A DNA stretch of 64,000 nt from a virus (taxonomy: Duplodnaviria > Heunggongvirae > Uroviricota > Caudoviricetes). The first letter of the stretch is position 1, and every line of letters begins with the position of its first letter. The translations under genes and the position numbers were made by a program. The stretch lies in the IMG/VR virus record IMGVR_UViG_2925891887_000001. One strand, 5' to 3'. The notes beneath the pieces were generated by a model that saw nothing but the letters and a program-made list of their open reading frames with translations, had not been told where the DNA came from and did no database searches. This document shows positions 1 to 64,000 of this stretch, in pieces.

Positions 1-983
1 GTAATTTTAAGACCAAAGCAGAAGAGGTTGGTACTAAAGTGGGATCACCATGCTCTACTTGTGGCAAAGCCTACTGCGAAGAAGATCTATCAACGGTGAA
101 GGAGAATTTCATTGAACAAGCACGTCAGGAAATTGGTCAGGCGAAGACACTTGCAGAGGCAATGGCTAAACACAAAACGAATCTTGAGAAAGCGTTAAGC
201 ATTGAGTCTGCCCTTGTTAAAACGACACCTGATGTAACGGCTATCATTGCCCGGATTGAAGAGCTTACGAAACAACTCTCATCTTTGCGTCATCGTGAGA
301 AGGAGGTTGTCGCTATTGAGTCTCTTGTGACTCGTGCTCGTACTGAGGTCGATCGTATATCAAAAGAGATAAATCCGTTTATTGCTCTTATCGCCAGACA
401 CGAAGATAACCTGGTATCCAGTAAGTCTACCTTCAAGTCCTTAAAAGATGAGTTGAAGGCTATTCAGGAACAAACGTTGCTATTGGAAAAAGCTCGTCAG
501 GTCTACTCTCCTGCCGGGGTGCGTTCTCATATTTTGACGTCTGTTACGCCTTTCCTGAATACACGCACTGCCGAGTATCTCAATACGTTGTCTGACGGGA
601 ATATTACTGCTGAGTGGTCGACGATGGATGTCACTAAAAAAGGTGAGTATCGCGACAAATTCAACATTAGTGTGCAGAAGAAAGGTTCAAGTAAGTCGTT
701 CCAGACCCTCTCTGGTGGTGAGAAGCGGAAGGTTCGCATTGCGTGTTCTTTGGCATTGCAGGATCTGGTTAGTAACCGGGCGAGTAAAAACATCGATTTG
801 TTTATCGGCGACGAAATTGACGATGCACTCGATACAGCCGGTCTTGAACGCCTCATGGGTATTCTGGAGTCCAAAGCTCGCGAGCGAGGTACTGTGCTGA
901 TTATCTCCCATAAAGAGATGAAGTCATGGTTCCGGGAAACTATTACGCTGGAAGTTAAAGAGGGGCGCAGCTATGTCGTTTAA
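1..983 (+). CDS. SbcC/Rad50-like recombination ATPase, C-terminal part (5' end outside window)
   Basis: Frame is open from nt 3 with no stop before the listed GTG at 39. CxxC hook-like motif SPCSTCGKAYC, then a long coiled coil. ABC signature LSGGEKRKV, Walker B LFIGDEIDDALD, H-loop LIISHK. Confidence 0.75.
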   Translation, partial: NFKTKAEEVGTKVGSPCSTCGKAYCEEDLSTVKENFIEQARQEIGQAKTLAEAMAKHKTNLEKALSIESALVKTTPDVTAIIARIEELTKQLSSLRHREKEVVAIESLVTRARTEVDRISKEINPFIALIARHEDNLVSSKSTFKSLKDELKAIQEQTLLLEKARQVYSPAGVRSHILTSVTPFLNTRTAEYLNTLSDGNITAEWSTMDVTKKGEYRDKFNISVQKKGSSKSFQTLSGGEKRKVRIACSLALQDLVSNRASKNIDLFIGDEIDDALDTAGLERLMGILESKARERGTVLIISHKEMKSWFRETITLEVKEGRSYVV

Positions 984-1731
984 ATTAAGCCGCTCGCAGT
1001 TTTTGCAGGTATTTGCAGTGATGCAGTCGATAAAACTGATCAATGGGCATACTTCCAATGGTGCGGCTCCACGTATTCTGTGGGGCAGCAACAATATTGA
1101 CGGAGTACAATTTGCCGCGTTGCTTGGTCTAATATCCGAGACGCCATTGATGCAAAGTTTGAAATCACTACCACCTGGATGTATTGCGCCGATCCTGATT
1201 AATCCTTTTGTTGAGGGGGGATATCTTCCCAACGTCGGGCCTGGGTTTATTGCATCCCATGAAACTGAAGATCTTAACATTAATAGCGAAGGGTTCTTTG
1301 GGGGAATGGGTGCGCATCACTGTATGGCTTTCACGAACCTTATTCGACTTGCCAATAAGCGGGTGGATAGTTTGGCATCGCCAGGTGATGCTTTTACTGG
1401 TTTCCTTATCCAAAGGAGAGATAAAAAGTACAGTGCGGACAAACTACAGTTTGTTGGTAAGTATGGAGAAATGGTAGAAATCGAACTTCAGCTCCCTCAT
1501 GTTTTAGCAAACGATAGTGCAGACAGTCGGAGGCTGTTGGGCATCATGCGTCATTTCATAGCAAGTGGTGTTAAACATGCCGCAGATAAACATGCCGCAG
1601 ATAAACGTGTCACGCAGGAAAATGAGTATTCAGACTTTGCAAACTCTCCCCAACCAACGTTGCAAACGGCAATAGTAACCAATTCGTTGGAGGCGAGATT
1701 ATTGGAAAACCCTATATGGGGAACATGGTAA
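973..1731 (+). CDS. hypothetical protein (252 aa)
   Basis: Long ORF whose start overlaps the upstream gene end. No motif recognised. Confidence 0.5.
   Translation: MSFKLSRSQFLQVFAVMQSIKLINGHTSNGAAPRILWGSNNIDGVQFAALLGLISETPLMQSLKSLPPGCIAPILINPFVEGGYLPNVGPGFIASHETEDLNINSEGFFGGMGAHHCMAFTNLIRLANKRVDSLASPGDAFTGFLIQRRDKKYSADKLQFVGKYGEMVEIELQLPHVLANDSADSRRLLGIMRHFIASGVKHAADKHAADKRVTQENEYSDFANSPQPTLQTAIVTNSLEARLLENPIWGTW
1573..1606 (+). repeat. 15-nt in-frame tandem duplication (AAACATGCCGCAGAT, 2.3 copies)
   Basis: Direct reading of the sequence. It encodes KHAADKHAADK inside ORF 973-1731. Confidence 0.9.
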
Positions 1732-1740
1732 GGAGACTAT

Positions 1741-2310
1741 ATGAGTAAAAAAATCAGCGTAGTTGGTGTTGATCCCTCTATGAGCAACTTTGGGCTTGCT
1801 GTGGGCACTTTAGACCTTGAAACGGACGAACTTGAGATTCACGGCCTTACTCTTGTTGAGACTAAGGCGGGGAGTGACAAAAAGACCGTTCGTGTGAACA
1901 GTGACGATCTGCGTCGTGCCAGTGAAATATGGCGTGTTGCGAAGCCAATCATTGATAAGGCAAATATGGTTTTTTGTGAGCTACCGGTTGGGAGCCAAAG
2001 CTCTCGTTCGCAGACGTCTTACGGTATTTGTATCGGTGTACTTGCGTGTGTGGATAAGCCATTGATCCAGGTTACTCCAAACGAAATTAAGCATTTTGTC
2101 GGCAATAAACTTACTACATCGAAAGAAGAGATTATCCAGTGGGCTACGAAAAAACACCCTAAAGCACCGTGGCTGCGTCGTAAGCAATCTGGACAGGATG
2201 TTCTCGTGAACAAAAACGAACATTTGGCTGATGCGGTGGCTGCCATCCATACCGGTATGCAAACAGATCAGTTCCGCCAGGTGCGCGATGTTCTTAAGTC
2301 TCTCATTTGA
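1741..2310 (+). CDS. RuvC-like Holliday junction resolvase
   Basis: N-terminal VVGVDPS (Asp), FCELPVG (Glu) and C-terminal NEHLADAVAAIH match the RuvC/RNase H-fold acidic residue pattern. RBS GGAGA lies 6 nt upstream. Confidence 0.6.
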   Translation: MSKKISVVGVDPSMSNFGLAVGTLDLETDELEIHGLTLVETKAGSDKKTVRVNSDDLRRASEIWRVAKPIIDKANMVFCELPVGSQSSRSQTSYGICIGVLACVDKPLIQVTPNEIKHFVGNKLTTSKEEIIQWATKKHPKAPWLRRKQSGQDVLVNKNEHLADAVAAIHTGMQTDQFRQVRDVLKSLI

Positions 2311-2317
2311 TTTCATT

Positions 2318-2338
2318 GATAGGTAAGTACTTATCTAT
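2318..2338. repeat. GTAAGTA-type intergenic palindrome (GATAGGTAAGTACTTATCTAT)
   Basis: Near-perfect dyad starting 8 nt after the stop codon. Member of a family of at least 15 copies (see findings). Confidence 0.8.
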
Positions 2339-2344
2339 TAACAT

Positions 2345-2375
2345 GGGCCACTATATTTAGTGGCCCTCTTTATTT
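2345..2375 (+). terminator. intrinsic terminator
   Basis: GGGCCACTA/TAGTGGCCC 9-bp stem, 4-nt loop, then TCTTTATTT. Confidence 0.7.
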
Positions 2376-2383
2376 GGTGATAC

Positions 2384-4699
2384 ATGATAAGCATCGTAAA
2401 ACGTAACGGCCAAACAGAGCCGTTATCCGAAGAAAAATACAACCGCGTCGTAATGTATGGCGTAGAAGGCATTCGTGGTGTAAGCGCATCCGCTGTAGCA
2501 ATGGGAGCTGCGGCCAGCATTTTTGATGGGATGACCACCAGCCAGTTGCATGAGGCTTTGGTTAAATCTGCCGCTGATTTGATCTCACCAGAAGCACCAA
2601 ATTACTCACAGGTGGCTGCCCGCCTGAACATTTTTAAAATCCGCAAAGATGCCTTCGGTCGTTACGACTATCCGAACTTCTACCAACACATTGTCAAGAA
2701 CGTTAACAAGGGCGTTTATGACAAGGATTTGCTGACACATTATTCGTTTGAAGAGATCGAAGAACTCGGCAATTACATTAAGCCTAAACGTGACGATCTT
2801 TTTGGCTATGCAGCTACGGTGCAGTTGCAAAGCAAATACCTCGTTCAAAACCGTGTTACTGGTGAGATTCATGAGGGGCCGCAACATATCTATATGCTGG
2901 TAGGCATGTGTCTGTTCCAGAATTGGGAAGACGACTGCGCTGGCAAAACACGTATGGAGATGGTCAAAGGTTTCTATGACGTTACAAGTACGTTCAAACT
3001 GTCTCTGCCCACACCAATCATGGCCGGCGTCCGTACTCCAACCCGTCAGTTCTCCAGTTGTGTGCTGATTGAGTCTGGCGATAGTCTGAAAGGGATTAGT
3101 GCAGCTTCAGCCGCAATTATCGACTACGTTTCACGTCGTGCTGGAATTGGTATTGGTTTTGGCCGTATCCGTGCGCTGGGCAGCGAGATCCGCAATGGTG
3201 AAGCCACCCATACCGGAGTTATTCCATTCCTGAAGCATTTCCAGACGGCTGTTAAATCTTGTTCGCAAGGTGGTGTTCGTGGTGGCGCAGCAACAGCGTT
3301 TTACCCGATCTGGCATCTTGAAGTTGAAAGTCTGCTGGTGGTGAAAAATAACCGTGGTATTGATGAAAACCGCGTTCGCCATCTTGATTACGGCGTCATG
3401 AGTAACCGTCTAATGTACCGTCGACTCGTCAGAAGCGAGAACATCACTCTGTTCAGCCCGCATGATGTGCCTGATATGTACGAAGCCTTCTTCACAGACC
3501 AGGAGCTGTTTGAAAAGCTGTACCATAAATACGAAGCCGATGATTCAATTCGCAAGAAGTCAGTACCTGCCATTGAGCTGTTCTCATCTCTGATGCAGGA
3601 ACGAGCGTCCACGGGCCGAATTTATATTGCGAACGTCGATCATATTAATGAGCATGGCGCTTTCATTCCTGCTCTTGCACCTGTCCGCCAGTCAAACCTG
3701 TGTATGGAGATCACCCTACCCACCCGTCCACTGGCATTTACCGACGACCCGAACGGTGAGATCGCGCTATGCACTTTATCCGCTTTTAACCTCGGAGCCA
3801 TCCGTTCACTGGAGTCTCTTAAAGAGGTGGCGTTCTATGCCGTTGCTGCACTGGATTCGTTACTGGATTATCAAGACTATCCGATGGAGGCAGCCGAAGT
3901 GCCTGCCAAAGCTCGTCGTAGCTTGGGAATTGGTGTAACCAACTTTGCTTATTACCTGGCAAAGAATGGCGTTCGTTATTCTGATACCGCTGGCAATAAA
4001 CTGGTGCATGAAACATTCGAAGCTATCCAGTATTACCTTCTTGATGCCAGCTGCCGACTTGCTGAAGCAAAAGGTGAGTGTGACTGGTTTGAGCAGACCA
4101 AGTACGCAATTGGTCAGTTGCCGATCGACCATTACCGTTCTTCATTAGACGAAAGTGGCGAAACCAACTTTGAGTTAAAGATGCCGTGGGAAGAACTGCG
4201 TGAACGTATTGCAAAATACGGCCTTCGCAACTCCACACTGACGGCACAAATGCCATGCGAGACTTCCAGCCAGATCACTAATTCCACCAACGGCATCGAA
4301 CCGCCTCGTGGCCCGGTGTCGGTGAAATCTTCTAAGGACGGCATCGTTAAGATGGTCGTGCCTGAGTTTGAAAAACTGAAGGAACAGTATGAATACCTGT
4401 GGGATATGCCGGACAACCGCGGCTATCTGACAAAGGTGGCGATCATCCAGAAGTTCTTTGACCAGGCTATTTCAGCCAATACCAACTATGACCCTTCTCG
4501 CTTTGAAGGCGATAAAGTCCCAATGATGACGCTACTGTCAGATTTGCTTCTCGCCTACAAGATGGGAGTTAAAACGCTTTACTACCACAACACCAGAGAT
4601 GGGGCAGGAAAGCGTGATGACGACGAACCGCAAAATCCACTGACGCAAGCTGTAGCCGTCGAGCCAGAAGATGAGTGCGACGGAGCCTGCAAAATCTGA
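2384..4699 (+). CDS. nrdA: ribonucleoside-diphosphate reductase class Ia alpha subunit
   Basis: 771 aa. N-terminal ATP-cone (VKRNGQTEPL), active-site NLCMEI and CTLSAFNL, SQITNSTNGIEPP, C-terminal CDGAC redox pair. Followed by nrdB. Confidence 0.95.
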   Translation: MISIVKRNGQTEPLSEEKYNRVVMYGVEGIRGVSASAVAMGAAASIFDGMTTSQLHEALVKSAADLISPEAPNYSQVAARLNIFKIRKDAFGRYDYPNFYQHIVKNVNKGVYDKDLLTHYSFEEIEELGNYIKPKRDDLFGYAATVQLQSKYLVQNRVTGEIHEGPQHIYMLVGMCLFQNWEDDCAGKTRMEMVKGFYDVTSTFKLSLPTPIMAGVRTPTRQFSSCVLIESGDSLKGISAASAAIIDYVSRRAGIGIGFGRIRALGSEIRNGEATHTGVIPFLKHFQTAVKSCSQGGVRGGAATAFYPIWHLEVESLLVVKNNRGIDENRVRHLDYGVMSNRLMYRRLVRSENITLFSPHDVPDMYEAFFTDQELFEKLYHKYEADDSIRKKSVPAIELFSSLMQERASTGRIYIANVDHINEHGAFIPALAPVRQSNLCMEITLPTRPLAFTDDPNGEIALCTLSAFNLGAIRSLESLKEVAFYAVAALDSLLDYQDYPMEAAEVPAKARRSLGIGVTNFAYYLAKNGVRYSDTAGNKLVHETFEAIQYYLLDASCRLAEAKGECDWFEQTKYAIGQLPIDHYRSSLDESGETNFELKMPWEELRERIAKYGLRNSTLTAQMPCETSSQITNSTNGIEPPRGPVSVKSSKDGIVKMVVPEFEKLKEQYEYLWDMPDNRGYLTKVAIIQKFFDQAISANTNYDPSRFEGDKVPMMTLLSDLLLAYKMGVKTLYYHNTRDGAGKRDDDEPQNPLTQAVAVEPEDECDGACKI

Positions 4700-4704
4700 C
4701 ATAT

Positions 4705-4735
4705 GGTGGGGTGTATCCCCACCTTCTCTTTGATT
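4705..4735 (+). terminator. intrinsic terminator
   Basis: GGTGGGG/CCCCACC stem, 5-nt loop, T-rich tail. Confidence 0.65.
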
Positions 4736-4744
4736 TGTAAGCCT

Positions 4745-4775
4745 TGTTTAAACAAATAAGATAACAACTTGTTTA
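4745..4775 (+). promoter_or_regulatory. AAACAA-N-TTGTTT operator cassette upstream of nrdB
   Basis: TTGTTTAAACAA palindrome (4745-4756) and TAACAACTTGTTTA (4762-4775). Leader ends AAGGAAAAACACATG, as at 15018, 15741 and 18195. Confidence 0.5.
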
Positions 4776-4804
4776 AACACATCAAAAAGCAAAAGGAAAA
4801 ACAC

Positions 4805-5947
4805 ATGTCATATTCAACGTTCCGTTTGGGTGCTAATGATGCAACCAAAGAGCCTATGTTCCTCGGACAATCTGTCAACGTGGCACGTTACGATCAGCAA
4901 AAATACCGTGATTTTGAAAAGTTGATTGAACGTCAATTGTCTTTCTTCTGGCGGCCGGAAGAAGTTGATATTTCGAGCGATCGTATCGACTTCAACACGA
5001 AGCTGCGGGACCACGAACGTCACATTTTTCTGAGCAATCTCCGTTATCAAACGTTACTCGATTCAGTTCAGGGACGTAGCCCAAATGCAACGCTGCTGCC
5101 GCTTATCTCTATTCCTGAACTGGAAACGTGGGTTGAAACATGGTCTTTCTCTGAGACTATCCATAGCCGCAGCTACACCCACATTATTCGTGGCATGGTG
5201 GACGATCCGAGCATTGTTTTTGACGGTATTGTTACGGATGAAGAAATCATCAACCGAGCGATCAGTATCTCTGCTGAATATGACAGGCTTTATGGGATGA
5301 CCTGCGAGCGCCAGTCGTTAGGTGAGAAAGAGTTTGAACGTCTGTACGTAAATGAATATGGCTGGGAGCCATACCCTTTGCATCGTCAGCTTTTCCGCAC
5401 GTTGGTGTCCATTAATGCGCTTGAGGCGATCCGTTTCTACGTAAGTTTTGCATGTACGTTTGCCTTTGGTGAACGGAAGTTGCTTGAGGGTAACACCAAA
5501 ATTATGCGCTTTATTGCCCGTGATGAAGCTCTGCATTGCGAAGGAACTGAACGCATGATCCGCTTCATGCGTACCGGTCGCGAAGGTTTATTGTGGAAAG
5601 AGATTGCTGCTGATGAAGAAAACGTCATTTACGACACCATGAAATCAGTCGCCGAACAAGAAATGAACTGGGCAGACTATCTCTTCAAAGACGGTTCGAT
5701 GATTGGTTTAAACGCGGATATTCTCAAAACCTATGTAAAATACCGCACCAATCTGGCTATGAATCGTCTTGGCCTGAAGGCTTTATTTCCAGAAGTTACC
5801 ACTGATCCGCTGGTCTGGATGAACAAGTGGTTGTTAACCGACACACTGCAAATTGCACCACAAGAGGCAGAGCAAAGCACATATCTGGTAGGTCAGATAG
5901 ATTCTACCGTGGATAAGGCTTCTCTAAGCCAGTTTGCAGACCTGTAA
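4805..5947 (+). CDS. nrdB: ribonucleoside-diphosphate reductase class Ia beta subunit
   Basis: From [34 protein letters not shown] the protein is collinear with E. coli NrdB as I recall it. RBS AAGGAAAAA precedes ATG 4805. The listed start at 4769 is probably too far upstream. Confidence 0.95.
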
Positions 5948-6024
5948 ACCGATACAAAGCATTATGTGGCCTGGCAACGCTGGGCCACAATGGATCACAA
6001 GAATTAAGAAGGAACAAAACTAGC

Positions 6025-6894
6025 ATGAACTTTACCAAACTGACTGACCACCTGAAACTTGCCACCGATCGACTCATTGGATTTAAGCCAGAACCATATG
6101 AGTTGCATGAAGGCCATGGTGTAGCCACTGAAAGTATTTACAAGATGGTCGATCAGTTTCATGAACTCTTCCAGCATCCGAGACGCGTTATGCCGACACC
6201 AGCGCTGCTTCGTCTCCGTGCAAGCCTGATTCATGAAGAAGCTGTAGTGGAAGGTATTCCAGCCGCAATGAATGGGGATATTGAGCAACTGCTGGATGCA
6301 ATGGCCGACTTTTTATACGTTGGTGTTGGTACGATGGTCGCCATCAAAGGTGGTATTTCTACCGGCATGACCTATTACACGCAGGAACAGAGCATTGATC
6401 GCTTTATGCAGACAATTTTTGTGCCTGGTAACACTGTTTTCGATGATATGGCAATGCCATTTCAGGAAGCTCGTGAGGCGTCATGTATGCTCGAAGAGCT
6501 GGCAGATAAACTTGAGAACAAGACTGTTAAGGATTCTGAGCTGATTCAGGAACTGCGCCGTGTAATGAACAAAATCTATGTGGCGTGCATGATGACCTAT
6601 CGACTGGCTGATTTCCTCGGTATCAATGTTGTCGAGCTGGTTGGCGAAATTCATCGGTCCAACATGACAAAATTATGGCCTGCAGATGCCGAAGAGCGTC
6701 GCCATGCTGTGGCCAACTGCAAATACGACTCTTCTGACCTGGGATTTCGCCATGCTGATGGCACCGATAAGATGATCGGTTTTCGAATTTCCGATGGAAA
6801 GATTCTGAAGTCTCCAACCTATAGTGATGTCGATTTATCCTCCTTTGTTGAGCAAGCTAAAGCCTCAGCAATGTACGGAATGATCAAAAAATAA
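6025..6894 (+). CDS. putative all-alpha NTP pyrophosphohydrolase (MazG/HisE-like)
   Basis: RLRASLIHEEAVVEGIPAAMNGDIEQLLDAMADFLYV matches the EExxE...D/ExxD metal-binding helix pattern of MazG-like enzymes. It sits in the nucleotide-metabolism cluster. Confidence 0.4.
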   Translation: MNFTKLTDHLKLATDRLIGFKPEPYELHEGHGVATESIYKMVDQFHELFQHPRRVMPTPALLRLRASLIHEEAVVEGIPAAMNGDIEQLLDAMADFLYVGVGTMVAIKGGISTGMTYYTQEQSIDRFMQTIFVPGNTVFDDMAMPFQEAREASCMLEELADKLENKTVKDSELIQELRRVMNKIYVACMMTYRLADFLGINVVELVGEIHRSNMTKLWPADAEERRHAVANCKYDSSDLGFRHADGTDKMIGFRISDGKILKSPTYSDVDLSSFVEQAKASAMYGMIKK

Positions 6895-6962
6895 TTGTAG
6901 GTAGTTATCTATCTGTGTATATTGCATTTGCGCGTTAAATTTCTGAAACAACTATTCGTTTT

Positions 6963-6988
6963 TGGTGGCCTATGGCCACCATTTTTTT
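6963..6988 (+). terminator. intrinsic terminator
   Basis: TGGTGGCC/GGCCACCA stem, 3-nt loop, T7 run. Confidence 0.8.
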
Positions 6989-7065
6989 ATCTATCTGGTC
7001 TTGTTCTCTCAATAAATGTAAACTCACACAATGAATAAGTGGTTACTTATCTTTGTGAGGTTTTT

Positions 7066-8169
7066 GTGTCACTCCTTTTGAATCGTGAGCATACGAACGG
7101 TCAGGTAACAAACGCATCGTATGCAAAAGTTATTGAGACGGTGCTTAAAAGCGGCGTGCAGGCTGATGATCGCACAGGCACTGGTACTTTAAGCACCTGC
7201 TACGTTCCCTCTTACTACATGCTTACTGGTGGGACTGTGCCGCTTATTTCTGGAAAGGCGGTAAATCTTAAGCCACTACTTGTCGAACTTGAGTGGTATC
7301 TGAAAGGCACGGGCAACATCCAATTTCTCAAGGATAACGGCGTTAAGATTTGGGATGCATGGGCCGATGAGAATGGCGATTTGGGGCCGGTTTACGGTAA
7401 GCAGTGGCGTCGATGGGAAGATACCCGCATCGTGAGCCATAGTGAATATCTGAGCAAGATCGATACTTTCCGTGAACGCGGGTACAAAGTCGAGGGATAC
7501 CTGGGTATCAGTGAAGATCGCGTAGTGCTGTCCCGTGAAATCGATCAGCTACAGCGTATTGTCGATACACTGCGCACGAATCCTACCGATCGTCGCATCA
7601 TGCTTAACGCATGGAACGTAGGCGAGCTTGAGGATATGAAACTGCCACCTTGCCACTTTGTCTTCTCTTTGTGGAGTCGTGAGCTTGATTTTGAAACCCG
7701 TTTAACGATGGCAACTGACATTGGTCTTCAACACAGTCGCCTCGGTTATGAGTCTATCTACACCAAGATGCTATACGATCTGGAGATGGACGGCAGTGTT
7801 ACTGAAACTGAACTGGATGAACTTGGAATCCCCAAACGCATCCTCAACTCCTGCCTCGTACAGCGTAGCGTAGACACTTTTGTTGGTATGCCATTCAATA
7901 TTGCTGGCTATGGCATTCTCACTCATTTTCTCGCGAAGATTACGGGTCACATGGCCGGTGCATTTGTGCATTTTGGCTTTGACGTGCATTTGTACAACAA
8001 CCACATGGAAGGTGTGTGTGAGCTAATGCAACGACAGGCTCCAGAGCATTCAGATCCGGTCGTTATATTCCCTAATGAATGGTCTGAGCTGGATGATTTC
8101 AAATGGGACGAGATTCTTATTCTTGGCTATGCCCCTCTACCGTGGATCAAGGTTCCAGTGGCGGTGTGA
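7066..8169 (+). CDS. thyA: thymidylate synthase (ThyA family) with two large insertions
   Basis: DRTGTGTLS, GPVYGKQWR, DRRIMLNAWNVGELEDMKLPPCH (catalytic Cys), QRSVDTFVGMPFNIAGY (Asn consistent with dUMP specificity). GTG 7066 follows a GAGG RBS. The listed start at 7039 lies inside an intergenic palindrome. Confidence 0.85.
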   Translation: MSLLLNREHTNGQVTNASYAKVIETVLKSGVQADDRTGTGTLSTCYVPSYYMLTGGTVPLISGKAVNLKPLLVELEWYLKGTGNIQFLKDNGVKIWDAWADENGDLGPVYGKQWRRWEDTRIVSHSEYLSKIDTFRERGYKVEGYLGISEDRVVLSREIDQLQRIVDTLRTNPTDRRIMLNAWNVGELEDMKLPPCHFVFSLWSRELDFETRLTMATDIGLQHSRLGYESIYTKMLYDLEMDGSVTETELDELGIPKRILNSCLVQRSVDTFVGMPFNIAGYGILTHFLAKITGHMAGAFVHFGFDVHLYNNHMEGVCELMQRQAPEHSDPVVIFPNEWSELDDFKWDEILILGYAPLPWIKVPVAV

Positions 8170-8170
8170 T

Positions 8171-8584
8171 ATGGCAAGAGGTATGTATGTCTTATGCGAA
8201 ATTGAAGGTGTGCTGGCAAATACCAGCCATCGTAAATCTGTATCTGACTCGGATGCAGGCCAATTCATTGCCGGTGATGAACTCATTTTCCCCACCAGCC
8301 GTATGTTGCGTGGTTTTGCTCGCTCAGGGGCTGAAGTGGTGCTTATCAGTAGCCGCTCTGAAACTCTTGAAGCGCCCACTAAACGATGGCTGAAAGATTT
8401 TGGTGTTGATTACGACTGGCTTCACCTCGTACCGAATAGCACTAGTTATGAGAAGCATATTAAGCGCACATTAGCGGAGCATAAAGGCGATCTGCTTATC
8501 GCTGCGCTGGTGCACGATCCTCGACTCCGTGCCGCTTTAGCTGACTCTCATCATAGACCGGTCATCTATGAGGTGAGCAAATGA
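8171..8584 (+). CDS. HAD-fold-like protein, possible nucleotidase (motif I degenerate)
   Basis: ATG 8171 directly follows the thyA stop. N-terminal VLCEIEGVLA resembles HAD motif I (DxDGVL) but has Glu in place of both Asp. Context is nucleotide metabolism. Confidence 0.3.
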   Translation: MARGMYVLCEIEGVLANTSHRKSVSDSDAGQFIAGDELIFPTSRMLRGFARSGAEVVLISSRSETLEAPTKRWLKDFGVDYDWLHLVPNSTSYEKHIKRTLAEHKGDLLIAALVHDPRLRAALADSHHRPVIYEVSK

Positions 8585-9057
8585 AGATGATAGCTGCTGT
8601 TGGCCGTAACTATGAGATCGGCATAGCGAACGAACTGCCCTGGCGTTGTTCTACCGATCTGAAGCTATTTAAGAGACTCACCAAAAACGCCACTGTCGTT
8701 ATGGGGCGTAAAACGATGGAAAGTCTCAAACGCCCTCTTCCAGAGCGTCATAACCTCGTTTTGACGCGCTCTCATGGCTTTGTACCAAATGGATTCTACC
8801 CTGCTGGTGTGGATGATGTGTTGCGATTACCAGAGCCAGTGTGGGTGATTGGCGGGGAACAAATTTACTCGCTATTCATGCCGCATGTTGAAGAGATTTG
8901 GCTCTCCCACATCGGCGTTGATGTGCCAAACGCCGATGCATTCTTCCCGGCAAGCATGATGCGTAATTTAGGCTTTGTGCCTGTTGAAACAGCTTATACC
9001 CAACGAGCCAGCGAGGAAGAGCCTGGCTTTTCGCAGATCGTATACAGAAGGTCGTAA
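8581..9057 (+). CDS. folA: dihydrofolate reductase
   Basis: MIAAVGRNYEIGIANELPW...DLKLFKRLT...VVMGRKTMESL...RPLPERHNLVLTR is the classic DHFR pattern. ATGA overlap with the upstream gene. Confidence 0.9.
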   Translation: MKMIAAVGRNYEIGIANELPWRCSTDLKLFKRLTKNATVVMGRKTMESLKRPLPERHNLVLTRSHGFVPNGFYPAGVDDVLRLPEPVWVIGGEQIYSLFMPHVEEIWLSHIGVDVPNADAFFPASMMRNLGFVPVETAYTQRASEEEPGFSQIVYRRS

Positions 9058-9701
9058 TGGATTACCGGATTGGGATCACTGGTGCTCAGGGCAGTGGGAA
9101 AACAACCCTGGCTAAATATATCGACAAACATTACGGAATCCCTTACGTGGATGCTGGTGTCGGAAGTTTGATGAGCCGCCTCGGTGTTCGAGTAGGTGAT
9201 TCTATGCCTCTATATGAGCGGCTTCAGATTCAAATGGAAATAGCAAAGCATATAGAGCTACTTACACGTGGTGTTGAAGGCTTTGTTATCGATCGCACAC
9301 CTGCTGATGTTATGGCCTACACGTTGGATTTGGTCGGCCATACCAATGAAGATCGGTGTATTGAGTTAGCCCTCGATATCGAAAAGTTTTGCCACAAAAC
9401 TGCTATTTCAAACTTTAACGCCATTGCTGGCTTACGCCCGGGAGTCGCTCTCTCAGAGCGAGATTACTTGCGATCACAACGAGCATCATTAGACCGTCTG
9501 TATGTCGCTCGTATTGATGCGTTGATGTGCGGGGAACTGACAAAAATTCACCTGCATCCGCAAAGGGGAGATCTGCAAACCTTCGTCGTTTCCAACCGGT
9601 ATCGCACAGTTGAAGCAAGAGCCAGATCAGTGATGAGAATGCTAGATAACGCTGTAGAAAAGATAGAAAACCGGTTCTGTGGCCGAGTGACCGTTCATTA
9701 G
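9057..9701 (+). CDS. P-loop NTPase, putative (deoxy)nucleotide kinase
   Basis: Walker A GITGAQGSGKTTLAKY at the N-terminus, about 214 aa. Overlaps the DHFR stop (TAATG). Sits in the nucleotide-metabolism cluster. Confidence 0.45.
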   Translation: MDYRIGITGAQGSGKTTLAKYIDKHYGIPYVDAGVGSLMSRLGVRVGDSMPLYERLQIQMEIAKHIELLTRGVEGFVIDRTPADVMAYTLDLVGHTNEDRCIELALDIEKFCHKTAISNFNAIAGLRPGVALSERDYLRSQRASLDRLYVARIDALMCGELTKIHLHPQRGDLQTFVVSNRYRTVEARARSVMRMLDNAVEKIENRFCGRVTVH

Positions 9702-9762
9702 AAATTGTTCGCCTCTTCGACATTGCGACAATAAAACTCTCAAAATGGGTTAAGGATAAAAA

Positions 9763-10182
9763 ATGTTTAGTGAAATGTTGCTTGAAGATGAACTGGATCG
9801 GAAAACAACAGAGGCTTTGATTCGTGTAGCGGACGAACATTCCCGGTCGCTTATGAGCGATCGAGAGGCTCGTCTGGCTATTCGTGCCATATTCGAAACT
9901 GCGCAGGGGCTTGTTGGTACACAAGTGGGTGAAGCCATTAACATCGCCATGTCTCAGTTCAGTGAAGGCAGTAAAAAGCCTCTGTTTCCTATGCATTTGA
10001 TGCTGGCTGGTGGCACGGTGCTTTATATCTCTGTTTGTCTGGATAGCAACCAAATCAATATTCTCAACACTGTGTCAGGTAAGTGGAAAGATCCGATTGT
10101 CTGTGAAACCAGTGAAGAAACTTTGAAAAAAGCGGCTCAATTTGTACGTAGCGCACTACTTAAGGGCGCTAAGAAGTTGTAA
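9763..10182 (+). CDS. hypothetical protein (139 aa)
   Basis: ORF with an AAGGA RBS. Confidence 0.5.
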   Translation: MFSEMLLEDELDRKTTEALIRVADEHSRSLMSDREARLAIRAIFETAQGLVGTQVGEAINIAMSQFSEGSKKPLFPMHLMLAGGTVLYISVCLDSNQINILNTVSGKWKDPIVCETSEETLKKAAQFVRSALLKGAKKL

Positions 10183-10191
10183 GGAGTTCTG

Positions 10192-10749
10192 ATGACAACG
10201 ATTGTTGCAGGCATCGATATCGAGTCTACGGGACTGGATTTCCTTGCTGGTCATAAAATTATTGAAATCGCAATTACCCGCTATGAACTGGAGACACAGA
10301 GACATATTGATAGTCTGGAGATGCGTTTTAACCCTCGCAGAAACATAGATCCGAAAGCTCAAGCCGTTCATGGCATTTCATTGGAACAGCTCGCAGCTGA
10401 ACCTTTGTTGTCAAATCATGCCAGCGAAATTGGCGCTTATATGGGGGCATGTAGTGTGTGGGTTGCTCATAACGGCGAAGCATTTGATATACCATTTATT
10501 CGACACGAGTTTTCAGGGTATGGAGTAAGACTGCCAGAAGTTCCTGTTATAGATACTATGTTATCGGGATTTTGGGCCACAGAAGACGGAAAACGTCCCC
10601 GCCTTGAAGAGTTGGCCTTCTCTCTTGGCTTTATATACGATCATGCCAAAGCACATAGTGCCTTATATGACACAAACTTAATGATGCAATGCTTCTTTAA
10701 GGCACGTAATAAGTACGGATTTTTTAAATTACCCTCTGAAATTGTGTAA
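10192..10749 (+). CDS. DEDDh 3'-5' exonuclease (DnaQ/epsilon-like)
   Basis: Exo I GIDIESTGL, Exo II VAHNGEAFDIPFI, Exo III HSALYDTNL. RBS AAGGAG. Confidence 0.8.
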   Translation: MTTIVAGIDIESTGLDFLAGHKIIEIAITRYELETQRHIDSLEMRFNPRRNIDPKAQAVHGISLEQLAAEPLLSNHASEIGAYMGACSVWVAHNGEAFDIPFIRHEFSGYGVRLPEVPVIDTMLSGFWATEDGKRPRLEELAFSLGFIYDHAKAHSALYDTNLMMQCFFKARNKYGFFKLPSEIV

Positions 10750-10753
10750 AACA

Positions 10754-10794
10754 AAAGCCTACTTTAAAAAGTTTAAAGTAGGCTTTCTTTTAAA
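10754..10794 (+). terminator. intrinsic terminator
   Basis: 15-bp perfect stem AAAGCCTACTTTAAA/TTTAAAGTAGGCTTT, then CTTTT. Confidence 0.75.
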
Positions 10795-10907
10795 GAACAG
10801 TCGCCTTTCAATCATTTCCTGCCTGTATTTAATACTTTTCCGCCTGATAGGTTTAGTCAAAATGCAGCCATCGAAATGCAAATGTAACCAAACAGAAGGA
10901 GACTTAC

Positions 10908-11717
10908 ATGAGTTCGGTTGAAAATGTAATGACAAATGATGATCTGGACGAGCTGACAGCCATGTTGCAATCACTTGATGAACCGGTAAAAAAAGCTGCA
11001 CAGGTTGAAAATACTGATGATATTGACGATCTGTTGCTCGGCCTAGATGCTGGCGTAGCCATGAGTTCTGATGATGTTGCCGAAGAACTGTTCAATGAAG
11101 AAAAAGCAGGTGATTTCAGCTCTGCTTTAAATGAGTTGGAGTTAGCGCATGAGCCTATAAACGTAATTAACGCTGAAAGTGTTGAAGCTGCCGAAAACGA
11201 GCCAGAACAATTGGGATTTATTGAGGTTGAAGAGTGTGTTGAGGCTAATGATGAATTAAAAGTTCAACAGTCAAATGATAGCAATACAAATAAAAAAGCG
11301 CGTACTGCAAGAGGTCCTCGTTTTACTTTAAGTGATAAAGATGATTCGTTTTTCAATAAAGCGGGCTTAGAAAAAGATATTTTCTTAGACGCTTACGATA
11401 ACGCGCCTGTCAAAGCAAAGGATAAGATATTAAACCTTCTTAATTGGTTTAGCGGAGGTCCAGATATTAGTGTTTACACGGTAATTTCCATGAGACACCT
11501 TCTCACAGAAAAGAAGGCAACAAGTAATAGTATTAAGATTGCTTTAATGAGCAATCCAGAAAAACCGTATCCGCTTAATACTGCGTCAACTCAGGCTGGG
11601 CAAATGATGGCTGTATTTCCAGCGACAGGAATTGCCGTTAGAGACGGTGGAAATCTAACATTGAACGAAGAATCACCGATCGTTAAGAAGTTTGTCGCGG
11701 AGTACACTATTGGATGA
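10908..11717 (+). CDS. hypothetical protein with highly acidic N-terminal half (269 aa)
   Basis: RBS AAGGAG. The first roughly 120 aa are dominated by D/E. Confidence 0.55.
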   Translation: MSSVENVMTNDDLDELTAMLQSLDEPVKKAAQVENTDDIDDLLLGLDAGVAMSSDDVAEELFNEEKAGDFSSALNELELAHEPINVINAESVEAAENEPEQLGFIEVEECVEANDELKVQQSNDSNTNKKARTARGPRFTLSDKDDSFFNKAGLEKDIFLDAYDNAPVKAKDKILNLLNWFSGGPDISVYTVISMRHLLTEKKATSNSIKIALMSNPEKPYPLNTASTQAGQMMAVFPATGIAVRDGGNLTLNEESPIVKKFVAEYTIG

Positions 11718-11869
11718 CGTTCCCCTACTTAAAATAAAGCCCATAGAGAGCTTTATAGTACTGGGTAAGCCAATCACATACCCAGCACCACAAAAACGCG
11801 CCAGAGAGCTTCTCGTTTGCATTTCTGGCGTGTTTTATTTGATTGCCAGACATAAAATCAAATGCAAAA

Positions 11870-11889
11870 ATAGGTATATACTTACCTAT
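11870..11889. repeat. GTAAGTA-type palindrome (ATAGGTATATACTTACCTAT)
   Basis: Arms ATAGGTA/TACCTAT, ending 12 nt upstream of the methyltransferase ATG. Confidence 0.75.
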
Positions 11890-11900
11890 CGAGAAAGAAG

Positions 11901-12494
11901 ATGATTGCAGCCGAAAAAATCAAACAGCGAAAGCGCGACAACTCTCTTCGTGACCTCTGGAGAACACCTGACTGGCTGTTTTCTGCCATTCAACGTTATC
12001 TTGGAGTGACATTTGATGTTGACGTTGCCTGCAACAAGGACAATGCAAAGCTGCCTAATTTCATAGGCGTTGAGCGTGATGCTTTGAAATCTGAATGGGG
12101 ACAGCCAGGTACAATTGCCTTCCTCAATCCACCCTACTCCAAAATCTACCCCTGGATTGATGCGGCTATACGTGAGCAGGCTCGCGGAGTTACAACAGTG
12201 ATGCTAATTCCTCAATCCCTCGATACAAAGTGGTATGAGCGTGCAACAGAGTGTGCGAATGAGACGATTATTCTGTCTGGTGGCCGCGTAGCGTTTGTCG
12301 AGCCTGACGTAAATCTGGGTCAGGTAGAAGTAAACATCAACCCAGGTGGCAGTATGCTCGTTGTTTTTCGAGGATTCTGTCAGGACGCTGGGCACTCTAT
12401 AAGCAAGATCCCTTTGGACGTCATGAAAAGTCTGGGAGGGTATGATCCTGCGAATGTGATCAGGAAAAAAAGACCATCAAAGAAGGCTGCTTAG
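11901..12494 (+). CDS. phage Dam-type DNA N6-adenine methyltransferase
   Basis: WRTPDWLF near the N-terminus and catalytic FLNPPYS, about 197 aa, as in phage N6A methyltransferase (Dam) family proteins. Confidence 0.8.
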   Translation: MIAAEKIKQRKRDNSLRDLWRTPDWLFSAIQRYLGVTFDVDVACNKDNAKLPNFIGVERDALKSEWGQPGTIAFLNPPYSKIYPWIDAAIREQARGVTTVMLIPQSLDTKWYERATECANETIILSGGRVAFVEPDVNLGQVEVNINPGGSMLVVFRGFCQDAGHSISKIPLDVMKSLGGYDPANVIRKKRPSKKAA

Positions 12495-12499
12495 TTTGT

Positions 12500-12596
12500 T
12501 CTGGTGTCTGTAATTAGCCTGCTTCTGTATATATAAATAACTACATATTAATTATTAATATACGGAAGAAGGCTGTTTTGTATCAGAGACTCCAGA
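12500..12596. repeat. large AT-rich imperfect palindrome, copy 1
   Basis: Outer arms TCTGGTGTCT/AGAGACTCCAGA. Inner arms AGCCTGCTTCTGTATATAT.../...ATATACGGAAGAAGGCT. The 23-nt core CCTGCTTCTGTATATATAAATAA is identical to 39079-39101. Confidence 0.85.
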
Positions 12597-12679
12597 CCTG
12601 AACATCACTACAGAATCCACTAGAACCCCTTCCCAGACGCTTTAAAATCGATTTTATGAACCACTTTAAGGAAACCAAC

Positions 12680-12910
12680 ATGTCATACCCGACTAATGTC
12701 GTTGCGCTCGTAGAGAGCGATTTTCTGGCCCAGGCTCGTGAAATGATGAAAGATCGTGAGCAGGCTTTCAACTTGTACGAATGGGCAATTAAGTGCTTGC
12801 ATCTTGGCGAGCATCGCGAACTTGTTGAACAGCTTTTAGGTGAGTTGATCAATGAGGTGTTTGCCTTGAATGTTCAACTACATGGTAGAGAAAATAATCA
12901 ACCACAATGA
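12680..12910 (+). CDS. hypothetical protein (76 aa)
   Basis: ATG 12680 is preceded by AAGGAAACC. The listed start at 12656 lacks an RBS. Confidence 0.45.
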   Translation: MSYPTNVVALVESDFLAQAREMMKDREQAFNLYEWAIKCLHLGEHRELVEQLLGELINEVFALNVQLHGRENNQPQ

Positions 12911-13405
12911 TAGATAAGTACAAACTATTCATAAAGTGAATTGTAAGTGCTAAGATCTGATAGTTTCCAGTCGTAGACTGGAGACTCGACCTGATGGGTG
13001 GGGGTAAGCGTCACTGGCGTCAGGTTTAAAAAAGCTCACTACCAGCGTAGAACTGGTGCCGTTTAGGTGTCGGGGAAGGGGGAACCAAAGTGAGCAGAGA
13101 CAAGGGTCACTTTATGATTGTCGAGTCTGGGGTGTTTCGAGAGGTTGAATCCAGTACTCCCCTTCATAAAGTGTGGGAAGATCTCGGTTCTGGGGTGCTG
13201 TCATCCATAACTTCCCAAGTCTAAGCTGGCAGTAGACTTAGACCATAACTTTTCAGGTTATGAAACGACCAGGTTGGTGAGAGATTTTTATACTCACCTC
13301 CCTGGGAGAGTATTACCTGAAAAGACAACCTCTCACTTCGTTCGAGGTGAACTTCACTCACTTCGTTCGTTCAGTTCAGGTTTATAAAAACCTGTTCTGG
13401 GAAGT
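12911..13405 (+). other. highly structured non-coding region (candidate ncRNA or origin)
   Basis: No credible ORF. At least nine hairpins or long-range helices readable by eye, including GACTCGAC 12983-12990 with GTCGAGTC 13120-13127. Two diverged tandem units are marked by TTCATAAAGTG (12928, 13163) and AAGATCT (12952, 13178). Confidence 0.4.
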
Positions 13406-13430
13406 AATTTGTTTATTTTAATAATTATTA

Positions 13431-13455
13431 ACACGCACGCGTGTGCGCACGCGCG
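13431..13455. other. 25-nt perfectly alternating purine-pyrimidine GC-rich tract after an AT-rich block
   Basis: ACACGCACGCGTGTGCGCACGCGCG read directly. It is preceded by GTAATTTGTTTATTTTAATAATTATTAA. Confidence 0.9.
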
Positions 13456-13492
13456 AAGAAAAATCGGCGCGGCGCTTGATTCAGGAGTTTAT

Positions 13493-14083
13493 ATGACGAC
13501 GAAGACACCAGCCCGATCGCAAGCAAAAACTCGCAAAAAAGCCAAAAACAAAAATTCCCCCCGCACCAATCCCACAACGCCTGTCGTAGAGTTCAATCCC
13601 CAGCTTAAAACCGTGAAAATCTTTAGTGATGGCTCTTGCCTTAAAAATCCGGGTGGCCCGGGCGGTTACGGTATCGTTCTCCAGTATCGTGGTGAGGAAC
13701 GCGAGTTCTCAGATGGTTTTCATAGCACCACCAATAACCGCATGGAGATGATGGGGGCACTTATCGGGCTGGAGCGTTTGAAATATCCATGCAACGTTAT
13801 TTTGCACTCTGATAGCCAGTATCTGAAAAACGGCATGACACAGTGGATGAAATGGTGGAAACGCAATGGATGGATGACTTCTGACAAAAAACCGGTAAAG
13901 AATGTTGATCTGTGGAAGCGTCTGGATGAGGCCGCAAGTCGACATAATGTTCGCTGGAAGTGGGTTAAAGGTCACGCCGGGCATCGTGAAAATGAAATAT
14001 GTGATCGACTCGCGAAGATCGCAGCTTTTTCAGCAGCAGATATGCCTCACAAGAAAGATATTGGTTTTGTTTATAATAAATAG
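13493..14083 (+). CDS. rnhA: ribonuclease HI with a basic N-terminal extension of about 40 aa
   Basis: From [20 protein letters not shown]...TTNNRMEMM...DSQY...KPVKNVDLW...[18 protein letters not shown] the protein is collinear with E. coli RNase HI as I recall it. ATG 13493 follows CAGGAG. Confidence 0.9.
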
Positions 14084-14231
14084 TAAGTAAGTGTTTACCT
14101 ATCATTTTAAATCATGTATCTTATCGGCGTCAGGATGACAATGTGTCGGTAAGACACAGTTCCAGGATGGAACGAGAAAGGCGGCTGGCAATCGCCAGCC
14201 GCAACTCTTTCTGACACTGGATGGAGTCCAC

Positions 14232-14726
14232 ATGGCACGTCAAACCTATTTCACTTCTGTAACTAAACGCCCTCGTTCTTTACGTCAAATTTTGGCCGAA
14301 TTATTTAGCGGTCGTGTTATGTCACGCCTTGAAGAACTAGAGACTACCGTTCGGTTGCTGAATGAACGTTTAGATAATCAAGCGTCAGTTGTTGCGAACG
14401 TGGGGGCGATTGTTGCCTCTGGCTCTTCACGCGAAGCGAAAAATGCACGGCCTTTAGTGAAGGAGAAAAACAACAAGGACAGTTCGAATGGAAAATTTTC
14501 AAAGAAAGAGGCTGAAACCAATGGCCTACGTTCTCATTATAGTTTCACTGGCGACGGTAGCCGTTCCAGCCGGTCAGAGCCTTTTGATGCCGGATTCATC
14601 CACCACCACACCTTCGTCGACGACAATTATCACCACTCCAGTGGAGCGTCCTGTCACTCTGGATGGGATGGCGGTGGATGCGATACCTCAAGTTCATCCA
14701 GTTACTCAGGATCATGCTGTGACTAA
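14232..14726 (+). CDS. hypothetical protein, C-terminus rich in Ser/Gly/Cys/His (164 aa)
   Basis: ORF with a GGAG RBS. The tail reads SGASCHSGWDGGGCDTSSSSSYSGSCCD. Confidence 0.4.
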   Translation: MARQTYFTSVTKRPRSLRQILAELFSGRVMSRLEELETTVRLLNERLDNQASVVANVGAIVASGSSREAKNARPLVKEKNNKDSSNGKFSKKEAETNGLRSHYSFTGDGSRSSRSEPFDAGFIHHHTFVDDNYHHSSGASCHSGWDGGGCDTSSSSSYSGSCCD

Positions 14727-14739
14727 GGCGGTTGTATGA
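14521..14739 (+). CDS. alternative-frame ORF: small N-terminally anchored Thr/Pro-rich protein (72 aa)
   Basis: MAYVLIIVSLATVAVPAG hydrophobic start. AGAGG lies 10 nt upstream. Its stop overlaps the next ATG (ATGA at 14736-14739). It overlaps ORF 14232-14726 in another frame. Confidence 0.25.
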   Translation: MAYVLIIVSLATVAVPAGQSLLMPDSSTTTPSSTTIITTPVERPVTLDGMAVDAIPQVHPVTQDHAVTKAVV

Positions 14740-14924
14740 ACTGGTTTTCAAATCACTTTGGAAAAATTTGGCTGGCAATTCTTGCCCTCATGGCCGCCGG
14801 TTGGGTATCGAACATTATAAAACTTGTTTGCTCTGGCGATCTCCAGTTTCAGGCTGGCATGACCTTGGCTCGTGTAGTTGGGATTTTTGTTTTTCCAGTT
14901 GGTTCGGTACTTGGTTATTTCTGA
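14736..14924 (+). CDS. small membrane protein (62 aa, 2 predicted TM segments)
   Basis: Hydrophobic stretches IWLAILALMAAGWV and VVGIFVFPVGSVLGYF. Confidence 0.5.
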   Translation: MNWFSNHFGKIWLAILALMAAGWVSNIIKLVCSGDLQFQAGMTLARVVGIFVFPVGSVLGYF

Positions 14925-14967
14925 CGGCTGTTAGTGCATATGCATTGACCATCTCTGCGTAAGCAAT

Positions 14968-14994
14968 TTATGTAATTAGAAAACAACTTGTTTT
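14968..14994 (+). promoter_or_regulatory. promoter/operator cassette
   Basis: TGTAAT -10-like hexamer, then AGAAAACAACTTGTTTT (perfect 15-nt palindrome 14980-14994). Leader AAAGGAAAACACATG. Confidence 0.5.
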
Positions 14995-15017
14995 GACAAA
15001 TAATAAAAGGAAAACAC

Positions 15018-15443
15018 ATGTTAGGTTTCTTCAAAAAGAAAACTCGTAAAGCTGTTATCGAAGTCAAAAAAATGGAGAACCGTGATGCGGTTGAGGCCAC
15101 CGTGTGGGGCGCGTACATGATCTCCTATGCCGACGGCACATGTGACGCAAAAGAAATTGCCATTCTTGAGAAGACAATTGCAGCTCTGCCTGCGTTTTCT
15201 CCGTTTGCTGGTGAAATTGCCCAAATGAGCGCCAATATCCGTGCTCGTTACGAAGCGTCCCCTCGTTCTGCTAATGCACAGGCTATTCGTGAGCTGTCTG
15301 ATATTGCGGGTACTCCAGAGGCGGTCGATGTTCTGTGTCTGTGCCTTGATATTGCCGATCAGGACGGCATTGGTGAACAAGAAGAGCAGGCACTGAAAAA
15401 GATCGCCCAGGCGCTTCAGTTGTCACTGGATGCTTATCTCTAA
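15018..15443 (+). CDS. TerB-like (tellurite-resistance TerB fold) protein
   Basis: Two ADG-x-D/E-xxE repeats (YADGTCDAKEIAILEK and ADQDGIGEQEEQALKKIA), typical of the TerB family. Confidence 0.55.
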   Translation: MLGFFKKKTRKAVIEVKKMENRDAVEATVWGAYMISYADGTCDAKEIAILEKTIAALPAFSPFAGEIAQMSANIRARYEASPRSANAQAIRELSDIAGTPEAVDVLCLCLDIADQDGIGEQEEQALKKIAQALQLSLDAYL

Positions 15444-15601
15444 TGCTTGAGAGATTCCGGCTTGTGATCGTCATTGCTCTTCTGGTGATGGCGGTGTTGG
15501 TGGATTTTACGGGAAAGATGATGTCTGTCATTTCTGATGGCGTCCTCATTGGTCTGGCGATCTACTTCGCTTATCCGCTAGTCCGTAAAGCAACGTGTTA
15601 A
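15443..15601 (+). CDS. small membrane protein (52 aa), below the ORF-track cutoff
   Basis: TAATG overlap with the upstream stop. Translates to MLERFRLVIVIALLVMAVLVDF...GVLIGLAIYFAYPLV with two hydrophobic segments. A terminator follows directly. Confidence 0.45.
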   Translation: MLERFRLVIVIALLVMAVLVDFTGKMMSVISDGVLIGLAIYFAYPLVRKATC

Positions 15602-15604
15602 TGA

Positions 15605-15630
15605 CAAGGGCCAAATGGCCCTTGTGTTTC
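15605..15630 (+). terminator. intrinsic terminator
   Basis: CAAGGGCC/GGCCCTTG stem, AAAT loop, TGTTTC tail. Confidence 0.7.
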
Positions 15631-15690
15631 GTTGACCGAAATAGAGAGTTTGCACCTTTACGTTTAGCTTGCTCCCCTTTTATGCCACAT

Positions 15691-15722
15691 CACAATAAAG
15701 CCAATAAGAAAACAACTTGTTT
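15691..15722 (+). promoter_or_regulatory. promoter/operator cassette
   Basis: CACAATAAAGCCAATAAGAAAACAACTTGTTTA. Leader TAGGAAAAACACATG. Confidence 0.5.
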
Positions 15723-15740
15723 AAGCATTAGGAAAAACAC

Positions 15741-16307
15741 ATGTGCAAGAAATGCAAAGCGATAGCTGATGAACAAAACGCCTTATTCGAAGAAATGGAT
15801 GCTAATGAACTGGTCAAAATGTTAGCCATTCTTCGAGGAATAGAAGACGTTTCCATATTTGAGAGAGTGGTTACAGCACTTAATTTTGAGTCCACCTTTG
15901 AAGAGCCAACTCAGGTTGTAGCTTTAGCACATCATTTCGGTGTTCATTATCTTGCTGAAAAAGAGAGAGCTGATAAGTTGCAAGCGACTTTGGATATGGT
16001 GAGCGAGACTCCAGGACCTCATGACGGTAACAAAAGTGAGACGATTATTGCCAGCAAAGATCGTGAAATTGCCGGGCTTAAATCCTCTCTAACGATGTTG
16101 ATGTCTGCAATTAACCTTATGTCTTCTAAAGCAGGTTATAAAATGCCATCACTAAACAGCGACGATCCGATGGCCGTTCGCCAGCTTTTAGGTGCAATGG
16201 CCGACCAGCTCGAAGACACAAAGAGTCGCCTTGAAGACATGATGCGGGAGCTCACGCATCGCCATGACTTGAATAAGCAGCCGCACAAAACGCAATACGC
16301 ACTCTAA
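15741..16307 (+). CDS. hypothetical coiled-coil protein (188 aa)
   Basis: ORF downstream of a cassette, followed by a terminator. Confidence 0.55.
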   Translation: MCKKCKAIADEQNALFEEMDANELVKMLAILRGIEDVSIFERVVTALNFESTFEEPTQVVALAHHFGVHYLAEKERADKLQATLDMVSETPGPHDGNKSETIIASKDREIAGLKSSLTMLMSAINLMSSKAGYKMPSLNSDDPMAVRQLLGAMADQLEDTKSRLEDMMRELTHRHDLNKQPHKTQYAL

Positions 16308-16324
16308 TACAGCACCAGTCGACA

Positions 16325-16346
16325 GGGGGCGACAGCCCCCATTTTT
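16325..16346 (+). terminator. intrinsic terminator
   Basis: GGGGGC/GCCCCC stem, GACA loop, ATTTTT tail. Confidence 0.75.
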
Positions 16347-16401
16347 ACGCCTTAAATCTGCTGTAACGCCTATGAATGCAGCTTTTATGCCTTTTCAAGT
16401 T

Positions 16402-16436
16402 TGCGATAATTACACCAATCAGAAAACAAATTATTT
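16402..16436 (+). promoter_or_regulatory. promoter/operator cassette
   Basis: Extended -10 TGCGATAAT (16402-16410), then AGAAAACAAATTATTT (16421-16436). Confidence 0.55.
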
Positions 16437-16448
16437 AATGGTGTAATT

Positions 16449-18134
16449 ATGAATACAGCCCTTTCCATCATCGACGATGCCAGCTCAAACACGGCTATCG
16501 ACTATCGTCAGGAAATGAATGTCATCCACGAAATCGTGGCCGAGTGCGAGAAAGAGATCGCCTTCATGTATCAGGTACACGACTTCGTTTATGGCGACGA
16601 ACGCCACAACATGATTAATCGCCTGCTGAGACTAAACCATCGACCAGATGAAGATCGCTCGCGTTTAAATCGAGGTTGGTTGGATAAAGTCGATCTGGAA
16701 TGGGTGAAACAGAATATTTGGGCCGAGTACTGGAGGAAGGTCACGGACATGACTAACGTTTTGCTGATCATGCCAGCTTCCCGTCGAGATGAGTGGCGCG
16801 AGCAGTTTATAGAGGGCAAACAGGAAGTCATCAAAACTGACAGAACCGGCTACCAGATGAAGGTTAAAGAGTTCGTTGGTGTACCGGAGTTCAAAGCAGA
16901 AACGGTCATACCCACGATGCTTAATTTGCTGAATGACAGGCACAAATATCTCTCTGAGCGCGTGTATGGCTTGTTTAAGGCGCTGAGTCCTGCGCACAAG
17001 ACAAATAAGACAAACGGTTTCAGCGAGCGGCTGATAATCGCTGACTGCATTTCTGATTTCTGGCGGGACAGCGTTAGCGTGAACTATCGCAAAGAGGACT
17101 ACATCGACGATCTGCGTGTCTTGCTTCATTTCTTCGCGCACAAAGAATTTATTACCATCAATCGCACTGCTGAGGTGCTATCAGCTGCGTATCGGGCAAA
17201 CGACTGCCAGACCGGTGACTGGATGAACGTCGATGGAAATCTGATGCGCGTGAAGATGTTCAAGAACGGCAACGTTCACTTTGAAATACATCCTGACGTG
17301 GCCTGGAAGTTGAATGAGGTGCTGGCTTACAGTATGCCTGCTGCAATCCCCGCGCCATGTCGCACCGCGCCAAAAACACGGGCACCAAAGCAGTTCGGGT
17401 TAATCCAGAAGACGATCTCCGTGCCGGTTCGCACTGCGCTTCGTGACGGGCGATTGAGCAAAGACAAAGGCGTATGGTACTTCTCTGATTCAGCTCTCCA
17501 GAAGTCGCAGGTGGAAGAGCTTGAGCGCACACTGAGCTTCATTGGCGGCGTGCAGGAGAAAAAACACTGGCAGTTCCCGTATGAGATCGGCCATACGCTA
17601 AATACGATTGTGGCTACCGGATTAATACCGGATACAAAATCACACCAGTTCTACCCTACCCCACGCTTGATTGCTGAGTACGTTGCCAGAGCCACTGAAT
17701 TGAAGTCTGGTGAGAAGCTGCTGGAGCCTCAAGCCGGACGTGGGGATCTTCTGGCCTATATCAACGCCGATCTGGAAGATGTTACCTGCATAGAAATCGC
17801 ACCTCTCTTCGCTGATATCCTGCGCGGAAAAGGGTATACGAACACGATTTGCTGCGACTTCATAAAGTGGTCTGAGGACAACGTAGGTTATCAGTTCGAC
17901 AAAATCGTTATGAACCCGCCGTACTCGCTTGGTCGTCATAGAGAGCACACGCTGGCTGCGCTGGGGCATCTGAAAGTCGGCGGGCGTCTTGTAGCAGTAT
18001 TGCCGGGCACTGCGCCAATACTGGACTGGATGACGATGGATAATTACGTTTATGCCAGAGGGAAGTCGTTTACCAACGAGTTTGAAGACACAGGGATCAC
18101 AGTCAGCGTATACGTTTTCAAACGCGTTAAATGA
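16449..18134 (+). CDS. N6-adenine DNA methyltransferase with an N-terminal domain of about 400 aa of unknown function
   Basis: C-terminal SAM motif LLEPQAGRGDLL and catalytic IVMNPPYS. The N-terminal two thirds have no motif I recognise. Confidence 0.7.
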   Translation: MNTALSIIDDASSNTAIDYRQEMNVIHEIVAECEKEIAFMYQVHDFVYGDERHNMINRLLRLNHRPDEDRSRLNRGWLDKVDLEWVKQNIWAEYWRKVTDMTNVLLIMPASRRDEWREQFIEGKQEVIKTDRTGYQMKVKEFVGVPEFKAETVIPTMLNLLNDRHKYLSERVYGLFKALSPAHKTNKTNGFSERLIIADCISDFWRDSVSVNYRKEDYIDDLRVLLHFFAHKEFITINRTAEVLSAAYRANDCQTGDWMNVDGNLMRVKMFKNGNVHFEIHPDVAWKLNEVLAYSMPAAIPAPCRTAPKTRAPKQFGLIQKTISVPVRTALRDGRLSKDKGVWYFSDSALQKSQVEELERTLSFIGGVQEKKHWQFPYEIGHTLNTIVATGLIPDTKSHQFYPTPRLIAEYVARATELKSGEKLLEPQAGRGDLLAYINADLEDVTCIEIAPLFADILRGKGYTNTICCDFIKWSEDNVGYQFDKIVMNPPYSLGRHREHTLAALGHLKVGGRLVAVLPGTAPILDWMTMDNYVYARGKSFTNEFEDTGITVSVYVFKRVK

Positions 18135-18153
18135 TAGGTAAATACTTACTTAG
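18133..18153. repeat. GTAAGTA-type palindrome (GATAGGTAAATACTTACTTAG)
   Basis: Overlaps the stop codon of the methyltransferase gene. Confidence 0.65.
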
Positions 18154-18194
18154 TTTATGTAAGAATGTAGTAACTAAACGATAAGAGAAAACAC

Positions 18195-18899
18195 ATGAGC
18201 AACCTCCAGTTAGAGCATTTTAACGTCACAGGCCATTCCGATTTTCCTTTCAAGTTTACATTGAAAGGTTATGCAGAGGATGCGGTAGGCCAGATCATTA
18301 TTGATAAAGACATCGTTAAGTTTGAGGGGAATTTTGATGAATCCGCGAAAACATTCATAGACTTCGTTGCCAAACGTTGGAGCGAGCAATGGAAAAACCT
18401 GGAAAAGCGCGCCAATGAGTTTGATCGGTTCATGGATGCAATGGATACAGCAAAAGAGGCTCTTGATGCCGGGACTCCGTTAGATCTGGAGTCACTTTTC
18501 AACGGCGAAGTGGCCTCTGCGATGTTCGCCACCATGTTCGCGGGTGAGTTCGTCCGCAGCGGTGCCAAAAACTACCTTGAGCTGGATTACAACGTCCCTG
18601 CAATTGGCGATTTCGTCGTTACCATCCAACGCAAAGAAGGTAAGACGCCAGGTGAACGCGTCGCAGAGCTTGAGGCCGTTGTGGATCAGCGTAACGGAGA
18701 GTGTGACCGTTTGATCAACGAGCTTCATGCACTTCGGGAAGAAAGAATATGTGCGGGTAGCAATACACGTAATGCAGCGGATATCTACTTCCAGTTAGTT
18801 GAGGAATGCCAGATTCCACCAGGTGGCTCTCTTGTCGATTACGTCAGACATTTAATGGCGGAAGTTAACTCCAGCCATAAAGATGGTGAGGTGCGCTGA
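18195..18899 (+). CDS. hypothetical protein (234 aa)
   Basis: ORF with the AGAGAAAACACATG leader. Confidence 0.55.
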   Translation: MSNLQLEHFNVTGHSDFPFKFTLKGYAEDAVGQIIIDKDIVKFEGNFDESAKTFIDFVAKRWSEQWKNLEKRANEFDRFMDAMDTAKEALDAGTPLDLESLFNGEVASAMFATMFAGEFVRSGAKNYLELDYNVPAIGDFVVTIQRKEGKTPGERVAELEAVVDQRNGECDRLINELHALREERICAGSNTRNAADIYFQLVEECQIPPGGSLVDYVRHLMAEVNSSHKDGEVR

Positions 18900-19279
18900 T
18901 GTTTGGCATTGACGCACAGCGTATAGCCGCTTTTGCAAAAAGCCCTCTTGATAATCCCTTGTCTCGTAGTGAGCAAATGGAGCTGGCAAGGCTTTTTATT
19001 CACATTCAAAAACAGGCAGACGTTTTCAATAACATGCCTAATCAACCTATTCTGGATGGTCACATCCAGATGGTCATTAACAGTCATGAGAAAGGCTGGG
19101 CTGCAATCGTCCCCTGCACAATTACATACAGGTTGGCGAAAGAGGTTCAAGAGTTTCGAAAAGCCAGTGTCGAATCGGAGTCTACCAAAGCCGCAATAAA
19201 CACTCTTATTCGCATGGGGTTCACATGGACCGGTGGAGCCTACTGGCAAGCACCTCACCCCATTTTATCCGGCAATTAG
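18899..19279 (+). CDS. hypothetical protein (126 aa)
   Basis: ATG overlaps the upstream stop (TGATG). Confidence 0.5.
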   Translation: MFGIDAQRIAAFAKSPLDNPLSRSEQMELARLFIHIQKQADVFNNMPNQPILDGHIQMVINSHEKGWAAIVPCTITYRLAKEVQEFRKASVESESTKAAINTLIRMGFTWTGGAYWQAPHPILSGN

Positions 19280-19330
19280 ACGCTACAAATCCTTCGGCAT
19301 GAATAAATAAAGGCCATAAGTTGTGGCCTT

Positions 19331-19390
19331 AAATAAATTGTTTTCTACCTTTTCTTATTTGTGAAAATAACCACAACTAGAAAACAACGG
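19331..19390 (+). promoter_or_regulatory. promoter cassette with upstream and downstream operator elements
   Basis: AAATAAATTGTTTTCT (19331-19346), extended -10 TGTGAAAAT (19360-19368), TAGAAAACAACGG (19378-19390). Paralogous to 22953-23017 and 27992-28028. Confidence 0.55.
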
Positions 19391-19398
19391 AGTTAAGA

Positions 19399-19441
19399 AT
19401 GTCTAGTATTTCCGAAGCTCATATGTTCGCCGCTGGCGCTC
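19399..19441 (+). pseudogene. phage ORF truncated after 14 codons by an IS1 end
   Basis: ATG 19399 follows GGAG. MSSISEAHMFAAGAR runs straight into the IS1 terminal repeat at 19442. Confidence 0.6.
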
Positions 19442-19568
19442 GGTGATGCTGCCAACTTACTGATTTAGTGTATGATGGTGTTTTTGAGGTGCTCCAGTGG
19501 CTTCTGTTTCTATCAGCTGTCCCTCCTGTTCAGCTACTGACGGGGTGGTGCGTAACGGCAAAAGCACC
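19442..19568 (+). mobile_element. IS1 left-end fragment (127 bp: IRL plus first 24 codons of insA)
   Basis: Exact reverse complement of 55086-55212, the end of the complete IS1 in this window. Starts GGTGATGCTGCCAACTTACTGAT. Similarity stops after AAAGCACC. Confidence 0.95.
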
Positions 19569-19577
19569 ACCTTTTTA

Positions 19578-20678
19578 TCACACTGCGCGGAATGCGATTT
19601 CGCCAGGTATTACTTCACCTTGCCAATACATTTGGGCAGCAACGCGATCTGCGAGGTCACGATAAATAGCCGTAAATTCACTATCTGGACGACTAATAAC
19701 GGTTGGTGTTCCGTTATCCAGATCTTCACGAAGAGAGATATGAAGTGGCATTTGGCCTAACAACTGCGTGTTGTATTTCTCGGCCAGTTTCTGTGCGCCA
19801 CCGGTGCCAAAAATTGGCTCGTGATGACCGCAGTTACTGCAAATATGCACACTCATGTTTTCAACGATACCCAGTACCGGCACTTCGACTTTTTCGAACA
19901 TCACAATGCCTTTCTTCGCATCGATCAGCGCGATGTCTTGCGGCGTAGTTACCACAACCGCACCAGTTACAGGAATGTTCTGCGCCAGCGTCAATTGAAT
20001 ATCACCAGTGCCCGGTGGCATATCGAGAACGAGATAGTCCAGATCAGGCCACAGTGTTTCCTGCAACATCTGCATCAGCGCCTTGCTGGCCATCGGTCCA
20101 CGCCACACCATTGCATTGTCGTCGGTGACCAGATAACCAATAGAGTTGGTTGCCAGGCCATGAGACATGATAGGTGCCATGTGAGTACCGTCCGGTGAGG
20201 TTGGACGTTGGTTTTCCGCGCCCAGCATGGTTGGAATTGATGGACCATAGATATCGGCATCCAAAATACCAACTTTCGCACCTTCAGCAGCCAACGCCAG
20301 TGCCAGGTTTACCGCCGTGGAGGATTTACCCACGCCGCCCTTGCCCGAGCTGACGGCGATAATGTTCTTAACGCCATTAATGCCTGGTTGGTTTTTGACG
20401 CGCTTAAGCGTGGCAATGTTGTACGACAGCTTCCAGTCAATAGCCTTTGCGCCAGTGATACGGAGCAGATCACCACTACATTGCTCTTTCAGGTCTTCAA
20501 AAGGCTTATTCCACACGAAAGGCATGATTAGTTCGACATGCAGTGTGTCATCCATCAACGCAACATGGTGTAACGCTTTAAGCGTAGTCAGGTTGTGTTT
20601 CAGGGTTGGGTGCTGAAAATTAGCCAGCGTACCGGCTACCATTGCTCTCAGGGCATCCGGCGATTTGGACTCGCTCAT
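19578..20678 (-). CDS. mrp: Mrp/ApbC Fe-S cluster carrier ATPase (host chromosomal gene)
   Basis: 366 aa. Deviant Walker [10 protein letters not shown] and CSNCGH motif. Nearly collinear with enterobacterial Mrp/ApbC as I recall it. Divergent from metG, as on the chromosome. Confidence 0.9.
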
Positions 20679-20835
20679 CCCGTCTCCTTTATTTTAATTT
20701 GCGCAATTGTCGCCTTGTAGTGTACTCCAGCTACGACATTTAATCATTTATGAGAAATGCTGTTATCACATGGCAGACATAAGGCCATTTTGTTACTATC
20801 AAGCCCCTTTTCACTACAAAGAAGTAATGCCTACT

Positions 20836-22869
20836 ATGACCCAAGTCGCGAAGAAAATTCTGGTGACGTGCGCGCTGCCGTACGCTAACGGCTCAATCCA
20901 CCTCGGCCATATGCTGGAGCACATCCAGGCTGATGTCTGGGTTCGTTACCAGCGAATGCGCGGCCACGAGGTTAATTTCATCTGTGCCGACGATGCCCAC
21001 GGTACGCCGATCATGCTGAAAGCACAGCAGCTTGGTATCACACCGGAGCAGATGATTGGCGAAATGAGTCAGGAACACCAGACTGATTTCGCAGGCTTTA
21101 ACATCAGCTATGACAACTATCACTCGACGCACAGCGAAGAGAACCGTCAGTTGTCTGAGCTTATCTATACTCGCCTGAAAGAGAACGGTTTTATTAAAAA
21201 CCGTACTATCTCTCAGTTGTACGACCCGGAAAAAGGCATGTTCCTGCCGGATCGTTTTGTGAAAGGCACCTGCCCGAAATGTAAATCCCCGGATCAATAC
21301 GGCGATAACTGCGAAGTCTGCGGCGCGACCTACAGCCCGACTGAATTGATCGAGCCGAAATCGGTGGTTTCTGGTGCTACCCCGGTAATGCGTGATTCTG
21401 AACACTTCTTCTTTGATCTGCCCTCTTTCAGCGAAATGTTGCAGGCATGGACCCGCAGCGGTGCGTTGCAGGAGCAGGTGGCAAATAAAATGCAGGAGTG
21501 GTTTGAATCCGGCCTGCAACAGTGGGATATCTCCCGCGACGCGCCATACTTTGGTTTTGAAATTCCGAACGCGCCGGGCAAATATTTCTACGTCTGGCTG
21601 GACGCACCGATTGGCTACATGGGTTCTTTCAAGAATCTGTGCGACAAGCGCGGCGACAGCGTAAGCTTCGATGAATACTGGAAGAAAGACTCCACCGCCG
21701 AGCTGTACCACTTCATCGGTAAAGATATCGTTTACTTCCACAGCCTGTTCTGGCCTGCCATGCTGGAAGGCAGCAACTTCCGCAAGCCGACCAACCTGTT
21801 TGTTCATGGCTATGTGACGGTGAACGGCGCGAAGATGTCCAAGTCTCGCGGCACCTTTATTAAAGCCAGCACCTGGCTGAATCATTTTGACGCTGACAGC
21901 CTGCGTTACTACTACACTGCGAAACTCTCTTCGCGCATTGATGATATCGATCTCAACCTGGAGGATTTCGTTCAGCGCGTGAATGCCGATATCGTGAACA
22001 AAGTGGTTAACCTGGCGTCCCGTAACGCTGGCTTTATCAATAAGCGTTTTGACGGTGTGCTGGCAAGCGAGCTGGCTGACCCGCAGTTGTACAAAACCTT
22101 CACTGATGCCGCTGAAGTGATTGGTGAAGCGTGGGAAAGCCGCGAATTTGGTAAAGCTATCCGTGAAATCATGGCACTGGCTGACCTGGCTAACCGCTAT
22201 GTCGACGAGCAGGCTCCTTGGGTAGTCGCAAAACAGGAAGGTCGCGATGCTGACCTGCAGGCGATTTGCTCAATGGGCATCAACCTGTTCCGCGTGCTGA
22301 TGACTTACCTGAAACCGGTACTGCCGAAACTGACAGAACGTGCGGAAGCATTCCTGAATACGGAACTGACCTGGGATGGCATCCAGCAACCGCTGCTGGG
22401 CCATAAAGTGAATCCGTTCAAAGCACTGTATAACCGTATCGACATGAAACAGGTGGAAGCATTGGTGGAAGCGTCTAAAGAAGAAGTGAAAGCTACTGCC
22501 GCGCCAGTTACTGGCCCGCTGGCAGACGACCCGATTCAGGAAACCATCACCTTTGACGACTTTGCCAAAGTTGACCTGCGCGTGGCACTGATCGAAAACG
22601 CAGAGTTTGTTGAAGGTTCTGACAAACTGCTGCGCCTGACGCTGGATCTCGGCGGTGAAAAACGCAATGTCTTCTCAGGCATCCGTTCTGCTTATCCAGA
22701 CCCACAGGCACTGATTGGTCGTCACACCATTATGGTGGCTAACCTGGCTCCGCGTAAGATGCGCTTCGGCATCTCCGAAGGTATGGTGATGGCTGCTGGC
22801 CCCGGCGGGAAAGATATCTTCCTGTTAAGCCCGGATGCTGGTGCTAAACCTGGCCACCAGGTTAAGTAA
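20836..22869 (+). CDS. metG: methionyl-tRNA synthetase (host chromosomal gene)
   Basis: [25 protein letters not shown] (HLGH), [17 protein letters not shown] zinc knuckle, KMSKS, C-terminal tRNA-binding domain. The listed start at 20707 is an upstream in-frame extension. Confidence 0.95.
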
Positions 22870-22891
22870 TTAAGCAACCTCTGTTCGCAAT

Positions 22892-22916
22892 GCCCGGCAA
22901 CACGCTGGGCATTTTC
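22892..22916 (+). terminator. metG terminator
   Basis: GCCCGGC/GCTGGGC stem (one G-U pair), 5-nt loop, ATTTT tail. Confidence 0.6.
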
Positions 22917-22952
22917 ATATAGACACAATCCCTCCTGATTTACACAAGCCTT

Positions 22953-23017
22953 AAAACAATTTGTTTTCTACCTTTTGTTGATTGAGATAATAAGCCACAT
23001 AAGAAAACAAATTGTTT
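22953..23017 (+). promoter_or_regulatory. promoter cassette with two operator palindromes
   Basis: AAAACAATTTGTTTT (22953-22967, perfect), extended -10 TGAGATAAT (22983-22991), AAACAAATTGTTT (23005-23017). Confidence 0.6.
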
Positions 23018-23030
23018 CGGAGTGGTTGAA

Positions 23031-23330
23031 ATGTTGAACATTACCCAAGCCTACCAGGTGGCATTGATCAGTTCATCTCATACATCAGAGGAAGATGCTC
23101 GCCGATTCATGATCGCAAGCAATGAGCTGGATTGGGTTTCACAAATTGATGGCGGTTGTATTGTCCACGCCGGGTTACAGGATGATGTCTGGAAAGACGA
23201 CTTGCGTCGATATGGTATATCCGAAGGCGCGATTGCTAACATTCAGAAAGTACTTGATGTAGGCTTTGACTCTGTACATTTTGATTGTGGTGCGCCGATC
23301 GTTGAAGGGCTTGAGTGCTGGTGTTGGTAG
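23031..23330 (+). CDS. hypothetical protein (99 aa)
   Basis: ATG 23031 follows GGAGTGG. Confidence 0.5.
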   Translation: MLNITQAYQVALISSSHTSEEDARRFMIASNELDWVSQIDGGCIVHAGLQDDVWKDDLRRYGISEGAIANIQKVLDVGFDSVHFDCGAPIVEGLECWCW

Positions 23331-23461
23331 AGTGTATAAGCGGATCAATGAGTTACGGAAACAGTTAATAATGAGGAGCTTGTAATAAGCTGTATACCCT
23401 AGAAAAGCTAGACTAGGGAATAAAATGACGTGAAACTGGGCGAGACAGTAAATAATTCCGA

Positions 23462-24691
23462 ATGATAATTGAACAAATAACCCCTTGCTCGGAGCTTGGA
23501 ATGACTGATACCGCTTTTTCAAAATCGTTACAAAAAGAAGTCGATCCTGAGCAGTACTTGGCGCTAAAGAATTTAGATGACAGCTCGGTTCATGCTATTG
23601 CCCGTGACGATATCATCTGCCCCATTTGCAAAGTTGGAGGTGGTTCGTTCGTTAGAGCCACTAGGAATGGTGGCTATCACAAGAAGGCGCATTTCAGATT
23701 TACCGGTGAAGATGGTCAAGGCCATCATCCATCATGTGATTTCTATGGAGATAGACTAACATCTGAGGTGAAGCAGCACCTTGTCTCATTCACAAAAGAT
23801 CGAACAAAGTATTCGCAGGTAATACGAAAGCTGGTCTGTGCCGGCATACAGGAAGGGATATTTACTCAAGAAAAAATGTGGCAGATGAGGGAATGGTTCT
23901 TCAATAAGCGAAAGGATTCCACATTTGAAATATGGTTAGAAAGCGAGCATTTAGACTGGCTTTATTATATTAGTGGGTTACGTGATGCATATCTAGCATG
24001 GACAACTCCTGATATTCTACCTTTCGCGCCCATTCAGGTTACTGTGCCTGGTTTTTCTTGGAAGCGTGCGATTGACAAAGAGGTGCTAAGAGTTCACATC
24101 AAGACTCTCCAGCAATTGCGTGAAATTTCAGTCTCACATAGAGACATTGCTGTAATCTTAGAACACATAAACAATAATCGTGACCGCACAATTCTCGATC
24201 CATCGCATTTGGAGGACGAGATAAGTAAGACCTGTAAGCTTACTAGTTTTGTGATGGGCAATTACATTGAGTTTCAGACAAAAACGGTTAGCGACAGAGC
24301 ATACGGGGAAGCTAAGTTTCTGGCATTTGCAGCACTTTTGTTGTTCGTGTCAGATTGGGACCTCAACATTGCTATTGGTAAGTTTTCTAAGATTGCCAGA
24401 GTGAAGGAGGTTGATGACATGCTGGCTGGTAATTTCATTGGTCTTAATCCTTACTTCCGATACGACCTGGCTAATGCAGTGAAGAGATTGCAGGATAACT
24501 GGCCGATTGAATACCAAGAGTTGGAGCATTGGAATGTTGAGAAATCCATGCGTGACGCATATGAAAAGTGGCGTGCGACAGAGCCTGAATTCGCTCCACC
24601 CCTATTGCCAGACTTGTATATTGCCAAACATGAGAAAGAAGTCGCACAAGACGAGCAAGTCAGGCAGTGGATTAAGAACGGGGATGTTTGA
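23462..24691 (+). CDS. hypothetical protein with an N-terminal Cys/His zinc-ribbon-like motif (409 aa)
   Basis: CPICKVGGGSF...HKKAHFRFTGEDGQGHHPSCD. Lower GC than its surroundings. The start is uncertain, with an alternative ATG near 23501 after GGAG. Confidence 0.55.
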   Translation: MIIEQITPCSELGMTDTAFSKSLQKEVDPEQYLALKNLDDSSVHAIARDDIICPICKVGGGSFVRATRNGGYHKKAHFRFTGEDGQGHHPSCDFYGDRLTSEVKQHLVSFTKDRTKYSQVIRKLVCAGIQEGIFTQEKMWQMREWFFNKRKDSTFEIWLESEHLDWLYYISGLRDAYLAWTTPDILPFAPIQVTVPGFSWKRAIDKEVLRVHIKTLQQLREISVSHRDIAVILEHINNNRDRTILDPSHLEDEISKTCKLTSFVMGNYIEFQTKTVSDRAYGEAKFLAFAALLLFVSDWDLNIAIGKFSKIARVKEVDDMLAGNFIGLNPYFRYDLANAVKRLQDNWPIEYQELEHWNVEKSMRDAYEKWRATEPEFAPPLLPDLYIAKHEKEVAQDEQVRQWIKNGDV

Positions 24692-24820
24692 GTGTAATTA
24701 GCTTAATCAATCAGTTGATAATGGCGGTCACAATTTGATTCTTTTCTATAAGAATCCGTTGATCGCCACTACTCTTCTTCCATACCTGCAATCACACCTT
24801 TAAATATCAATAGGTTAACG

Positions 24821-24850
24821 TTGTTTATACCAATAAGAAAACAACTAAAT
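24821..24850 (+). promoter_or_regulatory. promoter cassette (half operator)
   Basis: TTGTTTATACCAATAAGAAAACAACTAAAT. The AAAACAACTAAATAACA part recurs at 25069-25085. Confidence 0.4.
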
Positions 24851-24898
24851 AACAGATCAACGAAACATCAACGCTTTCACCCGATTTGGTCTAAAAAA

Positions 24899-24927
24899 TT
24901 GACGTTTTCACACATCACTTCTTATAC
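24899..24927 (+). promoter_or_regulatory. sigma70-like promoter
   Basis: TTGACG, a 17-nt spacer, then TTATAC. Confidence 0.4.
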
Positions 24928-25673
24928 CCGTAATTCTACGCAGCAGATAGCGCTACAGCGTCCAAATTTCACCACAGACGACTCAACACACTACCAACAA
25001 AAACACACGCTCAAAATCGCTCCCGTTGCGTTACACAACCATATAAACAACTTATTTTCAGGTATAACAAAACAACTAAATAACACACATGCCATTACCC
25101 AAAACAACCAACCTCTTTATGGCAGGCTACCGAAAAGACCCACCTCTTCTCCCCAGGCTACCGGACAACCAACCTAACTTTCACAGGCAATCCGAAAACA
25201 TTCATACGCGCGATACCCACGACACGCCATTACCCAAACAGCGAAGAAACACCAGAATCACTGAAAACCCAACGAAGCCTGTTACCGCAAGGATTCTCTC
25301 AATCCCAAAAGACACGAAACAGAACAATCACGGGAAACGCCATTACCCAATACACGAATAACTACAAAAGCCTTTCACACACTCCAGACAAACAACTCAA
25401 ACACAATAACGAAAGGAATCGCCCACCTGCCATTACTCCATACACGGAGAAGAACAATCACCAAAACGACGAGAACACCCCATAGAAGAACCACCGCAAA
25501 ACGAACGAAACCACATACACCGACAGAGAGAACAACACACCCAATTCACCAACAGAAATAGTCGCCGTATAGAACGTTCTGGAAGGAGTGAGCATTAACG
25601 CCTATAGAGAGGTTGAGACAGATAAAACACAACATGTATAGCGAAGAAGCCAGGTATGTATAAGTGGGGAGGG

Positions 25674-25697
25674 AAGGAGGGGTGTCGCCTCCTTTTT
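25674..25697 (+). terminator. intrinsic terminator
   Basis: AAGGAGG/CCTCCTT stem, 7-nt loop, T5 run. Confidence 0.65.
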
Positions 25698-25760
25698 CGT
25701 ATTTATTCAACTCCTGATTTTATCCCCCGTAACACCCCTACGGTCAGCCTTCGGTCCATA

Positions 25761-25893
25761 CAGGGAAAAGGTTGCATCCCGCTACAGAAACGGCTGGGTT
25801 GCCTTCGGGGAACGGCTGGAGGTTTTCAGGGAAACGGTCGAGTTGCCTGTGTGGATTTCGGGAAAAGGCTCGATGCCGGTTCAGGAACGGTGG
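25761..25893 (+). repeat. direct-repeat (iteron-like) array 1, six copies of the (C)GGGAAA(A/C)GG(C/T)NG type
   Basis: Copies start at 25761, 25785, 25806, 25827, 25859 and 25882, with spacings of 24, 21, 21, 32 and 23 nt. Confidence 0.75.
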
Positions 25894-26204
25894 CGTACCG
25901 GTATAGCGAGAGGGAGAGTTGCGGCTACCCACCTGTAATGTGCGGGAAGAAGAGAGGCGCTCACGTAGGCGGACTTGCTTACCGCTGGATTCCCTCTGAA
26001 TGCCCAGCTACAGCGTAATTGTGCCAGACAGCCAGCGGGTCACAATCGATTTCAGTAGGTTTTTGGGGAGAGGATTACTCTGCCACCAGCCACTTTCGGC
26101 CACTAAATCAGAATAATGTAAAAAGTGCACTCGGTACTGAACCTGAAAACTCACTGCCAAAACCACATTCACCGGAATAAAATCCTTTTTCGCCTGTGCG
26201 TTAT

Positions 26205-26240
26205 TGCGATAATAACACCAACAAGTAAACAACATGTTTA
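26205..26240 (+). promoter_or_regulatory. promoter/operator cassette
   Basis: Extended -10 TGCGATAAT (26205-26213), then TAAACAACATGTTTA (26226-26240). Confidence 0.55.
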
Positions 26241-26271
26241 GACGTTATATAAACGAAGTGAGGATGAAGAG

Positions 26272-26490
26272 ATGATTAAGATGCCTGTGACGGTTGAGGT
26301 GTGGGGCGTGGATTCCCTGGCTGAGTGTCTGGATGCAGTGGGGCCGGAGTTGTACCGCAAGTTGTGGTCGTTCGTCCCGGCAGAAGGGGAACCGCCCAAG
26401 GGGAAGGATATCTGGCACCTGCTGAGTGAAGATGAAAAGCGGGAGCTGGTGGACGCGGTACACAGCGAGTTCCCGGGCGACGAAGATTAA
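26272..26490 (+). CDS. hypothetical protein (72 aa)
   Basis: ORF after GAGGATGAAGAG, followed by a terminator. Confidence 0.5.
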   Translation: MIKMPVTVEVWGVDSLAECLDAVGPELYRKLWSFVPAEGEPPKGKDIWHLLSEDEKRELVDAVHSEFPGDED

Positions 26491-26497
26491 GAGTGAG

Positions 26498-26518
26498 GCC
26501 ACCAGCACGGTGGCTTTT
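26498..26518 (+). terminator. intrinsic terminator
   Basis: GCCACC/GGTGGC stem, 5-nt loop, TTTT tail. Confidence 0.7.
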
Positions 26519-26580
26519 GTCGCTATTAACCTCCGGGCAGCGCAACACCGTAACGATATACTTTGTGGCCGTTTTCTTAC

Positions 26581-26617
26581 TGGTATTGTTTACGCAATTT
26601 AGAAAACAACATGTTTA
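26581..26617 (+). promoter_or_regulatory. promoter/operator cassette
   Basis: TGGTATTGT, then AGAAAACAACATGTTTA. The 57-bp unit 26561-26617 is duplicated at 27045-27101. Confidence 0.55.
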
Positions 26618-26628
26618 AGGATTGCTTT

Positions 26629-26958
26629 ATGTTTACAAATATCGACATCAACCAAATCAAGAAATTAACTCAAAAAGAGTTTGATCAGTTTTATGAGTTA
26701 GAAGGTTGGTCTTCCACTCTGATCAATTCAAGATGGGTGCTGGAGCTGATGACTCGTGATGACGCACCTGCTTTGATGATTTGCGACATGGGTGAAGATG
26801 CTGACTTTATGGATATGAGCGAATTTTGTGTGGACACATACAACCGCAGCCAGAAGTACTACTTCACATGCGATAGCGAAAATGACGTGATTTCTAAGGT
26901 CTATCTTCACCTCGTCCAGCATTGGGACGTTCAGGAGTTTCTTGAAGTATTCGAGTAA
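26629..26958 (+). CDS. hypothetical protein (109 aa)
   Basis: ATG 26629 follows AAGGA. Confidence 0.5.
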   Translation: MFTNIDINQIKKLTQKEFDQFYELEGWSSTLINSRWVLELMTRDDAPALMICDMGEDADFMDMSEFCVDTYNRSQKYYFTCDSENDVISKVYLHLVQHWDVQEFLEVFE

Positions 26959-27064
26959 CCCCAACCAAAGCCAGCATTGCTGGCTTAATTTCTCTATAGA
27001 CGCAGGGAAGAACCTGCATATCGCTCATGCGCCTGATCAATATGCTTTGTAGCCGTTTTCTTAC

Positions 27065-27101
27065 TGGTATTATTTACGCCATTGAGAAAACAAGTTGTTT
27101 A
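27065..27101 (+). promoter_or_regulatory. promoter/operator cassette
   Basis: TGGTATTAT, then GAGAAAACAAGTTGTTTA. Confidence 0.55.
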
Positions 27102-27111
27102 CGGAGTTGTA

Positions 27112-27423
27112 ATGAAAAAATCATTGGTTCTTGGTCTGGACAAAGACCAGAAGAGAAAAGAGAAGCCTGCGCTGGTTGCTCAATTAACTTTGCTGGACAT
27201 CGTTGCCAATGGGACCTCTATTCGTCTGTTCCGTGAAACAGCGGTGTCTTTCGATAAAAACACCTTTACTCGTTATGTAATGAATGTTCGTCGCCAGCGT
27301 GGAAAAGGCTGGGTGGCATTTCAAAGAATGTGGCCGGAACATCAGCTCGAACTGGCTTTGATGGAAGTTAACCGCGTGGCCCAGCAAGAGATTCAGAGAG
27401 CATCAGTGATGGCAATAGCCTGA
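27112..27423 (+). CDS. hypothetical basic protein (103 aa)
   Basis: ATG 27112 follows ACGGAG. Confidence 0.5.
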   Translation: MKKSLVLGLDKDQKRKEKPALVAQLTLLDIVANGTSIRLFRETAVSFDKNTFTRYVMNVRRQRGKGWVAFQRMWPEHQLELALMEVNRVAQQEIQRASVMAIA

Positions 27424-27457
27424 TAATGTGCAAGTGGCAATTAGTCGACAGTACGAC

Positions 27458-27485
27458 AGCCCCGCCATCCTTACGGGGCTTTTTT
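27458..27485 (+). terminator. intrinsic terminator
   Basis: AGCCCCG/CGGGGCT stem, 9-nt loop, T5 run. Confidence 0.8.
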
Positions 27486-27490
27486 GTATT

Positions 27491-27506
27491 GTAAGTACAT
27501 ACTTAC
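27491..27506. repeat. GTAAGTA-type palindrome (GTAAGTACATACTTAC, perfect arms)
   Basis: Read directly. Lies 44 nt upstream of ATG 27550. Confidence 0.85.
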
Positions 27507-27549
27507 GATCATAGAATAGAAAAATAACCAATACACTACGGAGAGTGAA

Positions 27550-27945
27550 ATGACCGTTAAACGCGAAAAACTGACAGTTGATGTTTACTATGCCTCTGAA
27601 ACCGCCGAAGGTAAGAATGTGGCAAAAATCACCGTTGTTACGTACAACACCGAAACTGGTGCCGAAGTACAGGCCAGTACGATCGTGCGTAAAGGTGATG
27701 CCTCCGGCGGCGAGTACGCGACTCAATACCAGTCCATTCTCGATGCAACTGACCCGCTGCTGCTGAAAATCGAGAACTACTTCCGCCAGGTTGATGAAGA
27801 GGTGTTTGAAACCATGATGAATATGGTTAACACCGTATTCGCCTCCAGCCTGAATACCAACACTACCTGGATTGGTCAGTACGGCCTGCGCATTACCTCT
27901 GGCATTCCTGCCGACACCTTAATCCCTGAAAGCGTATTCGCTTAA
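27550..27945 (+). CDS. hypothetical protein (131 aa)
   Basis: ORF after ACGGAGAG. Confidence 0.55.
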   Translation: MTVKREKLTVDVYYASETAEGKNVAKITVVTYNTETGAEVQASTIVRKGDASGGEYATQYQSILDATDPLLLKIENYFRQVDEEVFETMMNMVNTVFASSLNTNTTWIGQYGLRITSGIPADTLIPESVFA

Positions 27946-27953
27946 TCCTCTTT

Positions 27954-27979
27954 AAATGGCGCGTAAACCGCGCCATTTT
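27954..27979 (+). terminator. intrinsic terminator
   Basis: AAATGGCGCG/CGCGCCATTT stem, 5-nt loop. Confidence 0.65.
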
Positions 27980-27991
27980 ATTAAGCCCGAT

Positions 27992-28028
27992 AACAATTTG
28001 TTTTCTGCCTTATCTGATTTGTGAAAAT
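27992..28028 (+). promoter_or_regulatory. promoter cassette with upstream operator
   Basis: AACAATTTGTTTT (27992-28004), then TGTGAAAAT (28020-28028). Confidence 0.5.
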
Positions 28029-28062
28029 GATTTCACTGAAGCAAGTTAATAAGGAAACCATC

Positions 28063-28437
28063 ATGGGACTTGATATCTATATCGAGACACAGCCTAAAAA
28101 CGATCTGAATAACGAGGCATCCAGAAAGCAGGTTGCTTACTTCCGTAAGTTCAATGCGCTCGTTGGGTGGATGGAGCGCAACGTAGGTGAAGTCGAAAAT
28201 TGTGAGCTTTTAGAATTAACGATGAATGACATTTGTTTTCTGAAGGCTCATTTGATGCACATAAACGAAAGTAATTGCGAAGAGTACTTGCCTACCCGGG
28301 AAGGTTTTTTCTTCGGCAGTCAGGAGTACGATGAAGGTTACTGGCATGATGTGGGGCAGTTGAAAGAGCTTGTGGAAGATCTGATTAAGAACCACGACTT
28401 TCACAATAACAGACTGACCTTCTGCGCCTGGTGGTAA
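28063..28437 (+). CDS. hypothetical protein (124 aa)
   Basis: ATG 28063 follows AAGGAAACC. Confidence 0.5.
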   Translation: MGLDIYIETQPKNDLNNEASRKQVAYFRKFNALVGWMERNVGEVENCELLELTMNDICFLKAHLMHINESNCEEYLPTREGFFFGSQEYDEGYWHDVGQLKELVEDLIKNHDFHNNRLTFCAWW

Positions 28438-28439
28438 AT

Positions 28440-28583
28440 ATGGGCGATTTCAAGAAACGCCTGAAGGAAAGAGCCGAGATGGTCAGAAAGCAAAACGCCT
28501 CTTCTGTCATCAGATACGCAAGGCAGTTTAGTCGCAACAACAAATCAGTTGAGGAAAAGATCCTTAGCGTAATCGTGCGATAA
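28440..28583 (+). CDS. small basic protein (47 aa), below the ORF-track cutoff
   Basis: ATG lies 3 nt after the upstream stop. Translates to MGDFKKRLKERAEMVRKQNASSVIRYARQFSRNNKSVEEKILSVIVR. A hairpin follows at 28589-28612. Confidence 0.35.
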   Translation: MGDFKKRLKERAEMVRKQNASSVIRYARQFSRNNKSVEEKILSVIVR

Positions 28584-28734
28584 TTATTAAGGCCATCAGC
28601 ATTGGTGGCCTTAAATGACCATCTTGTTTCCCGCAGGCTAAAAACACCAACCTCTTACCTCCAGGCAACCGACAAACCCACCTGTTCCCGTCCGGCTACC
28701 GCAACTTTCCACTTTGACGCCTTATTCGTACAAC

Positions 28735-28766
28735 GATAATTAACACCAACAAGAAAACAATTTGTT
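28735..28766 (+). promoter_or_regulatory. promoter/operator cassette
   Basis: GATAAT (28735-28740), with TTGACG at 28714-28719. Then AAAACAATTTGTT (28754-28766). Confidence 0.55.
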
Positions 28767-28787
28767 ATTTACGATAAGGAATTAATC

Positions 28788-29270
28788 ATGAATTTTATCG
28801 CTACTGTAAACGCACCCGCACATGGCAATATCGCTGTAACGTTCTCTGACATTGAAAAACGAGTACTTGGTGCATGGCGCGACAATGAGACGGTAGAACT
28901 GTCAGCACAAGAAAAATGCATTATTGCACGCGACATCATTGGCAATCGTCGTTACTCGCGGGTATTTGAGAAAGCGTATGTGGTAAATTCTGGATTCGGA
29001 ACGTTCGTCTTTCCGGTGCGCTCCGGGCGATTCTGCCAGTCCAAGCTGATTGAGTTCGCTACGCAGATTTCTTTCTGGATTAAAACTCAATCGTCGTTCA
29101 AATTTTCCGACGATGAAGCAGTATCGCAGGGGATGCGGATCGCCAACAATGCAATTAAATGCAAAAACATTACGTATACCGCTGGCGTTGATACATGGAA
29201 ACTGTTTTGCGCTAACTTTATGCTGAATGTATACGCAAGCAACCGCATCCACATCCTTGATGGCGTGTAA
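28788..29270 (+). CDS. hypothetical protein (160 aa)
   Basis: ORF after TAAGGAAT. Confidence 0.55.
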   Translation: MNFIATVNAPAHGNIAVTFSDIEKRVLGAWRDNETVELSAQEKCIIARDIIGNRRYSRVFEKAYVVNSGFGTFVFPVRSGRFCQSKLIEFATQISFWIKTQSSFKFSDDEAVSQGMRIANNAIKCKNITYTAGVDTWKLFCANFMLNVYASNRIHILDGV

Positions 29271-29276
29271 CTGAGA

Positions 29277-29300
29277 AGAGGGCCAGAAACGGCCCTTTCT
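29277..29300 (+). terminator. intrinsic terminator
   Basis: AGAGGGCC/GGCCCTTT stem. The loop itself contains an iteron-like CAGAAACGG. Confidence 0.55.
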
Positions 29301-29438
29301 CTATAGCCACCAGCTGCCGCAGGGAAATTTTCAGAAACGGCGAGGAACGTATTCATGAGCCGACGGGGAACGGCCAGGATTTTTTCGGGAAACGGCTGCA
29401 TTTGCCTTTGTGTAGAAAAAACATCGGGAAGCTGGTGG
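29284..29438 (+). repeat. direct-repeat (iteron-like) array 2, same motif family as 25761-25893
   Basis: Copies at 29284, 29320, 29332, 29342, 29364 (CGGGGAACGGCCAGG), 29386 (CGGGAAACGGCTGC) and 29425. Three of them are spaced by exactly 22 nt. Confidence 0.7.
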
Positions 29439-29796
29439 AATCCAACCAGCGGTTGTCGGACAGGTGAGCGGGGAAAATTATGATGACTTTCGTCACCTGA
29501 GACATCCAGATTTCTTTCGTAGCATAATCACATACGTGATTAAGTGGTGTGATTATGTGAAAAATCACGCGCACATAATACGCGAGCGGATACGGAACAA
29601 AACAAAATGCCGATCCGCGCCGACAAATAAACGCGGATCATAAAGCAAGACTAAAAGCCAATGATTAACTATGCGCTATAACGCGTTTTAAGCGCGTTAA
29701 TGTGTTAAGTAATGGGTATGTACTGGCAAGGATATAAAAGCGCGTCTATGGCGTTATTTTGGCGCTTATTTTTATGTTGTTGGAGTGAGTTAAAGA

Positions 29797-29826
29797 CAAT
29801 AAAAAACGCGCCATCAATGGCGCGTT
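29797..29826 (-). terminator. intrinsic terminator of the minus-strand island operon
   Basis: AACGCGCCAT/ATGGCGCGTT 10-bp stem, followed on the minus strand by T6. Confidence 0.75.
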
Positions 29827-29847
29827 ATTGTGGAAGTATTGGAAACG

Positions 29848-29871
29848 AAAAAAGCGCCCATAGTGGGCGCT
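29848..29871 (-). terminator. intrinsic terminator (first of a tandem pair)
   Basis: AGCGCCCA/TGGGCGCT stem with T5 on the minus strand. The same hairpin family occurs at 30349-30369. Confidence 0.75.
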
Positions 29872-29876
29872 CGATT

Positions 29877-30107
29877 TTATTTGTGTAAACTGATTTTAAA
29901 TCCCATTTCTACGAACGCTTTTAACATTAAAAATATATCAGCGTCGTTCACGTCTGCTTTTTTTCGCTCCTGGTCGCTCAATAAGTCAATTTTGCGCGTC
30001 GTTTCATCTATAAGCTCGACTACACGCCCAGCGTAACCAGCGATCCCAGCGATGCGATTAACATAATATTCATTATGGACGTTAACGCCAGCGATAAGAA
30101 CAAACAT
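29877..30107 (-). CDS. hypothetical protein (76 aa)
   Basis: ORF in the AT-rich island with AAGGAG upstream on the minus strand. Confidence 0.45.
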   Translation of the reverse strand: MFVLIAGVNVHNEYYVNRIAGIAGYAGRVVELIDETTRKIDLLSDQERKKADVNDADIFLMLKAFVEMGFKISLHK

Positions 30108-30128
30108 GATTAAGCTCCTTAAAAAAAA

Positions 30129-30332
30129 TTAAATAGAATTTTGAAGTTTTCCGATTAATGCGCTTAAGCGTAAGTATTCACGTTTGCGCTTGCAATCTCG
30201 CTTGCTGTTAAGCAAATCAGAAAACGTAAAATTTAATTGGTCGCGTTGCGCGATCAAATCGTCGATTAATTCCAGTTTATAAGCGCGATAATTTGCGCGA
30301 TATTCTGCGCGGATCTTGTCATAGCTGACCAT
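30129..30332 (-). CDS. hypothetical protein (67 aa)
   Basis: ATG 30332 follows AAAGGAGC. The listed start at 30377 lies inside a hairpin. Confidence 0.45.
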   Translation of the reverse strand: MVSYDKIRAEYRANYRAYKLELIDDLIAQRDQLNFTFSDLLNSKRDCKRKREYLRLSALIGKLQNSI

Positions 30333-30380
30333 CTTTAAAGCTCCTTTAAAGCGCCCATTGTGGGCGCTTGATTCCATTAA

Positions 30381-31040
30381 TTACGCTTTAAAAGCATCAG
30401 CTAAATAATTGTAGAAATCATTCTTGATAAAGCGATATTGCTGTGTACCAGCTTTGGCGCTCCCAGCTCCTTTGACTTTTTCAACAAGTCCGAGACGTTC
30501 GCAAAGATTGATCAACTGGTTGGCTTGAGTATAGCCAGCGTCCAATTTAATTTCACACGCTTTTTTAGCTTCATTCATTAAATCGAAAACAGCGCCATTG
30601 GTGAACGTGTCGATCTCGTCGTTAATCATATCGATTAAAGCGAATACACGAGATCCAGACATATCAGCGATGGAATAAACGCATTTACCAGATTTAATGG
30701 ATTTAACCAGATAAACCAGTTTTTCCAGTGAATAACTATTAGTCATTGCATCACGGAAAAATACTTCTGGCGCTTGTTTGCTTGCTTTAATCGCATAGTA
30801 GAAAACAGAGCATAATTTTTCGTCTTCTACTGCGTTTACGACGTTGTTGATGAAGTAAGCAAGTTTAGTGGTCGCAGCTTGCATATTTGCTTTGTCTGCT
30901 TTGGTGTGCGTACCATTTTTATAATGTTCGTTATATGTTTGAGTTGCCAGATCTGCTTTTTCGCGCAGCTCGTCGGATACAATAGATGCAGCTTCAATGA
31001 TGGACTTTTTAGAAATGATAATGTTAGCCATGATGGACAT
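30381..31040 (-). CDS. hypothetical protein (219 aa)
   Basis: ORF in the AT-rich island. No motif recognised. Confidence 0.55.
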   Translation of the reverse strand: MSIMANIIISKKSIIEAASIVSDELREKADLATQTYNEHYKNGTHTKADKANMQAATTKLAYFINNVVNAVEDEKLCSVFYYAIKASKQAPEVFFRDAMTNSYSLEKLVYLVKSIKSGKCVYSIADMSGSRVFALIDMINDEIDTFTNGAVFDLMNEAKKACEIKLDAGYTQANQLINLCERLGLVEKVKGAGSAKAGTQQYRFIKNDFYNYLADAFKA

Positions 31041-31284
31041 CCTTACGAAAAATTAAAATGAATTTATTTTTTACTGTCGTTAGCTAGCTCGCTTTCGACG
31101 AGTTCAATTATCGATACGTGAAAAAAGATTGCAAGTATTTTTTTTAAATTTTCTGCAGGGATGAAAGTCCTAGAAATAAAAGCGAGATCGTCGAAGGTGT
31201 TCCCTAAATAAATAATCAATTCGGGCCTTTAACCTTATATATTTATACGGAGTGGCATCGAAAGAGTTTTAAATGAATGGCATG

Positions 31285-31314
31285 TAAAATAATAACCGGA
31301 CTTAGCCGGTTATT
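31285..31314 (-). terminator. intrinsic terminator
   Basis: AATAACCGG/CCGGTTATT stem downstream of gene 31327-31851. Confidence 0.6.
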
Positions 31315-31326
31315 ACCCTTATAGAT

Positions 31327-31851
31327 TTAAAATGGAAGGATTCGTTCAACCCAATCGAAGAAAACAAGTATTTTTCTGCCGTCTTCTAACTTAAGAGTGA
31401 CCTGGCAAGCATCAACGCCTCTTGACACCCCTTCTATTTCACGACCGTCTGTCATGTAGACCCTTATAGATTGGTCGTTTTGATAAGCCTTGCGACATAT
31501 CGCAAAAAAGTCACGGCGTGATGGCTGATTGTCAACATAGTCTGGATGTATTGTTAGCCTACCTTTGAACTCGCGAGCAATGTCATCGATTACACCTGAT
31601 TCAATTGTGCTAATGCGCTCAAGTGGGAGTCTTATACGATTTTCTTTATCATATGGAATCGGGCATAAATCTAGCTTATTGCGTGAAGGCATTGTCCCCT
31701 GAACGTACATGCAAAACACCTGACCGTCTTCAAGCGTGACTCTTACAGGAATGTTGTTCTTCCGCCAGAACATAAGTATGTTCTCAGCATGTTCGTAGTC
31801 TCGCGGCCAGACTTCAGCCGGTATGCCGTAGGTGATGTCCAATGTTCTCAT
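31327..31851 (-). CDS. hypothetical protein with an internal duplication (174 aa)
   Basis: Two copies of the pattern hRVxhxDGxxh...G (IPVRVTLEDGQVFCMYVQG and SIRVYMTDGREIEGVSRG). ATGA overlap with the upstream gene. Confidence 0.55.
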   Translation of the reverse strand: MRTLDITYGIPAEVWPRDYEHAENILMFWRKNNIPVRVTLEDGQVFCMYVQGTMPSRNKLDLCPIPYDKENRIRLPLERISTIESGVIDDIAREFKGRLTIHPDYVDNQPSRRDFFAICRKAYQNDQSIRVYMTDGREIEGVSRGVDACQVTLKLEDGRKILVFFDWVERILPF

Positions 31852-32447
31852 TCTGATACTCTTAGAGGTGTTTTCAGCAATCCAAATTTAAATTCTTTAT
31901 TACCAACGACCAAGAAGGGGACTTCAACATAGATTTTTTTATCGACGGATTTAGAGTTCGCTGTTTTCTTGATGTCGCGAACGATACGTTTTGTTGTGTT
32001 TTCATCAATAAACAATACCTTCCCACTGGTATTCCCTTCAGTCTTAGCATAAGTGACAATAGGTTCTTCATTGCCAACTCTGATGTTCACTTGGCAACCC
32101 GTTGTAGCCATTTCATCACAATAGAGTGTACCGTCTTGAATTTCTAAAACAATTCCAGATGGCTTCATGGCCTCGTTAGAGCTTACATTAGCGTTTTCTG
32201 GTACTGCGGTCCCGTTAATTTGCAACCGTAATCTTTCTGTTCCTGCATGAAGTATTGTTTCTTCTGCGTTATCTGAGAATCTATACCAGACTGGTTGAAT
32301 CAGACCTCGTGATTTGTATTTTAGTACGTCTTCAGAAGTATACATGCTGTACGTTTTTTGCATGTCAGAGACGAAATCTGATAATGCGTTGGCGGAAAAC
32401 GCCGGGAGGCATATACAAGCAAGGAATAACGAAAGTTTCATTTTCAT
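31848..32447 (-). CDS. predicted secreted/periplasmic protein (about 199 aa)
   Basis: Signal-peptide-like MKMKLSLFLACICLPAFSANA. The listed start at 32462 is a TTG. Confidence 0.55.
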   Translation of the reverse strand: MKMKLSLFLACICLPAFSANALSDFVSDMQKTYSMYTSEDVLKYKSRGLIQPVWYRFSDNAEETILHAGTERLRLQINGTAVPENANVSSNEAMKPSGIVLEIQDGTLYCDEMATTGCQVNIRVGNEEPIVTYAKTEGNTSGKVLFIDENTTKRIVRDIKKTANSKSVDKKIYVEVPFLVVGNKEFKFGLLKTPLRVSE

Positions 32448-32462
32448 ATCATGATAATCCAA

Positions 32463-32951
32463 TTATTTAACATCACACTTTCTAATTTTTTCTATTTGTT
32501 CTAATTTTTCATGATCATCATTTAGATTTCCTTTGACTATCTCCGTTTCAAGTTTGCTGATTAGCATGTTAAGTGCGTTGTAGTTATTGCATTTTACTTT
32601 GTAGGCGTAGTATGACCTTGTCCCTGGTTTTTGTACACCCATATCATTAAAGTTAGAGCTTAAAGTATAACCTTCAAGTTCAACCCCTTTTATTGTTGGA
32701 AGAATTATATTTAATGGTTCTAATTTAAATGGGTAGATATAAATATGTGATATGAAGTACTCTTCTGAAGAGATTTTCTTCATGTCTTTTGTGATTGAAA
32801 CTGAATATTTACGGTCCCGAGCGATATAAAATTTTGTACATTTGTACGGCTCTAAGTTGAATAGATAATATCTGTCTTTAAAAAGAACATCTTTTCCATG
32901 TGATATTTTATGTCGTAAAGAGTTAATTATTTTGTTTATAGAAATACTCAT
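32463..32951 (-). CDS. hypothetical protein (162 aa), extremely AT-rich gene
   Basis: K/I/Y/N-rich ORF. First gene of an apparent three-gene operon. Confidence 0.5.
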   Translation of the reverse strand: MSISINKIINSLRHKISHGKDVLFKDRYYLFNLEPYKCTKFYIARDRKYSVSITKDMKKISSEEYFISHIYIYPFKLEPLNIILPTIKGVELEGYTLSSNFNDMGVQKPGTRSYYAYKVKCNNYNALNMLISKLETEIVKGNLNDDHEKLEQIEKIRKCDVK

Positions 32952-33096
32952 CTACAGTATCCGACCTTAGTTATCAATTGAAAAGCCTACAAATATCGTT
33001 CAGCCAATCAAGAAATTTTTTCAGCCGGAGGTATGTACTTCAAAAAATGTGATGAATGTCACATGCAGGTGCTCTCATACACCTGCATGTAGACTA

Positions 33097-33663
33097 TTAA
33101 TCATTCAATAATCTATATTTTCTTTTGATTAAATCTTCACCTTTTTTGGTGAACACAAAACCAAATTGCGATTTTTTGTTCAGCCTAAGGACTCTGTTAT
33201 CCAACGCATCGGTTGATGGAATCAATGTTTGATCATCTATCCAATTAAGTAGCGTAAGAAAGTTCAGCAGCCTCAACGTTGTTGTGCGAAGCTCTTTCGA
33301 TATATTTTCAATGCTGGCAATTCGTCTTTCTTTTTTCTCAGGTGGTACAGATAATTGTTCTTGAGGTTTCGTGGGTAGATAATCAATTTCGTTTGCTGAA
33401 TCGAATGATATGTGTGGCGTAATTTTGCTAAAAAAGCCTTTCGCTGACTCACTTGATAATAAACCAGACCTATTCATATCGTTTGTTATTCTGTACAGGA
33501 GTGGACTGTGTTTCATTTCAGGATAACGTTGATAAAAGTTAAGCAATTCAAAAGCAGCATTAGCACCAACAAGAAAATCAGAAGGATCGCTGACTTTCCA
33601 GAAAGAATGATTTTTCTTAGCGCCAGTGGTGTCAACAAATGATAATTCTTTTAACCAACTCAT
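33097..33663 (-). CDS. hypothetical protein (188 aa)
   Basis: ATG 33663 follows AAAGGAGC. A hairpin at 33061-33090 lies downstream. Confidence 0.5.
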   Translation of the reverse strand: MSWLKELSFVDTTGAKKNHSFWKVSDPSDFLVGANAAFELLNFYQRYPEMKHSPLLYRITNDMNRSGLLSSESAKGFFSKITPHISFDSANEIDYLPTKPQEQLSVPPEKKERRIASIENISKELRTTTLRLLNFLTLLNWIDDQTLIPSTDALDNRVLRLNKKSQFGFVFTKKGEDLIKRKYRLLND

Positions 33664-33728
33664 GATGTGCTCCTTTCTAACAAGTGAGCACATCATAGAA
33701 TTAGTAGATAGGGGGTAAATATGAAATG

Positions 33729-34007
33729 TTACGGCAACCTGCTCAGTATTTCCTCTAGATCTTTTTTTGTCATATTGGAGTTCTCATAGATGCGCATGAT
33801 TTTCTCACGCGTCTTAGCGGAAACCCCAACGGCAGATGTGACTTTGTCAAATTCAGCCATAGTCATCGTCTCCAGAATGGCATTGATAACTTCAGCCTTA
33901 GACATCTTGATTTTTTTCTCTTTGAGTTTTATTTGAAATTTTCCAAGTTTTTCATTGGCCTTATCAGACAATGCCACTTGGCAATAAGTTGTTTTCTTTT
34001 CGCTCAT
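33729..34007 (-). CDS. hypothetical protein (92 aa)
   Basis: Start lies 2 nt downstream of the helicase stop. Confidence 0.5.
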   Translation of the reverse strand: MSEKKTTYCQVALSDKANEKLGKFQIKLKEKKIKMSKAEVINAILETMTMAEFDKVTSAVGVSAKTREKIMRIYENSNMTKKDLEEILSRLP

Positions 34008-34009
34008 AA

Positions 34010-35569
34010 CTAATCTCGTTTCAGAACTCCAAAATCGAATGCGCCATCAACAGGCAATACACCTTCTGCAAAGCCAGGTGTGGTGTCGATGATGTGTTTT
34101 CGCTCATAAGAGTGAGACAACAGGTATTTGTTGCTAATGTCAATGAAATCAGTGATAAAACACACGTTTGCCTGATTCTTCTTGGCTCGTAAGCCACGAC
34201 CGACACGTTGTCTCATTTCAACTTCTGCTTTCCCACCACCAGCAAGAATGACCGCACCAACGCTTGGCACATCAACACCGACATCCAGAATAGTCGAGCC
34301 TATTAAAACATCTATGTCGCCAGACGCTAAACTGTTCAGCTTTGCTTGCCTTGTCGACTGGTTCGATTCCCCATAAATGAAGTCAACTCTAAGGCCGGAC
34401 TCTTTCATCATTTCCATCAGGATTTGCCCGTGGCGTTTAAGACGAACCAGAGTCATACAATTGAGAGAATGTTGCTTATAGAGCAATGCTTCGCGAACAA
34501 TGGCCTCATTACGTCCCAAATTATACACGATCCCCAACTGATAAGCCTTTTGGTAGGCAGTGCTCATACCTACTCTAAAATTGAGGTGTTTGTTGGCAAG
34601 TTCTGCCTTGATTCTGGCCTCGTCCGGCTTGTAGGCAACTTTATGATAAAGGAAGTATGGCTTTGCCAGAATGCCTCTATCAATCAGGTACTTTTCCGTG
34701 ACTTTTATTTCAATTCGCCCGGCCACTGCCATCAGACGCATGTTGGCTTCCGTAGAATCCTTCATGAACGGCGTTGCCGTAAGCGCCAGGCGATAGTCTG
34801 CGTTCGCACATAATCTGGCAATGTCATAGAAATTAGAGCCTGAAGACTCATGCGCCTCTTCCAGAATAAGAAGAGAGACACTTGAAAGGAAGCGTTTCAC
34901 CAAGTCCCGACGTTTGAGGTGGTAGCTCTTCTTATCTGGAGTTGCATCGCGTGGTGGTTCTTCAAGGAAACTTGCCAGAGTTTGAACTGTAGCGACGTTG
35001 ATATGTCGTGATACCTGGAACTCACCCGAGCCAATGACTCCAACCTTTTGGTCTTTTAACCACGGTTCGCCATTTTCGGCGCGGTAGTCGATGGATCTCT
35101 GGAAGTTTTCGGCCATCTGAAACATCAGAACAGAGCGGGTTGTTAAAAATAATGTCATTCGACCGATACGTGCAGCTGCTTTGCAGGCAACATTAGATTT
35201 CCCGCCACCAGTAGCGATCTGCGCAATCATCATTCCCTCTCGAACCAGTGTTTCCACAGTCTGATCCTGATATGCATAATCAGGATTGTATGGGAATGGG
35301 TTGACCGCCGGATTTGGCTTTCCAAGCGCCGGAGCTTTGTCTTTGCGGATATGAACACATTTGATGCCCGCCTTGTTCAAGTTCGCCGCTACAGGCTTGG
35401 CAAAGCCAGCAGGGAACGAGTTTTTACTCCAGTTGAACATCGTGCTTGTGCCCTTCCAGTCGCCAGTCTCGACTTCGTAGCTCAACATCTGTTGCACCAG
35501 TTGCTTTACCTTGTCATCTGCGCCAGAAATAAGTGCATTTACTGCGTTAGATACAATCCGAACAGTCAT
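34010..35569 (-). CDS. SF2 (DEAH-type) DNA helicase
   Basis: Motif I IATGGGKS, motif II LILEEAHE, motif III LTATP, motifs V-VI VGVDVPSVGAVILAGG...QRVGRGLR. Confidence 0.85.
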   Translation of the reverse strand: MTVRIVSNAVNALISGADDKVKQLVQQMLSYEVETGDWKGTSTMFNWSKNSFPAGFAKPVAANLNKAGIKCVHIRKDKAPALGKPNPAVNPFPYNPDYAYQDQTVETLVREGMMIAQIATGGGKSNVACKAAARIGRMTLFLTTRSVLMFQMAENFQRSIDYRAENGEPWLKDQKVGVIGSGEFQVSRHINVATVQTLASFLEEPPRDATPDKKSYHLKRRDLVKRFLSSVSLLILEEAHESSGSNFYDIARLCANADYRLALTATPFMKDSTEANMRLMAVAGRIEIKVTEKYLIDRGILAKPYFLYHKVAYKPDEARIKAELANKHLNFRVGMSTAYQKAYQLGIVYNLGRNEAIVREALLYKQHSLNCMTLVRLKRHGQILMEMMKESGLRVDFIYGESNQSTRQAKLNSLASGDIDVLIGSTILDVGVDVPSVGAVILAGGGKAEVEMRQRVGRGLRAKKNQANVCFITDFIDISNKYLLSHSYERKHIIDTTPGFAEGVLPVDGAFDFGVLKRD

Positions 35570-35633
35570 AAACCTCTTTCCTTAGTGCCTTTTGTATGTT
35601 ATTTGGCTATTATAATAAGTAAGTGATTACTTA

Positions 35634-36332
35634 ATGGATTGTAGCAATAAAATGGATGTAAAAATCACGATTTTGCAGGTTGATGTTGCCAACCTTCGCC
35701 CGAATACCTGGAACACCAATTCGGTTGGTGCGCAGAATTTCGAAAAACTGAAAGGTTCTATCGAAAAATTGGGCTTTTTTAAGCCAATTTTGGCTCGTGA
35801 ACTTGAAGATGGATTTTTTGAAATCCTCGGCGGCGAACATCGCTGGCGTGCCGCTATTGAGCAAGGAATTTCAACGGTTCCGGTGCTTTCTGTGGGCAAA
35901 ATTAGCGATGTCGTAGCTAAACAGATGTCACTGGTGGACAACGAGCGATACGGTGAAGACGACCAAATCGCATTGCAACGCTTCATTGAAGAAATTCAGT
36001 CAGAGCTTGACTATCAACTGTCTGAAATCGCCCCGTATGACGACGAAATCTCGATGGTTTTAGCAAAAGAGGCGGCAATCGACCTTGAAGCACTGGAGGC
36101 GTTGTCTCGTGGTAGTGATGAGCCTGTCGATACCGACAAACGAGAGAAAACCGAACGTGTGGGTGCGGAACATCAGACCATGCGCTTCAAAGTAACTTTC
36201 GATGCGTCAGATCGTGTTGCAGAAACCATAAAAAACATCATTAAAGAGCAGGCTATTAACACCGGTAATGAAATGGAGAACGCTGGTGAGGCTCTGGTGT
36301 GGCTGGTCGACTACTACAAGGAGCGTATGTAA
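35634..36332 (+). CDS. ParB/Srx-fold N-terminal domain protein 1
   Basis: LRPNTWNTN...FKPILARELEDGFFEILGGEHRWRAAIEQGISTVPV matches the ParB N-terminal domain GxxR box. Acidic C-terminus. Confidence 0.65.
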   Translation: MDCSNKMDVKITILQVDVANLRPNTWNTNSVGAQNFEKLKGSIEKLGFFKPILARELEDGFFEILGGEHRWRAAIEQGISTVPVLSVGKISDVVAKQMSLVDNERYGEDDQIALQRFIEEIQSELDYQLSEIAPYDDEISMVLAKEAAIDLEALEALSRGSDEPVDTDKREKTERVGAEHQTMRFKVTFDASDRVAETIKNIIKEQAINTGNEMENAGEALVWLVDYYKERM

Positions 36333-37000
36333 TGACCAAAAAGTTTGAAATCGTATATCGCGACCCGGCAGATCTTATTCCCTATGAGATGAATGCCAAA
36401 AAGCATGATGAACAGCAGATCCGAGATCTGGCCGCAGCCATTAAAAAGCGCGGATTTGACCAGCCAATTACGGTCGATAAGAACGACGTAATTATTACTG
36501 GCCACGGCCGCCGTGAGGCTGCAATTTTTGCTGGACTTGAGCGCGTACCGGTTATTGTTCGCGATGATCTCAGTGATGACGAGGTTCGTGCGAAGCGCCT
36601 TGAAGATAACCGACTTGCCAGCATTGATTACGATGCAATTAAGCTACAGAAAGAGCTTGAGTCGCTTGTTCTGGACGATATCGAGGTTTTCGGCTTTGAA
36701 GAGCGTGAGTTGAATGTTCTCGTTGGCAGTATGACAGAAGAAATGGACACCGACTCGCTAGTTATCGATCTTGGCGAAGAAACTAAACGACAGAAGGATG
36801 AACACACCGTGATCAGTCGTGAAGTTGCAGCGGAAGAAGTACGTGTTGTCGACGTATTGGGCTTTAAAACGCTCCCTGCTGGCTCTGCCATTGTTGTTGG
36901 TGATTTGCTTGCCCACATGGAAGAAATGACGGGAGAAAGCGGGGTAGACGCATTTGTGGCATATGCGGAGAAGATCTCTTCCGGGGAGATGGCTGCATGA
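36332..37000 (+). CDS. ParB/Srx-fold N-terminal domain protein 2
   Basis: LIPYEMNAKKH...FDQPITVDKNDVIITGHGRREAAIFAGLERVPVIV. TAATG overlap with the upstream gene. Confidence 0.65.
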   Translation: MTKKFEIVYRDPADLIPYEMNAKKHDEQQIRDLAAAIKKRGFDQPITVDKNDVIITGHGRREAAIFAGLERVPVIVRDDLSDDEVRAKRLEDNRLASIDYDAIKLQKELESLVLDDIEVFGFEERELNVLVGSMTEEMDTDSLVIDLGEETKRQKDEHTVISREVAAEEVRVVDVLGFKTLPAGSAIVVGDLLAHMEEMTGESGVDAFVAYAEKISSGEMAA

Positions 37001-37635
37001 GCAAATACATCATCAACGTATCGTTTCAGACACGCGTAAATAAAACCACGCGCACGTTGGAAATCGCTGAGTCGTTCGGGCTTGGCCTGGACGAAAAAGA
37101 GTGGACGCTTTACGACAATCTGGAGCTGGAAGTGAAGCAGGGCGATGTGGTGTACATTACCGGCCAATCCGGTTCCGGCAAATCCGTTGTGCTGCGCGAG
37201 CTGCAACACCAGATGAAGGATGAAGGGCTATCTGTGGCCTCCATCGATGATTTTACCTTCGATAATGAGGTTAACGTCATTGACCAACTGGGCAAAACTA
37301 CCAGTGATGCGCTTGGGTTGTTATCTATGGCTGGTCTGAACGATGCATATCTGTTTGTTCGCAAGCCTTCTGAAATGTCAGACGGTCAGAAATATCGTCT
37401 CAAGATTGCCAAACTGATTGAGTCAGGCGCTAAAGTGTGGGCTGCTGACGAGTTCGGCGCTGTTCTCGACCGTGTAACCGCTCAGGTTGTGGCATCTAAC
37501 CTCCAGCGTGCCGCTCGAAAGGTTGGTGCGACGGTAATGGTGGCGACGACTCACGAAGACCTGAAGAACGCGCTGCGCCCGGATATGCAGATCACCAAGC
37601 ACTACAAAGAACGCGTGAAGGTGGAATATGCCTGA
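36997..37635 (+). CDS. stand-alone ABC-type ATPase
   Basis: Walker A ITGQSGSGKSV, signature-like MSDGQKYRLKIA, Walker B VWAADEFGAVLD, H-loop ATTHE. ATGA overlap. Confidence 0.7.
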   Translation: MSKYIINVSFQTRVNKTTRTLEIAESFGLGLDEKEWTLYDNLELEVKQGDVVYITGQSGSGKSVVLRELQHQMKDEGLSVASIDDFTFDNEVNVIDQLGKTTSDALGLLSMAGLNDAYLFVRKPSEMSDGQKYRLKIAKLIESGAKVWAADEFGAVLDRVTAQVVASNLQRAARKVGATVMVATTHEDLKNALRPDMQITKHYKERVKVEYA

Positions 37636-37882
37636 TTTGAAGATCGTAGAGCTGAAGCCATCGAAAGAGACTGATAACAACAACGTGGAAGTCATCCGCC
37701 TGCTGGAAGAAGCACTTCAGCACGCCAGAGAAGGAAAAAGCCAGAGCCTGGCGCTGTTGATGATCAACAACGACGGCAGTGTTCTTGATTGCTGGCATAA
37801 CGGCGGGCGCCCGTATGTCATGGTAGGGGCGATGGAGTCTCTTCGCCTGGATTTCATCAATGCCAATATCGAGCGCAGGTGA
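37628..37882 (+). CDS. hypothetical protein (84 aa)
   Basis: Overlaps the upstream gene by 8 nt and the downstream gene by 4 nt. Confidence 0.5.
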   Translation: MPDLKIVELKPSKETDNNNVEVIRLLEEALQHAREGKSQSLALLMINNDGSVLDCWHNGGRPYVMVGAMESLRLDFINANIERR

Positions 37883-38778
37883 TCGAGATGGCAGATATCA
37901 TCATCAAACGCTACCGCCCTGAAGAGTTTCCGCGTCATCTGGACTTTCTGGAGCGAATGACTGTCACAAAGGGAACTGTAGAGGACTGGCACGCTCTTAA
38001 GTCGCTTCACTACAAAACAGACGGCAAACCTTTCGCGCCAACTTACTATCGCTGCGAACTTGATGACCGTCTGGTGGGCGTCGTGGTTATGGCTTACCCG
38101 AAACTACTGCTGGCACCTCGCCACCGCATGTTTCCTAAGTTGAAACCAACCACTAATACCACCGTGGCTAACCAGTACTGGGGTCGGTACGTGAATAACA
38201 ACTTTGCGGTGATCAGTCGCTCAGTTGTGGATACTCAGTATCGTGGCGTAGGCGTCTCTTATCGAATGATTAACCTGGTTAGCAGGATGCATGACCGGCC
38301 AATCATTGAGATCCAGTCCTCGATGAGCAAATACAATCCCTTCGCCATGAAAGCAGGGTTTAAGTTCATCCGCCCTGAGCGACCGAAGAGCTATGAAAGT
38401 GCACTGCGTGTATTCCAGCGCCATTTCCGTTCCGACCCGGGTGATAACGAGGCGATCGTCAAAGAGTTGTTCGCAATGAGCGAGTCTCGTCGTCGCCGTG
38501 CACTGCGTGATCTGGTGGCGGACTACCACAAGAACAGTTCCCTGGCAAAAGCTGGGCGGAATCGTGGCACGACGATTCAGGACATTGCCGACAGTCTGGT
38601 GGACGAGGCCAGCATTGTGAAGCTGCTCAAGGACATTCACAACCTGAGCTTTACGTCTCCGTTGTATGGTGTGTACCGAAACCCTGACTTTGGCCGTCGA
38701 CTGCCTGACACGCTGCCACTGCTGGCATTCGACAAACAACCTTTGGATAAACCGTTAGAAATTGCTTTACCGGCATAA
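37879..38778 (+). CDS. GNAT-fold acyltransferase-like protein with a C-terminal extension
   Basis: FAVISRSVVDTQYRGVGVSYRMINLV matches GNAT motif A (R/Q-x-x-G-x-G/A). SKYNPFAMKAGFKFI matches motif B. Confidence 0.55.
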   Translation: MIEMADIIIKRYRPEEFPRHLDFLERMTVTKGTVEDWHALKSLHYKTDGKPFAPTYYRCELDDRLVGVVVMAYPKLLLAPRHRMFPKLKPTTNTTVANQYWGRYVNNNFAVISRSVVDTQYRGVGVSYRMINLVSRMHDRPIIEIQSSMSKYNPFAMKAGFKFIRPERPKSYESALRVFQRHFRSDPGDNEAIVKELFAMSESRRRRALRDLVADYHKNSSLAKAGRNRGTTIQDIADSLVDEASIVKLLKDIHNLSFTSPLYGVYRNPDFGRRLPDTLPLLAFDKQPLDKPLEIALPA

Positions 38779-38787
38779 GGATTTGCC

Positions 38788-39054
38788 ATGACGTTAACCG
38801 ATAAACAAAAGGACATCATCAAAACGCTCAATCTCGGTTATGAGCGAGGTCATCTACTTGACCTGGACGAATTGCTTGAAGTTTTGCCGTACAAGACAAC
38901 CAAGCAAAGTATCCAGTTCTCAATTCGCGCTCTGATAAAAAAGGGGCTGGTGGAGAAAGGGCATACGCGCCAACGCAGTGACAATCGCTATCACCGCCGA
39001 ACTCTTGGGTTAACTACTTTAGGTCGAGCCAAAGCGAAGTTACTGGTGATGTAA
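38788..39054 (+). CDS. small winged-helix-like DNA-binding protein
   Basis: LDELLEVLPYKTTKQSIQFSIRALIKKGLVEK resembles a MarR/wHTH recognition helix followed by a wing. Confidence 0.4.
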   Translation: MTLTDKQKDIIKTLNLGYERGHLLDLDELLEVLPYKTTKQSIQFSIRALIKKGLVEKGHTRQRSDNRYHRRTLGLTTLGRAKAKLLVM

Positions 39055-39056
39055 TC

Positions 39057-39154
39057 GGTCTGGGAGCTTATTTAAAGACCTGCTTCTGTATATATAAATA
39101 ATAAGTAACTTATTAAATATATACGGAAGCAGGCTTCGTAAGACATGCCAGACC
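39057..39154. repeat. large AT-rich imperfect palindrome, copy 2
   Basis: Outer arms GGTCTGG (39057-39063) and CCAGACC (39148-39154). Inner arms CCTGCTTCTGTATATATAAATAATAAGT/ACTTATTAAATATATACGGAAGCAGG. Paralogue of 12500-12596. Confidence 0.85.
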
Positions 39155-39168
39155 TAATTAAACACCCC

Positions 39169-39210
39169 AGAAAACAAGTTGGTTAGCAGATGCAGTAAAC
39201 AAGTTGTTTT
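39169..39210 (+). promoter_or_regulatory. two tandem operator-type sites upstream of the packaging genes
   Basis: AGAAAACAAGTTGGTT (39169-39184) and TAAACAAGTTGTTTT (39196-39210). The hairpin AGAGCGC/GCGCTCT (39211-39230) follows. Confidence 0.5.
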
Positions 39211-39249
39211 AGAGCGCATGGACGCGCTCTGTGTGTTTTAGAGGGATCT

Positions 39250-39882
39250 ATGACGGTCGAAAAAGACGAGGTAAAAACTCGCCTGACACCAGCGGAGTGG
39301 GCCGAAGCTGAAGCCAAATGGACGTCAGGCGAATATACACTCTCAAAGCTGGAGGAAGAGTACGGCATTCGTCGTGAAACACTCTCCAGACATTTCAAAA
39401 AGCGAGGATTAGAGAAAGGCGCGGACTCTGTTGGGAAGATGGTTCGTGAGTCTCTTAAATCTGACGCAGAGCTTCGCGCTAAAGCCCGTGCGGAAAAGAT
39501 AGAAGAACGTCGTACACGTTATGACGGCTGGGCGTATGCGTTGGGGCAGATGGTGATGGTCGAAGTCACTACGGCCAAACGTGAGGGTAAGCCTTTAGGG
39601 GCGATTGAGGATTCTCTCAAGAGCTTACAGAGAGCCAGTAATACCCTTGCAAAATGCTTTGAAGTTTCGTCCAAAGCATTGGGCATGGATCATGCGGAAA
39701 ATGACGAGGAAGAAATTCCGAACCTGGTATTTGGTGAGCTTACGCCTTCCCAGGTGGCGAAATTACGTCAGGAAGACGACGAGCCTGAAATCATCGATGA
39801 CGAATTGCTTGAGACGTTGGAAGAAGAAGCTCTAAGCGAATTTGATGCGACAGATGATGGAAGTGAAGGGGAGGACGAATAA
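39250..39882 (+). CDS. terminase small subunit
   Basis: Lies directly upstream of TerL and overlaps it (TAATG). N-terminal HTH-like YTLSKLEEEYGIRRETLSRHFKKRG. Acidic C-terminus. Confidence 0.6.
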   Translation: MTVEKDEVKTRLTPAEWAEAEAKWTSGEYTLSKLEEEYGIRRETLSRHFKKRGLEKGADSVGKMVRESLKSDAELRAKARAEKIEERRTRYDGWAYALGQMVMVEVTTAKREGKPLGAIEDSLKSLQRASNTLAKCFEVSSKALGMDHAENDEEEIPNLVFGELTPSQVAKLRQEDDEPEIIDDELLETLEEEALSEFDATDDGSEGEDE

Positions 39883-41138
39883 TGGCAATCCCGTCCTCGC
39901 TCAGTCTTGTGCAACTGCATTCTGGACAGATGAAAGTCTTCCAGTCTCCGCATCGATTTAAAGTTGTTTGTGCTGGTCGACGCTGGGGAAAATCCCGGTT
40001 GTCGATCTCCACTATTATTCGTGCGGCGGCAAAGGAAAAAAAGCAAAGGGTCTGGTATGTCGCTCCTACTTACCAGATGGCTCGCCAGATTTTGTGGGAC
40101 GATCTACAGGAAGTTCTGCCTCGTAAGTGGGTTAGGAAAAAGAACGACACCACGATGACAATCGTGTTGAAGAACGGTTCGGAGATCGCCCTCAAAGGTG
40201 CTGATAAGCCTGACACTCTGCGCGGCGTAGCGTTGCATTTTGTAGTGCTTGATGAATTTCAGGATATGAAGGCTGACACCTGGTACAAGGTGTTACGACC
40301 TACTCTTTCATCGACACGCGGCGGTGCACTGATCATTGGTACGCCAAAAGGCTTCTCGGAATTTCACAAACTGTGGACTATAGGCCAGAACGTAGAGCTG
40401 CAAAGAAAGGGACAGTGGAAGAGCTGGCAGTTTGTAACTGCCGATTCTCCGTTTGTGCCTACGGCGGAAATTGAAGCTGCTAAGAACGATATGGACCCCA
40501 AATCGTTCGCTCAGGAGTACCTGGCCAGCTTTGAGAACATGTCCGGGCGCGTTTACTACCCGTTCGATCGTAACGTGCATGTAAAACCGCTTCAGTTCAA
40601 CCCTCGGTTGCCTATATGGGTAGGGCAGGACTTCAACATTGACCCGATGTCTTCAGTAATTTTGCAACCTCAGCCAAATGGTGAGCTATGGGCAATTGAT
40701 GAATTGGTGCTCTTTTCCTCTAACACGGCAGAAGTTTGTGATGAGCTTGAGAGACGCTTCTGGCGCTGGAAATCACAGGTAACGGTATTTCCAGATCCGG
40801 CAGGTGCTTATCGCCAACATGCTCGTGGGGAGTCTGACGTAGACATATTCAAAGAGAAGGGATTCTTACGTGTCGATTATTCGAAAAAGCACCCGCCAAT
40901 TGCGGATCGTGTTAATGCTGTTAACCGAATGCTGATGTCCGCATCTGGAGATATCCGGCTGTATATCGATCCGAAGTGCAAGCATTTGATTGATTCACTG
41001 GAAAAAGTCATCTACAAGCCTGGAACACGAGATATGGATAAGACAGGTGGCATTGAGCATAGTGCAGACGCATTGGGCTATCCAGTACATCGTAGGTATC
41101 CAGTCAAAAACCGTGTTATTCTTGGTGGTTCTCGATAG
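39882..41138 (+). CDS. terminase large subunit
   Basis: Walker A-like VCAGRRWGKS and Walker B FVVLDEFQD. C-terminal nuclease-type acidic motifs GQDFNIDP and FPDPAG. Confidence 0.85.
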   Translation: MAIPSSLSLVQLHSGQMKVFQSPHRFKVVCAGRRWGKSRLSISTIIRAAAKEKKQRVWYVAPTYQMARQILWDDLQEVLPRKWVRKKNDTTMTIVLKNGSEIALKGADKPDTLRGVALHFVVLDEFQDMKADTWYKVLRPTLSSTRGGALIIGTPKGFSEFHKLWTIGQNVELQRKGQWKSWQFVTADSPFVPTAEIEAAKNDMDPKSFAQEYLASFENMSGRVYYPFDRNVHVKPLQFNPRLPIWVGQDFNIDPMSSVILQPQPNGELWAIDELVLFSSNTAEVCDELERRFWRWKSQVTVFPDPAGAYRQHARGESDVDIFKEKGFLRVDYSKKHPPIADRVNAVNRMLMSASGDIRLYIDPKCKHLIDSLEKVIYKPGTRDMDKTGGIEHSADALGYPVHRRYPVKNRVILGGSR

Positions 41139-41153
41139 GTAAGTAATTATCTA
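41134..41153. repeat. GTAAGTA-type palindrome (GATAGGTAAGTAATTATCTA)
   Basis: Overlaps the TerL stop, 12 nt upstream of the portal ATG. Confidence 0.7.
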
Positions 41154-41164
41154 AGGTTATTCAA

Positions 41165-42739
41165 ATGGAATTGAACGACAAACAAATTAAGGATCTGGTG
41201 GCGCGACGCCACCCGGAATACGAAAAGAAAAAAGAACATTGGGACTTCCTCGCCAGCACTTACGCTGGCGGGCGTGGTTGGTTTACAGACAATATCTTTC
41301 GTTACTTTAAAGAGGGAGATCAGGAGTTTAAGGAGCGAGTTGAACGTGCTTATCGCTTCAACCACACTCGTGAGGTGGTAAACCTCATCAACAAATATCT
41401 CTTTAAAGAAGACATTCATAGAAATATCGAAGAGGCACCAGAGCAGATCCGCAATTTCTGGAAACGTGCGACTCGCCAGAATGCCTCTATTGACTCATTT
41501 ATGGCCGCTATTGATTTGCAGTCGTCTATTTACGGTCGCATATGGGTTGTTGTCGATAGCACGATGAGTGGTGATGTTGAGTCAGTAGCTGACGAGAAAA
41601 AGAAAGATGCTCGCGCCTACGCCTACTGGATTTCACCTCAGCAAATGCTGGATGTGGCATGGGACGACGACGGGAATATGTTGTGGGCGTTAATTGTGGA
41701 AGTCGCTCGTGATGACGCAGATCCTTTTACTTCTACAGGTCAGGAATACCAACGTTATCGTCTGTGGACACAAAACGAGTGGTATCTGTTCCGTGAGGAA
41801 GTGAAGAAGGGCGCTGGTGGAGCAGGTCGCCGTCAGGCAAAAGTTATTTTAGAGGATAGCGGTGAGCATAATCTCGGCGTAGTTCCTGTGTTTCCTGTTG
41901 ATTGTATTGGAGAAAGTGAATCACCGTATTTCAGCCCATCGTTGATCGATGATATCGCTTATCTTGATCGTGCGGTTGCAAACTATCTGTCAAACCTTGA
42001 TGCCATTATTCAGGATCAGACATTTAGCCAGTTGGCTATACCGGTACAGTCGCTTTTACCTGGTGATGAAAACCACACTAAAGTGCTTGAAATGGGCACA
42101 AAGCGAGTCTTCACCTACGATTCTGAAGGTGGAAACCAGCCGTTTTATCTGTCACCAGACCCGAAACAAGCTCAGATGATCATCACTACGATTAAGACGG
42201 TGATTAACGAAATCTACCATTCAGTTGGTGTAGCTGGTGAGCGAACGAAGCAGGACAACGCACAGGGAATCGATAATTCATCTGGTGCCGCAAAAATGTA
42301 TGACTTCCAGCGTGTAAATAGCTTGCTTGTCACAAAAGCAGAGCGTCTGGAAAGGGCTGAACGCCAAATCATGCTACTGGTTGCGAAATGGATGGGGGCA
42401 GATCTGGACGAAGACCACTCTTTAATTGCGTATCCAGAAAGTTTCGATATTCGTGGCCTTACTGATGAATTTTCTGTTGCCGAGAAACTGTCATTACTTC
42501 AGGCACCGGACTCTGTACGTCGTCACCAGATGGAAATGCTTATTGAGAAGATTTTCCCGAACATTACTGAGGCGATGAAAAAGGAATTTGATAAAGATCT
42601 CTTGAATTTTCCTCCAAAAAATGATCTAAATACCCTTGAAAATAAGTCAGTACTTACTTATGATCGTGGTGCAGCCCAAGAAAGCGGGCAAGATCAACCC
42701 CGAGGGAATGGGGACTCATCTACTCAAGAGAACGAGTGA
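41165..42739 (+). CDS. portal protein
   Basis: 524 aa, immediately after TerL. Confidence 0.65.
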   Translation: MELNDKQIKDLVARRHPEYEKKKEHWDFLASTYAGGRGWFTDNIFRYFKEGDQEFKERVERAYRFNHTREVVNLINKYLFKEDIHRNIEEAPEQIRNFWKRATRQNASIDSFMAAIDLQSSIYGRIWVVVDSTMSGDVESVADEKKKDARAYAYWISPQQMLDVAWDDDGNMLWALIVEVARDDADPFTSTGQEYQRYRLWTQNEWYLFREEVKKGAGGAGRRQAKVILEDSGEHNLGVVPVFPVDCIGESESPYFSPSLIDDIAYLDRAVANYLSNLDAIIQDQTFSQLAIPVQSLLPGDENHTKVLEMGTKRVFTYDSEGGNQPFYLSPDPKQAQMIITTIKTVINEIYHSVGVAGERTKQDNAQGIDNSSGAAKMYDFQRVNSLLVTKAERLERAERQIMLLVAKWMGADLDEDHSLIAYPESFDIRGLTDEFSVAEKLSLLQAPDSVRRHQMEMLIEKIFPNITEAMKKEFDKDLLNFPPKNDLNTLENKSVLTYDRGAAQESGQDQPRGNGDSSTQENE

Positions 42740-42760
42740 TAAGTAACAAAAGGAATTTTT

Positions 42761-43648
42761 ATGAATCTGTGGCAAATGCTTTTGGCCCGTCGTGGTCTGA
42801 TGGATGTCGCTGAAGCGCATGAGCGTGGAGGCGCTGGCGGTGTAGCTGCTGATAATGAGCAGAGCACACAAGATCCTGACAAACAGGGTGAACAAAAAGA
42901 GCAGCCGAAGGGCGATGACGAATACGCTGGCATGACTCAGGAAGAGTTACTGGCCGAACTTCGTAAAACCAAGAAAGCTGGTGCTGAACTGCTGAAGGAG
43001 AACATGAAGCGCAAAGAGAAAGAGCGCACATTGGCCGATCAGCTTGCTCAGTACGGTGATATCGACCCGGCGCGTGCTCGCCAGCTTTTAGAAGCTGAAC
43101 AGGCCGCAGAAAATGCACGTCGTGAGGCGGAGCAAGCTGAACTGGAGCGTCGTGGTGAGTTCGATGCTGTTAAAAAACAGATGATCGAAGCACACCAGGC
43201 AGAGCTGGCACAGCGTGACGAACGTTATACAGCACTGGAAAGTGAAAACGCATCACTGAAATCTCAATTAGTCGAGATGACCGTGGGCGCTTCCTTCAGT
43301 AACTCTCTCTTCCTACGTGACAAAGTTCTGATGACCCCGGCAAAAGCCCGCGTGATCTACGGTTCTCATTTTGAAGTGGGTGAAGACGGTAGCGTAGTGG
43401 GTTATGACAAACCGGCAGGTCATAAAGAACGAGCTGTTCTGGTTGACGGTGAAGGTAAGCCGTTGCCGTTTGAATCCGCGATTGAACGCATTGTGCGGGC
43501 AGATCCGGAAGCTGACGCATTGATGCGTAGCGAAGCCAAGCAGGGTGTAGGCTCACATTCCAAATCGACCTACACAATATCCCAACCGAAGAACAAGTCG
43601 ACTATGGATAAGTTGGCCTCCGGTCTGGGGAAAATTGGACTTAAGTAA
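42761..43648 (+). CDS. putative scaffolding protein
   Basis: Lies between the portal and capsid genes. Long E/A/K/R-rich coiled coil. Confidence 0.5.
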   Translation: MNLWQMLLARRGLMDVAEAHERGGAGGVAADNEQSTQDPDKQGEQKEQPKGDDEYAGMTQEELLAELRKTKKAGAELLKENMKRKEKERTLADQLAQYGDIDPARARQLLEAEQAAENARREAEQAELERRGEFDAVKKQMIEAHQAELAQRDERYTALESENASLKSQLVEMTVGASFSNSLFLRDKVLMTPAKARVIYGSHFEVGEDGSVVGYDKPAGHKERAVLVDGEGKPLPFESAIERIVRADPEADALMRSEAKQGVGSHSKSTYTISQPKNKSTMDKLASGLGKIGLK

Positions 43649-43673
43649 CATCTAAATCAAAGGGAATTGATAG

Positions 43674-44549
43674 ATGCCATTACTGCGTGAAGAAGCTGAA
43701 AAGCTGTCTAACAACGAACTTGAACAGGGTGTGATCGAAACTATCATCGATCGCGATGACCTGTTTGCCATCCTGCCTTTTATGAAAATTAATTCAAAGG
43801 CATATCTGTACAACCGTGAAAAAACGCTGAGCGAAGCTACTTTCATTGATGTGAACGACACCATCACCGAAGGTGCAGCAACCTTCGAAGAGAAAGTTGC
43901 GAAGCTGCGCATTCTGGCTGGCGACGTTGACGTCGACAAATTCCTGGCTACCACTATGGCTGATACCAACAACCAGCTGGCTATCCAGGTTCGTCAGAAA
44001 GTCAAAGGTCTGGCTCGTGCCTTCCGTCGCAATCTGATTGTTGGCGACTCCACCACTAACAACAAGGCGTTTGACGGCATTCCACGCCTGATGCACGCAG
44101 ATCAGAAGATCGATATCGCCGGTGCATCTATGACTTTCTCCATGTTCGACGAACTGGTCGATGCGGTGAAAGATCTTGGTGCTGACTGCATCATGATGCG
44201 TTCAGAGCACCTGCGTGCTTACCGTGCGCTGCTGCGTACAGTAAACGTAGGTCCGTCTGAAATCATGATGGAGAACTTCGGTCGTCCGATGCTGTGCCAT
44301 AACGACGTTCCGTTTATCGTAAACGACTTCATTCCGACCGATGCTGGCAAAGCAAGCATCTACTGCCTGCATCTGTCAGAAGAGAACGGCGTTACTGGTC
44401 TGTATGGCGGCGACAACGCAGGTATCGTTGTTGAAAACATTGGTACTGTACAGAACAAAGACGCAGTACGTACCCGTGTGAAGTGGTACTGCTCTCTGGC
44501 GAATAAGCACGATAAGGCTATCGCTGCACTGACCAATGTAAAAATTTAA
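43674..44549 (+). CDS. major capsid protein
   Basis: 291 aa. Position after the scaffold gene, strong codon bias, and a strong terminator follows. Confidence 0.65.
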   Translation: MPLLREEAEKLSNNELEQGVIETIIDRDDLFAILPFMKINSKAYLYNREKTLSEATFIDVNDTITEGAATFEEKVAKLRILAGDVDVDKFLATTMADTNNQLAIQVRQKVKGLARAFRRNLIVGDSTTNNKAFDGIPRLMHADQKIDIAGASMTFSMFDELVDAVKDLGADCIMMRSEHLRAYRALLRTVNVGPSEIMMENFGRPMLCHNDVPFIVNDFIPTDAGKASIYCLHLSEENGVTGLYGGDNAGIVVENIGTVQNKDAVRTRVKWYCSLANKHDKAIAALTNVKI

Positions 44550-44559
44550 TCAGTGTTGT

Positions 44560-44577
44560 AGATAAGTAATTATCTAT
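44560..44577. repeat. GTAAGTA-type palindrome (TAGATAAGTAATTATCTA)
   Basis: Read directly. Confidence 0.8.
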
Positions 44578-44581
44578 GTTT

Positions 44582-44609
44582 AAGGGTGGGCTATACGCCC
44601 ACCCTTTTT
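44582..44609 (+). terminator. intrinsic terminator after the capsid gene
   Basis: AAGGGTGGGC/GCCCACCCTT 10-bp stem plus a T run. Confidence 0.85.
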
Positions 44610-44622
44610 GTAGGAGCAAGAA

Positions 44623-45543
44623 ATGCCAGAACAAAAGATGAAGATTACGGAAGAGGCATTTTCGGATTTTACGGGGCATATGTGCCGCGCCGGATTTACC
44701 AATTCTATCTCCGATGAACCTTTAACCGAGCGGCAACAAAGTCAGCTATCTGCTTGTTTGCAGGCGGTTCCCTTCTCCCAATCCGTAAACATAACTCCGG
44801 CTTCACCATCAGTTTTGGTTGGGAAAACTGTTCAACTTAGTGCAGGTATTAGTATGGGTAAGAGTGCCAGTTCATTTACCTGGAAGTCAGCCAATGATCA
44901 AATTGCAACCGTTAACGGCACTGGATTAGTAACTGGCGTAGCCCCAGGCAAAGTGAAAATTACCGCAACTGATCAGGAAACCCAGCTTTCCGCGTCAGTG
45001 GAAGTCACCGTAAATCCGGTAGCCGTTAAATCCGTAACGGTAACGCCAGACTCAACCTCTGTTGAGAAAGGGAAATCAGTCAGTCTGAAAGCGAATGTTC
45101 AGCCGTCAAATGCGACGAATAAGGCAGTTACCTGGTCTTCCAAAAATGAAGACAAGGCAACGGTAGACCAGAGCGGGAACGTTACTGGTGTAGAAGTTGG
45201 CACTGCGACGATTGAGATCGTTTCCCAAGATGGCAGCAAAAAGGCAACTGCAACGGTGGAAGTAACTGCGCCTGTTGTGGCTGTTACCGGCGTCGAAATC
45301 GACCCAAATAGCACAACCGTTGAGGCAAACAAAACTGTTCAGCTGACCGCAAATGTCGAGCCGGCAGGAGCCACAAATAAAACCGTTACTTGGGAATCCA
45401 AAAATACCGAGTTTGCAACGGTGGACAGCGAAACCGGTGTTGTAACTGGTGTTGCGGCTGGTACTGCCACAATCGAGGTTACTACCCAAGATGGTAGCCA
45501 CAAAGCGACAGCGACCGTAGAGGTCACTGCCGCACAGGAATAA
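44623..45543 (+). CDS. Ig-like (Big_2-type) repeat protein, probable capsid decoration protein
   Basis: Four repeats of the pattern VTVTPxSxSVxxGKTVQLxAxVxPxxATNKxVTWxSxNxxxATVDxxGxVTGVxxGTATI. Confidence 0.7.
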   Translation: MPEQKMKITEEAFSDFTGHMCRAGFTNSISDEPLTERQQSQLSACLQAVPFSQSVNITPASPSVLVGKTVQLSAGISMGKSASSFTWKSANDQIATVNGTGLVTGVAPGKVKITATDQETQLSASVEVTVNPVAVKSVTVTPDSTSVEKGKSVSLKANVQPSNATNKAVTWSSKNEDKATVDQSGNVTGVEVGTATIEIVSQDGSKKATATVEVTAPVVAVTGVEIDPNSTTVEANKTVQLTANVEPAGATNKTVTWESKNTEFATVDSETGVVTGVAAGTATIEVTTQDGSHKATATVEVTAAQE

Positions 45544-45587
45544 CCGATATTGGGCGGCGAAAGCCGCCCAAGAGGAGAGAAAGCGTT

Positions 45588-46022
45588 ATGAAACCAGCAA
45601 AAATTGTTTTATTAGAACCGCAATTTTCCGGTTATTCGGGAATGCTGTGTGGCGTTCAGTTCGAGAACGGGGTATCCGTAGCGGAGTTGCCTTTTATCGA
45701 TCAGCAAAGGATTTGTGCCTCAATGCGAGCATCAACAGTCGAGGGCAAAAATGTTTCTCCGTCTGCCGCATACAGTGATCGTGGCGAGTTGACCGCAGAC
45801 CTGATTACCGAGCCAGCAGCACCTGGCATTGTGCCAATGAAACGTGGGACACCAGATGAACCGGCCAAACAGATCCAGACTTTCACACGAGAAGAGTTGG
45901 AGTCAATTGCAGACAATGAAGGCATTGCCGGTCTACGTGTGATTGGTAATCAGGTTGGTGTCAAAGCGAAAGGAATTGTCGAGATGATTGAAGGCATCCT
46001 GAAAGCACAAGGCGGTGAGTAA
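45588..46022 (+). CDS. hypothetical head-module protein (144 aa)
   Basis: Called by position. The C-terminal REELESIADNEGIAGLRVIGN resembles an HeH/Rho-N-like motif. Confidence 0.45.
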   Translation: MKPAKIVLLEPQFSGYSGMLCGVQFENGVSVAELPFIDQQRICASMRASTVEGKNVSPSAAYSDRGELTADLITEPAAPGIVPMKRGTPDEPAKQIQTFTREELESIADNEGIAGLRVIGNQVGVKAKGIVEMIEGILKAQGGE

Positions 46023-46855
46023 TGGCGCAGATCGACTCGTATCGTAGCGGTGAAGCTGTTTCCCTTTCATTTGCCTTCAACGTGCTGGATATCGAATCTG
46101 CTACCTACACAGTAAAGGACAGCACCGGGGCTATTCTCGTTGATGGCGAGCCGCTAGAAATTACCAGCGGTCAAATGTCGATTCCGGTTGTCGTGTCGGC
46201 TGAATATAACCAGCTCTCTGAGAAAGAGCGAGATCTGCGGTACGTCATTGTGAAGGCTGTTGCATCGGGTCTGACGCATGAAGAGCGGCAAATGTATGTT
46301 CTGCTGAATAGTTTTGAACTGTCGATACCAGAACAGTCGTTTGCAACTGTCGCTGATGCTCAAATGCAGGCGATCGATATGCTGAATGGGGACACTTTGC
46401 TGTCGGATGGTGAAGGCTTAATGCGCAAGCGTCTCATTGAGGCTACCAGACGAATTAAAACTTTACCGTTCTCAATCCGCAAAATTCTACGTATCGACTT
46501 TGACCGATACGATCGCCCTCAAAATATGCTGAATGTGTATGACATTCCGTGGGGAGCAGATGGAGCGTACCGGCATGATTTAGTCGATTGGGAAAAGATG
46601 ACGCAGGAGAAGTTTGAAGAGTTCCCTGACTACTTCAAAGAAGCGTTGATGCTTGCCGTTGTCAACGAAGCGTGTGAGATCGCAAATGGCAATGATGTAG
46701 CCGCAGCACGAGAGGATGGCATTTTGTCAGAGTCCATCGGTGAAACAACCAACATGTACCGTACCGGTAAAGCTGCAAACGTGCATGTGGCTCGTAGTAC
46801 CTGGCGCTTGCTGGTCAGTTACATCAACAACCGTATGATTGTTCGCCGTGCGTAA
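46022..46855 (+). CDS. hypothetical head-tail connector candidate (277 aa)
   Basis: Called by position. TAATG overlap. Confidence 0.4.
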   Translation: MAQIDSYRSGEAVSLSFAFNVLDIESATYTVKDSTGAILVDGEPLEITSGQMSIPVVVSAEYNQLSEKERDLRYVIVKAVASGLTHEERQMYVLLNSFELSIPEQSFATVADAQMQAIDMLNGDTLLSDGEGLMRKRLIEATRRIKTLPFSIRKILRIDFDRYDRPQNMLNVYDIPWGADGAYRHDLVDWEKMTQEKFEEFPDYFKEALMLAVVNEACEIANGNDVAAAREDGILSESIGETTNMYRTGKAANVHVARSTWRLLVSYINNRMIVRRA

Positions 46856-46934
46856 CGCCAGTCGCATTATTTACTTTTGGTCGAAAGGGTTTTTGGCCAG
46901 TAATGAGAGCGACCGACAACAACAGGGAGAGAGC

Positions 46935-47279
46935 ATGAATATTTCATGGCAAACAGAAATTGCGATCTACCGCTTTGGCGCAAAGAACGTTTACGGTGAG
47001 GCGCAATTACAATTCGTCAGGAAGACGAATGTCGGCGTGGTTAAGTTCGAACAGAGTAATGAGAAATCGTCAGTTCGTGCTGATAGCTCTGGTAGTCGTG
47101 GTAAGGCGAGTCTGGAGCTGTTTGATGCTGTGTTAGTAGTCCCTTTAGAAGCGGCTGTACAACTTGATGATGTACTGATCCTTGAAGGTCAAAAATTAAA
47201 GGTGTCCAGTGTTCATCGCCGCTGGGGGCTACGAGGAAGACCTGGGCATCTTGAAGTAGGGGCGAATATATGGGTCTGA
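46935..47279 (+). CDS. putative head-closure/head-tail adaptor protein (114 aa)
   Basis: ATG 46935 follows GGGAGAG. Called by position and size. Confidence 0.4.
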   Translation: MNISWQTEIAIYRFGAKNVYGEAQLQFVRKTNVGVVKFEQSNEKSSVRADSSGSRGKASLELFDAVLVVPLEAAVQLDDVLILEGQKLKVSSVHRRWGLRGRPGHLEVGANIWV

Positions 47280-47743
47280 AATACGATGCGCATCAGTTCA
47301 AACGTGCGGGGAATAGACTCAACAACAGCCAGAAAGCATTTAAGCGATATCTTATTCGGGACATGGAAAAGCTGGCGCGTTTGGTTGAGCGCCTCAGCCG
47401 TGCAATGGCCCCGCTGGAAACCGGATCTCTGGAGACAGCCATCTTTGCCAGGGTGATTAAAGAAGGTTATTCAGGGCTGCGCATTGAGCTTTCTGTGTCT
47501 GGAGCAAAACCACGTCAGGGGCATCCGGGCGTAGAAGTCGGTGACTATGCTAAGTACATGGAGCTGGGTAAATACCGACTCGGTTATCTTTCTCGAATGA
47601 AGAACGTGACAAACCCACCAATTGCCGGTGTTAAACCCCGTGTTGGGCCACACTTTCTGGAAAGAGCGGTGGAAATTAGCGAGAAGCAGTTCTCAGAAGC
47701 GATTCTTGAGGCTGCCAGAAAAGCCGGATTTACGAGAGGTTAA
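47270..47743 (+). CDS. HK97 gp10-like head-tail joining protein
   Basis: MAPLETGSLETAIFARV matches the P-x-x-TG-x-L motif of the gp10 family. Position is consistent. Confidence 0.5.
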   Translation: MGLKYDAHQFKRAGNRLNNSQKAFKRYLIRDMEKLARLVERLSRAMAPLETGSLETAIFARVIKEGYSGLRIELSVSGAKPRQGHPGVEVGDYAKYMELGKYRLGYLSRMKNVTNPPIAGVKPRVGPHFLERAVEISEKQFSEAILEAARKAGFTRG

Positions 47744-47744
47744 T

Positions 47745-48128
47745 GTGTTTATTGAAGCGTTTGCAAGTTTGATGCAGAAGGCAAAGATTGGCACGGTCGG
47801 GACTGACATTTTCTGTCACTACTTGCCTGCCAATGTGAAATCTGGCGTCCTGCTTATTAACCCAAATACCGGTATCAGCATCGATCATGAGCTACAGGGC
47901 TTTTACCACGAATCATTCACAATAATTGTGCGTGGTTCGTCAATTACTACGACGGTTGAGAAAGCCAATAAAATCATTGAGATGTTTCCAGTAGAGGAAA
48001 CGGAATCTGGTGGTGTTTATTTTCGACTGGTACGACCGATGGCGATGCCAATCATTTATCCCAAAAATGATGGGGCATTAATAGAAGCAGGCATTCCTAT
48101 TGAATTTGCTGGCTATTTATTGAATTAA
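47745..48128 (+). CDS. putative tail terminator/tail completion protein (127 aa)
   Basis: GTG 47745 follows GAGAGG, directly after the upstream stop. Last gene before the major tail protein. Confidence 0.4.
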   Translation: MFIEAFASLMQKAKIGTVGTDIFCHYLPANVKSGVLLINPNTGISIDHELQGFYHESFTIIVRGSSITTTVEKANKIIEMFPVEETESGGVYFRLVRPMAMPIIYPKNDGALIEAGIPIEFAGYLLN

Positions 48129-48136
48129 CTCAATTG

Positions 48137-48152
48137 GTAAGTATATACTTAC
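48137..48152. repeat. GTAAGTA-type palindrome (GTAAGTATATACTTAC, perfect 16 bp)
   Basis: Read directly. Confidence 0.9.
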
Positions 48153-48202
48153 TATTAGCGCAATGAATGCGTAGAATTAACGGAAAAAGGAGTTTTCCAT
48201 CA

Positions 48203-48949
48203 ATGTCTAATACCCATGTAAAAAACATCAAACTTGGTGCCTGTAAGGTGTCGTTTGGTGGTGTGGATTTGGGTTACACCAAAGGTGGTGTTCAGGTTGA
48301 AATCGCAACCGAAACGCTGAAAGTGACCGTAGACCAGCTGGGCCAGACCACGATCTCCGAGCTGATCCAGGGCCGCAACATCACCATTACTGCGCCGCTG
48401 GCTGAATCCGTGTTGAAAAACATGGTCGATCTGATGCCAGGTTCCACGCTGAGTTCTGGCGAAGATACCGTAACCATCACGTCTGCGCAGGGAGTGAACC
48501 TGATCGACGTTGCGAAAGAGTTGGTGCTGACCCCGCAGGATGCGACGGATTATGTTCTGACCATCCCTAAAGCAGCAACCGCGGGTAACTTCACCATGAC
48601 CTACCAGTCTGACGACGTTCGCGTGTTCTCAGTTGAGTTTTCCGCTTACCCGGACGACGCTGGCGTGTTGGGGAAAATGAGCCTCCCAAAGCCGGTTGAG
48701 AGCGTCACGCTGACCCCGTCTTCACCGACCGTAAAAGTGGGCACTAAAGTTCAATTGAGCGCAACCTTCACCCCGGCCGATGCAACCAATAAGACTGGCG
48801 TGTGGAGCTCTGATGCGACTGATAAAGCGACCGTAGATCAGAACGGACTGGTAACTGGTAAAGCTGTCGGTTCAGCCAATATCACCTTCACAACTAATGA
48901 CGGTGCCAAGAAGGCGACCAAAGCCGTCTCTGTAACTGCCGCAAGCTAA
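48203..48949 (+). CDS. major tail protein with a C-terminal Ig-like (Big_2) domain
   Basis: ATG 48203 follows AAAGGAG. The C-terminal VTLTPSSPTVKVGTKVQLSATFTPADATNKTGVWSSD...ATVDQNGLVTGKAVGSANI is an Ig-like domain, as in lambda gpV. Lies upstream of G/GT. Confidence 0.75.
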   Translation: MSNTHVKNIKLGACKVSFGGVDLGYTKGGVQVEIATETLKVTVDQLGQTTISELIQGRNITITAPLAESVLKNMVDLMPGSTLSSGEDTVTITSAQGVNLIDVAKELVLTPQDATDYVLTIPKAATAGNFTMTYQSDDVRVFSVEFSAYPDDAGVLGKMSLPKPVESVTLTPSSPTVKVGTKVQLSATFTPADATNKTGVWSSDATDKATVDQNGLVTGKAVGSANITFTTNDGAKKATKAVSVTAAS

Positions 48950-49011
48950 ATTGTGATAACCCAAGAGGCCCATGGATGGGCCTCTGTATGAGTTTAAAAG
49001 GATTTTAACCA

Positions 49012-49329
49012 ATGACCAAATTACTCGATCTCGATTCCATTCTGCCTCCGAAGAAAAGCATCAAATTTGGCGGTCAGGAATATCCCATCGTTGAAATGAC
49101 GGTAGGTCTGTTCGTTTCCATCAAGCAGATGGAAGGCAAAGATCTCATGAACATGTCTCCTGTTGAGCAAGTGACAGCTTATGCAGATCTGGTTCGTAAG
49201 GTTATCCCTTCAGTACCTGACGAAGTTCTTGAAAAACTGACTGTTCCGCAACTCCAGCAGATCTTCACCTTCGCTATGGAAGTGATTGATGAAGAAAACG
49301 AAAAAGCGGCTGGCGAAGGGGCAAAGTAA
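49012..49329 (+). CDS. tail assembly chaperone (gpG-like)
   Basis: 105 aa, between the major tail and tape measure genes. Confidence 0.7.
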   Translation: MTKLLDLDSILPPKKSIKFGGQEYPIVEMTVGLFVSIKQMEGKDLMNMSPVEQVTAYADLVRKVIPSVPDEVLEKLTVPQLQQIFTFAMEVIDEENEKAAGEGAK

Positions 49330-49679
49330 TTTCCCGCGATGAATCCGGGACAAGGACCGTCTCAATAGATCTCGGATTCTATTTCAGTCGTGTAGTTGCT
49401 CACTACGCCGTGTCGCCATTAGAGCTACTGAACGTTCCTCTCACGATGTTCTGGATGCTCAGTCGCAATATAGACCGTCTGCGTGCGGAAGAGGATGTCC
49501 GCAACTTACAAGTCGCTCGTGCGTCCCAGGCGGATGGCGAGGCTGTGAAGGCGTTCATGGAGGGTTTGCAACTCAGGATTGGAAGACCAGTCGTAACAGA
49601 TAAAGTCTACGATCCAAGCCAGGATAAGGCAGACCCTGACGCCAAAGAGCAACTGATGCAAATATTTGGCAGAGGATGA
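49012..49679 (+). CDS. tail assembly chaperone G-T fusion via programmed -1 frameshift
   Basis: The -1 frame is open from 49293 to 49679 and overlaps the end of G. Candidate slip sites are GAAAAAG (49300-49306) and CAAAG just before the TAA (49322-49329). Confidence 0.55.
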
Positions 49680-49686
49680 CAAGGGA

Positions 49687-52600
49687 ATGTCACAAAACGT
49701 AGAGTTTATCCTGTCGCTGGAAGACAAACAGTTTACAGCGTCAATCGATCGTGCGGGGAAACTGCTTACTCGATTTGGTGAGCAGGTAACAAAGCCTGCT
49801 CAAAAAATCCAAACCTTTGAACGCTCTTTGGGTTCGGTCGCCCGTATCATTGGCGTTCTGGAAAGCAAGCTCGATTCTACGGCAGATAAACTACAGGATG
49901 TAGCTGCCGGTTTTGAGCTTGCTTCAGATGCTACGCGTAAAATGCGTGGCAACATCACCAGCCTCAATTCTGGTCTTAAAGCCCTGATTGAGCGCGTCGA
50001 TACGACAACTTCTTCAGTAGATAAACTCACCGCGTCATTACGTAAAGTGCAATCAGAGCTAAATGATTTCTCTGATTGGGCGACCTATGCAAGCAAAAGC
50101 GCAAGCCGCTTTGGTACGGAGGTCAAAGAAGCCTCTGCGTCCGTGAGTGGCATGAATACGCGCCTTAATACCACGACGAAGCGACTCAGTAATTGGGGTG
50201 TCTCAACGAGTCAGGCTGCCGAGGGACTGAAAAAGGTTCGTGAGCAGATGGACGAAGTTATCGGACGTCAGCAACTGATTAGCAAGCCGGTACGCGTTCG
50301 TACATCTGGAGGTAGCGATGGTGGCAGCGGGCGGCGTAGCGGCTCTGGCCATAGCGGTAAAAGTAACGAAGGAGGTATGTTCTCTGGCCTTCGTGGCAAC
50401 ATTTTCCTGCTTGGCGAGATCGGAGATGCAGCCAGAACGGTTACTGACATCATGTTTGGGTGGCAGAAGCCTATTGTTGAAGCTGCGGCCGAAATGGAAC
50501 GTATGCGGGTGATGCTTCGAGGGTTGAATAAGGAGAAGTCCAACCCGGGCCAGGCTGCCGCTGATGATATGAAGTACATCGTAGACATGGCTCAAAATGC
50601 GCCGTTCGCGATGCAGGCGTTAACAGACTCCTTCGTGAAGTTTCGTTCTGCTGGCTTAGATCCAACCGATGGTTCTCTGAAGGCGCTGGTGGACTCCGTT
50701 GCTCGTTTTGGTGGTGATAGTGAGCTGTTGAAACGTGCGGCTGTGGCCGTTCAGCAGATGTCCGGTAAGGGCGTTGTGTCAATGGAAGAGCTACGTCAGC
50801 AATTAGGTGAAGCCGTTCCTAACGCGATGCAGGCAATGGCAGACGCCGCAGGCATCACTATGGGGGAACTGACTAAAGCCGTTGCCAGCGGTACGGTTGA
50901 GGCAAAACAGGCGTTGTCTCTGATGTTTGTTGGTCTGCGTGCGGAGAATGAGAACGCAGCGAAAGACATGATGCAAACCTACACAGGTGCGCTGGCGCAA
51001 CTTCAGACGTCATTCACGTTATTTGCTGATCGGGTTGGTCAGGCCGGATATCTGGATTCTCTATCGAAGGGGATGAAAGAACTGGCTTCAATCATGAATA
51101 GCGCCGAAGGGATTTCGTTTGCCAATTCTTTAGGTTCGGGGTTAACAACGGCAATCGATGGGTTGCGTCAGCTTGCTCAATGGTTAGCAAAGAACCAAGA
51201 GCTGGTAATTAATCTCGGTAAGGTCGTGGCCGCGATGGTTGCGTTCAAACTGATGCGAGCAGGGATCATGGGGGTAGTTGGCGCTGGGAGCCAGATGGTT
51301 AGCACCTTTGCCACGATGGCGACCGCCATACAGACTCCATTTAACCTCGGCGCTACAGCAGTAACTCGATTCAATCGTGCGGCACGTATGGGGCTGGCTC
51401 CGATCCCCTCTCTTATTTTCGCCATCCGTGGGGCGATTACGGGGCTTAAAGGCGCTTTTGCTGGATTAACGGCGTTCATTGCAGCAAACCCTATAGGGGC
51501 AGCATTTACAGTTGCCACAGTAGCTGTTGCTGGCCTAATCACGTACATGACCATGCTCCGCAGCGAAACTTCAAAGGTCGTTGACGAGATTAGGAAAATA
51601 CCAGAGGCGATGACGGCGGCCAAACGTGCACAGATGGCGGAGTATAAAGCGCGTCTTGAGCAACAAATCACGCAAAAGGAACAAGAGTTAAAATCTGGCG
51701 AAAAGGTGGTTTATGGGCCGGGTATGGCCGGAACTACAGTAAAGATTAATCAGGATGAACGTAAGCGTATAGAAAATGAGCTAAATGACCTTCGTGAGAA
51801 ACGCGATAAAACTACTGGGGCAATTGAACGCGGAGACACTGCTGTAGCCAAACGTCTTGCAAAAGATGCGGCAGAATCACAGATAGAGAAAATACGGGAA
51901 GAGAATAGAGACTTTGCGGCAACATTCGCTAAAGCTCGTCAAGAGGCTCTGGATAAGATCCAGAAAATCAATGATGACGGTTCACTTTCAGATGACGAAA
52001 AGAACAAGCTATTGGCACCGTTACGTGAAACGGTAAACAAAAGCTATCTGGAGCCTGCGCAAAAACTGGTTGATTCACTTTCTTCTCGTAAGAATGCGAC
52101 CGAGAAGCAAATTGCGACTCTTAATGATCAGCTTGAAAAAGCCAAAAAGGATGGAAATACCGAGCAGATCCAGAAACTGCAAGGCAGTATTCGTGGTTAT
52201 CAGGAGCATTTGGAAGCCGTTGCTCAGGAGCTGACTCAGGCAGAGTTCGAGAGAGATAACGCGGCCAAAACTGGTAAGGGCGTAATGTCAAACCAGGGGA
52301 CTGTTCTTGGGTTAGGTACAACTGATAAAGCTGCTCAGAAGGCGCTGGCGCAATATATGCGAAACCAGATGGATTCTGCGACTTATCAGCGTACTTTGCC
52401 TGACGGCACTCCGATGATGGACTTCGAAGGTAAGCCGATTATTGGGCCTAAACAACTCAAGACGCAGCTTAATTTGCAGAAAGCATCCAGCGCCAGCTCT
52501 CTGGAGAAAATGAGCGATGAAGAGCGTGCCGCAGCCATTGCTGCACTGACTAAAGCTCGTGAACAGGATGCCGCAGCCGCCGAGAAAGCAGCCCAACGAT

Positions 52601-54261
52601 CAGCTAACGCCTCGCAGCGTGCGGCCAAGAAGGAACAGGCAGCGCAACAGAAACTGGCAGCCGGATACCAGAAGGCTCTGGACAAAGCCGATCAGCTTAT
52701 GGGGCAAATGGGTGAAAGCTCTAAGGCTACGGTATCGTTTGATCAGTCTCTTCGCGATACAACGAAATCGCTGACAGATTTGGCTAATGCGGTTCCTAAC
52801 GAGTTCATCACTCAAGAGATGATCGACAAGGCGAAAAAACGTCTTGAAGACCTCAAAAATGCGACACCTGAATATCGCGAGATGTTTAATCGCCGCAATG
52901 TTGAGCAGATGATCTCCACCTGGGCACCGGAGGCGGATTCCATTATTAGTGCTGGCTATACGCCGTCTCGCGAAGAGAAAGTTGCTGATTTCGAAGACAC
53001 CTACAACCGCAATCTCAAAGCGTTGATAGAACTTCGTGATAAGGCGTCTGATCCTAAAGTTGTGGCGCTTTATACAAAGAAAATCAATCAACTGATTGCT
53101 GCTGGCAATACCGCGCTTATTAAAGAGACGGGGACTGCGACGCAGAAGTTGGCACTGGAATACGAAAACCTGGCAGAGCAGATCGAAAGCACCTGGACTG
53201 ATTTGTTTAGTGGCTTAACTGATGTCCTGACTGATTTCGTTATTAACGGGAAGATGAGCTTCTCCAGCCTATCTCAGTCCATTTTGAAAGATATCACCAA
53301 TATGGTCGTGAAGTCGCAAATCACGCTGCCTCTAATGAACATGTTGGGGATGGGAACCACCGCAGCTGGTAGTTCACAGAGTGGCAATTTGCTCACTGGA
53401 GTTGCTTCTGCCGTTGCCAATCAAGGTGTACGAATGGGCAACACTGTTAATGGCGACAAGTCGGTAGGAGAAGCCACGAAGGAGACGTCCAGTTCGGTAA
53501 CTGGATTGGGGCAAACAACACAGCAGACCACCAGCGCAATTGGCACAGCAACAAATGCGATTGGTAGCTGGGTATCGGGGCTATTTGATAGCACCGAAGC
53601 CAAAGATGCTGAGACAAAAGCAGTGAAGGACTCCATCTTCTCGATGCAGAACCTCAGCTCTGTTACCGGCGCTCTGTCTGCCGCGTTTGCAATGCTTGGA
53701 GCTAATGCTTCCGGCTCTGGTAATAAGTGGTTGAATTTCGGCGCGACAGTTGCATCTGGTTTGGTTTCAGTATGGGCTGGTGGTGGATTCGATGGATTGA
53801 TGTCCGGTTCTTCTGGCTCAACTTCCGGGTTCAACAATCTGACCAGTTCTGCTGCCGATGGCACGAATGGTATTCCTGCAATTCCGAAGTTTGCAAATGG
53901 TGGCATATTCGGAAAAGACGGCGTGATCCCGCTCCGGGCATACCAGAAAGGCGGTATCGCCAACTCACCTCAATTGGCGTTGTTTGGGGAAGGCGATATG
54001 AATGAGGCGTATGTTCCATTGCCTGATGGCCGAACAATCCCTGTAACGCTCAGTACCGATGGTATGAGTGGAGGCGGAAATGTTCTTTCTCCTGTATCAA
54101 TTGAGATCAACGTCCATAGTGACGGTAGCACGACAGAATCCGGCGATACAGAAAGCATATGGAACAATGCCGCTCAACGGATGAAAGCAATCGCGCTTGA
54201 GACTATCGCTCAAGAGAAACGCCCTGGCGGATCACTCAACCCAAACACTCAACGTAACTAA
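49687..54261 (+). CDS. tail tape measure protein
   Basis: About 1524 aa with long helical regions, hydrophobic central segments and a Gly-rich C-terminal part. Position is canonical. Confidence 0.9.
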   Translation: MSQNVEFILSLEDKQFTASIDRAGKLLTRFGEQVTKPAQKIQTFERSLGSVARIIGVLESKLDSTADKLQDVAAGFELASDATRKMRGNITSLNSGLKALIERVDTTTSSVDKLTASLRKVQSELNDFSDWATYASKSASRFGTEVKEASASVSGMNTRLNTTTKRLSNWGVSTSQAAEGLKKVREQMDEVIGRQQLISKPVRVRTSGGSDGGSGRRSGSGHSGKSNEGGMFSGLRGNIFLLGEIGDAARTVTDIMFGWQKPIVEAAAEMERMRVMLRGLNKEKSNPGQAAADDMKYIVDMAQNAPFAMQALTDSFVKFRSAGLDPTDGSLKALVDSVARFGGDSELLKRAAVAVQQMSGKGVVSMEELRQQLGEAVPNAMQAMADAAGITMGELTKAVASGTVEAKQALSLMFVGLRAENENAAKDMMQTYTGALAQLQTSFTLFADRVGQAGYLDSLSKGMKELASIMNSAEGISFANSLGSGLTTAIDGLRQLAQWLAKNQELVINLGKVVAAMVAFKLMRAGIMGVVGAGSQMVSTFATMATAIQTPFNLGATAVTRFNRAARMGLAPIPSLIFAIRGAITGLKGAFAGLTAFIAANPIGAAFTVATVAVAGLITYMTMLRSETSKVVDEIRKIPEAMTAAKRAQMAEYKARLEQQITQKEQELKSGEKVVYGPGMAGTTVKINQDERKRIENELNDLREKRDKTTGAIERGDTAVAKRLAKDAAESQIEKIREENRDFAATFAKARQEALDKIQKINDDGSLSDDEKNKLLAPLRETVNKSYLEPAQKLVDSLSSRKNATEKQIATLNDQLEKAKKDGNTEQIQKLQGSIRGYQEHLEAVAQELTQAEFERDNAAKTGKGVMSNQGTVLGLGTTDKAAQKALAQYMRNQMDSATYQRTLPDGTPMMDFEGKPIIGPKQLKTQLNLQKASSASSLEKMSDEERAAAIAALTKAREQDAAAAEKAAQRSANASQRAAKKEQAAQQKLAAGYQKALDKADQLMGQMGESSKATVSFDQSLRDTTKSLTDLANAVPNEFITQEMIDKAKKRLEDLKNATPEYREMFNRRNVEQMISTWAPEADSIISAGYTPSREEKVADFEDTYNRNLKALIELRDKASDPKVVALYTKKINQLIAAGNTALIKETGTATQKLALEYENLAEQIESTWTDLFSGLTDVLTDFVINGKMSFSSLSQSILKDITNMVVKSQITLPLMNMLGMGTTAAGSSQSGNLLTGVASAVANQGVRMGNTVNGDKSVGEATKETSSSVTGLGQTTQQTTSAIGTATNAIGSWVSGLFDSTEAKDAETKAVKDSIFSMQNLSSVTGALSAAFAMLGANASGSGNKWLNFGATVASGLVSVWAGGGFDGLMSGSSGSTSGFNNLTSSAADGTNGIPAIPKFANGGIFGKDGVIPLRAYQKGGIANSPQLALFGEGDMNEAYVPLPDGRTIPVTLSTDGMSGGGNVLSPVSIEINVHSDGSTTESGDTESIWNNAAQRMKAIALETIAQEKRPGGSLNPNTQRN

Positions 54262-54459
54262 CTATCGACTGCCCCGACCGGGGCAGTCTCACAAGGATGT
54301 GAGATGGAAAGACAAACGTTTAATTGGTATCCAGATTACGAATCTGAAAAGAGCGTAAAACCGAATGTAACGGTACTTAATTTTGGTGATGACTACGAGC
54401 AGCGACAGGCTCAAGGTCTTAATCGTATTAAAGAAGAATGGTCGGGTAATGACTCCAAC

Positions 54460-54963
54460 TTATTGATAGTGTTTTATGTTCAGATAATGCCCGATGACTT
54501 TGTCATGCAGCTCCACCGATTTTGAGAACGACAGCGACTTCCGTCCCAGCCGTGCCAGGTGCTGCCTCAGATTCAGGTTATGCCGCTCAATTCGCTGCGT
54601 ATATCGCTTGCTGATTACGTGCAGCTTTCCCTTCAGGCGGGATTCATACAGCGGCCAGCCATCCGTCATCCATATCACCACGTCAAAGGGTGACAGCAGG
54701 CTCATAAGACGCCCCAGCGTCGCCATAGTGCGTTCACCGAATACGTGCGCAACAACCGTCTTCCGGAGCCTGTCATACGCGTAAAACAGCCAGCGCTGGC
54801 GCGATTTAGCCCCGACATAGCCCCACTGTTCGTCCATTTCCGCGCAGACGATGACGTCACTGCCCGGCTGTATGCGCGAGGTTACCGACTGCGGCCTGAG
54901 TTTTTTAAGTGACGTAAAATCGTGTTGAGGCCAACGCCCATAATGCGGGCAGTTGCCCGGCAT
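54460..54963 (-). CDS. insB: IS1 InsB' (expressed as InsAB' by a -1 frameshift)
   Basis: 167-aa ORF overlapping the insA end. The A6C slippery run (TTTTTT on the plus strand near 54903) lies in the overlap. Confidence 0.9.
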
Positions 54964-55157
54964 CCAACGCCATTCATGGCCATATCAATGATTTTCTGGT
55001 GCGTACCGGGTTGAGAAGCGGTGTAAGTGAACTGCAGTTGCCATGTTTTACGGCAGTGAGAGCAGAGATAGCGCTGATGTCCGGCGGTGCTTTTGCCGTT
55101 ACGCACCACCCCGTCAGTAGCTGAACAGGAGGGACAGCTGATAGAAACAGAAGCCAC
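54882..55157 (-). CDS. insA: IS1 InsA
   Basis: [40 protein letters not shown]..., 91 aa. Confidence 0.95.
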
Positions 55158-55423
55158 TGGAGCACCTCAAAAACACCATCATACACTAAATCAGTAAGTT
55201 GGCAGCATCACCGAATGGTCGTTAACCTTTACCAGATCATACAACGAAATTAATGCAATCGATGACTTCCTGACTGAGCGAGCAGGCGTTGAGTCGTTCT
55301 ATTGGGTTAATCCAAGAGGAAAACGGATTGTAGTTGTATGTGACAGTCATACGGTCAAGCGATATCAGGGGTACTGTGTCTTAACTGCTACATTCAGACA
55401 AGTATTTGAGGCTTAAGTATCTG

Positions 55424-55448
55424 GATAAGTAAGTACTAATTTACTATC
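55424..55448. repeat. GTAAGTA-type palindrome (GATAAGTAAGTACTAATTTACTATC)
   Basis: Imperfect dyad between genes M and L. Confidence 0.6.
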
Positions 55449-55499
55449 ATTGTGGCGCTGACAGGATGTTAGCGCCTACTTATTTCAAGGATGAAACAA

Positions 55500-56197
55500 T
55501 GGGAATTAAAGCTGATATTCAGAGCTTATCTCCCTCTGCACTCATTGAGTTGTTCGTACTGGATATGTCGAACACAACTTCAGGGGGGAAGTTATTCTTC
55601 CACGCCGGAACAAACGAACTGATGCAACCTGTCGTCTGGCAAGGAGTGACATACGAGCCGTGGCCAATCAAAGCATCAGGCTTTGACAAAACTGGCCAGG
55701 GAACGTTGCCACGTCCAAAAATTCAGGTATCGAACTTTGCCGGAACCGTCTCTGCGGAAGTTCAGGCGAACGACGATCTTGTTGGCTGCCGCATTATTCG
55801 CAAGATGACGCTGGCTCGCTTCCTCGATGCCGTTAATTTTAAAGACGGCAACCCAACAGCAGATCCAAACCAACATTTCCCGGATGAAATGTGGTTTATC
55901 GAACAGAAAACGCTCGAAACTCATCAGGTTGTCGAGTTTGAGTTGTCCAGTGTGTTCGATTTGATGGGGGTGCAACTGCCGTATCGTCAGATCATTAAAA
56001 ACACCTGCCCGTGGAAATACCGAGGGCCAGAATGCGGCTATACCGGTCCATATTTCGACAAAAATAACCAGCAGACGTCTATGTCTGGTGCTGATTACTG
56101 CACAAAACGTTATGACGCCTGTAATGCGCGTCGGAATTATTTTGCCAACGGAGTGATCCATTTTGGCGGGTTTATTGGAGCTACGCGATATGGGTAA
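55500..56197 (+). CDS. minor tail protein L (lambda gpL-like)
   Basis: Collinear with lambda gpL as I recall it (WQG..Y.P.PI...GF, ARFLDAVNF, NTC.W.YRG.ECGY.GP, C-terminal Cys cluster). ATG 55500 follows AAGGA. Confidence 0.85.
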
Positions 56198-56987
56198 TAA
56201 AGCAATCCCTGAGCTTGGCTCTGATGTTATGCAGCAAATCTATCTCTGCGCCATAAATCGCTACCCTAATGAAGCGTGTGGCTTTCTGGTGAGAACTAAT
56301 GGCGACAAATATCGCTTTATGGAAGCGCGAAATGTTTCGGAGAACCCGCAGAACACTTTTGTAATGCACGTTGACGACATTATAGCGGCAGAGGATGCAG
56401 GTGACGTAATCGCAATCTGGCATTCACATACTGATGAATCAGCAGAAGCATCTGATGCCGATCGTGCAGGCTGTGAAGCGACGGAAGTTCCGTGGATGAT
56501 TCTGGCTATTCGCAAGAATGTTGAGGGAGATGCCCCTTTCCATTTTAGCGAGATGAATGTGATCACACCTGATGGTTTCGAAATGCCATACCTGGGTAGA
56601 CCGTATGTATTTGGCGTATTCGATTGCTGGATGTTGTGTCGGGACTATTTGAAGCGTGAGTTTAACGTCGAGCTTAACCCGAACGCACACCTGCATATTC
56701 CATCGTGGTACACCGGCGATAACGACATTCTCGACCAGAACTACCGAAACGAAGGGTTGGTACGGCTTGCGCCTGGAACAGAGCCTCAACGTGGGGACGT
56801 CTTCTTTATTCAATACGGGAAAATGCCAGATCACTGCGCGGTTTATATCGGCGATGGAATGATTCTTCATCACCAGATCGACCGTCTTAGTTGTCGTGCT
56901 TATTACGGCGGAATGTATCAGAAACATACGACGCATCACTTGCGTCACAGAGACTTGCTCAAGGGAGATGAGACGTGTCTGAGTTAG
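56190..56987 (+). CDS. tail tip assembly protein K (MPN/JAB plus NlpC/P60 domains)
   Basis: EACGFLV...IWHSHTDESAEASDAD (JAMM-like), then FDCWMLCRDY (NlpC/P60 Cys). Overlaps the L stop. Confidence 0.8.
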   Translation: MGNKAIPELGSDVMQQIYLCAINRYPNEACGFLVRTNGDKYRFMEARNVSENPQNTFVMHVDDIIAAEDAGDVIAIWHSHTDESAEASDADRAGCEATEVPWMILAIRKNVEGDAPFHFSEMNVITPDGFEMPYLGRPYVFGVFDCWMLCRDYLKREFNVELNPNAHLHIPSWYTGDNDILDQNYRNEGLVRLAPGTEPQRGDVFFIQYGKMPDHCAVYIGDGMILHHQIDRLSCRAYYGGMYQKHTTHHLRHRDLLKGDETCLS

Positions 56988-57568
56988 TTCATGTGCAGCT
57001 TGGCGGACCTATGGCTAAACATTTTGGTCGCCACTGGCATCTAAAGGTGCGCAATACAAAACAGGCTCTGGATTTAATTGAAGCCAACAAGCCTGGGTTT
57101 AAAGCATGGATGAAGCGCAATATCAAAACCTATGACAGTTACCACATCCAGATCACCAATAAACAGGGCCACAAGTGGTCTGTTGACGAAAGTGAATATC
57201 AGATGATGGGGCAGTCTGACAACATTGCCAAAATCCGCATTACACCTGTTCCGCGAGGAAGCGGTGGATCTGCTTTTGGGTGGTTTCAGACGGTAGTAGG
57301 GGCCGCTTTGTTGGTTGTATCGGCGGTAGTGATGCCTGCTTTAGCACCTCTCGGTTTGTCACTGATGATGGGCGGCATATCACAAATCATATCGCCGCAA
57401 GCCACTAACGAAAGTGTGAGACAGGCAGATAACTCGAACTCTTATTATTTCGACGGCCCTCAAAATACAGAAAACCAGGGCAACCCAGTACAACTTATCT
57501 ATGGCGAGGAAATTCTGGTTGGCTCACAGGTTGTGAGTTCTTCAATCACGATTGACCAGCTAATGTAA
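56975..57568 (+). CDS. tail assembly protein I (lambda gpI-like)
   Basis: Lies between K and J. Hydrophobic segment GWFQTVVGAALLVVSAVVMPALAPLGLSLMMGG and C-terminal PVQLIYGE. Confidence 0.75.
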   Translation: MSELVHVQLGGPMAKHFGRHWHLKVRNTKQALDLIEANKPGFKAWMKRNIKTYDSYHIQITNKQGHKWSVDESEYQMMGQSDNIAKIRITPVPRGSGGSAFGWFQTVVGAALLVVSAVVMPALAPLGLSLMMGGISQIISPQATNESVRQADNSNSYYFDGPQNTENQGNPVQLIYGEEILVGSQVVSSSITIDQLM

Positions 57569-57585
57569 ACAAGGATTTTTTGAAC

Positions 57586-60500
57586 ATGGAACAGTTCAAG
57601 AAGAAAAAGCTACCGCTGTTTATTGCCGGTGCGGGTGGTAAAAAAAGCAGCAAAAGCTCTAGTCGTACACCGGTTGAAGCCGACGATACCGTAAATTCTC
57701 GTGCAATGGCCGCTATCCTCGATCTTCTTGGGGAAGGGGTAATTGGCGGCTTAGTAAATGGCGCAAGATCTATTTTTATCGACGATCTGCCGATTGTAAA
57801 TGAAGACGGTTCCTCCAACTTCAGCGGAATCACATGGGATTTTCGCGACGGTTCACAAGACCAGACTCCAATGTCTGGCTTTGATTTCGTTGAAACGCCT
57901 AAATCCGTCAATATCCAGTTAAAAAAAACACATTATGTAACGGTTTCAATCGATAACGATGAAGCTGATCGGGTTCGTGTCATCATGAAGTTTCCTTCTT
58001 TGCGAAGCATAGATAAAAAAACTGGTGACACGAACGGTACGACTGTTGAGTACAAGTTCCAGATAGCAAATGGCGACTCAACATTTGTAGATGTGGTCGC
58101 GGAAGGTGAAAAAAGCGTTGGCATTAAGCTAACAGCAAAGAAGACCGGCGTTTATTACCGTAGCTACGAGCTGAAGCTGCCTAAGCCTGGACGCGCATAC
58201 AAGGTTCGTGTAGTCCGTATTACCGATGATAACAGTAGCCAGTATCTCTATAACGATACATGGGTGGATTCAATCGGGGAAATTGTCGATACACCGATGA
58301 ACTATCCAAACTCTGTTTTGGTTGGATTGAAGGTAAACTCTGAGCAATTCGGCAGCACCATGCCATCTCGCTCTTATCTGGTGCGTGGCCTAAAAATTCG
58401 AGTACCTTCAAACTATAACGAGTCCAGTAACACTTACGCTGGGGTATGGGATGGCACTTTTAAGCTGTTGTCTTCTTCGAACCCCGCGTGGATTCTCTTT
58501 GATTTGCTGACCAATGCTCGATATGGCCTTGGTCAGTATGTGTCGGAATCTATGATTGACCTTGGCCAGTTGTACCAGATTGGTCGATATTGTGACGAAG
58601 AGGTCGATGATGGCTTTGGTGGCAAAGAGAAACGCTTTGCAATCAATACGCAGATCACCAGTCGACAGGACGCATACCGGCTAATTCAGGATATTGCCGG
58701 AGCATTCCGCGGCATGGTGTTTTGGGCTGGTGGGATGGTTAACATCATGCAGGATAGCCCATCAGATCCGGTAATGATGTTTACCAACTCTAACGTCAAA
58801 GATGGATTGTTTACCTATAAAGGTTCTGCGCGTAAAGATCGCCCATCCGTTGCGCTCGTAACCTACAACAACAAGGAGGACGGTTATAAGCAAAACATCG
58901 AGTACGTCGAAGATCAGGACGCAATGCGCCGTTATGGTGAGCGTAAAACAGAAGTCGTAGCATTTGGCTGTACAAGCCGAGGGCAGGCTCACCGAGTTGG
59001 TTTGTGGCTTTTATATACCGCCAGAATGGAGTCGGATGTAATTACATTTACTGCCGGCTTAGACGCGTCATTTCTGATGCCTGGTGAAACCGTTCTGATT
59101 CAGAACAAATATCGCGCAGGCAAACGTAACTCAGGTCGAATTGTGGCGTTTACCAAAAACAGCGTCACACTCGATGCGCCTGTGTCGTTAGCCAAAGGCG
59201 GCTGCTTTATTCGAATACTGAATCAGGAAGGCAAAATCGTTGAACGCGATGTTCTTGAAACTGGCGAAAATATAACAAAAGTTACGTTTTCAAAAGCCCT
59301 GTCTTCGGCTGAAACGCCTGTTTTGAACGGCGTCTGGACTATTACAGAACCAGACCTCGAACCTATGCGCGTTCGCATCGTTAACATCGCGCAGGGGGAA
59401 ACGCCGGGTAGCTTTGACATCACCGCTGTTGAGAACAATCCGTCTAAATATGAGGCAATCGACAATGGTGCAACGCTGATCCCACAGAATACGACGGTAT
59501 TGGACCCAACTTACTCCAAGCCATCTAATCTGCAAATCACTGAAGGGACTTATCTCTCAAGCCCGGGCAACCTGTCAGTAAAACTGACTGCAACATGGGA
59601 AGGGAAATCTCCAGAGTATTGGATCAGTTGGCGACGTTCTGATGAAAACAATGTATCGAACTGGCAATCGGCGCGTGTAACCGAAGAGCAATACGAAATC
59701 GTTAATGTCGCGGAGAATGGACGCTACGACTTCCAGCTGTATGCGGTTTCATTCAACGGTAAAAAAACAGAGATTATCAGTACCGTTTATCAGGTGTTGG
59801 GCACAATGACACCGCCGGATGCCCCAACGTCATTAACGGCCGTTGGAGACTATCGTAATGTGATACTGAATTGGGTTAATCCAGATTCGGTAGACCTTGA
59901 TCACATTAATGTTTACGCATCCCAGACCAACAATCTGGATACGGCGAAACTGATCGCAGAGTCTGCAAGCACCACCTTTACACATGCTGGTCTTGGGGAT
60001 AGCGAAACGTGGTATTACTGGGTTCGAGCATCGAACAAGCGAGGTATGTTAAGTCCTCCGAACTCAAACTTGGGTACAGAGGCGACAACTCGCGATGTAC
60101 TGTCGTTCCTGACTGGCAAAATTACATCTTCCGAGCTTGGTCAGGCTCTGCTTGAGGACATCAACAGCAAAGCCTCTCAAGAAGCAGTTGACGAGTTAAA
60201 TGAGCATATCAACCAGAGCGTCGAATCTTTGGAGGGGGCGGTAAACGACGTTAAGGAAGATATAGCTGAATTAGATAAGCAGTTCAGCGATAACCTCGCG
60301 GATTTTGAAATAAAATTCAACGAGCGTAGCGATGCTTTGGAGAACGCACAAACCGAGCTTAAAGGTGAGGTTTCGGCAACGATCGACAAGGTCAATGAAG
60401 CGTTTGAAAAAATTGATGCTACTGATGCTGCAATTGTTGAAATCGAAAACACCGTATCTGAACACGATAAAGCTCTCGCTAATACAGTCGAGGCAATAAA

Positions 60501-62313
60501 GGCTGCAAGAGATGAAGCGGCGGCTCTTATTGCTAAGGAAAGCGAGGCTCGTGTTGAAGGCGATGCTGCAAACGCTAAACAACTGGAAGTGTTGCAGTCA
60601 ACGGTAGAGGAAAGCTCCGCTGCCGTTGAAGAAATGAAAAAGACGGTTGCAGAGGTCGATCGTGCCAGTGCAGAACTGACTACGAACATTGAAGCGTTAG
60701 CTAAAACAAATATTGACCTGGCTCTTCGTCAAGATGAAGACCAGCACAAGCAGATGGTCAATAACGCGAAGATCGCAACAACACAGAAAACCTTTGCTGA
60801 TGATATGTCCGCAATGGCCACGAAGGTTGAGGAAATTCGCGTAGAAATTGGCGAAGACATTAAGGCCAGTATTCTGGAAGAGTCCACCGCTCGTGCCGAT
60901 GGCGATGAAGCGTTGGCAAAGCGTGTCACTCAGCTGCAATCTAAGTTTGAAGGAGATATCAGCGCGGCGATTAGTACAGAGCAGGAGGCTCGTACATCTG
61001 CCGATGAAGCTCTGACGACACAAATCACTCAGCTTGAGTCGAAAGTAAGCAACGATATCGTCGCAGCTATTAAGGAAGAGCAAGAAGCCCGAGCAACGGA
61101 AGATTCGGCTCTGGCAAGCCAGATCACCCAACTTCAGGCAAAAGTTGATGATGATATTTCTGCTGCAATACGCAGTGAGCAGGAGGCCCGAGCAAGCGGG
61201 GACTCTGCGTTAGCCAAACAAATAAACCAGCTTCAGTCAAAGGTTGACGGTGATATATCCGCTGCCATCACTCAGGAGCAGGAGGCCAGAGCAAGTGCTG
61301 ACCAGGCGCTCTCACGAGAAATTAACAGCCTGCGAGCACAAACCGGAACTGATATTGCCGCAGCGGTTGCTGTAGAGACAAAAGCAAGGACTGATGCCGA
61401 TAGTGCATTGTCTACCCAGATTACGTCTCTTACAGCAAAAGCTAATGATCTCAAGGCGTCTCTTGCCAGAGAAACAACGGCTCGTGCAGATGGTGATACC
61501 GCTTTAACAAAAGAGGTTTCAAGTTTAAAAGCACAGACAGCGAAAGATATTAGTGCGGCCGTTGCAGTTGAAACGCAGGCTCGAACTGATGCTGACTCGG
61601 CGTTGTCGTCTCAGATCACCAAGCTGACCTCTCAATACAAAGAGGATATTAAAGCGGCTGTAGCAACCGAAACGAAAACGCGTACAGAGCAAGATGCTGC
61701 ATTGGCGACTCAAATCACAAACTTAGAGTCTCAAACGGCAGCCAACATTTCCGCGGCGGTCACAACTGAAACGAAAGCGAGAACGCAGGCAGATAATGCT
61801 CTGAGTGGGCGAATCGATACTCTGAAAGCAGAGGTGAATGGAAATACCGCGACAATTCAACAGCAGGCAACAGCTATTGCTGATACCAACAAAAAAGTGT
61901 CAACCGCGTGGACGTTGAAAATGGAGACTTCAACGAGCGGAGGGCAGAAGTATGTTGCCGGTATTGCGCTTGGTATTGACACCACTGGGCTATCTCAGTT
62001 TTTGGTTCAGGCGGACAGGTTTGGTTTGGTCAACTCTGTTAACGGGAAGATCACAACGCCATTTGTTATCGAAAACAGTATCGCCTATATGAATGGAGCG
62101 TATATCAAGGATGGCACAATCACCAATGCAAAAGTAGGCGATCTGCAATCTACCAATTTTGTTAGCGGTAGATCTGGATGGCGGTTCGGCAAAAATGGAA
62201 CGCTTGAGATCAACGGTAATAGCGGCGGCAATGGGCGATTGGTTATAAATGGTCAGCGGATTGACGTTTATGACGATAACAACGTCCTACGAGTAAGAAT
62301 TGGCCGTCTGTGA
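57586..62313 (+). CDS. tail tip/host specificity protein J (lambda gpJ-like) with an extended coiled-coil repeat region
   Basis: N-terminus is collinear with lambda gpJ (TP.EA.D...S...A.I.D...EG.I.G). FN3-like segment near 59800-60060. Ten tandem repeats of about 33 aa at 60877-61850. ATG 57586 follows AAGGA. Confidence 0.9.
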   Translation: MEQFKKKKLPLFIAGAGGKKSSKSSSRTPVEADDTVNSRAMAAILDLLGEGVIGGLVNGARSIFIDDLPIVNEDGSSNFSGITWDFRDGSQDQTPMSGFDFVETPKSVNIQLKKTHYVTVSIDNDEADRVRVIMKFPSLRSIDKKTGDTNGTTVEYKFQIANGDSTFVDVVAEGEKSVGIKLTAKKTGVYYRSYELKLPKPGRAYKVRVVRITDDNSSQYLYNDTWVDSIGEIVDTPMNYPNSVLVGLKVNSEQFGSTMPSRSYLVRGLKIRVPSNYNESSNTYAGVWDGTFKLLSSSNPAWILFDLLTNARYGLGQYVSESMIDLGQLYQIGRYCDEEVDDGFGGKEKRFAINTQITSRQDAYRLIQDIAGAFRGMVFWAGGMVNIMQDSPSDPVMMFTNSNVKDGLFTYKGSARKDRPSVALVTYNNKEDGYKQNIEYVEDQDAMRRYGERKTEVVAFGCTSRGQAHRVGLWLLYTARMESDVITFTAGLDASFLMPGETVLIQNKYRAGKRNSGRIVAFTKNSVTLDAPVSLAKGGCFIRILNQEGKIVERDVLETGENITKVTFSKALSSAETPVLNGVWTITEPDLEPMRVRIVNIAQGETPGSFDITAVENNPSKYEAIDNGATLIPQNTTVLDPTYSKPSNLQITEGTYLSSPGNLSVKLTATWEGKSPEYWISWRRSDENNVSNWQSARVTEEQYEIVNVAENGRYDFQLYAVSFNGKKTEIISTVYQVLGTMTPPDAPTSLTAVGDYRNVILNWVNPDSVDLDHINVYASQTNNLDTAKLIAESASTTFTHAGLGDSETWYYWVRASNKRGMLSPPNSNLGTEATTRDVLSFLTGKITSSELGQALLEDINSKASQEAVDELNEHINQSVESLEGAVNDVKEDIAELDKQFSDNLADFEIKFNERSDALENAQTELKGEVSATIDKVNEAFEKIDATDAAIVEIENTVSEHDKALANTVEAIKAARDEAAALIAKESEARVEGDAANAKQLEVLQSTVEESSAAVEEMKKTVAEVDRASAELTTNIEALAKTNIDLALRQDEDQHKQMVNNAKIATTQKTFADDMSAMATKVEEIRVEIGEDIKASILEESTARADGDEALAKRVTQLQSKFEGDISAAISTEQEARTSADEALTTQITQLESKVSNDIVAAIKEEQEARATEDSALASQITQLQAKVDDDISAAIRSEQEARASGDSALAKQINQLQSKVDGDISAAITQEQEARASADQALSREINSLRAQTGTDIAAAVAVETKARTDADSALSTQITSLTAKANDLKASLARETTARADGDTALTKEVSSLKAQTAKDISAAVAVETQARTDADSALSSQITKLTSQYKEDIKAAVATETKTRTEQDAALATQITNLESQTAANISAAVTTETKARTQADNALSGRIDTLKAEVNGNTATIQQQATAIADTNKKVSTAWTLKMETSTSGGQKYVAGIALGIDTTGLSQFLVQADRFGLVNSVNGKITTPFVIENSIAYMNGAYIKDGTITNAKVGDLQSTNFVSGRSGWRFGKNGTLEINGNSGGNGRLVINGQRIDVYDDNNVLRVRIGRL

Positions 62314-62342
62314 TGGTGGAAAAAAAATTTTATATCGGTAAA

Positions 62343-62362
62343 AATAGGTAGGTATATACTTA
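62343..62362. repeat. GTAAGTA-type palindrome (AATAGGTAGGTATATACTTA)
   Basis: Lies between J and the tail fibre gene. Confidence 0.6.
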
Positions 62363-62406
62363 ATGGCGGGCAAGGATAGCCCGCCAAATCAAGGAGCATA
62401 TTCAAC

Positions 62407-64000
62407 ATGTGGTACAGGGAAGGTACTATCACATTTACACAGGGCAGCAATACTCTGGTTGGGGCAGGGACAGCCTGGAACGTAACAGCTAATGGTGTGT
62501 TGCCGGGGATGATCGTCATTGGCCCCGACAATAAGCTGTATGAGATCAAGCGCGTAACCAGTGATACGAACATTGTTCTCTCAGAACCTTATACCGGCGA
62601 AACTCAGTCTGAAGTTCCGTGCCGAATCATTACGACCTATGAAGGCGACTTAACACAGTTTAGCGCGCGCTTTACTGCGCTAATGTCGCGTATGTCGGCT
62701 GATTCCAAGTCCATACGCAGTTGGTTGACTGCGCTGGATGAGGTGACAATCGAGCGTGAAGACGGTACAGAAGTGACCGTTAAGCCGCTAATGCAGATCG
62801 TCAACGAGCACAACGAAAACGTTGAGTGGTATAAAAATAACACTGACGCGATTGATGCTGCTGGCGACAAAGCTCGTGAGGCGGCGGCCAGTGCTGCCGC
62901 AGCAGCAAAAAGCGCCAATGCCGCTGGAGAAAAAGCCTCTCAAGCGTCTCAAAGTGCATCCGCTGCGGCATCCTCACAAAGTGCCGCAAGTGCGAGTGCA
63001 ACTGCTGCGAAAAAATCTGAAACGAATGCTGCAGCGTCACAAAAATCTGCAGCCACTTCTGCATCCACCGCGACCACGAAGGCGTCAGAAGCTGCCACCT
63101 CAGCCCGGGATGCGGCGGCCTCAAAAGAGGCAGCGAAATCATCAGAAACGAGCGCAGCCTCGAGCGCCAGTAATGCCGCTTCCTCGGCAACGGCGGCAGG
63201 AAATTCCGCGAAGGCGGCAAAAACGTCCGAGACGAACGCCAGGTCTTCTGAAACGGCAGCGGGACAGAGCGCCTCGGCTGCGGCAGGCTCAAAAACAGCG
63301 GCTGCGTCGTCTGCCAGTGCCGCGTCAACAAGTGCCGGGCAGGCCTCAGCCAGTGCCACCGCCGCCGGAAAATCGGCAGAAAGTGCCGCATCGTCTGCTT
63401 CAACTGCCACAACGAAGGCTGGCCAAGCCACTGAACAGGCCAGCGCAGCAGCGAGGTCTGCTTCCGCAGCGAAGACATCCGAAACGAACGCGAAAGCGTC
63501 GGAAACCCGTGCAGAATCCTCAAAAACGGCAGCCGCATCGTCCGCCAGTTCGGCGGCGTCATCGGCATCATCGGCGTCTGCTTCAAAAGATGAGGCGACC
63601 AGACAGGCGTCAGCAGCGAAGGGCAGCGCCACGACGGCATCCACGAAAGCAACAGAGGCGGCAGGCAGTGCGACGGCAGCATCTCAGAGCAAAACTGCTG
63701 CTGAATCCGCTGCGACCCGTGCGGAAGCTGCTGCTGATCGTGCTGAAGAGATTGCCGGTGCAGTTGCGATGGAAGACGCAAGCCTTACAACTAAAGGTGT
63801 TGTGAAACTTAGCAGTGCTGTCGACAGCACCAGTGAATCGCTGGCCGCAACGCCAAAAGCAGTTAAAGCAGCCAATGACAATGCGAATAGCAGGGTGCCA
63901 TCTAACCGAAAAGTTAACGGTAAAGCACTGACTGCGGATATCAAATTAACGCCGAAAGATATTGGTACTTTAAATTCAGTAACGATGTCTTTCTCTGGCG
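62407..64000 (+). CDS. side tail fibre protein, N-terminal part (3' end outside window)
   Basis: ATG 62407 follows AAGGAG. My own translation gives MWYREGTITFTQGSNTLVGAGTAWN..., then a long Ala/Ser/Thr/Lys helical repeat region, then KGVVKLSSAVDSTSESLAATPKAVKAA (conserved tail-fibre motif). The ORF runs to the window end, so it is absent from the ORF track. Confidence 0.85.
   Translation, partial: MWYREGTITFTQGSNTLVGAGTAWNVTANGVLPGMIVIGPDNKLYEIKRVTSDTNIVLSEPYTGETQSEVPCRIITTYEGDLTQFSARFTALMSRMSADSKSIRSWLTALDEVTIEREDGTEVTVKPLMQIVNEHNENVEWYKNNTDAIDAAGDKAREAAASAAAAAKSANAAGEKASQASQSASAAASSQSAASASATAAKKSETNAAASQKSAATSASTATTKASEAATSARDAAASKEAAKSSETSAASSASNAASSATAAGNSAKAAKTSETNARSSETAAGQSASAAAGSKTAAASSASAASTSAGQASASATAAGKSAESAASSASTATTKAGQATEQASAAARSASAAKTSETNAKASETRAESSKTAAASSASSAASSASSASASKDEATRQASAAKGSATTASTKATEAAGSATAASQSKTAAESAATRAEAAADRAEEIAGAVAMEDASLTTKGVVKLSSAVDSTSESLAATPKAVKAANDNANSRVPSNRKVNGKALTADIKLTPKDIGTLNSVTMSFSG

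Follow-up and report, generated by a model that had tools for sequence, protein, structure and literature searches.

The region directly upstream of the RNase HI gene rnhA in the 64-kb window, the whole stretch of DNA that was analysed, is a structured non-coding RNA gene of about 450 nt that is strongly conserved and previously undescribed. The window itself is an SSU5/pHCM2-like phage-plasmid. The RNA gene is transcribed on its own in lysogens, and rnhA is a neighbour that lies outside it. The original prediction for this region had offered two readings, a large structured non-coding RNA or an RNA-primed replication origin, and the former has strong support from sequence conservation, covariation, the conserved promoter and published RNA-seq data. 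With somewhat better than even confidence, we regard the transcript as a stand-alone, lysogeny-expressed non-coding RNA of a new family, which would act in trans and probably binds protein. The positions of the features are given in Table 1.

Table 1. Positions of the RNA gene, its predicted promoter and helices, and the adjoining downstream features in the window.
Feature	Position	Strand	Remarks
−35 element TTCATA (TTTAAA or TTTACC in relatives)	12928..12933	+	Putative promoter element
Extended −10 element, TGcTAAGAT	12948..12956	+	Pattern GTGnTAnnAT
5′-terminal hairpin, from predicted start A12962	12962..12986	+	In 20 of 20 sequences
Conserved RNA core, 424 nt	12985..13408	+	Identity, covariation, G·U excess
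H2, long hairpin with invariant G-rich internal loops (GAUGGGUGGnGG / CUGGCrUC)	12989..13025	+	13 pairs, 3 compensatory
H3–H5, GCUCACU/AGUGAGC enclosing a G-rich loop (GGGGAAGGGGGAACC)	13035..13094	+	3 of 6 pairs of H3 compensatory
Multi-helix domain, H7–H14 inside the long-range closing helix H6	13103..13318	+	
Hairpin H15, CCUC[UCAC-UNC-GUUC]GAGG	13329..13347	+	Stem and loop invariant except for the central N
Hairpin H16, UGAACU/AGUUCA, enclosing the second (UCAC)2-UUC-(GUUC)2 motif	13348..13378	+	3 of 6 stem pairs compensatory
A/U-rich hairpin CAGGUUU/AAACCUG	13377..13394	+	Main lineage only
Conserved tail UUCUGGGAAGUAA	13395..13407	+	Last conserved bases
AT-rich block	13405..13430		Variable in sequence and length, indels up to 14 nt
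Alternating purine-pyrimidine tract (CA/CG)n	13431..13455		25 nt
GC-rich stem-loop with A-rich loop, just upstream of the rnhA Shine-Dalgarno sequence	13445..13475	+	Predicted in the window and in L128
rnhA (RNase HI with Lys-rich extension of ~38 aa)	13493..14083	+	Pfam RNase_H, E = 1e-44

Conservation and fold of the RNA

Compared with five diverged relatives, the core is 88–96% identical across genera, against 73–77% for the flanking coding sequences, and it is the most conserved non-coding stretch that we examined in this phage-plasmid module. Identity falls from about 0.9 to about 0.77 after position 13400, and conservation ends at about 13408. Of the 228 unpaired core columns, 105 are invariant. 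No open reading frame of at least 12 aa is kept in frame in all 20 diverged sequences on either strand, which agrees with the original statement that no credible open reading frame lies between 12911 and 13492 and rules out a small protein or type I toxin. The sole sizeable open reading frame (13090–13224, 44 aa), annotated as CYRAN_81 in phage Cyrano, is frameshifted or start-less in 7 of the 20 sequences; frameshifts or stop codons interrupt it in four lineages, and in the Cronobacter lineage it lacks a start codon.

The region had been described as densely structured, and its + strand indeed folds far beyond chance, with a minimum free energy of −207.9 kcal/mol (z = −6.8) that none of 100 shuffled sequences equalled. 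Covariation analysis, which had been suggested along with the original prediction, yielded a consensus of 99 pairs in 17 helices for 20 diverged sequences (99.3% paired). Compensatory double changes occur at 31 of the 99 pairs, against 2–4 in slid controls, but they come mostly from one deep split, between the main and the Cronobacter lineage, and thus represent few independent events. None of 500 shuffles reached the observed level of pairing and double changes. The same alignment contains 217 G·U cells against 4 A·C cells, which identifies the + strand as the RNA.

Six of the helices originally read by eye recur in the covariation-supported consensus: CCTGA/TCAGG, GCTCACT/AGTGAGC, AAGTCTA/TAGACTT, CATAAC/GTTATG and GGTGAG/CTCACC as H2, H3, H12, H13 and H14, respectively, and CCAGTC/GACTGG as the 5′ hairpin. 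CAGGTTT/AAACCTG covaries in the main lineage and is missing in the Cronobacter lineage (JZ38 type); its variants in the A lineage are CAGGGG/CCCCUG and CAGGGA/UCCUUG, and it is broken in L113. The ACCAG/CTGGT helix is specific to the window sequence and was not kept in relatives. The closing helix H6 joins 13103–13105 to 13316–13318 and has double changes at 2 of its 3 pairs, with 3 of 9 pairs so changed in H7, 3 of 5 in H8, 3 of 7 in H10, 5 of 10 in H12 and 2 of 10 in H14. A UGGGAAG motif (13174–13180) sits in the covarying stem H10. Local GC skew in the H3–H5 region is +0.35 to +0.5, and a covariance model of the H2 domain matches the A and A′ lineages only. The long-range pairing proposed between GACTCGAC and GTCGAGTC is conserved and tolerates wobble changes, without clean compensatory support; since it would cross H6 and H7, it is only possible as a pseudoknot. 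Two alternative long-range pairings, 13011–13018 with 13273–13280 and 13090–13094 with 13293–13297, were rejected, as a chance estimate for just two deep clades gave about as many double changes.

The two diverged tandem units of about 235 nt that had been proposed were not recovered: Tandem Repeats Finder reported none, and the shared words are only 11–12 nt long. The supposed first unit (12911–12984) consists of the promoter and a variable hairpin and is 45–65% identical between lineages, and the first copy of its marker TTCATAAAGTG occurs in the E. coli lineage only. A 13-nt direct repeat, CTCACTTCGTTCG, starts at 13332 and 13357. Its first copy falls in H15, in which all four bases occur at the central N among lineages, and the stem of H16 covaries, so that the repeat represents two RNA hairpin loops and not iterons; there are no extra copies in the 64 kb beyond chance.

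Putative promoter, expression and probable 3′ boundary

From the sequence pattern, we infer a sigma-70 promoter with an extended −10 element at 12928–12956, in a position that is conserved across lineages. The GTGnTAnnAT pattern does not vary among the 20 diverged sequences, the Cronobacter lineage included, amid surrounding bases that are 45–65% identical. The −35 element sits 17 nt upstream of it in each of the 20; in alignment A1, its T18 and T19 never vary, and conservation of A17 and A21 is at least 90%. The hairpin at the predicted 5′ end, which had been noticed as CCAGTC/GACTGG, is 6–11 bp long and keeps a constant distance from the −10 element in every sequence, with at least eight different stem sequences among the relatives. 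No conserved antisense promoter was found; the − strand has a single promoter-like site, 12969 to 12940, which is directed away from the RNA and falls in a non-conserved segment.

Expression was assessed from the published RNA-seq data for LF82/Cyrano under five conditions (PMC9928086, S1 Table). CYRAN_81, inside the element, reached log2 fpkm values of 6.8–10.35, compared with 2.6–5.8 for its neighbours (PMC9928086), which places this segment at 12–40 times both flanking genes, a figure that covers 135 nt of the element and derives from gene counts that may not be strand-specific. Over the five conditions, its pattern parallels that of the putative repressor CYRAN_45, at roughly similar levels, and rnhA follows the background of its neighbours rather than the 10-fold swings of the RNA.

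The conserved tail, in which TCTGGG is invariant in alignment A1, is the probable region of the RNA 3′ end. No canonical intrinsic terminator follows the core in this lineage, which weakens the case for a defined 3′ end and for transcription separate from that of the genes downstream. The AT-rich block and the 25-nt alternating tract pointed out in the original prediction are real features, the former being present in every lineage and the latter being perfect and the sole such run of at least 13 nt in the 64 kb. Neither belongs to the conserved core, and both change about as fast as the coding flanks; the alternating tract measures 14–29 nt in 66 unique relatives, and the JZ38 type lacks it except for CGCGCGAG. 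The GC-rich stem-loop that follows fails the criteria of the terminator scan and is a possible attenuator. More than 95% of carriers have rnhA next to the RNA, but in the Cronobacter JZ38 lineage the RNA is retained before a different downstream region with no rnhA, which indicates that the RNA is independent of this gene. L003 has no rnhA downstream of the RNA.

Distribution and possible function

The RNA is found in SSU5/pHCM2-type phage-plasmids of E. coli, Salmonella and Klebsiella. The element is present in 686 PLSDB plasmids and in 231 of 5426 complete E. coli genomes (4%), and the copy in pLF82 (Cyrano) is 97% identical to the window. Nearly all matching records listed have no annotation at the locus, the exceptions being 'rnhA' at three match edges and the CYRAN_81 open reading frame in the phage record Cyrano; current annotations thus leave the RNA blank or call a spurious 44-aa open reading frame. 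Likely mis-annotations are CYRAN_81 as a 'moron protein' and, in SSU5, an over-extended start of RNase H. Phage-plasmids of the SSU5/pHCM2 type, pHCM2 of S. Typhi among them, occur widely in clinical E. coli, Klebsiella, Enterobacter and Salmonella and can carry resistance genes.

The RNA is described nowhere in the literature searched. The Rfam comparison suggested with the original prediction matched no family: Rfam 15 gave zero matches at the gathering score over the whole 64 kb, the best E-values for 12400–14300 belonged to unrelated miRNA, HCV and snoRNA models far below the thresholds, and homologous and syntenic loci were likewise without a match. A known RNA family was thereby ruled out; the families covered include GOLLD, ROOL, OLE, raiA, HEARO, 6S, tmRNA, RNase P, CsrB, RNAI, group I and II introns and riboswitches. 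Degenerate tRNA genes and tmRNA were also ruled out, as ARAGORN finds none in the window. With the RNase HI protein as the query, genome contigs returned chromosomal rnhA loci only. A 22-nt hairpin pattern also matches an unrelated high-GC viral contig, inside a 442-aa open reading frame without a Pfam match, which may be due to chance.

The slot occupied by the RNA varies among relatives. It contains neither the RNA nor rnhA in a Moellerella relative, and in pCAV-type relatives it holds a different structured RNA with a canonical, strong terminator about 110 nt before rnhA. Homology between the two RNAs was rejected: the local alignment score equalled the shuffle mean, nhmmer gave no signal (its filter statistics looked odd) and a covariance model of the 5′ domain did not match the pCAV-type RNA.

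In the explanation that we favour, the sigma-70 promoter would drive a + strand RNA from about A12962, with a 5′ hairpin followed by the 424-nt core, which folds into at least 17 helices including the domain closed over a long range. The RNA would end near 13408–13425 or at the GC hairpin near 13475. It would act in trans as a folded scaffold or decoy for protein rather than by long antisense pairing, with the twin (UCAC)n-UNC-(GUUC)n hairpin loops and four YCUGGGR motifs as candidate binding sites. No complementarity of at least 13 nt occurs elsewhere in the 113-kb phage-plasmid, and a long antisense target within it was therefore rejected; short seed pairing, of 7–12 nt to mRNAs, may still occur. 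The RNA would serve the plasmid-prophage state through maintenance, immunity or host manipulation, and neither rnhA expression nor RepA-dependent replication. Candidate functions in a wider sense are plasmid-prophage maintenance, immunity, replication control and host manipulation, and they are directly testable because the hosts are tractable and lysogens (LF82/Cyrano, PhiR41_1 in K-12) and RNA-seq data already exist.

A bolder proposal, which we make tentatively and regard as unlikely, is that this is the first member of a new class of large RNAs with tertiary structure (~450 nt) that function in lysogeny of SSU5-type phage-plasmids as the core of a ribonucleoprotein, a ribozyme or a self-assembling RNA. 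If true, its complexity would be comparable to that of ROOL, GOLLD or OLE, and the slot would be an exchangeable 'RNA cassette' of the plasmid-prophage lifestyle, as suggested by the second structured RNA, without detectable similarity, in pCAV-type relatives. Bacterial large RNAs with this much conserved structure are rare, and to our knowledge every such RNA solved so far has revealed unusual biochemistry.

Several other explanations were weighed against a stand-alone, trans-acting RNA. As a long cis-acting leader or attenuator, the RNA would mostly terminate before rnhA, and regulated read-through would control rnhA and the genes downstream. Its place on the same strand immediately upstream of rnhA fits such a role, as do the core without a canonical terminator after it, the GC-rich hairpin abutting the rnhA ribosome-binding site, the 12–40-fold drop in expression across the junction and the simple-sequence tracts between RNA and rnhA in both RNA types. 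We nevertheless consider a leader unlikely, given that the core greatly exceeds known leaders in size and complexity and matches no Rfam cis-regulatory family, that the RNA is not always followed by rnhA (JZ38) nor coupled to its expression over the five conditions, and that the pCAV-type RNA is terminated well before the gene. Cleavage of a precursor into small regulatory RNAs, which would pair over short stretches with phage-plasmid or host transcripts in the manner of P1 c4 or P4 CI, appears quite improbable. The expression parallel with the putative repressor, the two identical hairpin-loop motifs as potential paired seeds and the anti-repressor genes (Ant, Rha) downstream in some lineages are consistent with it, but complementarity within the phage-plasmid does not exceed that of chance 12-mers, and constraint over all 424 nt, including the long-range closing helix, points to a single folded unit and not to a carrier of small RNAs. 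Hairpins could in principle also form in single-stranded DNA, and the two 13-nt direct repeats 25 bp apart and the Z-DNA-prone alternating tract could belong to an element that acts as DNA (a site of single-strand initiation or primosome assembly, a packaging site, or an array of iterons bound by protein) and whose structure is incidental to transcription. The retention of strand-specific G·U cells, the conserved promoter at the right distance with abundant transcription, and covariation over 17 helices, including long-range ones, make this reading barely credible.

The origin reading gives the transcript a different task: it would remain hybridised at the downstream AT-rich block, and RNase HI would process the hybrid to prime DNA synthesis. 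It draws on an untranslated, folded RNA of ~450 nt with a sigma-70 promoter, on a G-rich 5′ third with G tracts and a GC skew of up to +0.5, on an AT-rich block that in the A and A′ lineages is kept in composition rather than sequence and precedes a GC-rich tract, on the usual adjacency of rnhA, and on the T4-like UvsW, UvsY, gp32 and RecA proteins encoded by the phage-plasmid. A precedent is provided by cluster A mycobacteriophages, in which lysogen-expressed non-coding RNA regions of 400–500 bp are needed for plasmid-prophage maintenance (PMC7157519). We assign little probability to this reading. The phage-plasmid has a RepA replication initiation gene, flanked by intergenic regions, at a distance of 17 kb (60633–61688 in Cyrano), and the RepA proteins reported for pECOH89 and pLF82 are 48% identical to each other (PMC3999498), while the pLF82 element is nearly unchanged relative to the window. 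The JZ38 lineage has the RNA without rnhA, the Moellerella relative has neither, conservation stops before the AT-rich and alternating tracts, an antisense control promoter was not found, and the putative 'iterons' are hairpin loops with covarying stems. These observations speak against the ColE1-like origin served by rnhA that had been suggested. GC skew shows no inflection at 13.4 kb, which is weak evidence because nearly all genes have one orientation. A role in R-loop-type initiation of lytic replication is conceivable.

Comparison with known systems

CsrB-type sponges carry many GGA motifs in hairpin loops; the CsrB model has no match in the element, and the UGGGAAG motif lies in a stem. 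Type III toxin–antitoxin RNAs (toxI-like) consist of tandem repeats upstream of a toxin gene, and the RNA has only two 13-nt loop repeats. The mRNAs of hok-family type I toxins are likewise ~400 nt long, highly folded with long-range pairing and abundant in lysogens, but the RNA has no conserved small open reading frame on either strand, in particular none for a hydrophobic peptide, and no antisense promoter was found. P1 c4, P4 CI and the small RNAs and sponges of EHEC prophages are also products of a prophage or plasmid-prophage in lysogeny, and their transcription runs in the direction of the lytic genes or morons downstream. They are 60–100 nt long with defined short complementarities, in contrast to the uniformly constrained ~450 nt of the RNA, for which a complementary target was not found.

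In ColE1, an R-loop cut by RNase H at the RNA 3′ end primes Pol I. The RNA shares with RNA II of ColE1/pMB1 a structured, untranslated, preprimer-like transcript of ~0.5 kb from a constitutive sigma-70 promoter and G-rich segments, and the RNase H link consists here of gene adjacency. Unlike ColE1, in which no Rep initiator is needed and the RNA region is the origin, the phage-plasmid has its own RepA 17 kb away; no promoter for an antisense RNA I from the 5′ part was found, the putative unwinding region lies beyond the conserved part, one lineage does without rnhA and the RNA has no similarity to ColE1-type sequences. T4 oriF and oriG have an unwinding element within ~100 bp of the promoter, compared with an AT-rich block ~450 nt downstream here. 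The prophage origins of cluster A mycobacteriophages (PMC7157519) resemble the RNA in belonging to phage-plasmids with a non-coding RNA of 400–500 nt that is expressed in the lysogen, as is CYRAN_81. However, these phages lack repA and have the RNA beside parABS, whereas the present phage-plasmid has RepA and its par genes lie tens of kb from the element (in Cyrano, ParA at 29.3 kb, ParB at 105 kb and the element at 78.5 kb). Homology is not expected, since the mycobacteriophage hosts are Actinobacteria.

GOLLD, ROOL, OLE and raiA/ModT differ from the RNA in sequence and structure (no match in Rfam 15), and the RNA occurs in phage-plasmids of Enterobacteriaceae and not beside tRNAs. What they have in common with it is a length of several hundred nucleotides, many covarying helices, long-range closure and many invariant unpaired nucleotides. 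Like the RNA, they are borne by mobile elements, non-coding, abundant and without an obvious antisense target.

Conservation and coding potential of the element

Upstream of rnhA lies a real, conserved, non-coding and structured RNA gene on the + strand; it is served by a conserved promoter-like element of its own, and lysogens contain its RNA (12962 to ~13408) at higher levels than the transcripts of the flanking genes. The element was detected with blastn in 686 of 72,556 PLSDB plasmids (Klebsiella, Escherichia, Enterobacter, Salmonella, Citrobacter and Cronobacter); 231 of the 5426 complete E. coli genomes and 12 phage records also contain it, and its carriers are nearly always plasmids of ~110 kb. 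The matched region is unannotated in nearly all listed records, the exceptions being 'rnhA' at three match edges and CYRAN_81 in Cyrano (OV696614), the phage-plasmid pLF82 of strain LF82. From the identities of the 1.5 kb around the element with Escherichia phage CMS-2020a (99.5%), PhiR41_1 and Cyrano (98%), and Salmonella phage SSU5 and Klebsiella phage-plasmids (78-82%), we assign the window to the SSU5/pHCM2-type phage-plasmids. The element is set within a long + strand run of DNA-metabolism genes, in the order nrdAB, thyA, folA, exonuclease, Dam-like methylase, a 76-aa protein of unknown function, the element and rnhA. Between the methylase and 76-aa genes lies a long AT-rich inverted repeat (12511-12579; GCCTGCTTCTGTATAT...ATATACGGAAGAAGGC), which gave a chance mir-392 match.

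Identities per segment delimit the constrained unit as a 424-nt core with its 3' limit at UUCUGGGAAGUAA, to the exclusion of the AT-rich block and the alternating purine-pyrimidine tract. A far more distant version (~50% overall identity) occurs in Cronobacter sp. JZ38 and four viral contigs.

The 44-aa ORF at 13090-13224 (CYRAN_81 of the Cyrano record) carries frameshifts or interruptions in L113, L128, L145 and L146 and lacks a start codon in the Cronobacter lineage, and no in-frame ORF of at least 12 aa on either strand occurs in all sequences of A1, our alignment of diverged relatives. This agrees with the original prediction that no credible ORF is present, and the element is judged non-coding. 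No tRNA or tmRNA was found in the window, and in the Rfam search that had been proposed no Rfam 15 family reached its gathering score; relaxing the E-value limit to 10 brought up nothing credible.

Coordinates of features (window positions unless a relative's locus is named; identities are to five diverged relatives)
Feature	Coordinates	Strand	Remark
Segment before core	12911-12984		45-65% identity
Core	12985-13408		88-96% identity
Segment after core	13409-13492		66-79% identity
Dam-like CDS, 76-aa CDS, rnhA			73-77% identity
CDS after rnhA			62-65% identity
Hairpin	12989-13025	+	G-rich internal loops
Helix around GGGGAAGGGGGAACC	13035-13094	+	
Long-range helix, 3 bp	13103-13105 with 13316-13318	+	closes eight-helix domain
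Two hairpins	13329-13347 and 13348-13378 (H16)	+	loops (UCAC)n-UNC-(GUUC)n
3'-end candidate 1	13391-13401	+	small conserved hairpin, then U-rich stretch
3'-end candidate 2	13445-13475	+	GC-rich stem-loop abutting rnhA ribosome-binding site
GGA-rich module, rnhA-next CDS gap	14084-14231; L003 3395-3530 (JZ38 lineage)		TAAGTAAGTGTTTACCTATCATT; two AGGAU-loop hairpins; hairpin 14181-14202; GGA over next gene's Shine-Dalgarno
pCAV-type RNA candidate	L241 2726-3215; L242 2726-3220; L244-L246		

Folding, promoter and ends of the RNA

The + strand folds at -207.9 kcal/mol (z = -6.8) and the - strand at -172.7 kcal/mol (z = -5.5); this, together with covarying helices in A1, upholds the dense structure proposed originally. 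Covariation was analysed with RNAalifold on A1, which comprises 20 non-redundant aligned sequences, and gave 101 predicted pairs, 32 of them with compensatory changes. With one spurious long-range pair dropped, the consensus has 17 helices and 99 pairs, which are 99.3% paired, and both sides change in 31 of the 99 (89 cells), against 2-4 pairs in controls with the 3' partners slid by 1-3 columns and with none of 500 shuffles matching the observed covariation, although the double changes come mostly from one deep split between the main and Cronobacter lineages and thus represent few independent events. Helices hold 217 G·U cells versus 4 A·C cells; therefore, the + strand is the folded strand. 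Among the 228 unpaired core columns, 105 are invariant, which points to putative tertiary or protein contacts.

A 13-nt direct repeat was considered as iterons, a reading we reject because the central N of the two repeated hairpin loops takes all four bases across lineages and the stem of H16 carries three compensatory pairs; the repeats are RNA hairpin loops. The same hairpin, CAACCTC[TCAC-TAC-GTTC]GAGGTTG followed by GTGCGCGCAC, occurs in an unrelated high-GC viral contig (L174 6300-6345; also L165 and L201) within a 442-aa ORF without Pfam match, and may be a chance occurrence (20 specified bases) or a common recognition hairpin. The long-range helix noticed originally (12985-12990 with 13120-13125) is a candidate pseudoknot, conserved, wobble-tolerant and crossing consensus helices H6 and H7. 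Further candidate pairings (13011-13018 with 13273-13280; 13090-13094 with 13293-13297) show between-clade double changes, in about the number estimated for chance.

Within the poorly conserved segment before the core, GTGnTAnnAT (12947-12956) is invariant in 20/20 A1 sequences and is preceded, 17 nt 5', by a TT-containing hexamer, together resembling a conserved extended -10 sigma-70 promoter. Six nt past the -10, where transcription is expected to begin (A12962 in the window), a hairpin of 6-11 bp begins in all 20 sequences, with stems of at least eight unrelated sequences; the CCAGTC/GACTGG helix of the original prediction is this 5' hairpin. In most lineages, a palindrome over the 76-aa gene stop codon abuts the -35 (L002 about 8307-8320; window 12914-12927) and may be an operator; it reads GGTAAGTACTTACC in SSU5-like, AATAGCT..AGCTATT in JZ38 and TAAGTAA..TTACTTA in pCAV types, and the E. 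coli lineage keeps half only. A motif, TAAGTA(AGT)...TTTAC(C)TATCATT, occurs at several intergenic sites, e.g. 55426 (+), 18152 (-) and 2324 (+), with 4 matches per strand, some overlapping at one site, versus 0.7 per strand expected. After the copy at 55426 comes an AGGAU-loop hairpin, as in the GGA-rich module after rnhA, and the motif may be a common promoter or operator module of the phage-plasmid.

The tandem duplication of ~235 nt proposed originally is rejected, as Tandem Repeats Finder found none and the 'units' have just one 11-nt and one 12-nt word in common. The exact 11-nt repeat TTCATAAAGTG (12928-12938 and 13163-13173) is confined to the E. coli lineage and may reflect a small internal copy event; its upstream copy, which can also pair with its complement at 13107-13117, makes up the -35 region.

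No canonical intrinsic terminator was found after the core by terminator scan. The 25-nt alternating tract described originally is real and is the sole run of at least 13 nt in 64 kb; in 66 unique relatives its length ranges from 14 to 29 nt. Because these length differences are not multiples of three, the RNase H start annotated ~150 nt further upstream in SSU5 (L002 8742-9506), within the RNA, is unlikely. The RNase HI N-terminus (13493-13610) is a poorly conserved, Lys-rich extension of ~38 aa (56-67% nucleotide identity).

The same slot in relatives

In the Cronobacter lineage, which has no rnhA there, a GGA-rich leader directly follows the RNA; its homologue in the window lies after rnhA. 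The AGGAU-loop hairpins of this module gave a weak CsrB-like match (E = 0.05) and hairpin 14181-14202 is GC-rich and terminator-like; the module could be a CsrA-controlled leader or small RNA. Thirty records of pCAV-type Klebsiella phage-plasmids have a different non-coding region, ~430 nt long, between the 76-aa gene and rnhA. This is a candidate second structured ncRNA: it has a variable 5' hairpin of its own, 143 pairs are predicted, of which 15 are compensatory (n = 5 sequences only), and a canonical terminator ends it ~110 nt 5' of rnhA. It has no Rfam match, and no similarity to the RNA was detected by local alignment against shuffles, by a 5'-domain covariance model or by nhmmer, the last with odd-looking filter statistics. 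Just 5' of the rnhA start in this type, a short tandem repeat (CAGCGAAA)3 (L241 3256-3290) parallels the variable-length (CA/CG)n tract of the window. In a Moellerella relative, the slot lacks both the RNA and rnhA.

Transcription and possible function

Expression was taken from an LF82 RNA-seq re-analysis (PMC9928086, S1 Table), in which profiles are strand-resolved and gene counts possibly not strand-specific; the window and Cyrano share 97-98% identity in this region. CYRAN_81 reaches log2(fpkm+5) values of 6.8/6.9 (LB), 9.3/9.0 (B1), 6.9/6.9 (B6), 9.0/8.2 (MB1) and 10.35/10.3 (MB6, in macrophages 6 h post infection), with 3.1-5.8 for the upstream 76-aa gene and 2.6-5.0 for rnhA, and was classed by the authors as a 'moron', 12-fold over local background (PMC9928086). 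In level and in its course across conditions, it resembles the putative repressor CYRAN_45 and the integrase. Beside these genes, the 'hypothetical protein' CYRAN_43 (OV696614 40268-40822, outside the window) is 723-fold over background in LF82 lysogens and could likewise be an RNA annotated wrongly, or a strongly expressed moron.

We propose that the RNA acts in trans, folded and probably protein-binding, in the plasmid-prophage state. Less weight is given to a role as an rnhA leader or as a small-RNA precursor; no complementarity of at least 13 nt to the RNA was found elsewhere in the window or in a complete relative of 113 kb, and 12-mer complementarities occur at chance frequency. An RNA-primed origin, also given lower weight, retains some support from the G-rich 5' third of the RNA, from the AT-rich block and the CGCGCGAG after it, whose kind is conserved in both lineages, and from the T4-like UvsW, UvsY, gp32 and RecA proteins encoded by the phage-plasmid. 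The RepA initiator gene of Cyrano is outside the window, at a distance of 17 kb from the element; RepA of pECOH89 and pLF82 reportedly share 48% identity only (PMC3999498), and the element in pLF82 is 97% identical to the window despite this divergence. No change in GC skew is seen at 13.4 kb, which says little because nearly all genes share one orientation.

Cyrano (52.2-57.4 kb and 103.5-105 kb; L247, L248) encodes a plasmid-type RepA with T4-like UvsW, UvsY, gp32-like SSB and RecA/UvsX-like proteins, as well as DnaE polymerase, primase, helicase, ligase, FEN-type exonuclease and RNase HI, a gene set suggestive of T4-style lytic replication that depends on recombination or R-loops. Precedent for an RNA-primed origin is offered by mycobacteriophage plasmid-prophages, whose RNA-based origins lie beside parABS without repA (PMC7157519), whereas RepA is present here.

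Follow-up and report, generated by a model that had tools for sequence, protein, structure and literature searches.

The window, a stretch of 64,000 nucleotides, is a phage-plasmid of E. coli of the SSU5/pECOH89/Cyrano type. Between positions 14,968 and 29,300 it carries about a dozen short units, each with a cassette at its start and a GC-rich hairpin at its end (Table 1). Twelve such units had been listed in an earlier sequence-only reading, and all twelve (12/12) were found where that reading had placed them.

Table 1. Features of the accessory region and class-A sites outside it (positions are those of the window).
Feature	Positions	Strand	Details
Class-A site, outside region	4759–4776	+	upstream of nrdB; 23.1 bits
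Cassette 1	14946–14995	+	TTGACC −35-like, weak −10, operator AGAAAACAACTTGTTTTG 14978–14995; 26.2 bits
Unit 1 payload	15018–15601	+	15018–15443 TerB/TciA-like, 141 aa; 15443–15601 DUF3927/TciB-like, 52 aa
Unit 1 hairpin	15604–15625	+	9-bp stem, weak T tail; extended stem dG −20.8
Cassette 2	15667–15724	+	−10 CACAAT; operator 15707–15724; 27.8 bits
Unit 2 payload	15741–16307	+	single gene, 188 aa, phrog_5508
Unit 2 intrinsic terminator	16325–16340	+	GGGGGCgacaGCCCCC then ATTTTT; dG −15.0
Cassette 3	16381–16438	+	TGcGATAAT extended −10; operator 16421–16438; 25.9 bits
Unit 3 payload, whole	16449–19279	+	three genes
Unit 3 gene 1	16449–18134	+	DUF4942 N6-adenine methyltransferase, 561 aa
Class-B palindrome inside unit 3	18135–18152		between genes 1 and 2
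Unit 3 gene 2	18195–18899	+	Ead/Ea22-like, 234 aa
Unit 3 gene 3	18899–19279	+	Eaa-like, 126 aa
Unit 3 hairpin	19310–19330		AAGGCCAtaagttgTGGCCTT; T-run on minus strand only; dG −12.1
Cassette 4, dual-operator	19329–19396	+	19329–19346(−), TGtGAAAAT, 19379–19396; spacing 50 nt
HD_4 phosphohydrolase gene remnant (SSU5_099 type)	19400–19441	+	first 14 codons; IS1-truncated
IS1 left-end fragment, partial insA	19438–19571	+	
Captured host segment	19578–22913		about 90–91% identical to E. coli chromosome
apbC	19578–20678	−	in captured host segment
metG	20836–22869	+	in captured host segment; own terminator 22889–22913
Cassette 5, dual-operator	22952–23019	+	22952–22969(−), TGaGATAAT, 23002–23019(+)
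Unit 5 payload	23031–23330	+	DUF5983, 99 aa; no trailing hairpin
409-aa ORF	23462–24691	+	phrog_12525; no class-A cassette; low G+C
Cassette 6	24814–24853	+	operator variant AGAAAACAACTAAATAAC, left half only; poor −10
CA-rich non-coding module	24854–25700	+	C+A 70–74%
G-rich repeats GGGAA[AC][AC]GG	25760–25900	+	downstream of CA-rich module
Cassette 7	26176–26241	+	TGcGATAAT; operator 26224–26241; breakpoint hot spot
Unit 7 payload and terminator	26272–26524	+	gene 26272–26490, 72 aa; dG −16.6
Cassette 8	26556–26621	+	operator 26601–26618; 88% identical to cassette 9 over 66 nt; breakpoint hot spot
Unit 8 payload and hairpin	26629–26986	+	gene 26629–26958, 109 aa; hairpin 26968–26986
Cassette 9	27040–27105	+	TGgTATTAT; operator 27085–27102
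Unit 9 payload and terminator	27112–27489	+	gene 27112–27423, 103 aa; dG −16.2
Unit 10 promoter-like site	27489–27518	+	TTGTAA-17-TAGAAT; class-B palindrome GTAAGTACATACTTAC in spacer
Unit 10 payload and terminator	27550–27978	+	gene 27550–27945, 131 aa; terminator 27954–27978, dG −15.2
Cassette 11	27989–28033	+	inverted upstream operator 27989–28006(−), TGtGAAAAT; no downstream operator in this genome
Unit 11 payloads and hairpin	28063–28614	+	28063–28437, 124 aa; 28440–28583, 47 aa; hairpin 28587–28614
Cassette 12	28712–28769	+	GATAAT; operator 28752–28769
Unit 12 payload and terminator	28788–29301	+	gene 28788–29270, 160 aa; terminator 29273–29301, dG −17.7
Two class-A sites, 25 bp apart, then T-run hairpin	39169–39249	+	leader of late (terminase) operon

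The units are real and insulated by hairpins, as had been proposed. Of the 13 unit ends scanned, 11 have a hairpin with a dG of −12 kcal/mol or lower no more than 75 nt away; among random 80-nt coding windows the proportion by the same procedure is 11%. The two ends with no such hairpin are 23330 and 24691, and for the former this agrees with the earlier remark that a terminator is absent there. Several of the hairpins (19310, 28587) lack a T-run on the plus strand.

The earlier reading that host DNA landed in one of the slots is correct: the slot between cassettes 4 and 5 holds apbC and metG behind an IS1 remnant. In place of the 409-aa ORF (23462–24691), the region's best candidate for a moron, Cyrano has a lysogen-expressed coiled-coil gene. 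The CA-rich non-coding module of unit 6 is conserved across the phage-plasmid family; it contains TTGACG-17-TTATAC at about 24901–24930, class-A-like sites at 25042 and 25067, four copies of GCCATTACCC, a 30–31-nt repeat present three times, and a terminator at 25671–25697.

We now turn to the cassette itself, which consists of a −10-like element followed, after 10–11 nt, by an 18-nt imperfect palindrome, AGAAAACAAnTTGTTTAA (class A). The −35 is a weak TTGnnn, and the −10 is often TGn-extended and of the GATAAT type. Some cassettes have a strong form, in which a second, inverted copy of the palindrome lies exactly 50 nt upstream and overlaps the −35. The window contains 16 occurrences of the motif AGAAAACAA, where 1.28 would be expected and no more than 5 were seen in any of 100 shuffles. 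Allowing up to two mismatches, AAACAAnTTGTTT was found at 19 places (6.2 expected), and a repeat finder returned a 30-nt family of nine copies. The earlier claim of a duplicated 57-bp promoter is borne out, with 89% identity between 26561–26615 and 27045–27099, and 88% over the wider 26556–26621 and 27040–27105.

In the 32 aligned copies, the T located 11 nt upstream of the motif is invariant (32/32); a −10 with at least 4 of 6 matching positions is found in 21 of them and TGn in 14. The spacing to the −10 is fixed and that to the ATG varies between 21 and 51 nt, which links the motif to the promoter rather than to the ribosome-binding site. Recognition on DNA is also favoured by the inverted upstream copies, as their 50-nt spacing is constant at many loci. 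The palindrome would span about +3 to +20 of the predicted transcript. It is important to point out that a generic sigma-70 scan of the region gave no enrichment (13 found against 23.7 expected), and that in cassette 6 and in several core-gene copies the sequence where the −10 is expected is a poor match. The −35 elements being weak, we can only infer promoter activity.

Each genome has about 20 class-A copies, and their conservation extends to SSU5 and 64 IMG/VR relatives. SSU5 has 22 sites against 0.33 expected. The roughly 20 strong sites in AnCo1 lie upstream of nrdB, parA-like, dnaB-like and cobT-like genes, an HNH gene and the late operon, and in SSU5 too the signal precedes core genes and the late operon. 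The units had been called individually regulated, which does not stand, as all of them but one share the 18-nt signal with these core and late genes. Given these further copies, the units would make up one regulon, and the signal common to accessory and core promoters points to co-regulation. A second family-wide palindrome, class B, is found at 18135 in unit 3 and at the promoter-like site of unit 10.

The accessory region is strongly polymorphic in gene presence and absence, as a slot comparison of the kind suggested earlier revealed: there are 22 families of first genes and, among relatives with the full 10-kb flank, at least 27 unit orders. The payload of unit 9 is found in 59 of 64 relatives and that of unit 12 in 64 of 64. 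Breakpoints are concentrated in operators and hairpins, with clusters at 26220–26259 (26 events), 26600–26639 (23) and 28580–28619 (33), the unit 11 hairpin being the strongest hot spot. Cyrano has a cassette 7/cassette 8 hybrid and lacks unit 7, and pSTEC409 has one whole extra cassette-ORF-hairpin unit with a copy of the hairpin on each side. The phage also encodes a RecA/UvsY/exonuclease set. The cassette and hairpin copies (30–66 nt, up to 89% identical) may provide homology for recombination, by which whole units could be gained, lost or swapped; the gene-content polymorphism would then be due to this proposed exchange.

Published RNA-seq data are available for a lysogen of Cyrano, a phage-plasmid that is ca 96–97% identical. 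The prophage median there is 9.8 normalised reads, and 49 is the cut-off that the authors set for morons (PMC9928086 S1 Table). The homologues of almost all units have 5–17 reads, which contradicts their earlier designation as morons; only CYRAN_98 (S24 peptidase), apbC, CYRAN_102 and CYRAN_109 exceed the cut-off in the region. Cyrano is induced 39-fold by ciprofloxacin. The parA operon, which lies behind a class-A site, is at 5–9 times background in the lysogen, and repression is therefore not uniform.

Taking all its parts together, we consider it reasonably probable that the stretch 14,968–29,300 is a hyperplastic early/accessory region of an SSU5-type phage-plasmid. The palindrome would be the operator of one phage-encoded DNA-binding repressor, still putative, that would shut all these host-RNA-polymerase promoters during plasmid life, and induction or infection would release them jointly. 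Some observations count against this explanation. The left half-site is far better conserved than the right one, which is absent from two conserved copies (19379 and 24836), and a missing or poor right half is unusual for a simple dimer operator. The control region of the XRE-type repressor has a different, class-B-like palindrome, and the ParB-like genes are silent in the Cyrano lysogen. No cognate repressor of the class-A palindrome was found.

It is doubtful that the units are instead morons or anti-defence genes with a private promoter and terminator, expressed independently of the phage programme and also in the prophage-plasmid state. Each unit has its own promoter-like sequence and hairpin, unit presence varies between relatives, the PHROGs class of the TciA/TciB-like genes is "moron, auxiliary metabolic gene and host takeover", and the four genes above the cut-off are indeed expressed in the lysogen. 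The orphan methyltransferase (DUF4942) fits as well, as such enzymes are a classic anti-restriction device. However, the promoters are not private, one signal being common to about 20 of them, core ones included, and the homologous units are at lysogen background. Moreover, sequence searches of Pfam, PHROGs, PADLOC and the PDB gave no defence or anti-defence match for payloads other than the methyltransferase. Another option considered is that the 18-mer acts as RNA, as a 5′ leader element through which a phage RNA-binding protein controls translation, stability or termination of the early transcripts. The motif does lie downstream of the predicted start and ahead of the Shine-Dalgarno sequence, the downstream AGAAAACAA is always on the coding strand, and the asymmetry of the half-sites would suit this option. 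FljA acts after transcription on fliC mRNA (PMC2652032), and a FljA-like gene is present in every SSU5-like phage of the collection. One example of a candidate RNA-binding protein is the FljA-like PF03614 protein encoded at 31327–31851 on the minus strand. The fixed and variable spacings to the −10 and the ATG speak against an RNA element, as do the inverted copies 50 nt upstream, which fall outside the transcript. Furthermore, the 18-mer RNA forms at most a marginal 4-bp hairpin, no class-A-like site is present in the fliC leader of E. coli K-12, where the best score is 6 bits, and expression of the FljA-like gene in the Cyrano lysogen is only about twice the background. We therefore judge an RNA role to be unlikely.

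A positive element, that is, a site for an early or middle activator or for a phage-modified RNA polymerase that the lysogen lacks, would explain the weak −35 elements, the poor −10 of some copies and the lack of enrichment in the generic scan, and the silence of the lysogen would fit activator-dependent promoters equally well. Class B, being family-wide, also shows that the promoters of the phage fall into more than one class. Nevertheless, a positive element is improbable. The 18-mer lies downstream of the −10 and across the start point, which is a usual position for a repressor site and a rare one for an activator site; the good TGn-extended −10 of the accessory copies should work unaided, and the dual form brackets the promoter in the manner of a repression loop. 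Finally, the repeats could have no regulatory role and be scars spread by recombination or selfish short repeats. Similarity extends to flanks outside the core (e.g. CCTTTTC and ACACCAAC), which indicates common descent by duplication. However, the copies keep a constant position with respect to genes and −10, their orientation strictly follows the coding strand, and the core is kept in SSU5 and relatives at 67–82% protein identity, where the flanks have diverged, which makes this possibility very remote.

The arrangement can be compared with known systems, of which the promoter-early stem-loop (PeSL) cassettes in hyperplastic regions of T4-type phages are one (Arbiol et al. 2010, PMC2839356; Comeau et al. 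2014, PMC4122927). Both are small repeated intergenic cassettes with a host-type early promoter and a stem-loop terminator, and both are clustered in variable regions, where they precede short ORFs of unknown function. A few copies adjoin plastic core genes, and insertions, deletions and replacements between relatives join within the cassettes. PeSLs belong, on the other hand, to a lytic myovirus and not to a temperate siphovirus living as a plasmid; their promoters match the consensus, whereas the −35 is weak here, and their hairpin is interleaved with the −35 and −10, whereas here it is separate and 10–100 nt upstream. PeSLs also have no counterpart of the 18-nt palindrome downstream of the −10, which is the conserved core here and implies that a specific regulator is in control and that the units are silent in lysogeny.

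The C1 repressor of P1 reportedly acts at many dispersed operators over separate early operons (Lobocka et al. 2004). P1 is likewise a phage-plasmid with scattered lytic and accessory operons, one operator copy overlaps the promoter of each operon in single and double forms, and TciA/TciB-like genes are part of the cargo. The sequences are unrelated, as the C1 operator ATTGCTCTAATAAATTT gave no match with up to three mismatches, and the C1 operator is asymmetric and not palindromic. The units here are also far shorter and each closed by a hairpin, and the repressor is only putative. The conserved upstream (CUP) elements of IncN plasmids, bound by the ArdK repressor, offer a further parallel as far as the citing account describes them (Delver and Belogurov 1997, as cited in PMC6289460). 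According to that account, a repeated conserved upstream sequence contains the binding site of one plasmid repressor (putative in our case), stands ahead of several small genes with accessory or establishment roles (ardB, ardK and repA in IncN), and brings genes captured behind a copy under the repressor's control. The same account places CUP in the leading region of a conjugative plasmid and not in a phage, and both sequence and protein differ. The morons of lambdoid phages are expressed from the repressed prophage. They too are extra genes of variable presence with their own promoter and terminator between phage genes, but most units here are silent in the lysogen (Cyrano) and under the phage's shared control signal.

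We thus favour, as somewhat more probable than all else combined, an early, repressor-controlled hyperplastic region with a build like that of T4 PeSLs. The units would form one regulon with the replication, nucleotide-metabolism and late-leader promoters, the hairpins would keep the output of each unit separate, and the cassette copies would serve both as shared control and as crossover points.

The 14.5-kb region that holds the chain of units matches at least 107 E. coli plasmid records of ~110 kb over at least 80% of the length at 96-99% identity, pSTEC409_1, AnCo1 and pECOH89 among them. The matching phage records are Cyrano, CMS-2020a and PhiR41_1, with partial matches to Salmonella phage SSU5 and its Klebsiella relatives. 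On the basis of these plasmid and phage matches, the window is assigned to an SSU5-type phage-plasmid, and its source element is, judged from sequence, an SSU5-like temperate siphovirus and plasmid. Elements of this type are frequent in E. coli, Klebsiella and Salmonella, where they act as carriers of resistance genes; to our knowledge, their control is essentially undescribed. The chain lies on the + strand, with an RNase H gene on one side and a cluster of minus-strand genes on the other, with nucleotide-metabolism genes upstream of it and the terminase, head and tail genes further downstream (see the table). The stretch of 0.6 kb between the chain and the minus-strand cluster has no genes and carries hairpins at high density on each strand, i.e. 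convergent terminators.

All of the units listed in the sequence-only reading were found at their places. Most are headed by a class-A cassette, in which a −10-like element is followed after 10-11 nt by an 18-nt imperfect palindrome, the putative operator. The repetition of this cassette is well above chance: AGAAAACAA occurs 16 times in 64 kb, with 1.28 occurrences expected and a maximum of 5 in shuffles, the palindrome AAACAAnTTGTTT is found 19 times (6.2 expected), and a repeat finder returned a family of nine copies. The duplicated promoter unit was likewise recovered, as were most of the stem-loops at the unit ends. A hairpin with dG <= −12 kcal/mol is located at most 75 nt from 11 of the 13 unit ends, compared to 11% of random coding windows. 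The sole two ends without one are that at 23330, where no terminator had been seen before either, and that at 24691. Unit 10 is headed, as had been noted, by a palindrome that is not the cassette; it belongs to a second class (class B, see below).

Coordinates of the features discussed, in the numbering of the window
Feature	Position	Strand	Remark
Class-A site before nrdB	4759		outside accessory region
Chain of units	14,968-29,300	+	
Truncated ORF	19400		first 14 codons of HD_4 phosphohydrolase gene, cut by IS1 left end
apbC-metG segment	19578-22913		host DNA
Promoter-like GAGACA-16-GATAAT	23442		before the 409-aa ORF
409-aa ORF	23462-24691		G+C 42-43% (lower); no class-A cassette
CA-rich module (unit 6)	24814-26200		non-coding
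Duplicated promoter unit	26556-26621, 27040-27105		88% identity
47-aa ORF	28440-28583		3' end of unit 11
Hairpin with breakpoint cluster	28587-28614		
Short copies of CA-rich module repeats	28640-28705, 29359-29395		flank 160-aa gene
Gene-free stretch	29300-29880		
Hairpin repeat, two copies	29851-29881, 30348-30378		87% identical, ~500 nt apart
82-aa ORF	30129-30377	−	
FljA-like gene	31327-31851	−	PF03614, E 3e-80
92-aa protein gene	33729-34007	−	
Late-operon leader	39169-39249		counterpart in SSU5 at 53-130
Terminase/head/tail genes	from 39,250		
Class-B sites	2320, 6898, 7036, 11871, 14088, 18135, 27492		
Further class-B sites	35620, 41136, 42643, 44563, 48138, 55426, 62349		

To define the cassette, 32 copies from the window, the rest of AnCo1 and SSU5 were aligned, anchored on the motif. 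The class-A core is AGAAAACAAnTTGTTTAA, with an almost invariant left half and a looser right half. A T is found 11 nt 5' of the motif in 32/32 copies, and the hexamer that ends in this conserved T agrees with TATAAT at four or more of its six positions in 21/32 copies; in the accessory region it is mostly GATAAT or TATTAT. TGn precedes the hexamer in 14/32 copies. The −35 zone is weak, merely TTGnnn-like, which is why a generic sigma-70 scan misses the class-A sites and shows no enrichment (13 found, 23.7 expected). Cassettes 4, 5 and 11, like many of those in the relatives, have an inverted second copy that overlaps the −35, and its distance to the downstream copy is exactly 50 nt in every case. 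The hairpins are separate elements 5' of the promoter that are not interleaved with the −35 and −10, and some of them have no T-run. A minus-strand promoter in the dual cassettes, giving a small RNA that would end at the upstream hairpin, was considered and rejected, since its −10 is not conserved.

A weight matrix derived from the window's copies detects ~20 strong class-A sites in the whole AnCo1 genome, 12 of them within 15% of it, and 22 sites in SSU5, as compared to 0.33 in shuffles. The signal occurs to the same extent in 64 relatives from IMG/VR; the identity of their anchor proteins to that of the window is 67-100%. An exact-pattern scan of IMG/VR returned matches that are nearly all SSU5-like contigs or single ones at chance level; the stretches with several sites and no DNA similarity are variants of the CA-rich module. 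Outside the accessory region, class-A sites precede nrdB and genes for a parA-like ATPase, a dnaB-like helicase, a cobT-like protein and an HNH protein. The units thus share a control signal with core phage functions, which is the opposite of the individual regulation that had been proposed for them. No description of the motif in SSU5-like elements was found in the searchable literature, which did not cover one relevant 2026 bioRxiv preprint (10.64898/2026.08.19.745698).

Two class-A sites 25 bp apart also occur in the late-operon leader, followed by the hairpin GAGCGCatggaCGCGCTC and a T-run immediately 5' of a terminase small-subunit-like gene. SSU5 has this arrangement conserved as well, and it looks like a regulated leader terminator.

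The second family-wide palindrome, class B, reads roughly ATAGGTAAGT-N0-4-ACTTACCTAT. The pattern TARGTAnnTACYTA has 18 matches against 0.16 expected, and a looser half-site pattern matches AnCo1 27 times and SSU5 30 times, with several of these matches overlapping at one locus, against 5.4 and 3.2, respectively, in shuffles. Read in context, the class-B sites are situated just 5' of gene starts, of both early and late genes; one is also present inside unit 3.

We compared the slot content across the relatives, taking the ORF that directly follows each class-A site within 10 kb upstream of the anchor gene. These ORFs form 22 families, many of which are present in only a third to half of the loci, and the loci with full flank display at least 27 different unit orders, i.e. 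the slots show presence/absence polymorphism. The same slot can hold alternative genes (families F5 or F7; F6 or F8; F4, F11, F15, F16 or none). The breakpoints, taken as the positions where high-identity alignments to the window end, are concentrated at the operators of cassette 7 (26 events) and cassette 8 (23 events), at one hairpin beyond unit 11 (33 events), and at both ends of the 409-aa ORF (18 and 23 events). Cyrano lacks unit 7 and has a hybrid cassette, with the upstream half from cassette 7, the downstream half from cassette 8 and the joint inside the operator. In pSTEC409, one complete extra cassette-ORF-hairpin unit is placed between two copies of a hairpin of which the window has a single one. 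RecA-like, UvsY-like and exonuclease proteins are encoded by the phage itself. In the opposite-strand cluster, an 82-aa ORF has a hairpin repeat on its 5' side and another gene on the other, the second copy of the repeat being located beyond that gene, and a 213-bp stretch in this area is missing from Cyrano and many relatives; the logic of hairpin-bounded units may hold in this cluster also.

One slot does contain host DNA, as the sequence-only reading had it. Between cassettes 4 and 5 there are a 134-nt IS1 end, which cuts the HD_4 phosphohydrolase gene, a minus-strand apbC, and metG followed by a terminator of its own. The HD_4 gene is intact in SSU5 and other relatives and occupies slot 4 there. 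Relatives have an extra 3.3-3.9 kb in the apbC-metG slot, consisting of an Ea22-type operon and an S24 peptidase gene, and the arrangement in the window looks like an IS1-associated deletion. Plasmid p22AR0322A matches the host-DNA stretch exactly, with identical gene order. The apbC-metG segment shares just ~90-91% identity with its chromosomal counterpart in 5,422 E. coli genomes and so was not captured recently from E. coli itself; it is either old or from another enterobacterium. In the Cyrano lysogen, the apbC copy is expressed and the metG copy is near background.

The published RNA-seq table of this lysogen (PMC9928086, S1 Table) concerns a close relative and not the window's own plasmid. 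The homologues of the class-A units have 5-17 normalised reads, against a prophage median of 9.8 and a moron cut-off, set by the authors, of 49 (PMC9928086). Only four genes of this region are above the cut-off: the S24 peptidase gene (148), apbC (92), CYRAN_102 (57) and CYRAN_109 (58) (PMC9928086). The S24 peptidase gene lies within the stretch missing from the window's slot 4, CYRAN_102 is the gene replaced by the 409-aa ORF in the window, and CYRAN_109 is the homologue of the 47-aa ORF. The earlier proposal that the units are morons agrees with their own promoters and terminators and with their optional presence. It does not agree with transcription in the prophage, where the background reads indicate that the units behave as repressed genes of the lytic programme, and we consider this model quite unlikely. 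Cyrano is induced 39-fold by ciprofloxacin. One exception to the silence is the parA operon behind a class-A site, at 5-9 times background in the lysogen. Ten-fold differences in reads between adjacent genes are compatible with insulation of the units. The gene directly upstream of the 47-aa ORF has 5.7 reads against the 58 of CYRAN_109. This contrast suggests that unit 11 has an internal promoter or a small RNA at its 3' end. Among the genes of the region, the 409-aa ORF resembles a moron most; the coiled-coil gene with which it alternates is expressed in the Cyrano lysogen.

Taken as part of the whole picture, the class-A palindrome is probably the DNA operator of one phage-encoded repressor, which would act on separate promoters through palindromes placed across their start points and keep the units silent in the lysogen. 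Several observations speak for this: the palindrome lies across the predicted start point, its geometry to the −10 is fixed, the inverted copy at 50 nt brackets the promoter, and the units are silent in the lysogen. Good extended −10 elements are, moreover, expected to work unaided; some core copies have a poor −10, which counts against a repressor, and we regard the alternative that the 18-mer is an activator site as distinctly improbable. Also against an operator are the asymmetric half-sites and two conserved copies that lack the right half. An RNA-level leader element, for which the 18-mer could be taken as AGAAAACAA is on the coding strand at all class-A sites, is improbable. The distance from the motif to the start codon varies from 21 to 51 nt while that to the −10 is fixed, meaning that the motif is positioned relative to the −10 rather than to the ribosome-binding site.

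Returning to the repressor, no regulator was identified among the candidates looked at, which is a further point against it. The candidates are the FljA-like protein, the 92-aa protein, the XRE repressor and the ParB-like proteins. The FljA-like protein is a full-length homologue; FljA itself is a post-transcriptional repressor of phase-1 flagellin (PMC2652032). The FljA-like gene is conserved in every SSU5-like phage in the collection, and the same is true of every core gene. The K-12 fliC leader, a known type of FljA target, has no class-A-like site, and the FljA-like protein has no PDB relative. The 92-aa protein has a Cyrano homologue that is expressed in the lysogen, and the single-sequence AlphaFold model of the 92-aa protein is poor (pLDDT 65); a class-A-like site at its start codon was discarded, as it is not conserved in SSU5 and is plain coding sequence. 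The XRE repressor (CYRAN_45, outside the window and beside the integrase) has its own control region with the class-B-like GGTAAGTGCTTACC, which is found in that of the AnCo1 XRE repressor as well, and no class-A site in it. The ParB-like proteins were dismissed as KorB-like global regulators, being silent in the Cyrano lysogen.

The CA-rich module that forms unit 6 is conserved family-wide at 1.4-1.6 kb and, with its compositional skew, is present in 55 of the genomes and loci checked. Its CA-rich stretch has 70-74% C+A, the strongest skew in the window, and the module has no conserved ORF: PGAP annotates nothing across 1.58 kb, and the spurious ORFs differ between relatives. At its head is the operator variant AGAAAACAAnTAAATAAC, and it holds a conserved sigma-70-like TTGACG-17-TTATAC, a class-A-like site pair, four to five copies of GCCATTACCC and three of a 30-31-nt repeat, with G-rich GGGAA[AC][AC]GG repeats (GGGAAACGG-type) 3' of it. 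Tandem Repeats Finder found nothing in the CA-rich stretch because the repeats are too diverged. The predicted RNA is weakly structured (−0.16 kcal/mol per nt, z = −0.89), with ~31% C and 12% G, and Rfam gave zero matches at the gathering threshold for the whole window and zero at E <= 1 for 24700-26300. The module might specify a long unstructured RNA that binds Rho or Hfq, or it might be a DNA element, for instance a lytic origin. Short copies of its two repeat types flank a 160-aa gene (in 64/64 relatives), with CCACCT..CAGGCTACCG twice upstream and GGGGAACGG/GGGAAACGG downstream.

A wider picture, to which we give an outside chance, is that of the class-A cassette as a portable regulatory module of SSU5-type phage-plasmids: genes recombined in downstream of a copy would automatically join a repressor-controlled early regulon and could move between relatives as cassette-ORF-hairpin units, and one cassette would drive a family-conserved, untranslated and unstructured RNA of ~0.8 kb, C-rich and G-poor, acting in trans or cis. 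This RNA might serve as a Rho or Hfq decoy, or as the transcript activating a lytic origin beside the repeat arrays.

The recognisable payloads are a TerB/TciA-like and TciB-like pair, a DUF4942 N6-adenine methyltransferase, Ead/Ea22-like, Eaa-like and DUF5983 proteins. The others belong to PHROG families of unknown function, so that most payloads have no known function. The methyltransferase domain was the sole PADLOC match, and five payload proteins had no PDB sequence relatives. With matches this scant, the anti-defence role suggested for the units is neither supported nor excluded; the sole payload that fits it is the orphan methyltransferase.

In its working and evolution, the region is closest to the hyperplastic regions of T4-type phages that are rich in promoter-early stem-loop cassettes (PeSLs), for which the same kind of breakpoint pattern has been described (PMC2839356, PMC4122927). 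In both cases the cassettes are concentrated in a hyperplastic region before ORFs of unknown function, and the indel and replacement junctions coincide here with the hairpin beyond unit 11 and with two operators, those of cassettes 7 and 8. A further trait of PeSLs is the excision of mini-circles by recombination between adjacent cassettes. However, PeSLs occur in T4-like lytic myoviruses, whereas class-A cassettes occur in a temperate siphovirus and plasmid, and the stem-loop is part of the promoter motif in a PeSL, while the hairpin here is separate and upstream of the promoter. For the regulatory logic, the nearest counterparts are P1, with its multi-operator C1 regulon, and the IncN plasmids, with their CUP/ArdK elements. 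As for C1, ~20 dispersed copies per genome keep a fixed distance to a −10-like element, and the controlled genes are silent in the lysogen (Cyrano RNA-seq), the parA operon excepted. The class-A sequence is, on the other hand, unrelated to the P1 operator, and ATTGCTCTAATAAATTT has 0 matches with up to 3 mismatches. The added feature relative to all three systems is the palindromic putative operator downstream of the −10, and the region is a member of none of them.

These results mean that the architecture alone gives no ground for labelling the genes of the chain morons. The breakpoints inside cassettes and hairpins point to a concrete mechanism for the gain, loss and exchange of cargo, with an exchange logic like that of the T4-type PeSLs, here in a temperate plasmid-borne phage. 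The 18-nt signal, at ~20 copies per genome, provides a direct route to the master regulator and the early transcription programme of the SSU5-type phage-plasmids.

Follow-up and report, generated by a model that had tools for sequence, protein, structure and literature searches.

Aminoacyl-tRNA synthetase (aaRS) genes on mobile elements are known from plasmids, where the IleRS genes mupA and mupB confer mupirocin resistance, and from large phages and other viruses, which also carry aaRS genes. The described systems closest to the locus studied here are SSU5-like phage-plasmids. According to the summary in PMC12452169 of Tam et al. (2024, medRxiv 10.1101/2024.10.27.24316207), expression of metG from pWPMR2, a phage-plasmid of Shigella sonnei belonging to the SSU5 supergroup, reportedly creates a drug-tolerant subpopulation, and the literature connects the module with antimicrobial tolerance in epidemic Shigella. 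Elements similar to pWPMR2 have also been reported in E. coli (bioRxiv 10.1101/2025.09.12.675607). In LF82, phage Cyrano (pLF82) forms virions and has a copy number of approximately 5.5; transcription of its apbC gene exceeds the prophage background about 9-fold, while that of its metG gene is low (PMC9928086). Neither the announcement of the related plasmid pECOH89 nor a phage-plasmid survey mentions metG.

Our analysis did reveal that the window (the whole stretch of 64,000 nucleotides analysed) is 100% identical to the circular 109-kb plasmid p22AR0322A (NZ_CP195468.1), an SSU5-like phage-plasmid, and that the genes flanking the apbC-metG pair (Table 1) have orthologues in SSU5, including a DUF4942 methyltransferase-like protein with 92% amino acid identity. 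The window resembles pWPMR2 in carrying an extra metG on an SSU5-like phage-plasmid of Escherichia/Shigella, a likeness drawn from the published summary of that element, and differs from it in belonging to E. coli and in having the scar of an IS1 deletion beside the module. Among SSU5-like phage-plasmids, those of the Escherichia/Shigella branch have long carried the apbC-metG pair as a cargo ('moron') module, which is already known. The reading that we consider highly probable is that of an ancient SSU5-like cargo module with a function in the lysogen, which later received an IS1 insertion and a deletion scar next to it and whose metG was converted in patches.

Table 1. Coordinates of the apbC-metG module and its surroundings in the window.
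Feature	Coordinates	Strand	Evidence
Phage early promoter/operator cassette copy, motif AGAAAACAAnnTTGTTT	19331..19390	+	repeat families D2/D4/D8
5' stub (14 codons + 1 nt) of SpoT-like HD-domain hydrolase gene, cut by IS1	19399..19441	+	pECOH89 alignment
IS1 left end, nt 1-127; IRL 19442-19464; insA start 19497 (first 24 codons)	19442..19568	+	127/127 identity to IS1 of phage P1
Deletion joint: GCACC microhomology (19564-19568), then right arm and T-tract of humD terminator hairpin	19564..19577	+	three-way alignment of window, IS1 and pECOH89, L001, L005
apbC (mrp), Fe-S cluster carrier ATPase, 366 aa, phage-plasmid allele	19578..20678	-	NCBIfam NF008669
Divergent intergenic region, 157 bp	20679..20835	.	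alignment to Escherichia and Citrobacter
metG, methionyl-tRNA synthetase (MetRS), 677 aa, second copy, mosaic allele	20836..22869	+	NCBIfam NF001100
Gene-conversion tract within metG, 614 nt identical to chromosomal metG of E. coli NT1N31	21382..21995	+	difference profile, longest identical run
Terminator-like hairpin and T-run 3' of metG	22889..22915	+	RNAfold, -20.1 kcal/mol (hairpin 22889-22913)
Next phage promoter/operator cassette copy, heading conserved gene 23022-23330	22953..23017	+	repeats; alignment of relatives

The distribution of the module is broad. The apbC allele of the window was found at 95% identity or more in 188 plasmids in PLSDB under four species names, and the PLSDB matches to the apbC query included six plasmids from Shigella. 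In a set of 5,426 complete E. coli genomes, 219 metG copies were plasmid-borne and 5,423 chromosomal. Carriers of the same module free of IS1 include pECOH89, NZ_CP141583, phage Cyrano, and plasmids of E. albertii and E. coli, while the flanking genes without the module are found in SSU5 itself and in a relative from Klebsiella. Positions 19564-23100 of the window share 96.6-98.9% nucleotide identity over about 3.5 kb with three relatives (L001, L002, which is pECOH89, and L005), and the intergenic region is 99-100% identical to theirs. The modules of pECOH89, pLF82, pAnCo1/2 and further SSU5-like phage-plasmids from E. coli agree with the window in the right flank and in the ApbC protein (WP_000004356.1).

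Both genes are complete, as the initial annotation had proposed. ApbC matches the NCBIfam equivalog over its full length (759 bits, cut-off 348), with the GKGGVGKS P-loop and a CSNCG (CxxC) motif visible in an intact reading frame. The intact metG frame likewise encodes a full-length MetRS (1019 bits, cut-off 587) with HLGH at residue 22, KMSKS at residue 333, and a C-terminal tRNA-binding domain at residues 543-677 (TIGR00399). This protein is 99.3% identical to E. coli MetRS and carries five conservative changes with respect to the K-12-type protein (S112T, S319T, V442I, R538K and A554T). With mupA/mupB and the aaRS genes of large phages and viruses the window shares a second complete aaRS on a mobile element; in contrast to mupA/mupB, however, its MetRS is close to the host enzyme and is no divergent inhibitor-resistant paralogue, and any MetRS effect would more likely act via dosage or expression than via altered drug binding. 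The protein identity together with a dN/dS of about 0.01-0.02 suggests that the enzyme is active in aminoacylation, and a lysogen would gain an additional copy of both MetRS and ApbC, at the copy number of the plasmid. A proposed effect of MetRS dosage on tolerance is borne out to the extent that such a phenotype is reported for a phage-plasmid metG in the summary by PMC12452169, which cites Tam et al. (2024).

The module limits coincide almost exactly with the two stop codons, and the module has kept its own divergent promoter region. The divergent orientation was rightly recognized as the chromosomal arrangement, since apbC and metG are also divergent in E. coli, across 131 bp. The 47 nt next to metG in the intergenic region, which include the 5' UTR and a -10-like box (TACTAT), share 89-91% identity with Escherichia, and the remaining intergenic DNA aligns to Citrobacter only (about 77%). 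On the right side, the alignment to relatives runs through positions 22870-23040, covering the hairpin, the promoter cassette and the downstream gene, in eight of eight cases. The right junction had been placed at 22917-22952, but homology to every compared chromosome stops at the metG stop codon (22870). The hairpin following metG was missed by a simple terminator scan and became apparent upon folding. It is kept in all carriers of the module, with a stem pair that varies from U-G to C-G among relatives. No match to it was found among the 80 chromosomal loci listed, and it shows no sequence relationship to the terminators that follow metG on the chromosomes of E. coli, Escherichia sp. E1V33 and Citrobacter. 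The claim that the metG terminator was retained from the chromosome is therefore not supported.

Phage promoter/operator cassettes do flank the module on both sides, with 77% identity over 57 nt between the two copies. They belong to a repeat family of 5 to 10 copies between 14.9 and 31.9 kb, and a pattern search with the cassette motif gave three matches against a chance expectation of 0.12. In relatives the left cassette heads an operon of accessory genes that begins with the HD-hydrolase gene and ends with humD; orthologues of the conserved gene behind the right cassette exist in SSU5 and in an SSU5-like phage of Klebsiella. The location of the module is a hypervariable accessory slot flanked by conserved phage genes. 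That it fills a single phage gene slot holds for this deletion derivative only. Scans of the window for tRNAs and Rfam families gave no matches.

The conserved divergent synteny indicates that the block is ultimately derived from a chromosome, and the alignment to the host confirmed it as a duplicate: the chromosome of the same strain has its own metG and apbC at 1,839,978-1,843,252. The description as recent host DNA, however, is contradicted by the degree of divergence. The plasmid apbC has 82% nucleotide identity to E. coli apbC, with a dS of about 1.5 (1.3-1.8), and the plasmid metG shows 109 differences to the chromosomal metG of the same strain (94.64% identity). A protein-anchored scan of GTDB species genomes yielded 80 listed loci, a set to which chromosomes of E. 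albertii, E. fergusonii and E. marmotae did not belong, and the best apbC match among these 80 loci was 82-83% (Citrobacter werkmanii and E. coli). In a protein search with clusters at 90% identity, the plasmid ApbC allele falls into chromosomal clusters. As the donor chromosome was not found, we infer, rather than observe, a single capture long ago from an enterobacterial chromosome, which would be either not E. coli or not from a sampled lineage.

The metG gene is a mosaic, and in a maximum chi-square test the observed value was reached in none of 200 permutations. The conversion tracts of pECOH89- and Cyrano-type elements differ from that of the window. Since its capture, metG would have been overwritten repeatedly in patches by homologous recombination with resident chromosomal metG genes, whereas apbC would be too diverged for recombination with the chromosomal copy. 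The module is passed on together with the phage-plasmid, and both genes are under strong purifying selection, with a dN/dS of about 0.02 or less. Among nine plasmid copies, dS reaches 0.18 for apbC and 0.29 for metG at a dN of 0.005 or less, the ApbC protein is 100% identical in seven of the nine, and the open reading frames are intact in all nine apbC and eight of the nine metG copies. The exception is a frameshifted metG on an E. albertii plasmid (L087), which shows that metG is not indispensable to the element.

With respect to the role of the module, it is conceivable but rather unlikely that it serves the phage and not the lysogen, either by keeping up Met-tRNA charging or the maturation of Fe-S enzymes during lytic growth or as a buffer against toxins and defences that target tRNAs or aaRS. 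The module is located in the early region amid genes for replication and nucleotide metabolism, aminoacyl-tRNAs are the target of GNAT-type (KacT) toxins that are also found on such elements (PMC9928086), and the stronger conservation of apbC than of metG is not explained by a tolerance model based on metG only. However, the genes keep chromosomal-type promoters in place of the phage cassette and apbC is expressed during lysogeny, both of which fit a role in lysogenic conversion. The lysogen and phage roles are not mutually exclusive. We consider it improbable that the phage-plasmid carries the module as a mere passenger, neutral or decaying, without any selected function. The frameshift in the E. 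albertii copy and the low metG transcription in LF82 lysogens would be expected of a passenger, but the excess of dS over dN between plasmid copies, the near-invariant ApbC and the predominance of intact frames argue against it, as do the retention of the module in about 190 plasmids under four species names and the fact that a 5.6-kb deletion halted 9 nt before apbC.

This deletion left the IS1 fragment at the left junction. Positions 19037-19441 are 99.75% identical to positions 1-405 of the pECOH89 locus, where an intact gene of 213 amino acids starts at position 363; in its intact form, the product is similar to the RelA/SpoT HD region (TIGR00691, E = 1.5e-24). It is correct that this phage reading frame is cut in the window after 14 codons by 127 bp of IS1 without mismatches, and that only 9 nt separate the end of this fragment from the apbC stop, with a breakpoint that is ambiguous within 19564-19568 because the 5-bp microhomology GCACC is common to IS1 nt 123-127 and the phage DNA. 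A functional IS1 has 768 bp, both inverted repeats and insA/insB; nt 1-127 alone are present in the window, the remaining 641 bp are missing, and the fragment is annotated in RefSeq as partial IS1 transposase. The place taken by the 127 bp of IS1 in the window is filled, in elements of the pECOH89 and Cyrano type, by humD with its terminator and by accessory genes totalling 3.8-5.6 kb. In eight of eight IS1-free relatives the humD terminator reads GG(T/C)GGTGCA-nn-TGCACC(A/G)CC-TTTTT with compensatory stem changes, whereas in the window the left arm of the hairpin is deleted and the right arm alone is left.

The 127-bp piece is the scar of a later deletion and not the agent of capture. In the sub-lineage of the window, IS1 would have entered codon 15 of the SpoT-like HD hydrolase gene, and IS1 nt 127 would then have been joined to the humD terminator by a deletion at the GCACC microhomology, at the cost of 641 bp of IS1 and of eight accessory genes, humD among them, on about 5.6 kb of DNA. 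A complete IS1 at this site, as the presumed intermediate, was not found in complete E. coli genomes or in PLSDB. As in other IS-associated deletions, the IS1 end lies exactly at the gene disruption and neighbouring DNA is missing. Classical IS1 adjacent deletions, however, start at the IS terminus and keep the whole IS, whereas the breakpoint in the window is inside IS1 and at a microhomology, which points to an illegitimate, slippage-type deletion that destroyed the IS. Since the humD terminator is destroyed, the phage cassette and the insA promoter of IS1 are predicted from promoter and terminator anatomy to read antisense into apbC.

The initial annotation had understood the same fragment as the joint of an IS1-associated illegitimate event by which the phage-plasmid had recently acquired 3.4 kb of the chromosome of its host. 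IS1 does abut the block, 9 nt from the apbC stop, and some E. coli chromosomes have an IS1 about 0.7 kb downstream of metG. We nevertheless regard such a capture as very improbable, given that most carriers are without IS1 and that the many IS1-free relatives have an identical module and right junction, with humD and its terminator in the place of IS1. Moreover, the host genes are 5-18% diverged from the block, no IS1 was detected near the chromosomal locus, and the scar variant is rare, being seen with 7 of the 219 metG copies that complete E. coli genomes carry on plasmids. An assembly chimera, in which IS1 repeats (median of 10 matching places per genome) mis-joined chromosomal and plasmid contigs, can practically be dismissed, because at least eight complete plasmids, assembled independently and coming from humans, pigs, a chicken and a giant panda, show the same double junction phage-IS1(127 bp)-apbC, metG alone has 109 differences to the chromosomal copy of the same assembly, and repeat collapse does not yield a 127-bp IS1 stub joined at a microhomology. 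Both the chimeric and the chromosome-integrated reading were rejected, as the module is recorded on circular plasmids of about 110 kb and in phage genomes.

What appeared to be a fresh IS1 capture of an essential host gene is thus corrected to a cargo module of SSU5-like phage-plasmids that is widespread and has been annotated before, and plasmid-borne metG is present in about 4% of complete E. coli genomes. Beyond the ancient cargo module with its later scar, we tentatively propose, as a possibility that we would not yet favour, that apbC and metG are an ancient xenologous pair in which the plasmid metG might keep recombining with the essential metG of the chromosome, so that conversion tracts would pass between chromosomes and the mobile gene and alleles would be shuttled among Escherichia and Shigella hosts, and that apbC might be selected at least as strongly. 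The IS1-scar sub-lineage has moreover lost humD and the SpoT-like hydrolase, and its apbC would be exposed to antisense transcription. On this reading, an invariant ApbC protein despite a dS of up to 0.18 would imply that the benefit of the module cannot be put down simply to MetRS dosage. Three observations may be new: apbC is deeply diverged, metG has been converted in a patchwork by host chromosomes, and there is a recurrent IS1-scar lineage without humD and the SpoT-like hydrolase. They are incremental, and would be of use to studies of the evolution of the module and of the part of apbC in the phenotype.

The window carries a complete apbC and a complete metG in divergent orientation, as the initial annotation had described, and their products match the NCBIfam equivalogs NF008669 (ApbC, 759 bits, cut-off 348) and NF001100 (MetRS, 1019 bits, cut-off 587) from end to end. 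The HLGH and KMSKS signatures of MetRS were located at residues 22 and 333, and the plasmid protein also matches the C-terminal tRNA-binding domain. The divergent arrangement is that of enterobacterial chromosomes. The spacer, 157 bp long (131 bp in E. coli), is E. coli-like only in the 47 nt adjoining metG and aligns weakly to Citrobacter over the remainder, and the DNA upstream of both genes is of the chromosomal type and not a phage cassette. In all chromosomes compared, homology to the block extends only from 19582 to 22870, approximately from stop codon to stop codon, and the hairpin downstream of metG has no counterpart in them. Two small corrections follow for an observation that is otherwise confirmed: chromosomal homology stops at the metG stop codon and not at 22917-22952, and the terminator is not a retained chromosomal one.

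Features of the apbC-metG block and its edges (window coordinates)
Feature	Position	Strand	Remark
promoter/operator-like cassette, left	19331		57 nt
IS1 nt 1-127	19442-19568		0 mismatches
IS1 insA promoter-like site	19449-19476		would point toward apbC, antisense
apbC	19578-20678	-	366 aa, ORF uninterrupted
metG	20836-22869	+	677 aa, ORF uninterrupted
promoter/operator-like cassette, right	22954		57 nt

The region matches p22AR0322A (NZ_CP195468.1), a circular plasmid of 109,442 bp from a human E. coli isolate, at 100% identity. The block is a duplicate, since the host chromosome (NZ_CP195467.1) has its own metG and apbC in the usual yehE-apbC-metG-yehI order, with no IS1 nearby. Relatives of the plasmid are SSU5-like phage-plasmids, including pECOH89 and NZ_CP141583, and the phages Cyrano (pLF82), CMS-2020a and PhiR41_1; Cyrano makes virions and is present at ~5.5 copies per chromosome (PMC9928086).

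These relatives speak against the initial proposal that IS1 brought the block in. Eight IS1-free relatives were examined, and in each of them a hairpin, GG(T/C)GGTGCA-nn-TGCACC(A/G)CC-TTTTT, comes after the humD stop codon; its stem has compensatory changes between relatives, and the apbC stop codon lies 9 nt further on. The block itself is present in these relatives. Against pECOH89, the window aligns at 19037-19441 (99.75%, ending 43 nt into a 213-aa gene) and again at 19564-24700 (98.4%, starting just downstream of apbC), and 5,595 bp of pECOH89 between the two stretches are missing; against NZ_CP141583 the gap is ~3.8 kb. The gene cut by IS1 encodes a SpoT-like HD hydrolase domain, and the last deleted gene encodes a HumD-family (UmuD'-like) S24 peptidase (NF051876, 220 bits). 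In the window, GCACC is both IS1 nt 123-127 and the beginning of the hairpin's right arm, so the joint is a 5-bp microhomology. What remains of IS1 is the scar of a deletion and not a capture joint. In the simplest history, IS1 would have inserted into codon 15 of the HD hydrolase gene, and an illegitimate deletion would then have removed the DNA between a point inside IS1 and the humD terminator; neither the complete E. coli genomes nor PLSDB yielded an intermediate in which IS1 at this site is whole. An assembly artefact is ruled out and the scar is inherited, since the identical double junction occurs in seven complete E. coli genomes and one further PLSDB plasmid (sources: humans, pigs, chicken, giant panda). 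With the terminator gone, the layout suggests that the predicted insA promoter and the cassette at 19331-19390 would now point antisense into apbC.

The segment of pECOH89 missing between 19441 and 19564 (363-5977 of its locus) holds eight accessory genes that are gone from the window lineage; they encode, among others, the HumD-family protein and the SpoT-like HD hydrolase, which might hydrolyse (p)ppGpp. An IS1 also lies ~0.7 kb downstream of chromosomal metG in E. coli NT1N31 (4214-4911 of locus L092) and in strain 127; it interrupts a DUF4132/WGR gene and is unrelated to the plasmid scar, and could pass for a capture source.

The module is old cargo and not recent host DNA. Plasmid apbC has 82% identity to the E. 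coli gene (dS 1.3-1.8), 82% to that of Citrobacter and 80% to that of Salmonella, and is therefore no nearer to Escherichia than to either of these (apbC identity between E. coli and Citrobacter is 84%). Plasmid metG is Escherichia-like (94-96% identity, dS 0.19-0.31) and differs from the host chromosomal gene at 109 of 2,034 positions. It is a mosaic: differences are strongly clustered along the gene, with positions 547-1160 (window 21382-21995) identical to the chromosomal allele of NT1N31 and flanks 5-10% different, and a maximum chi-square test reached the observed value in none of 200 permutations. In other plasmid copies the E. coli-like tracts differ from copy to copy. We infer a single old capture of the module from an unsampled enterobacterial lineage, after which host chromosomes would repeatedly have gene-converted metG. 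The initial interpretation was partly right only: these are second copies of chromosomal-type genes, acquired neither via IS1 nor recently from the host.

Two E. coli chromosomal metG alleles (the E. coli locus L004 and NT1N31) differ at 42 positions, concentrated in the 3' half (1300-2000) with up to 8 differences per 100 nt, which could reflect reverse exchange from plasmid to chromosome. Other apbC copies with 79-83% nucleotide identity occur on a 438-kb E. coli plasmid and a 256-kb Klebsiella plasmid, both large and unrelated, and nine contigs carry another E. coli variant of ApbC (P0074, 366 aa, 81% identical); apbC may have been mobilised more than once. CP170191.1, named Enterobacter hormaechei B56, shows no difference from E. 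coli strain 9A over the aligned apbC-metG block and departs from it only in the flank downstream of apbC, so the record looks mislabelled or contaminated.

In PLSDB this apbC allele (at least 95% identity) is found on 188 plasmids. The 201 matching records are named Escherichia (189), Shigella (6), Klebsiella (5) and uncultured (1), and 196 are classed as non-mobilizable; among the matches listed, Escherichia includes E. coli, E. fergusonii and E. albertii, and carriers are mostly 100-115 kb in size. Complete E. coli genomes (5,426) contain 219 plasmid-borne and 5,423 chromosomal metG copies. The flanking genes (DUF4942; 234-aa, 102-aa and 409-aa ORFs; in SSU5 also the 126-aa ORF) are retained in SSU5 and in a Klebsiella relative, whereas their slot is filled by other small genes, including the HD hydrolase, and not by apbC-metG. 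Nine plasmid apbC copies show dS of at most 0.18 and dN of 0-0.005, and seven encode an identical protein. The eight plasmid copies in which metG is intact diverge by a dS of up to 0.29, and their dN/dS is ~0.01-0.02. One E. albertii plasmid (NZ_CP099888.1, locus L087, 3867-5900) has a frameshifted metG with 27 in-frame stops past the shift; apbC on this plasmid is intact and codes for the invariant protein.

The like cassettes reported on either side of the block are present (77% identity over 57 nt) and belong to a family built around AGAAAACAAnnTTGTTT, with 5 to 10 copies over 14.9-31.9 kb. This near-palindrome recurs upstream of many early-region genes (14974-31901; 8 to 10 copies, e.g. 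at 15703, 16417, 19378, 22998, 26220, 26597, 27081 and 28748) and looks like a common regulatory site for some phage regulator. A stretch of ~1.6 kb (24692-26274) is poor in ORFs and strongly skewed in composition (25000-25399: GC skew -0.47, AT skew +0.42), with three adjoining 30-31-nt repeats at 25101-25197 that are seen again at 28640-28705. It gave no Rfam or tRNA match and no Tandem Repeats Finder call, and could represent iterons, an origin or a non-coding RNA.

The module is already known: hundreds of records annotate it, and its metG was the subject of earlier work. Our additions are modest, namely the discordant divergence of apbC and metG, the conversion tracts in metG and a scar lineage that recurs. 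In LF82 lysogens, Cyrano apbC was named as a moron, at ~9-fold over prophage background, with metG transcribed below apbC and humD more strongly (PMC9928086, S1 Table). According to the summary in PMC12452169, Tam et al. 2024 report that expression of metG from the Shigella sonnei phage-plasmid pWPMR2 gives rise to a subpopulation with a predisposition to acquire resistance to cephalosporins; pWPMR2-like elements are present in E. coli CC131, CC23 and CC73 (bioRxiv 10.1101/2025.09.12.675607). Plasmid and host MetRS differ by five conservative substitutions (S112T, S319T, V442I, R538K, A554T), which makes a dosage or expression effect of plasmid metG more plausible than changed inhibitor binding. 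A role of the block in tolerance is plausible.
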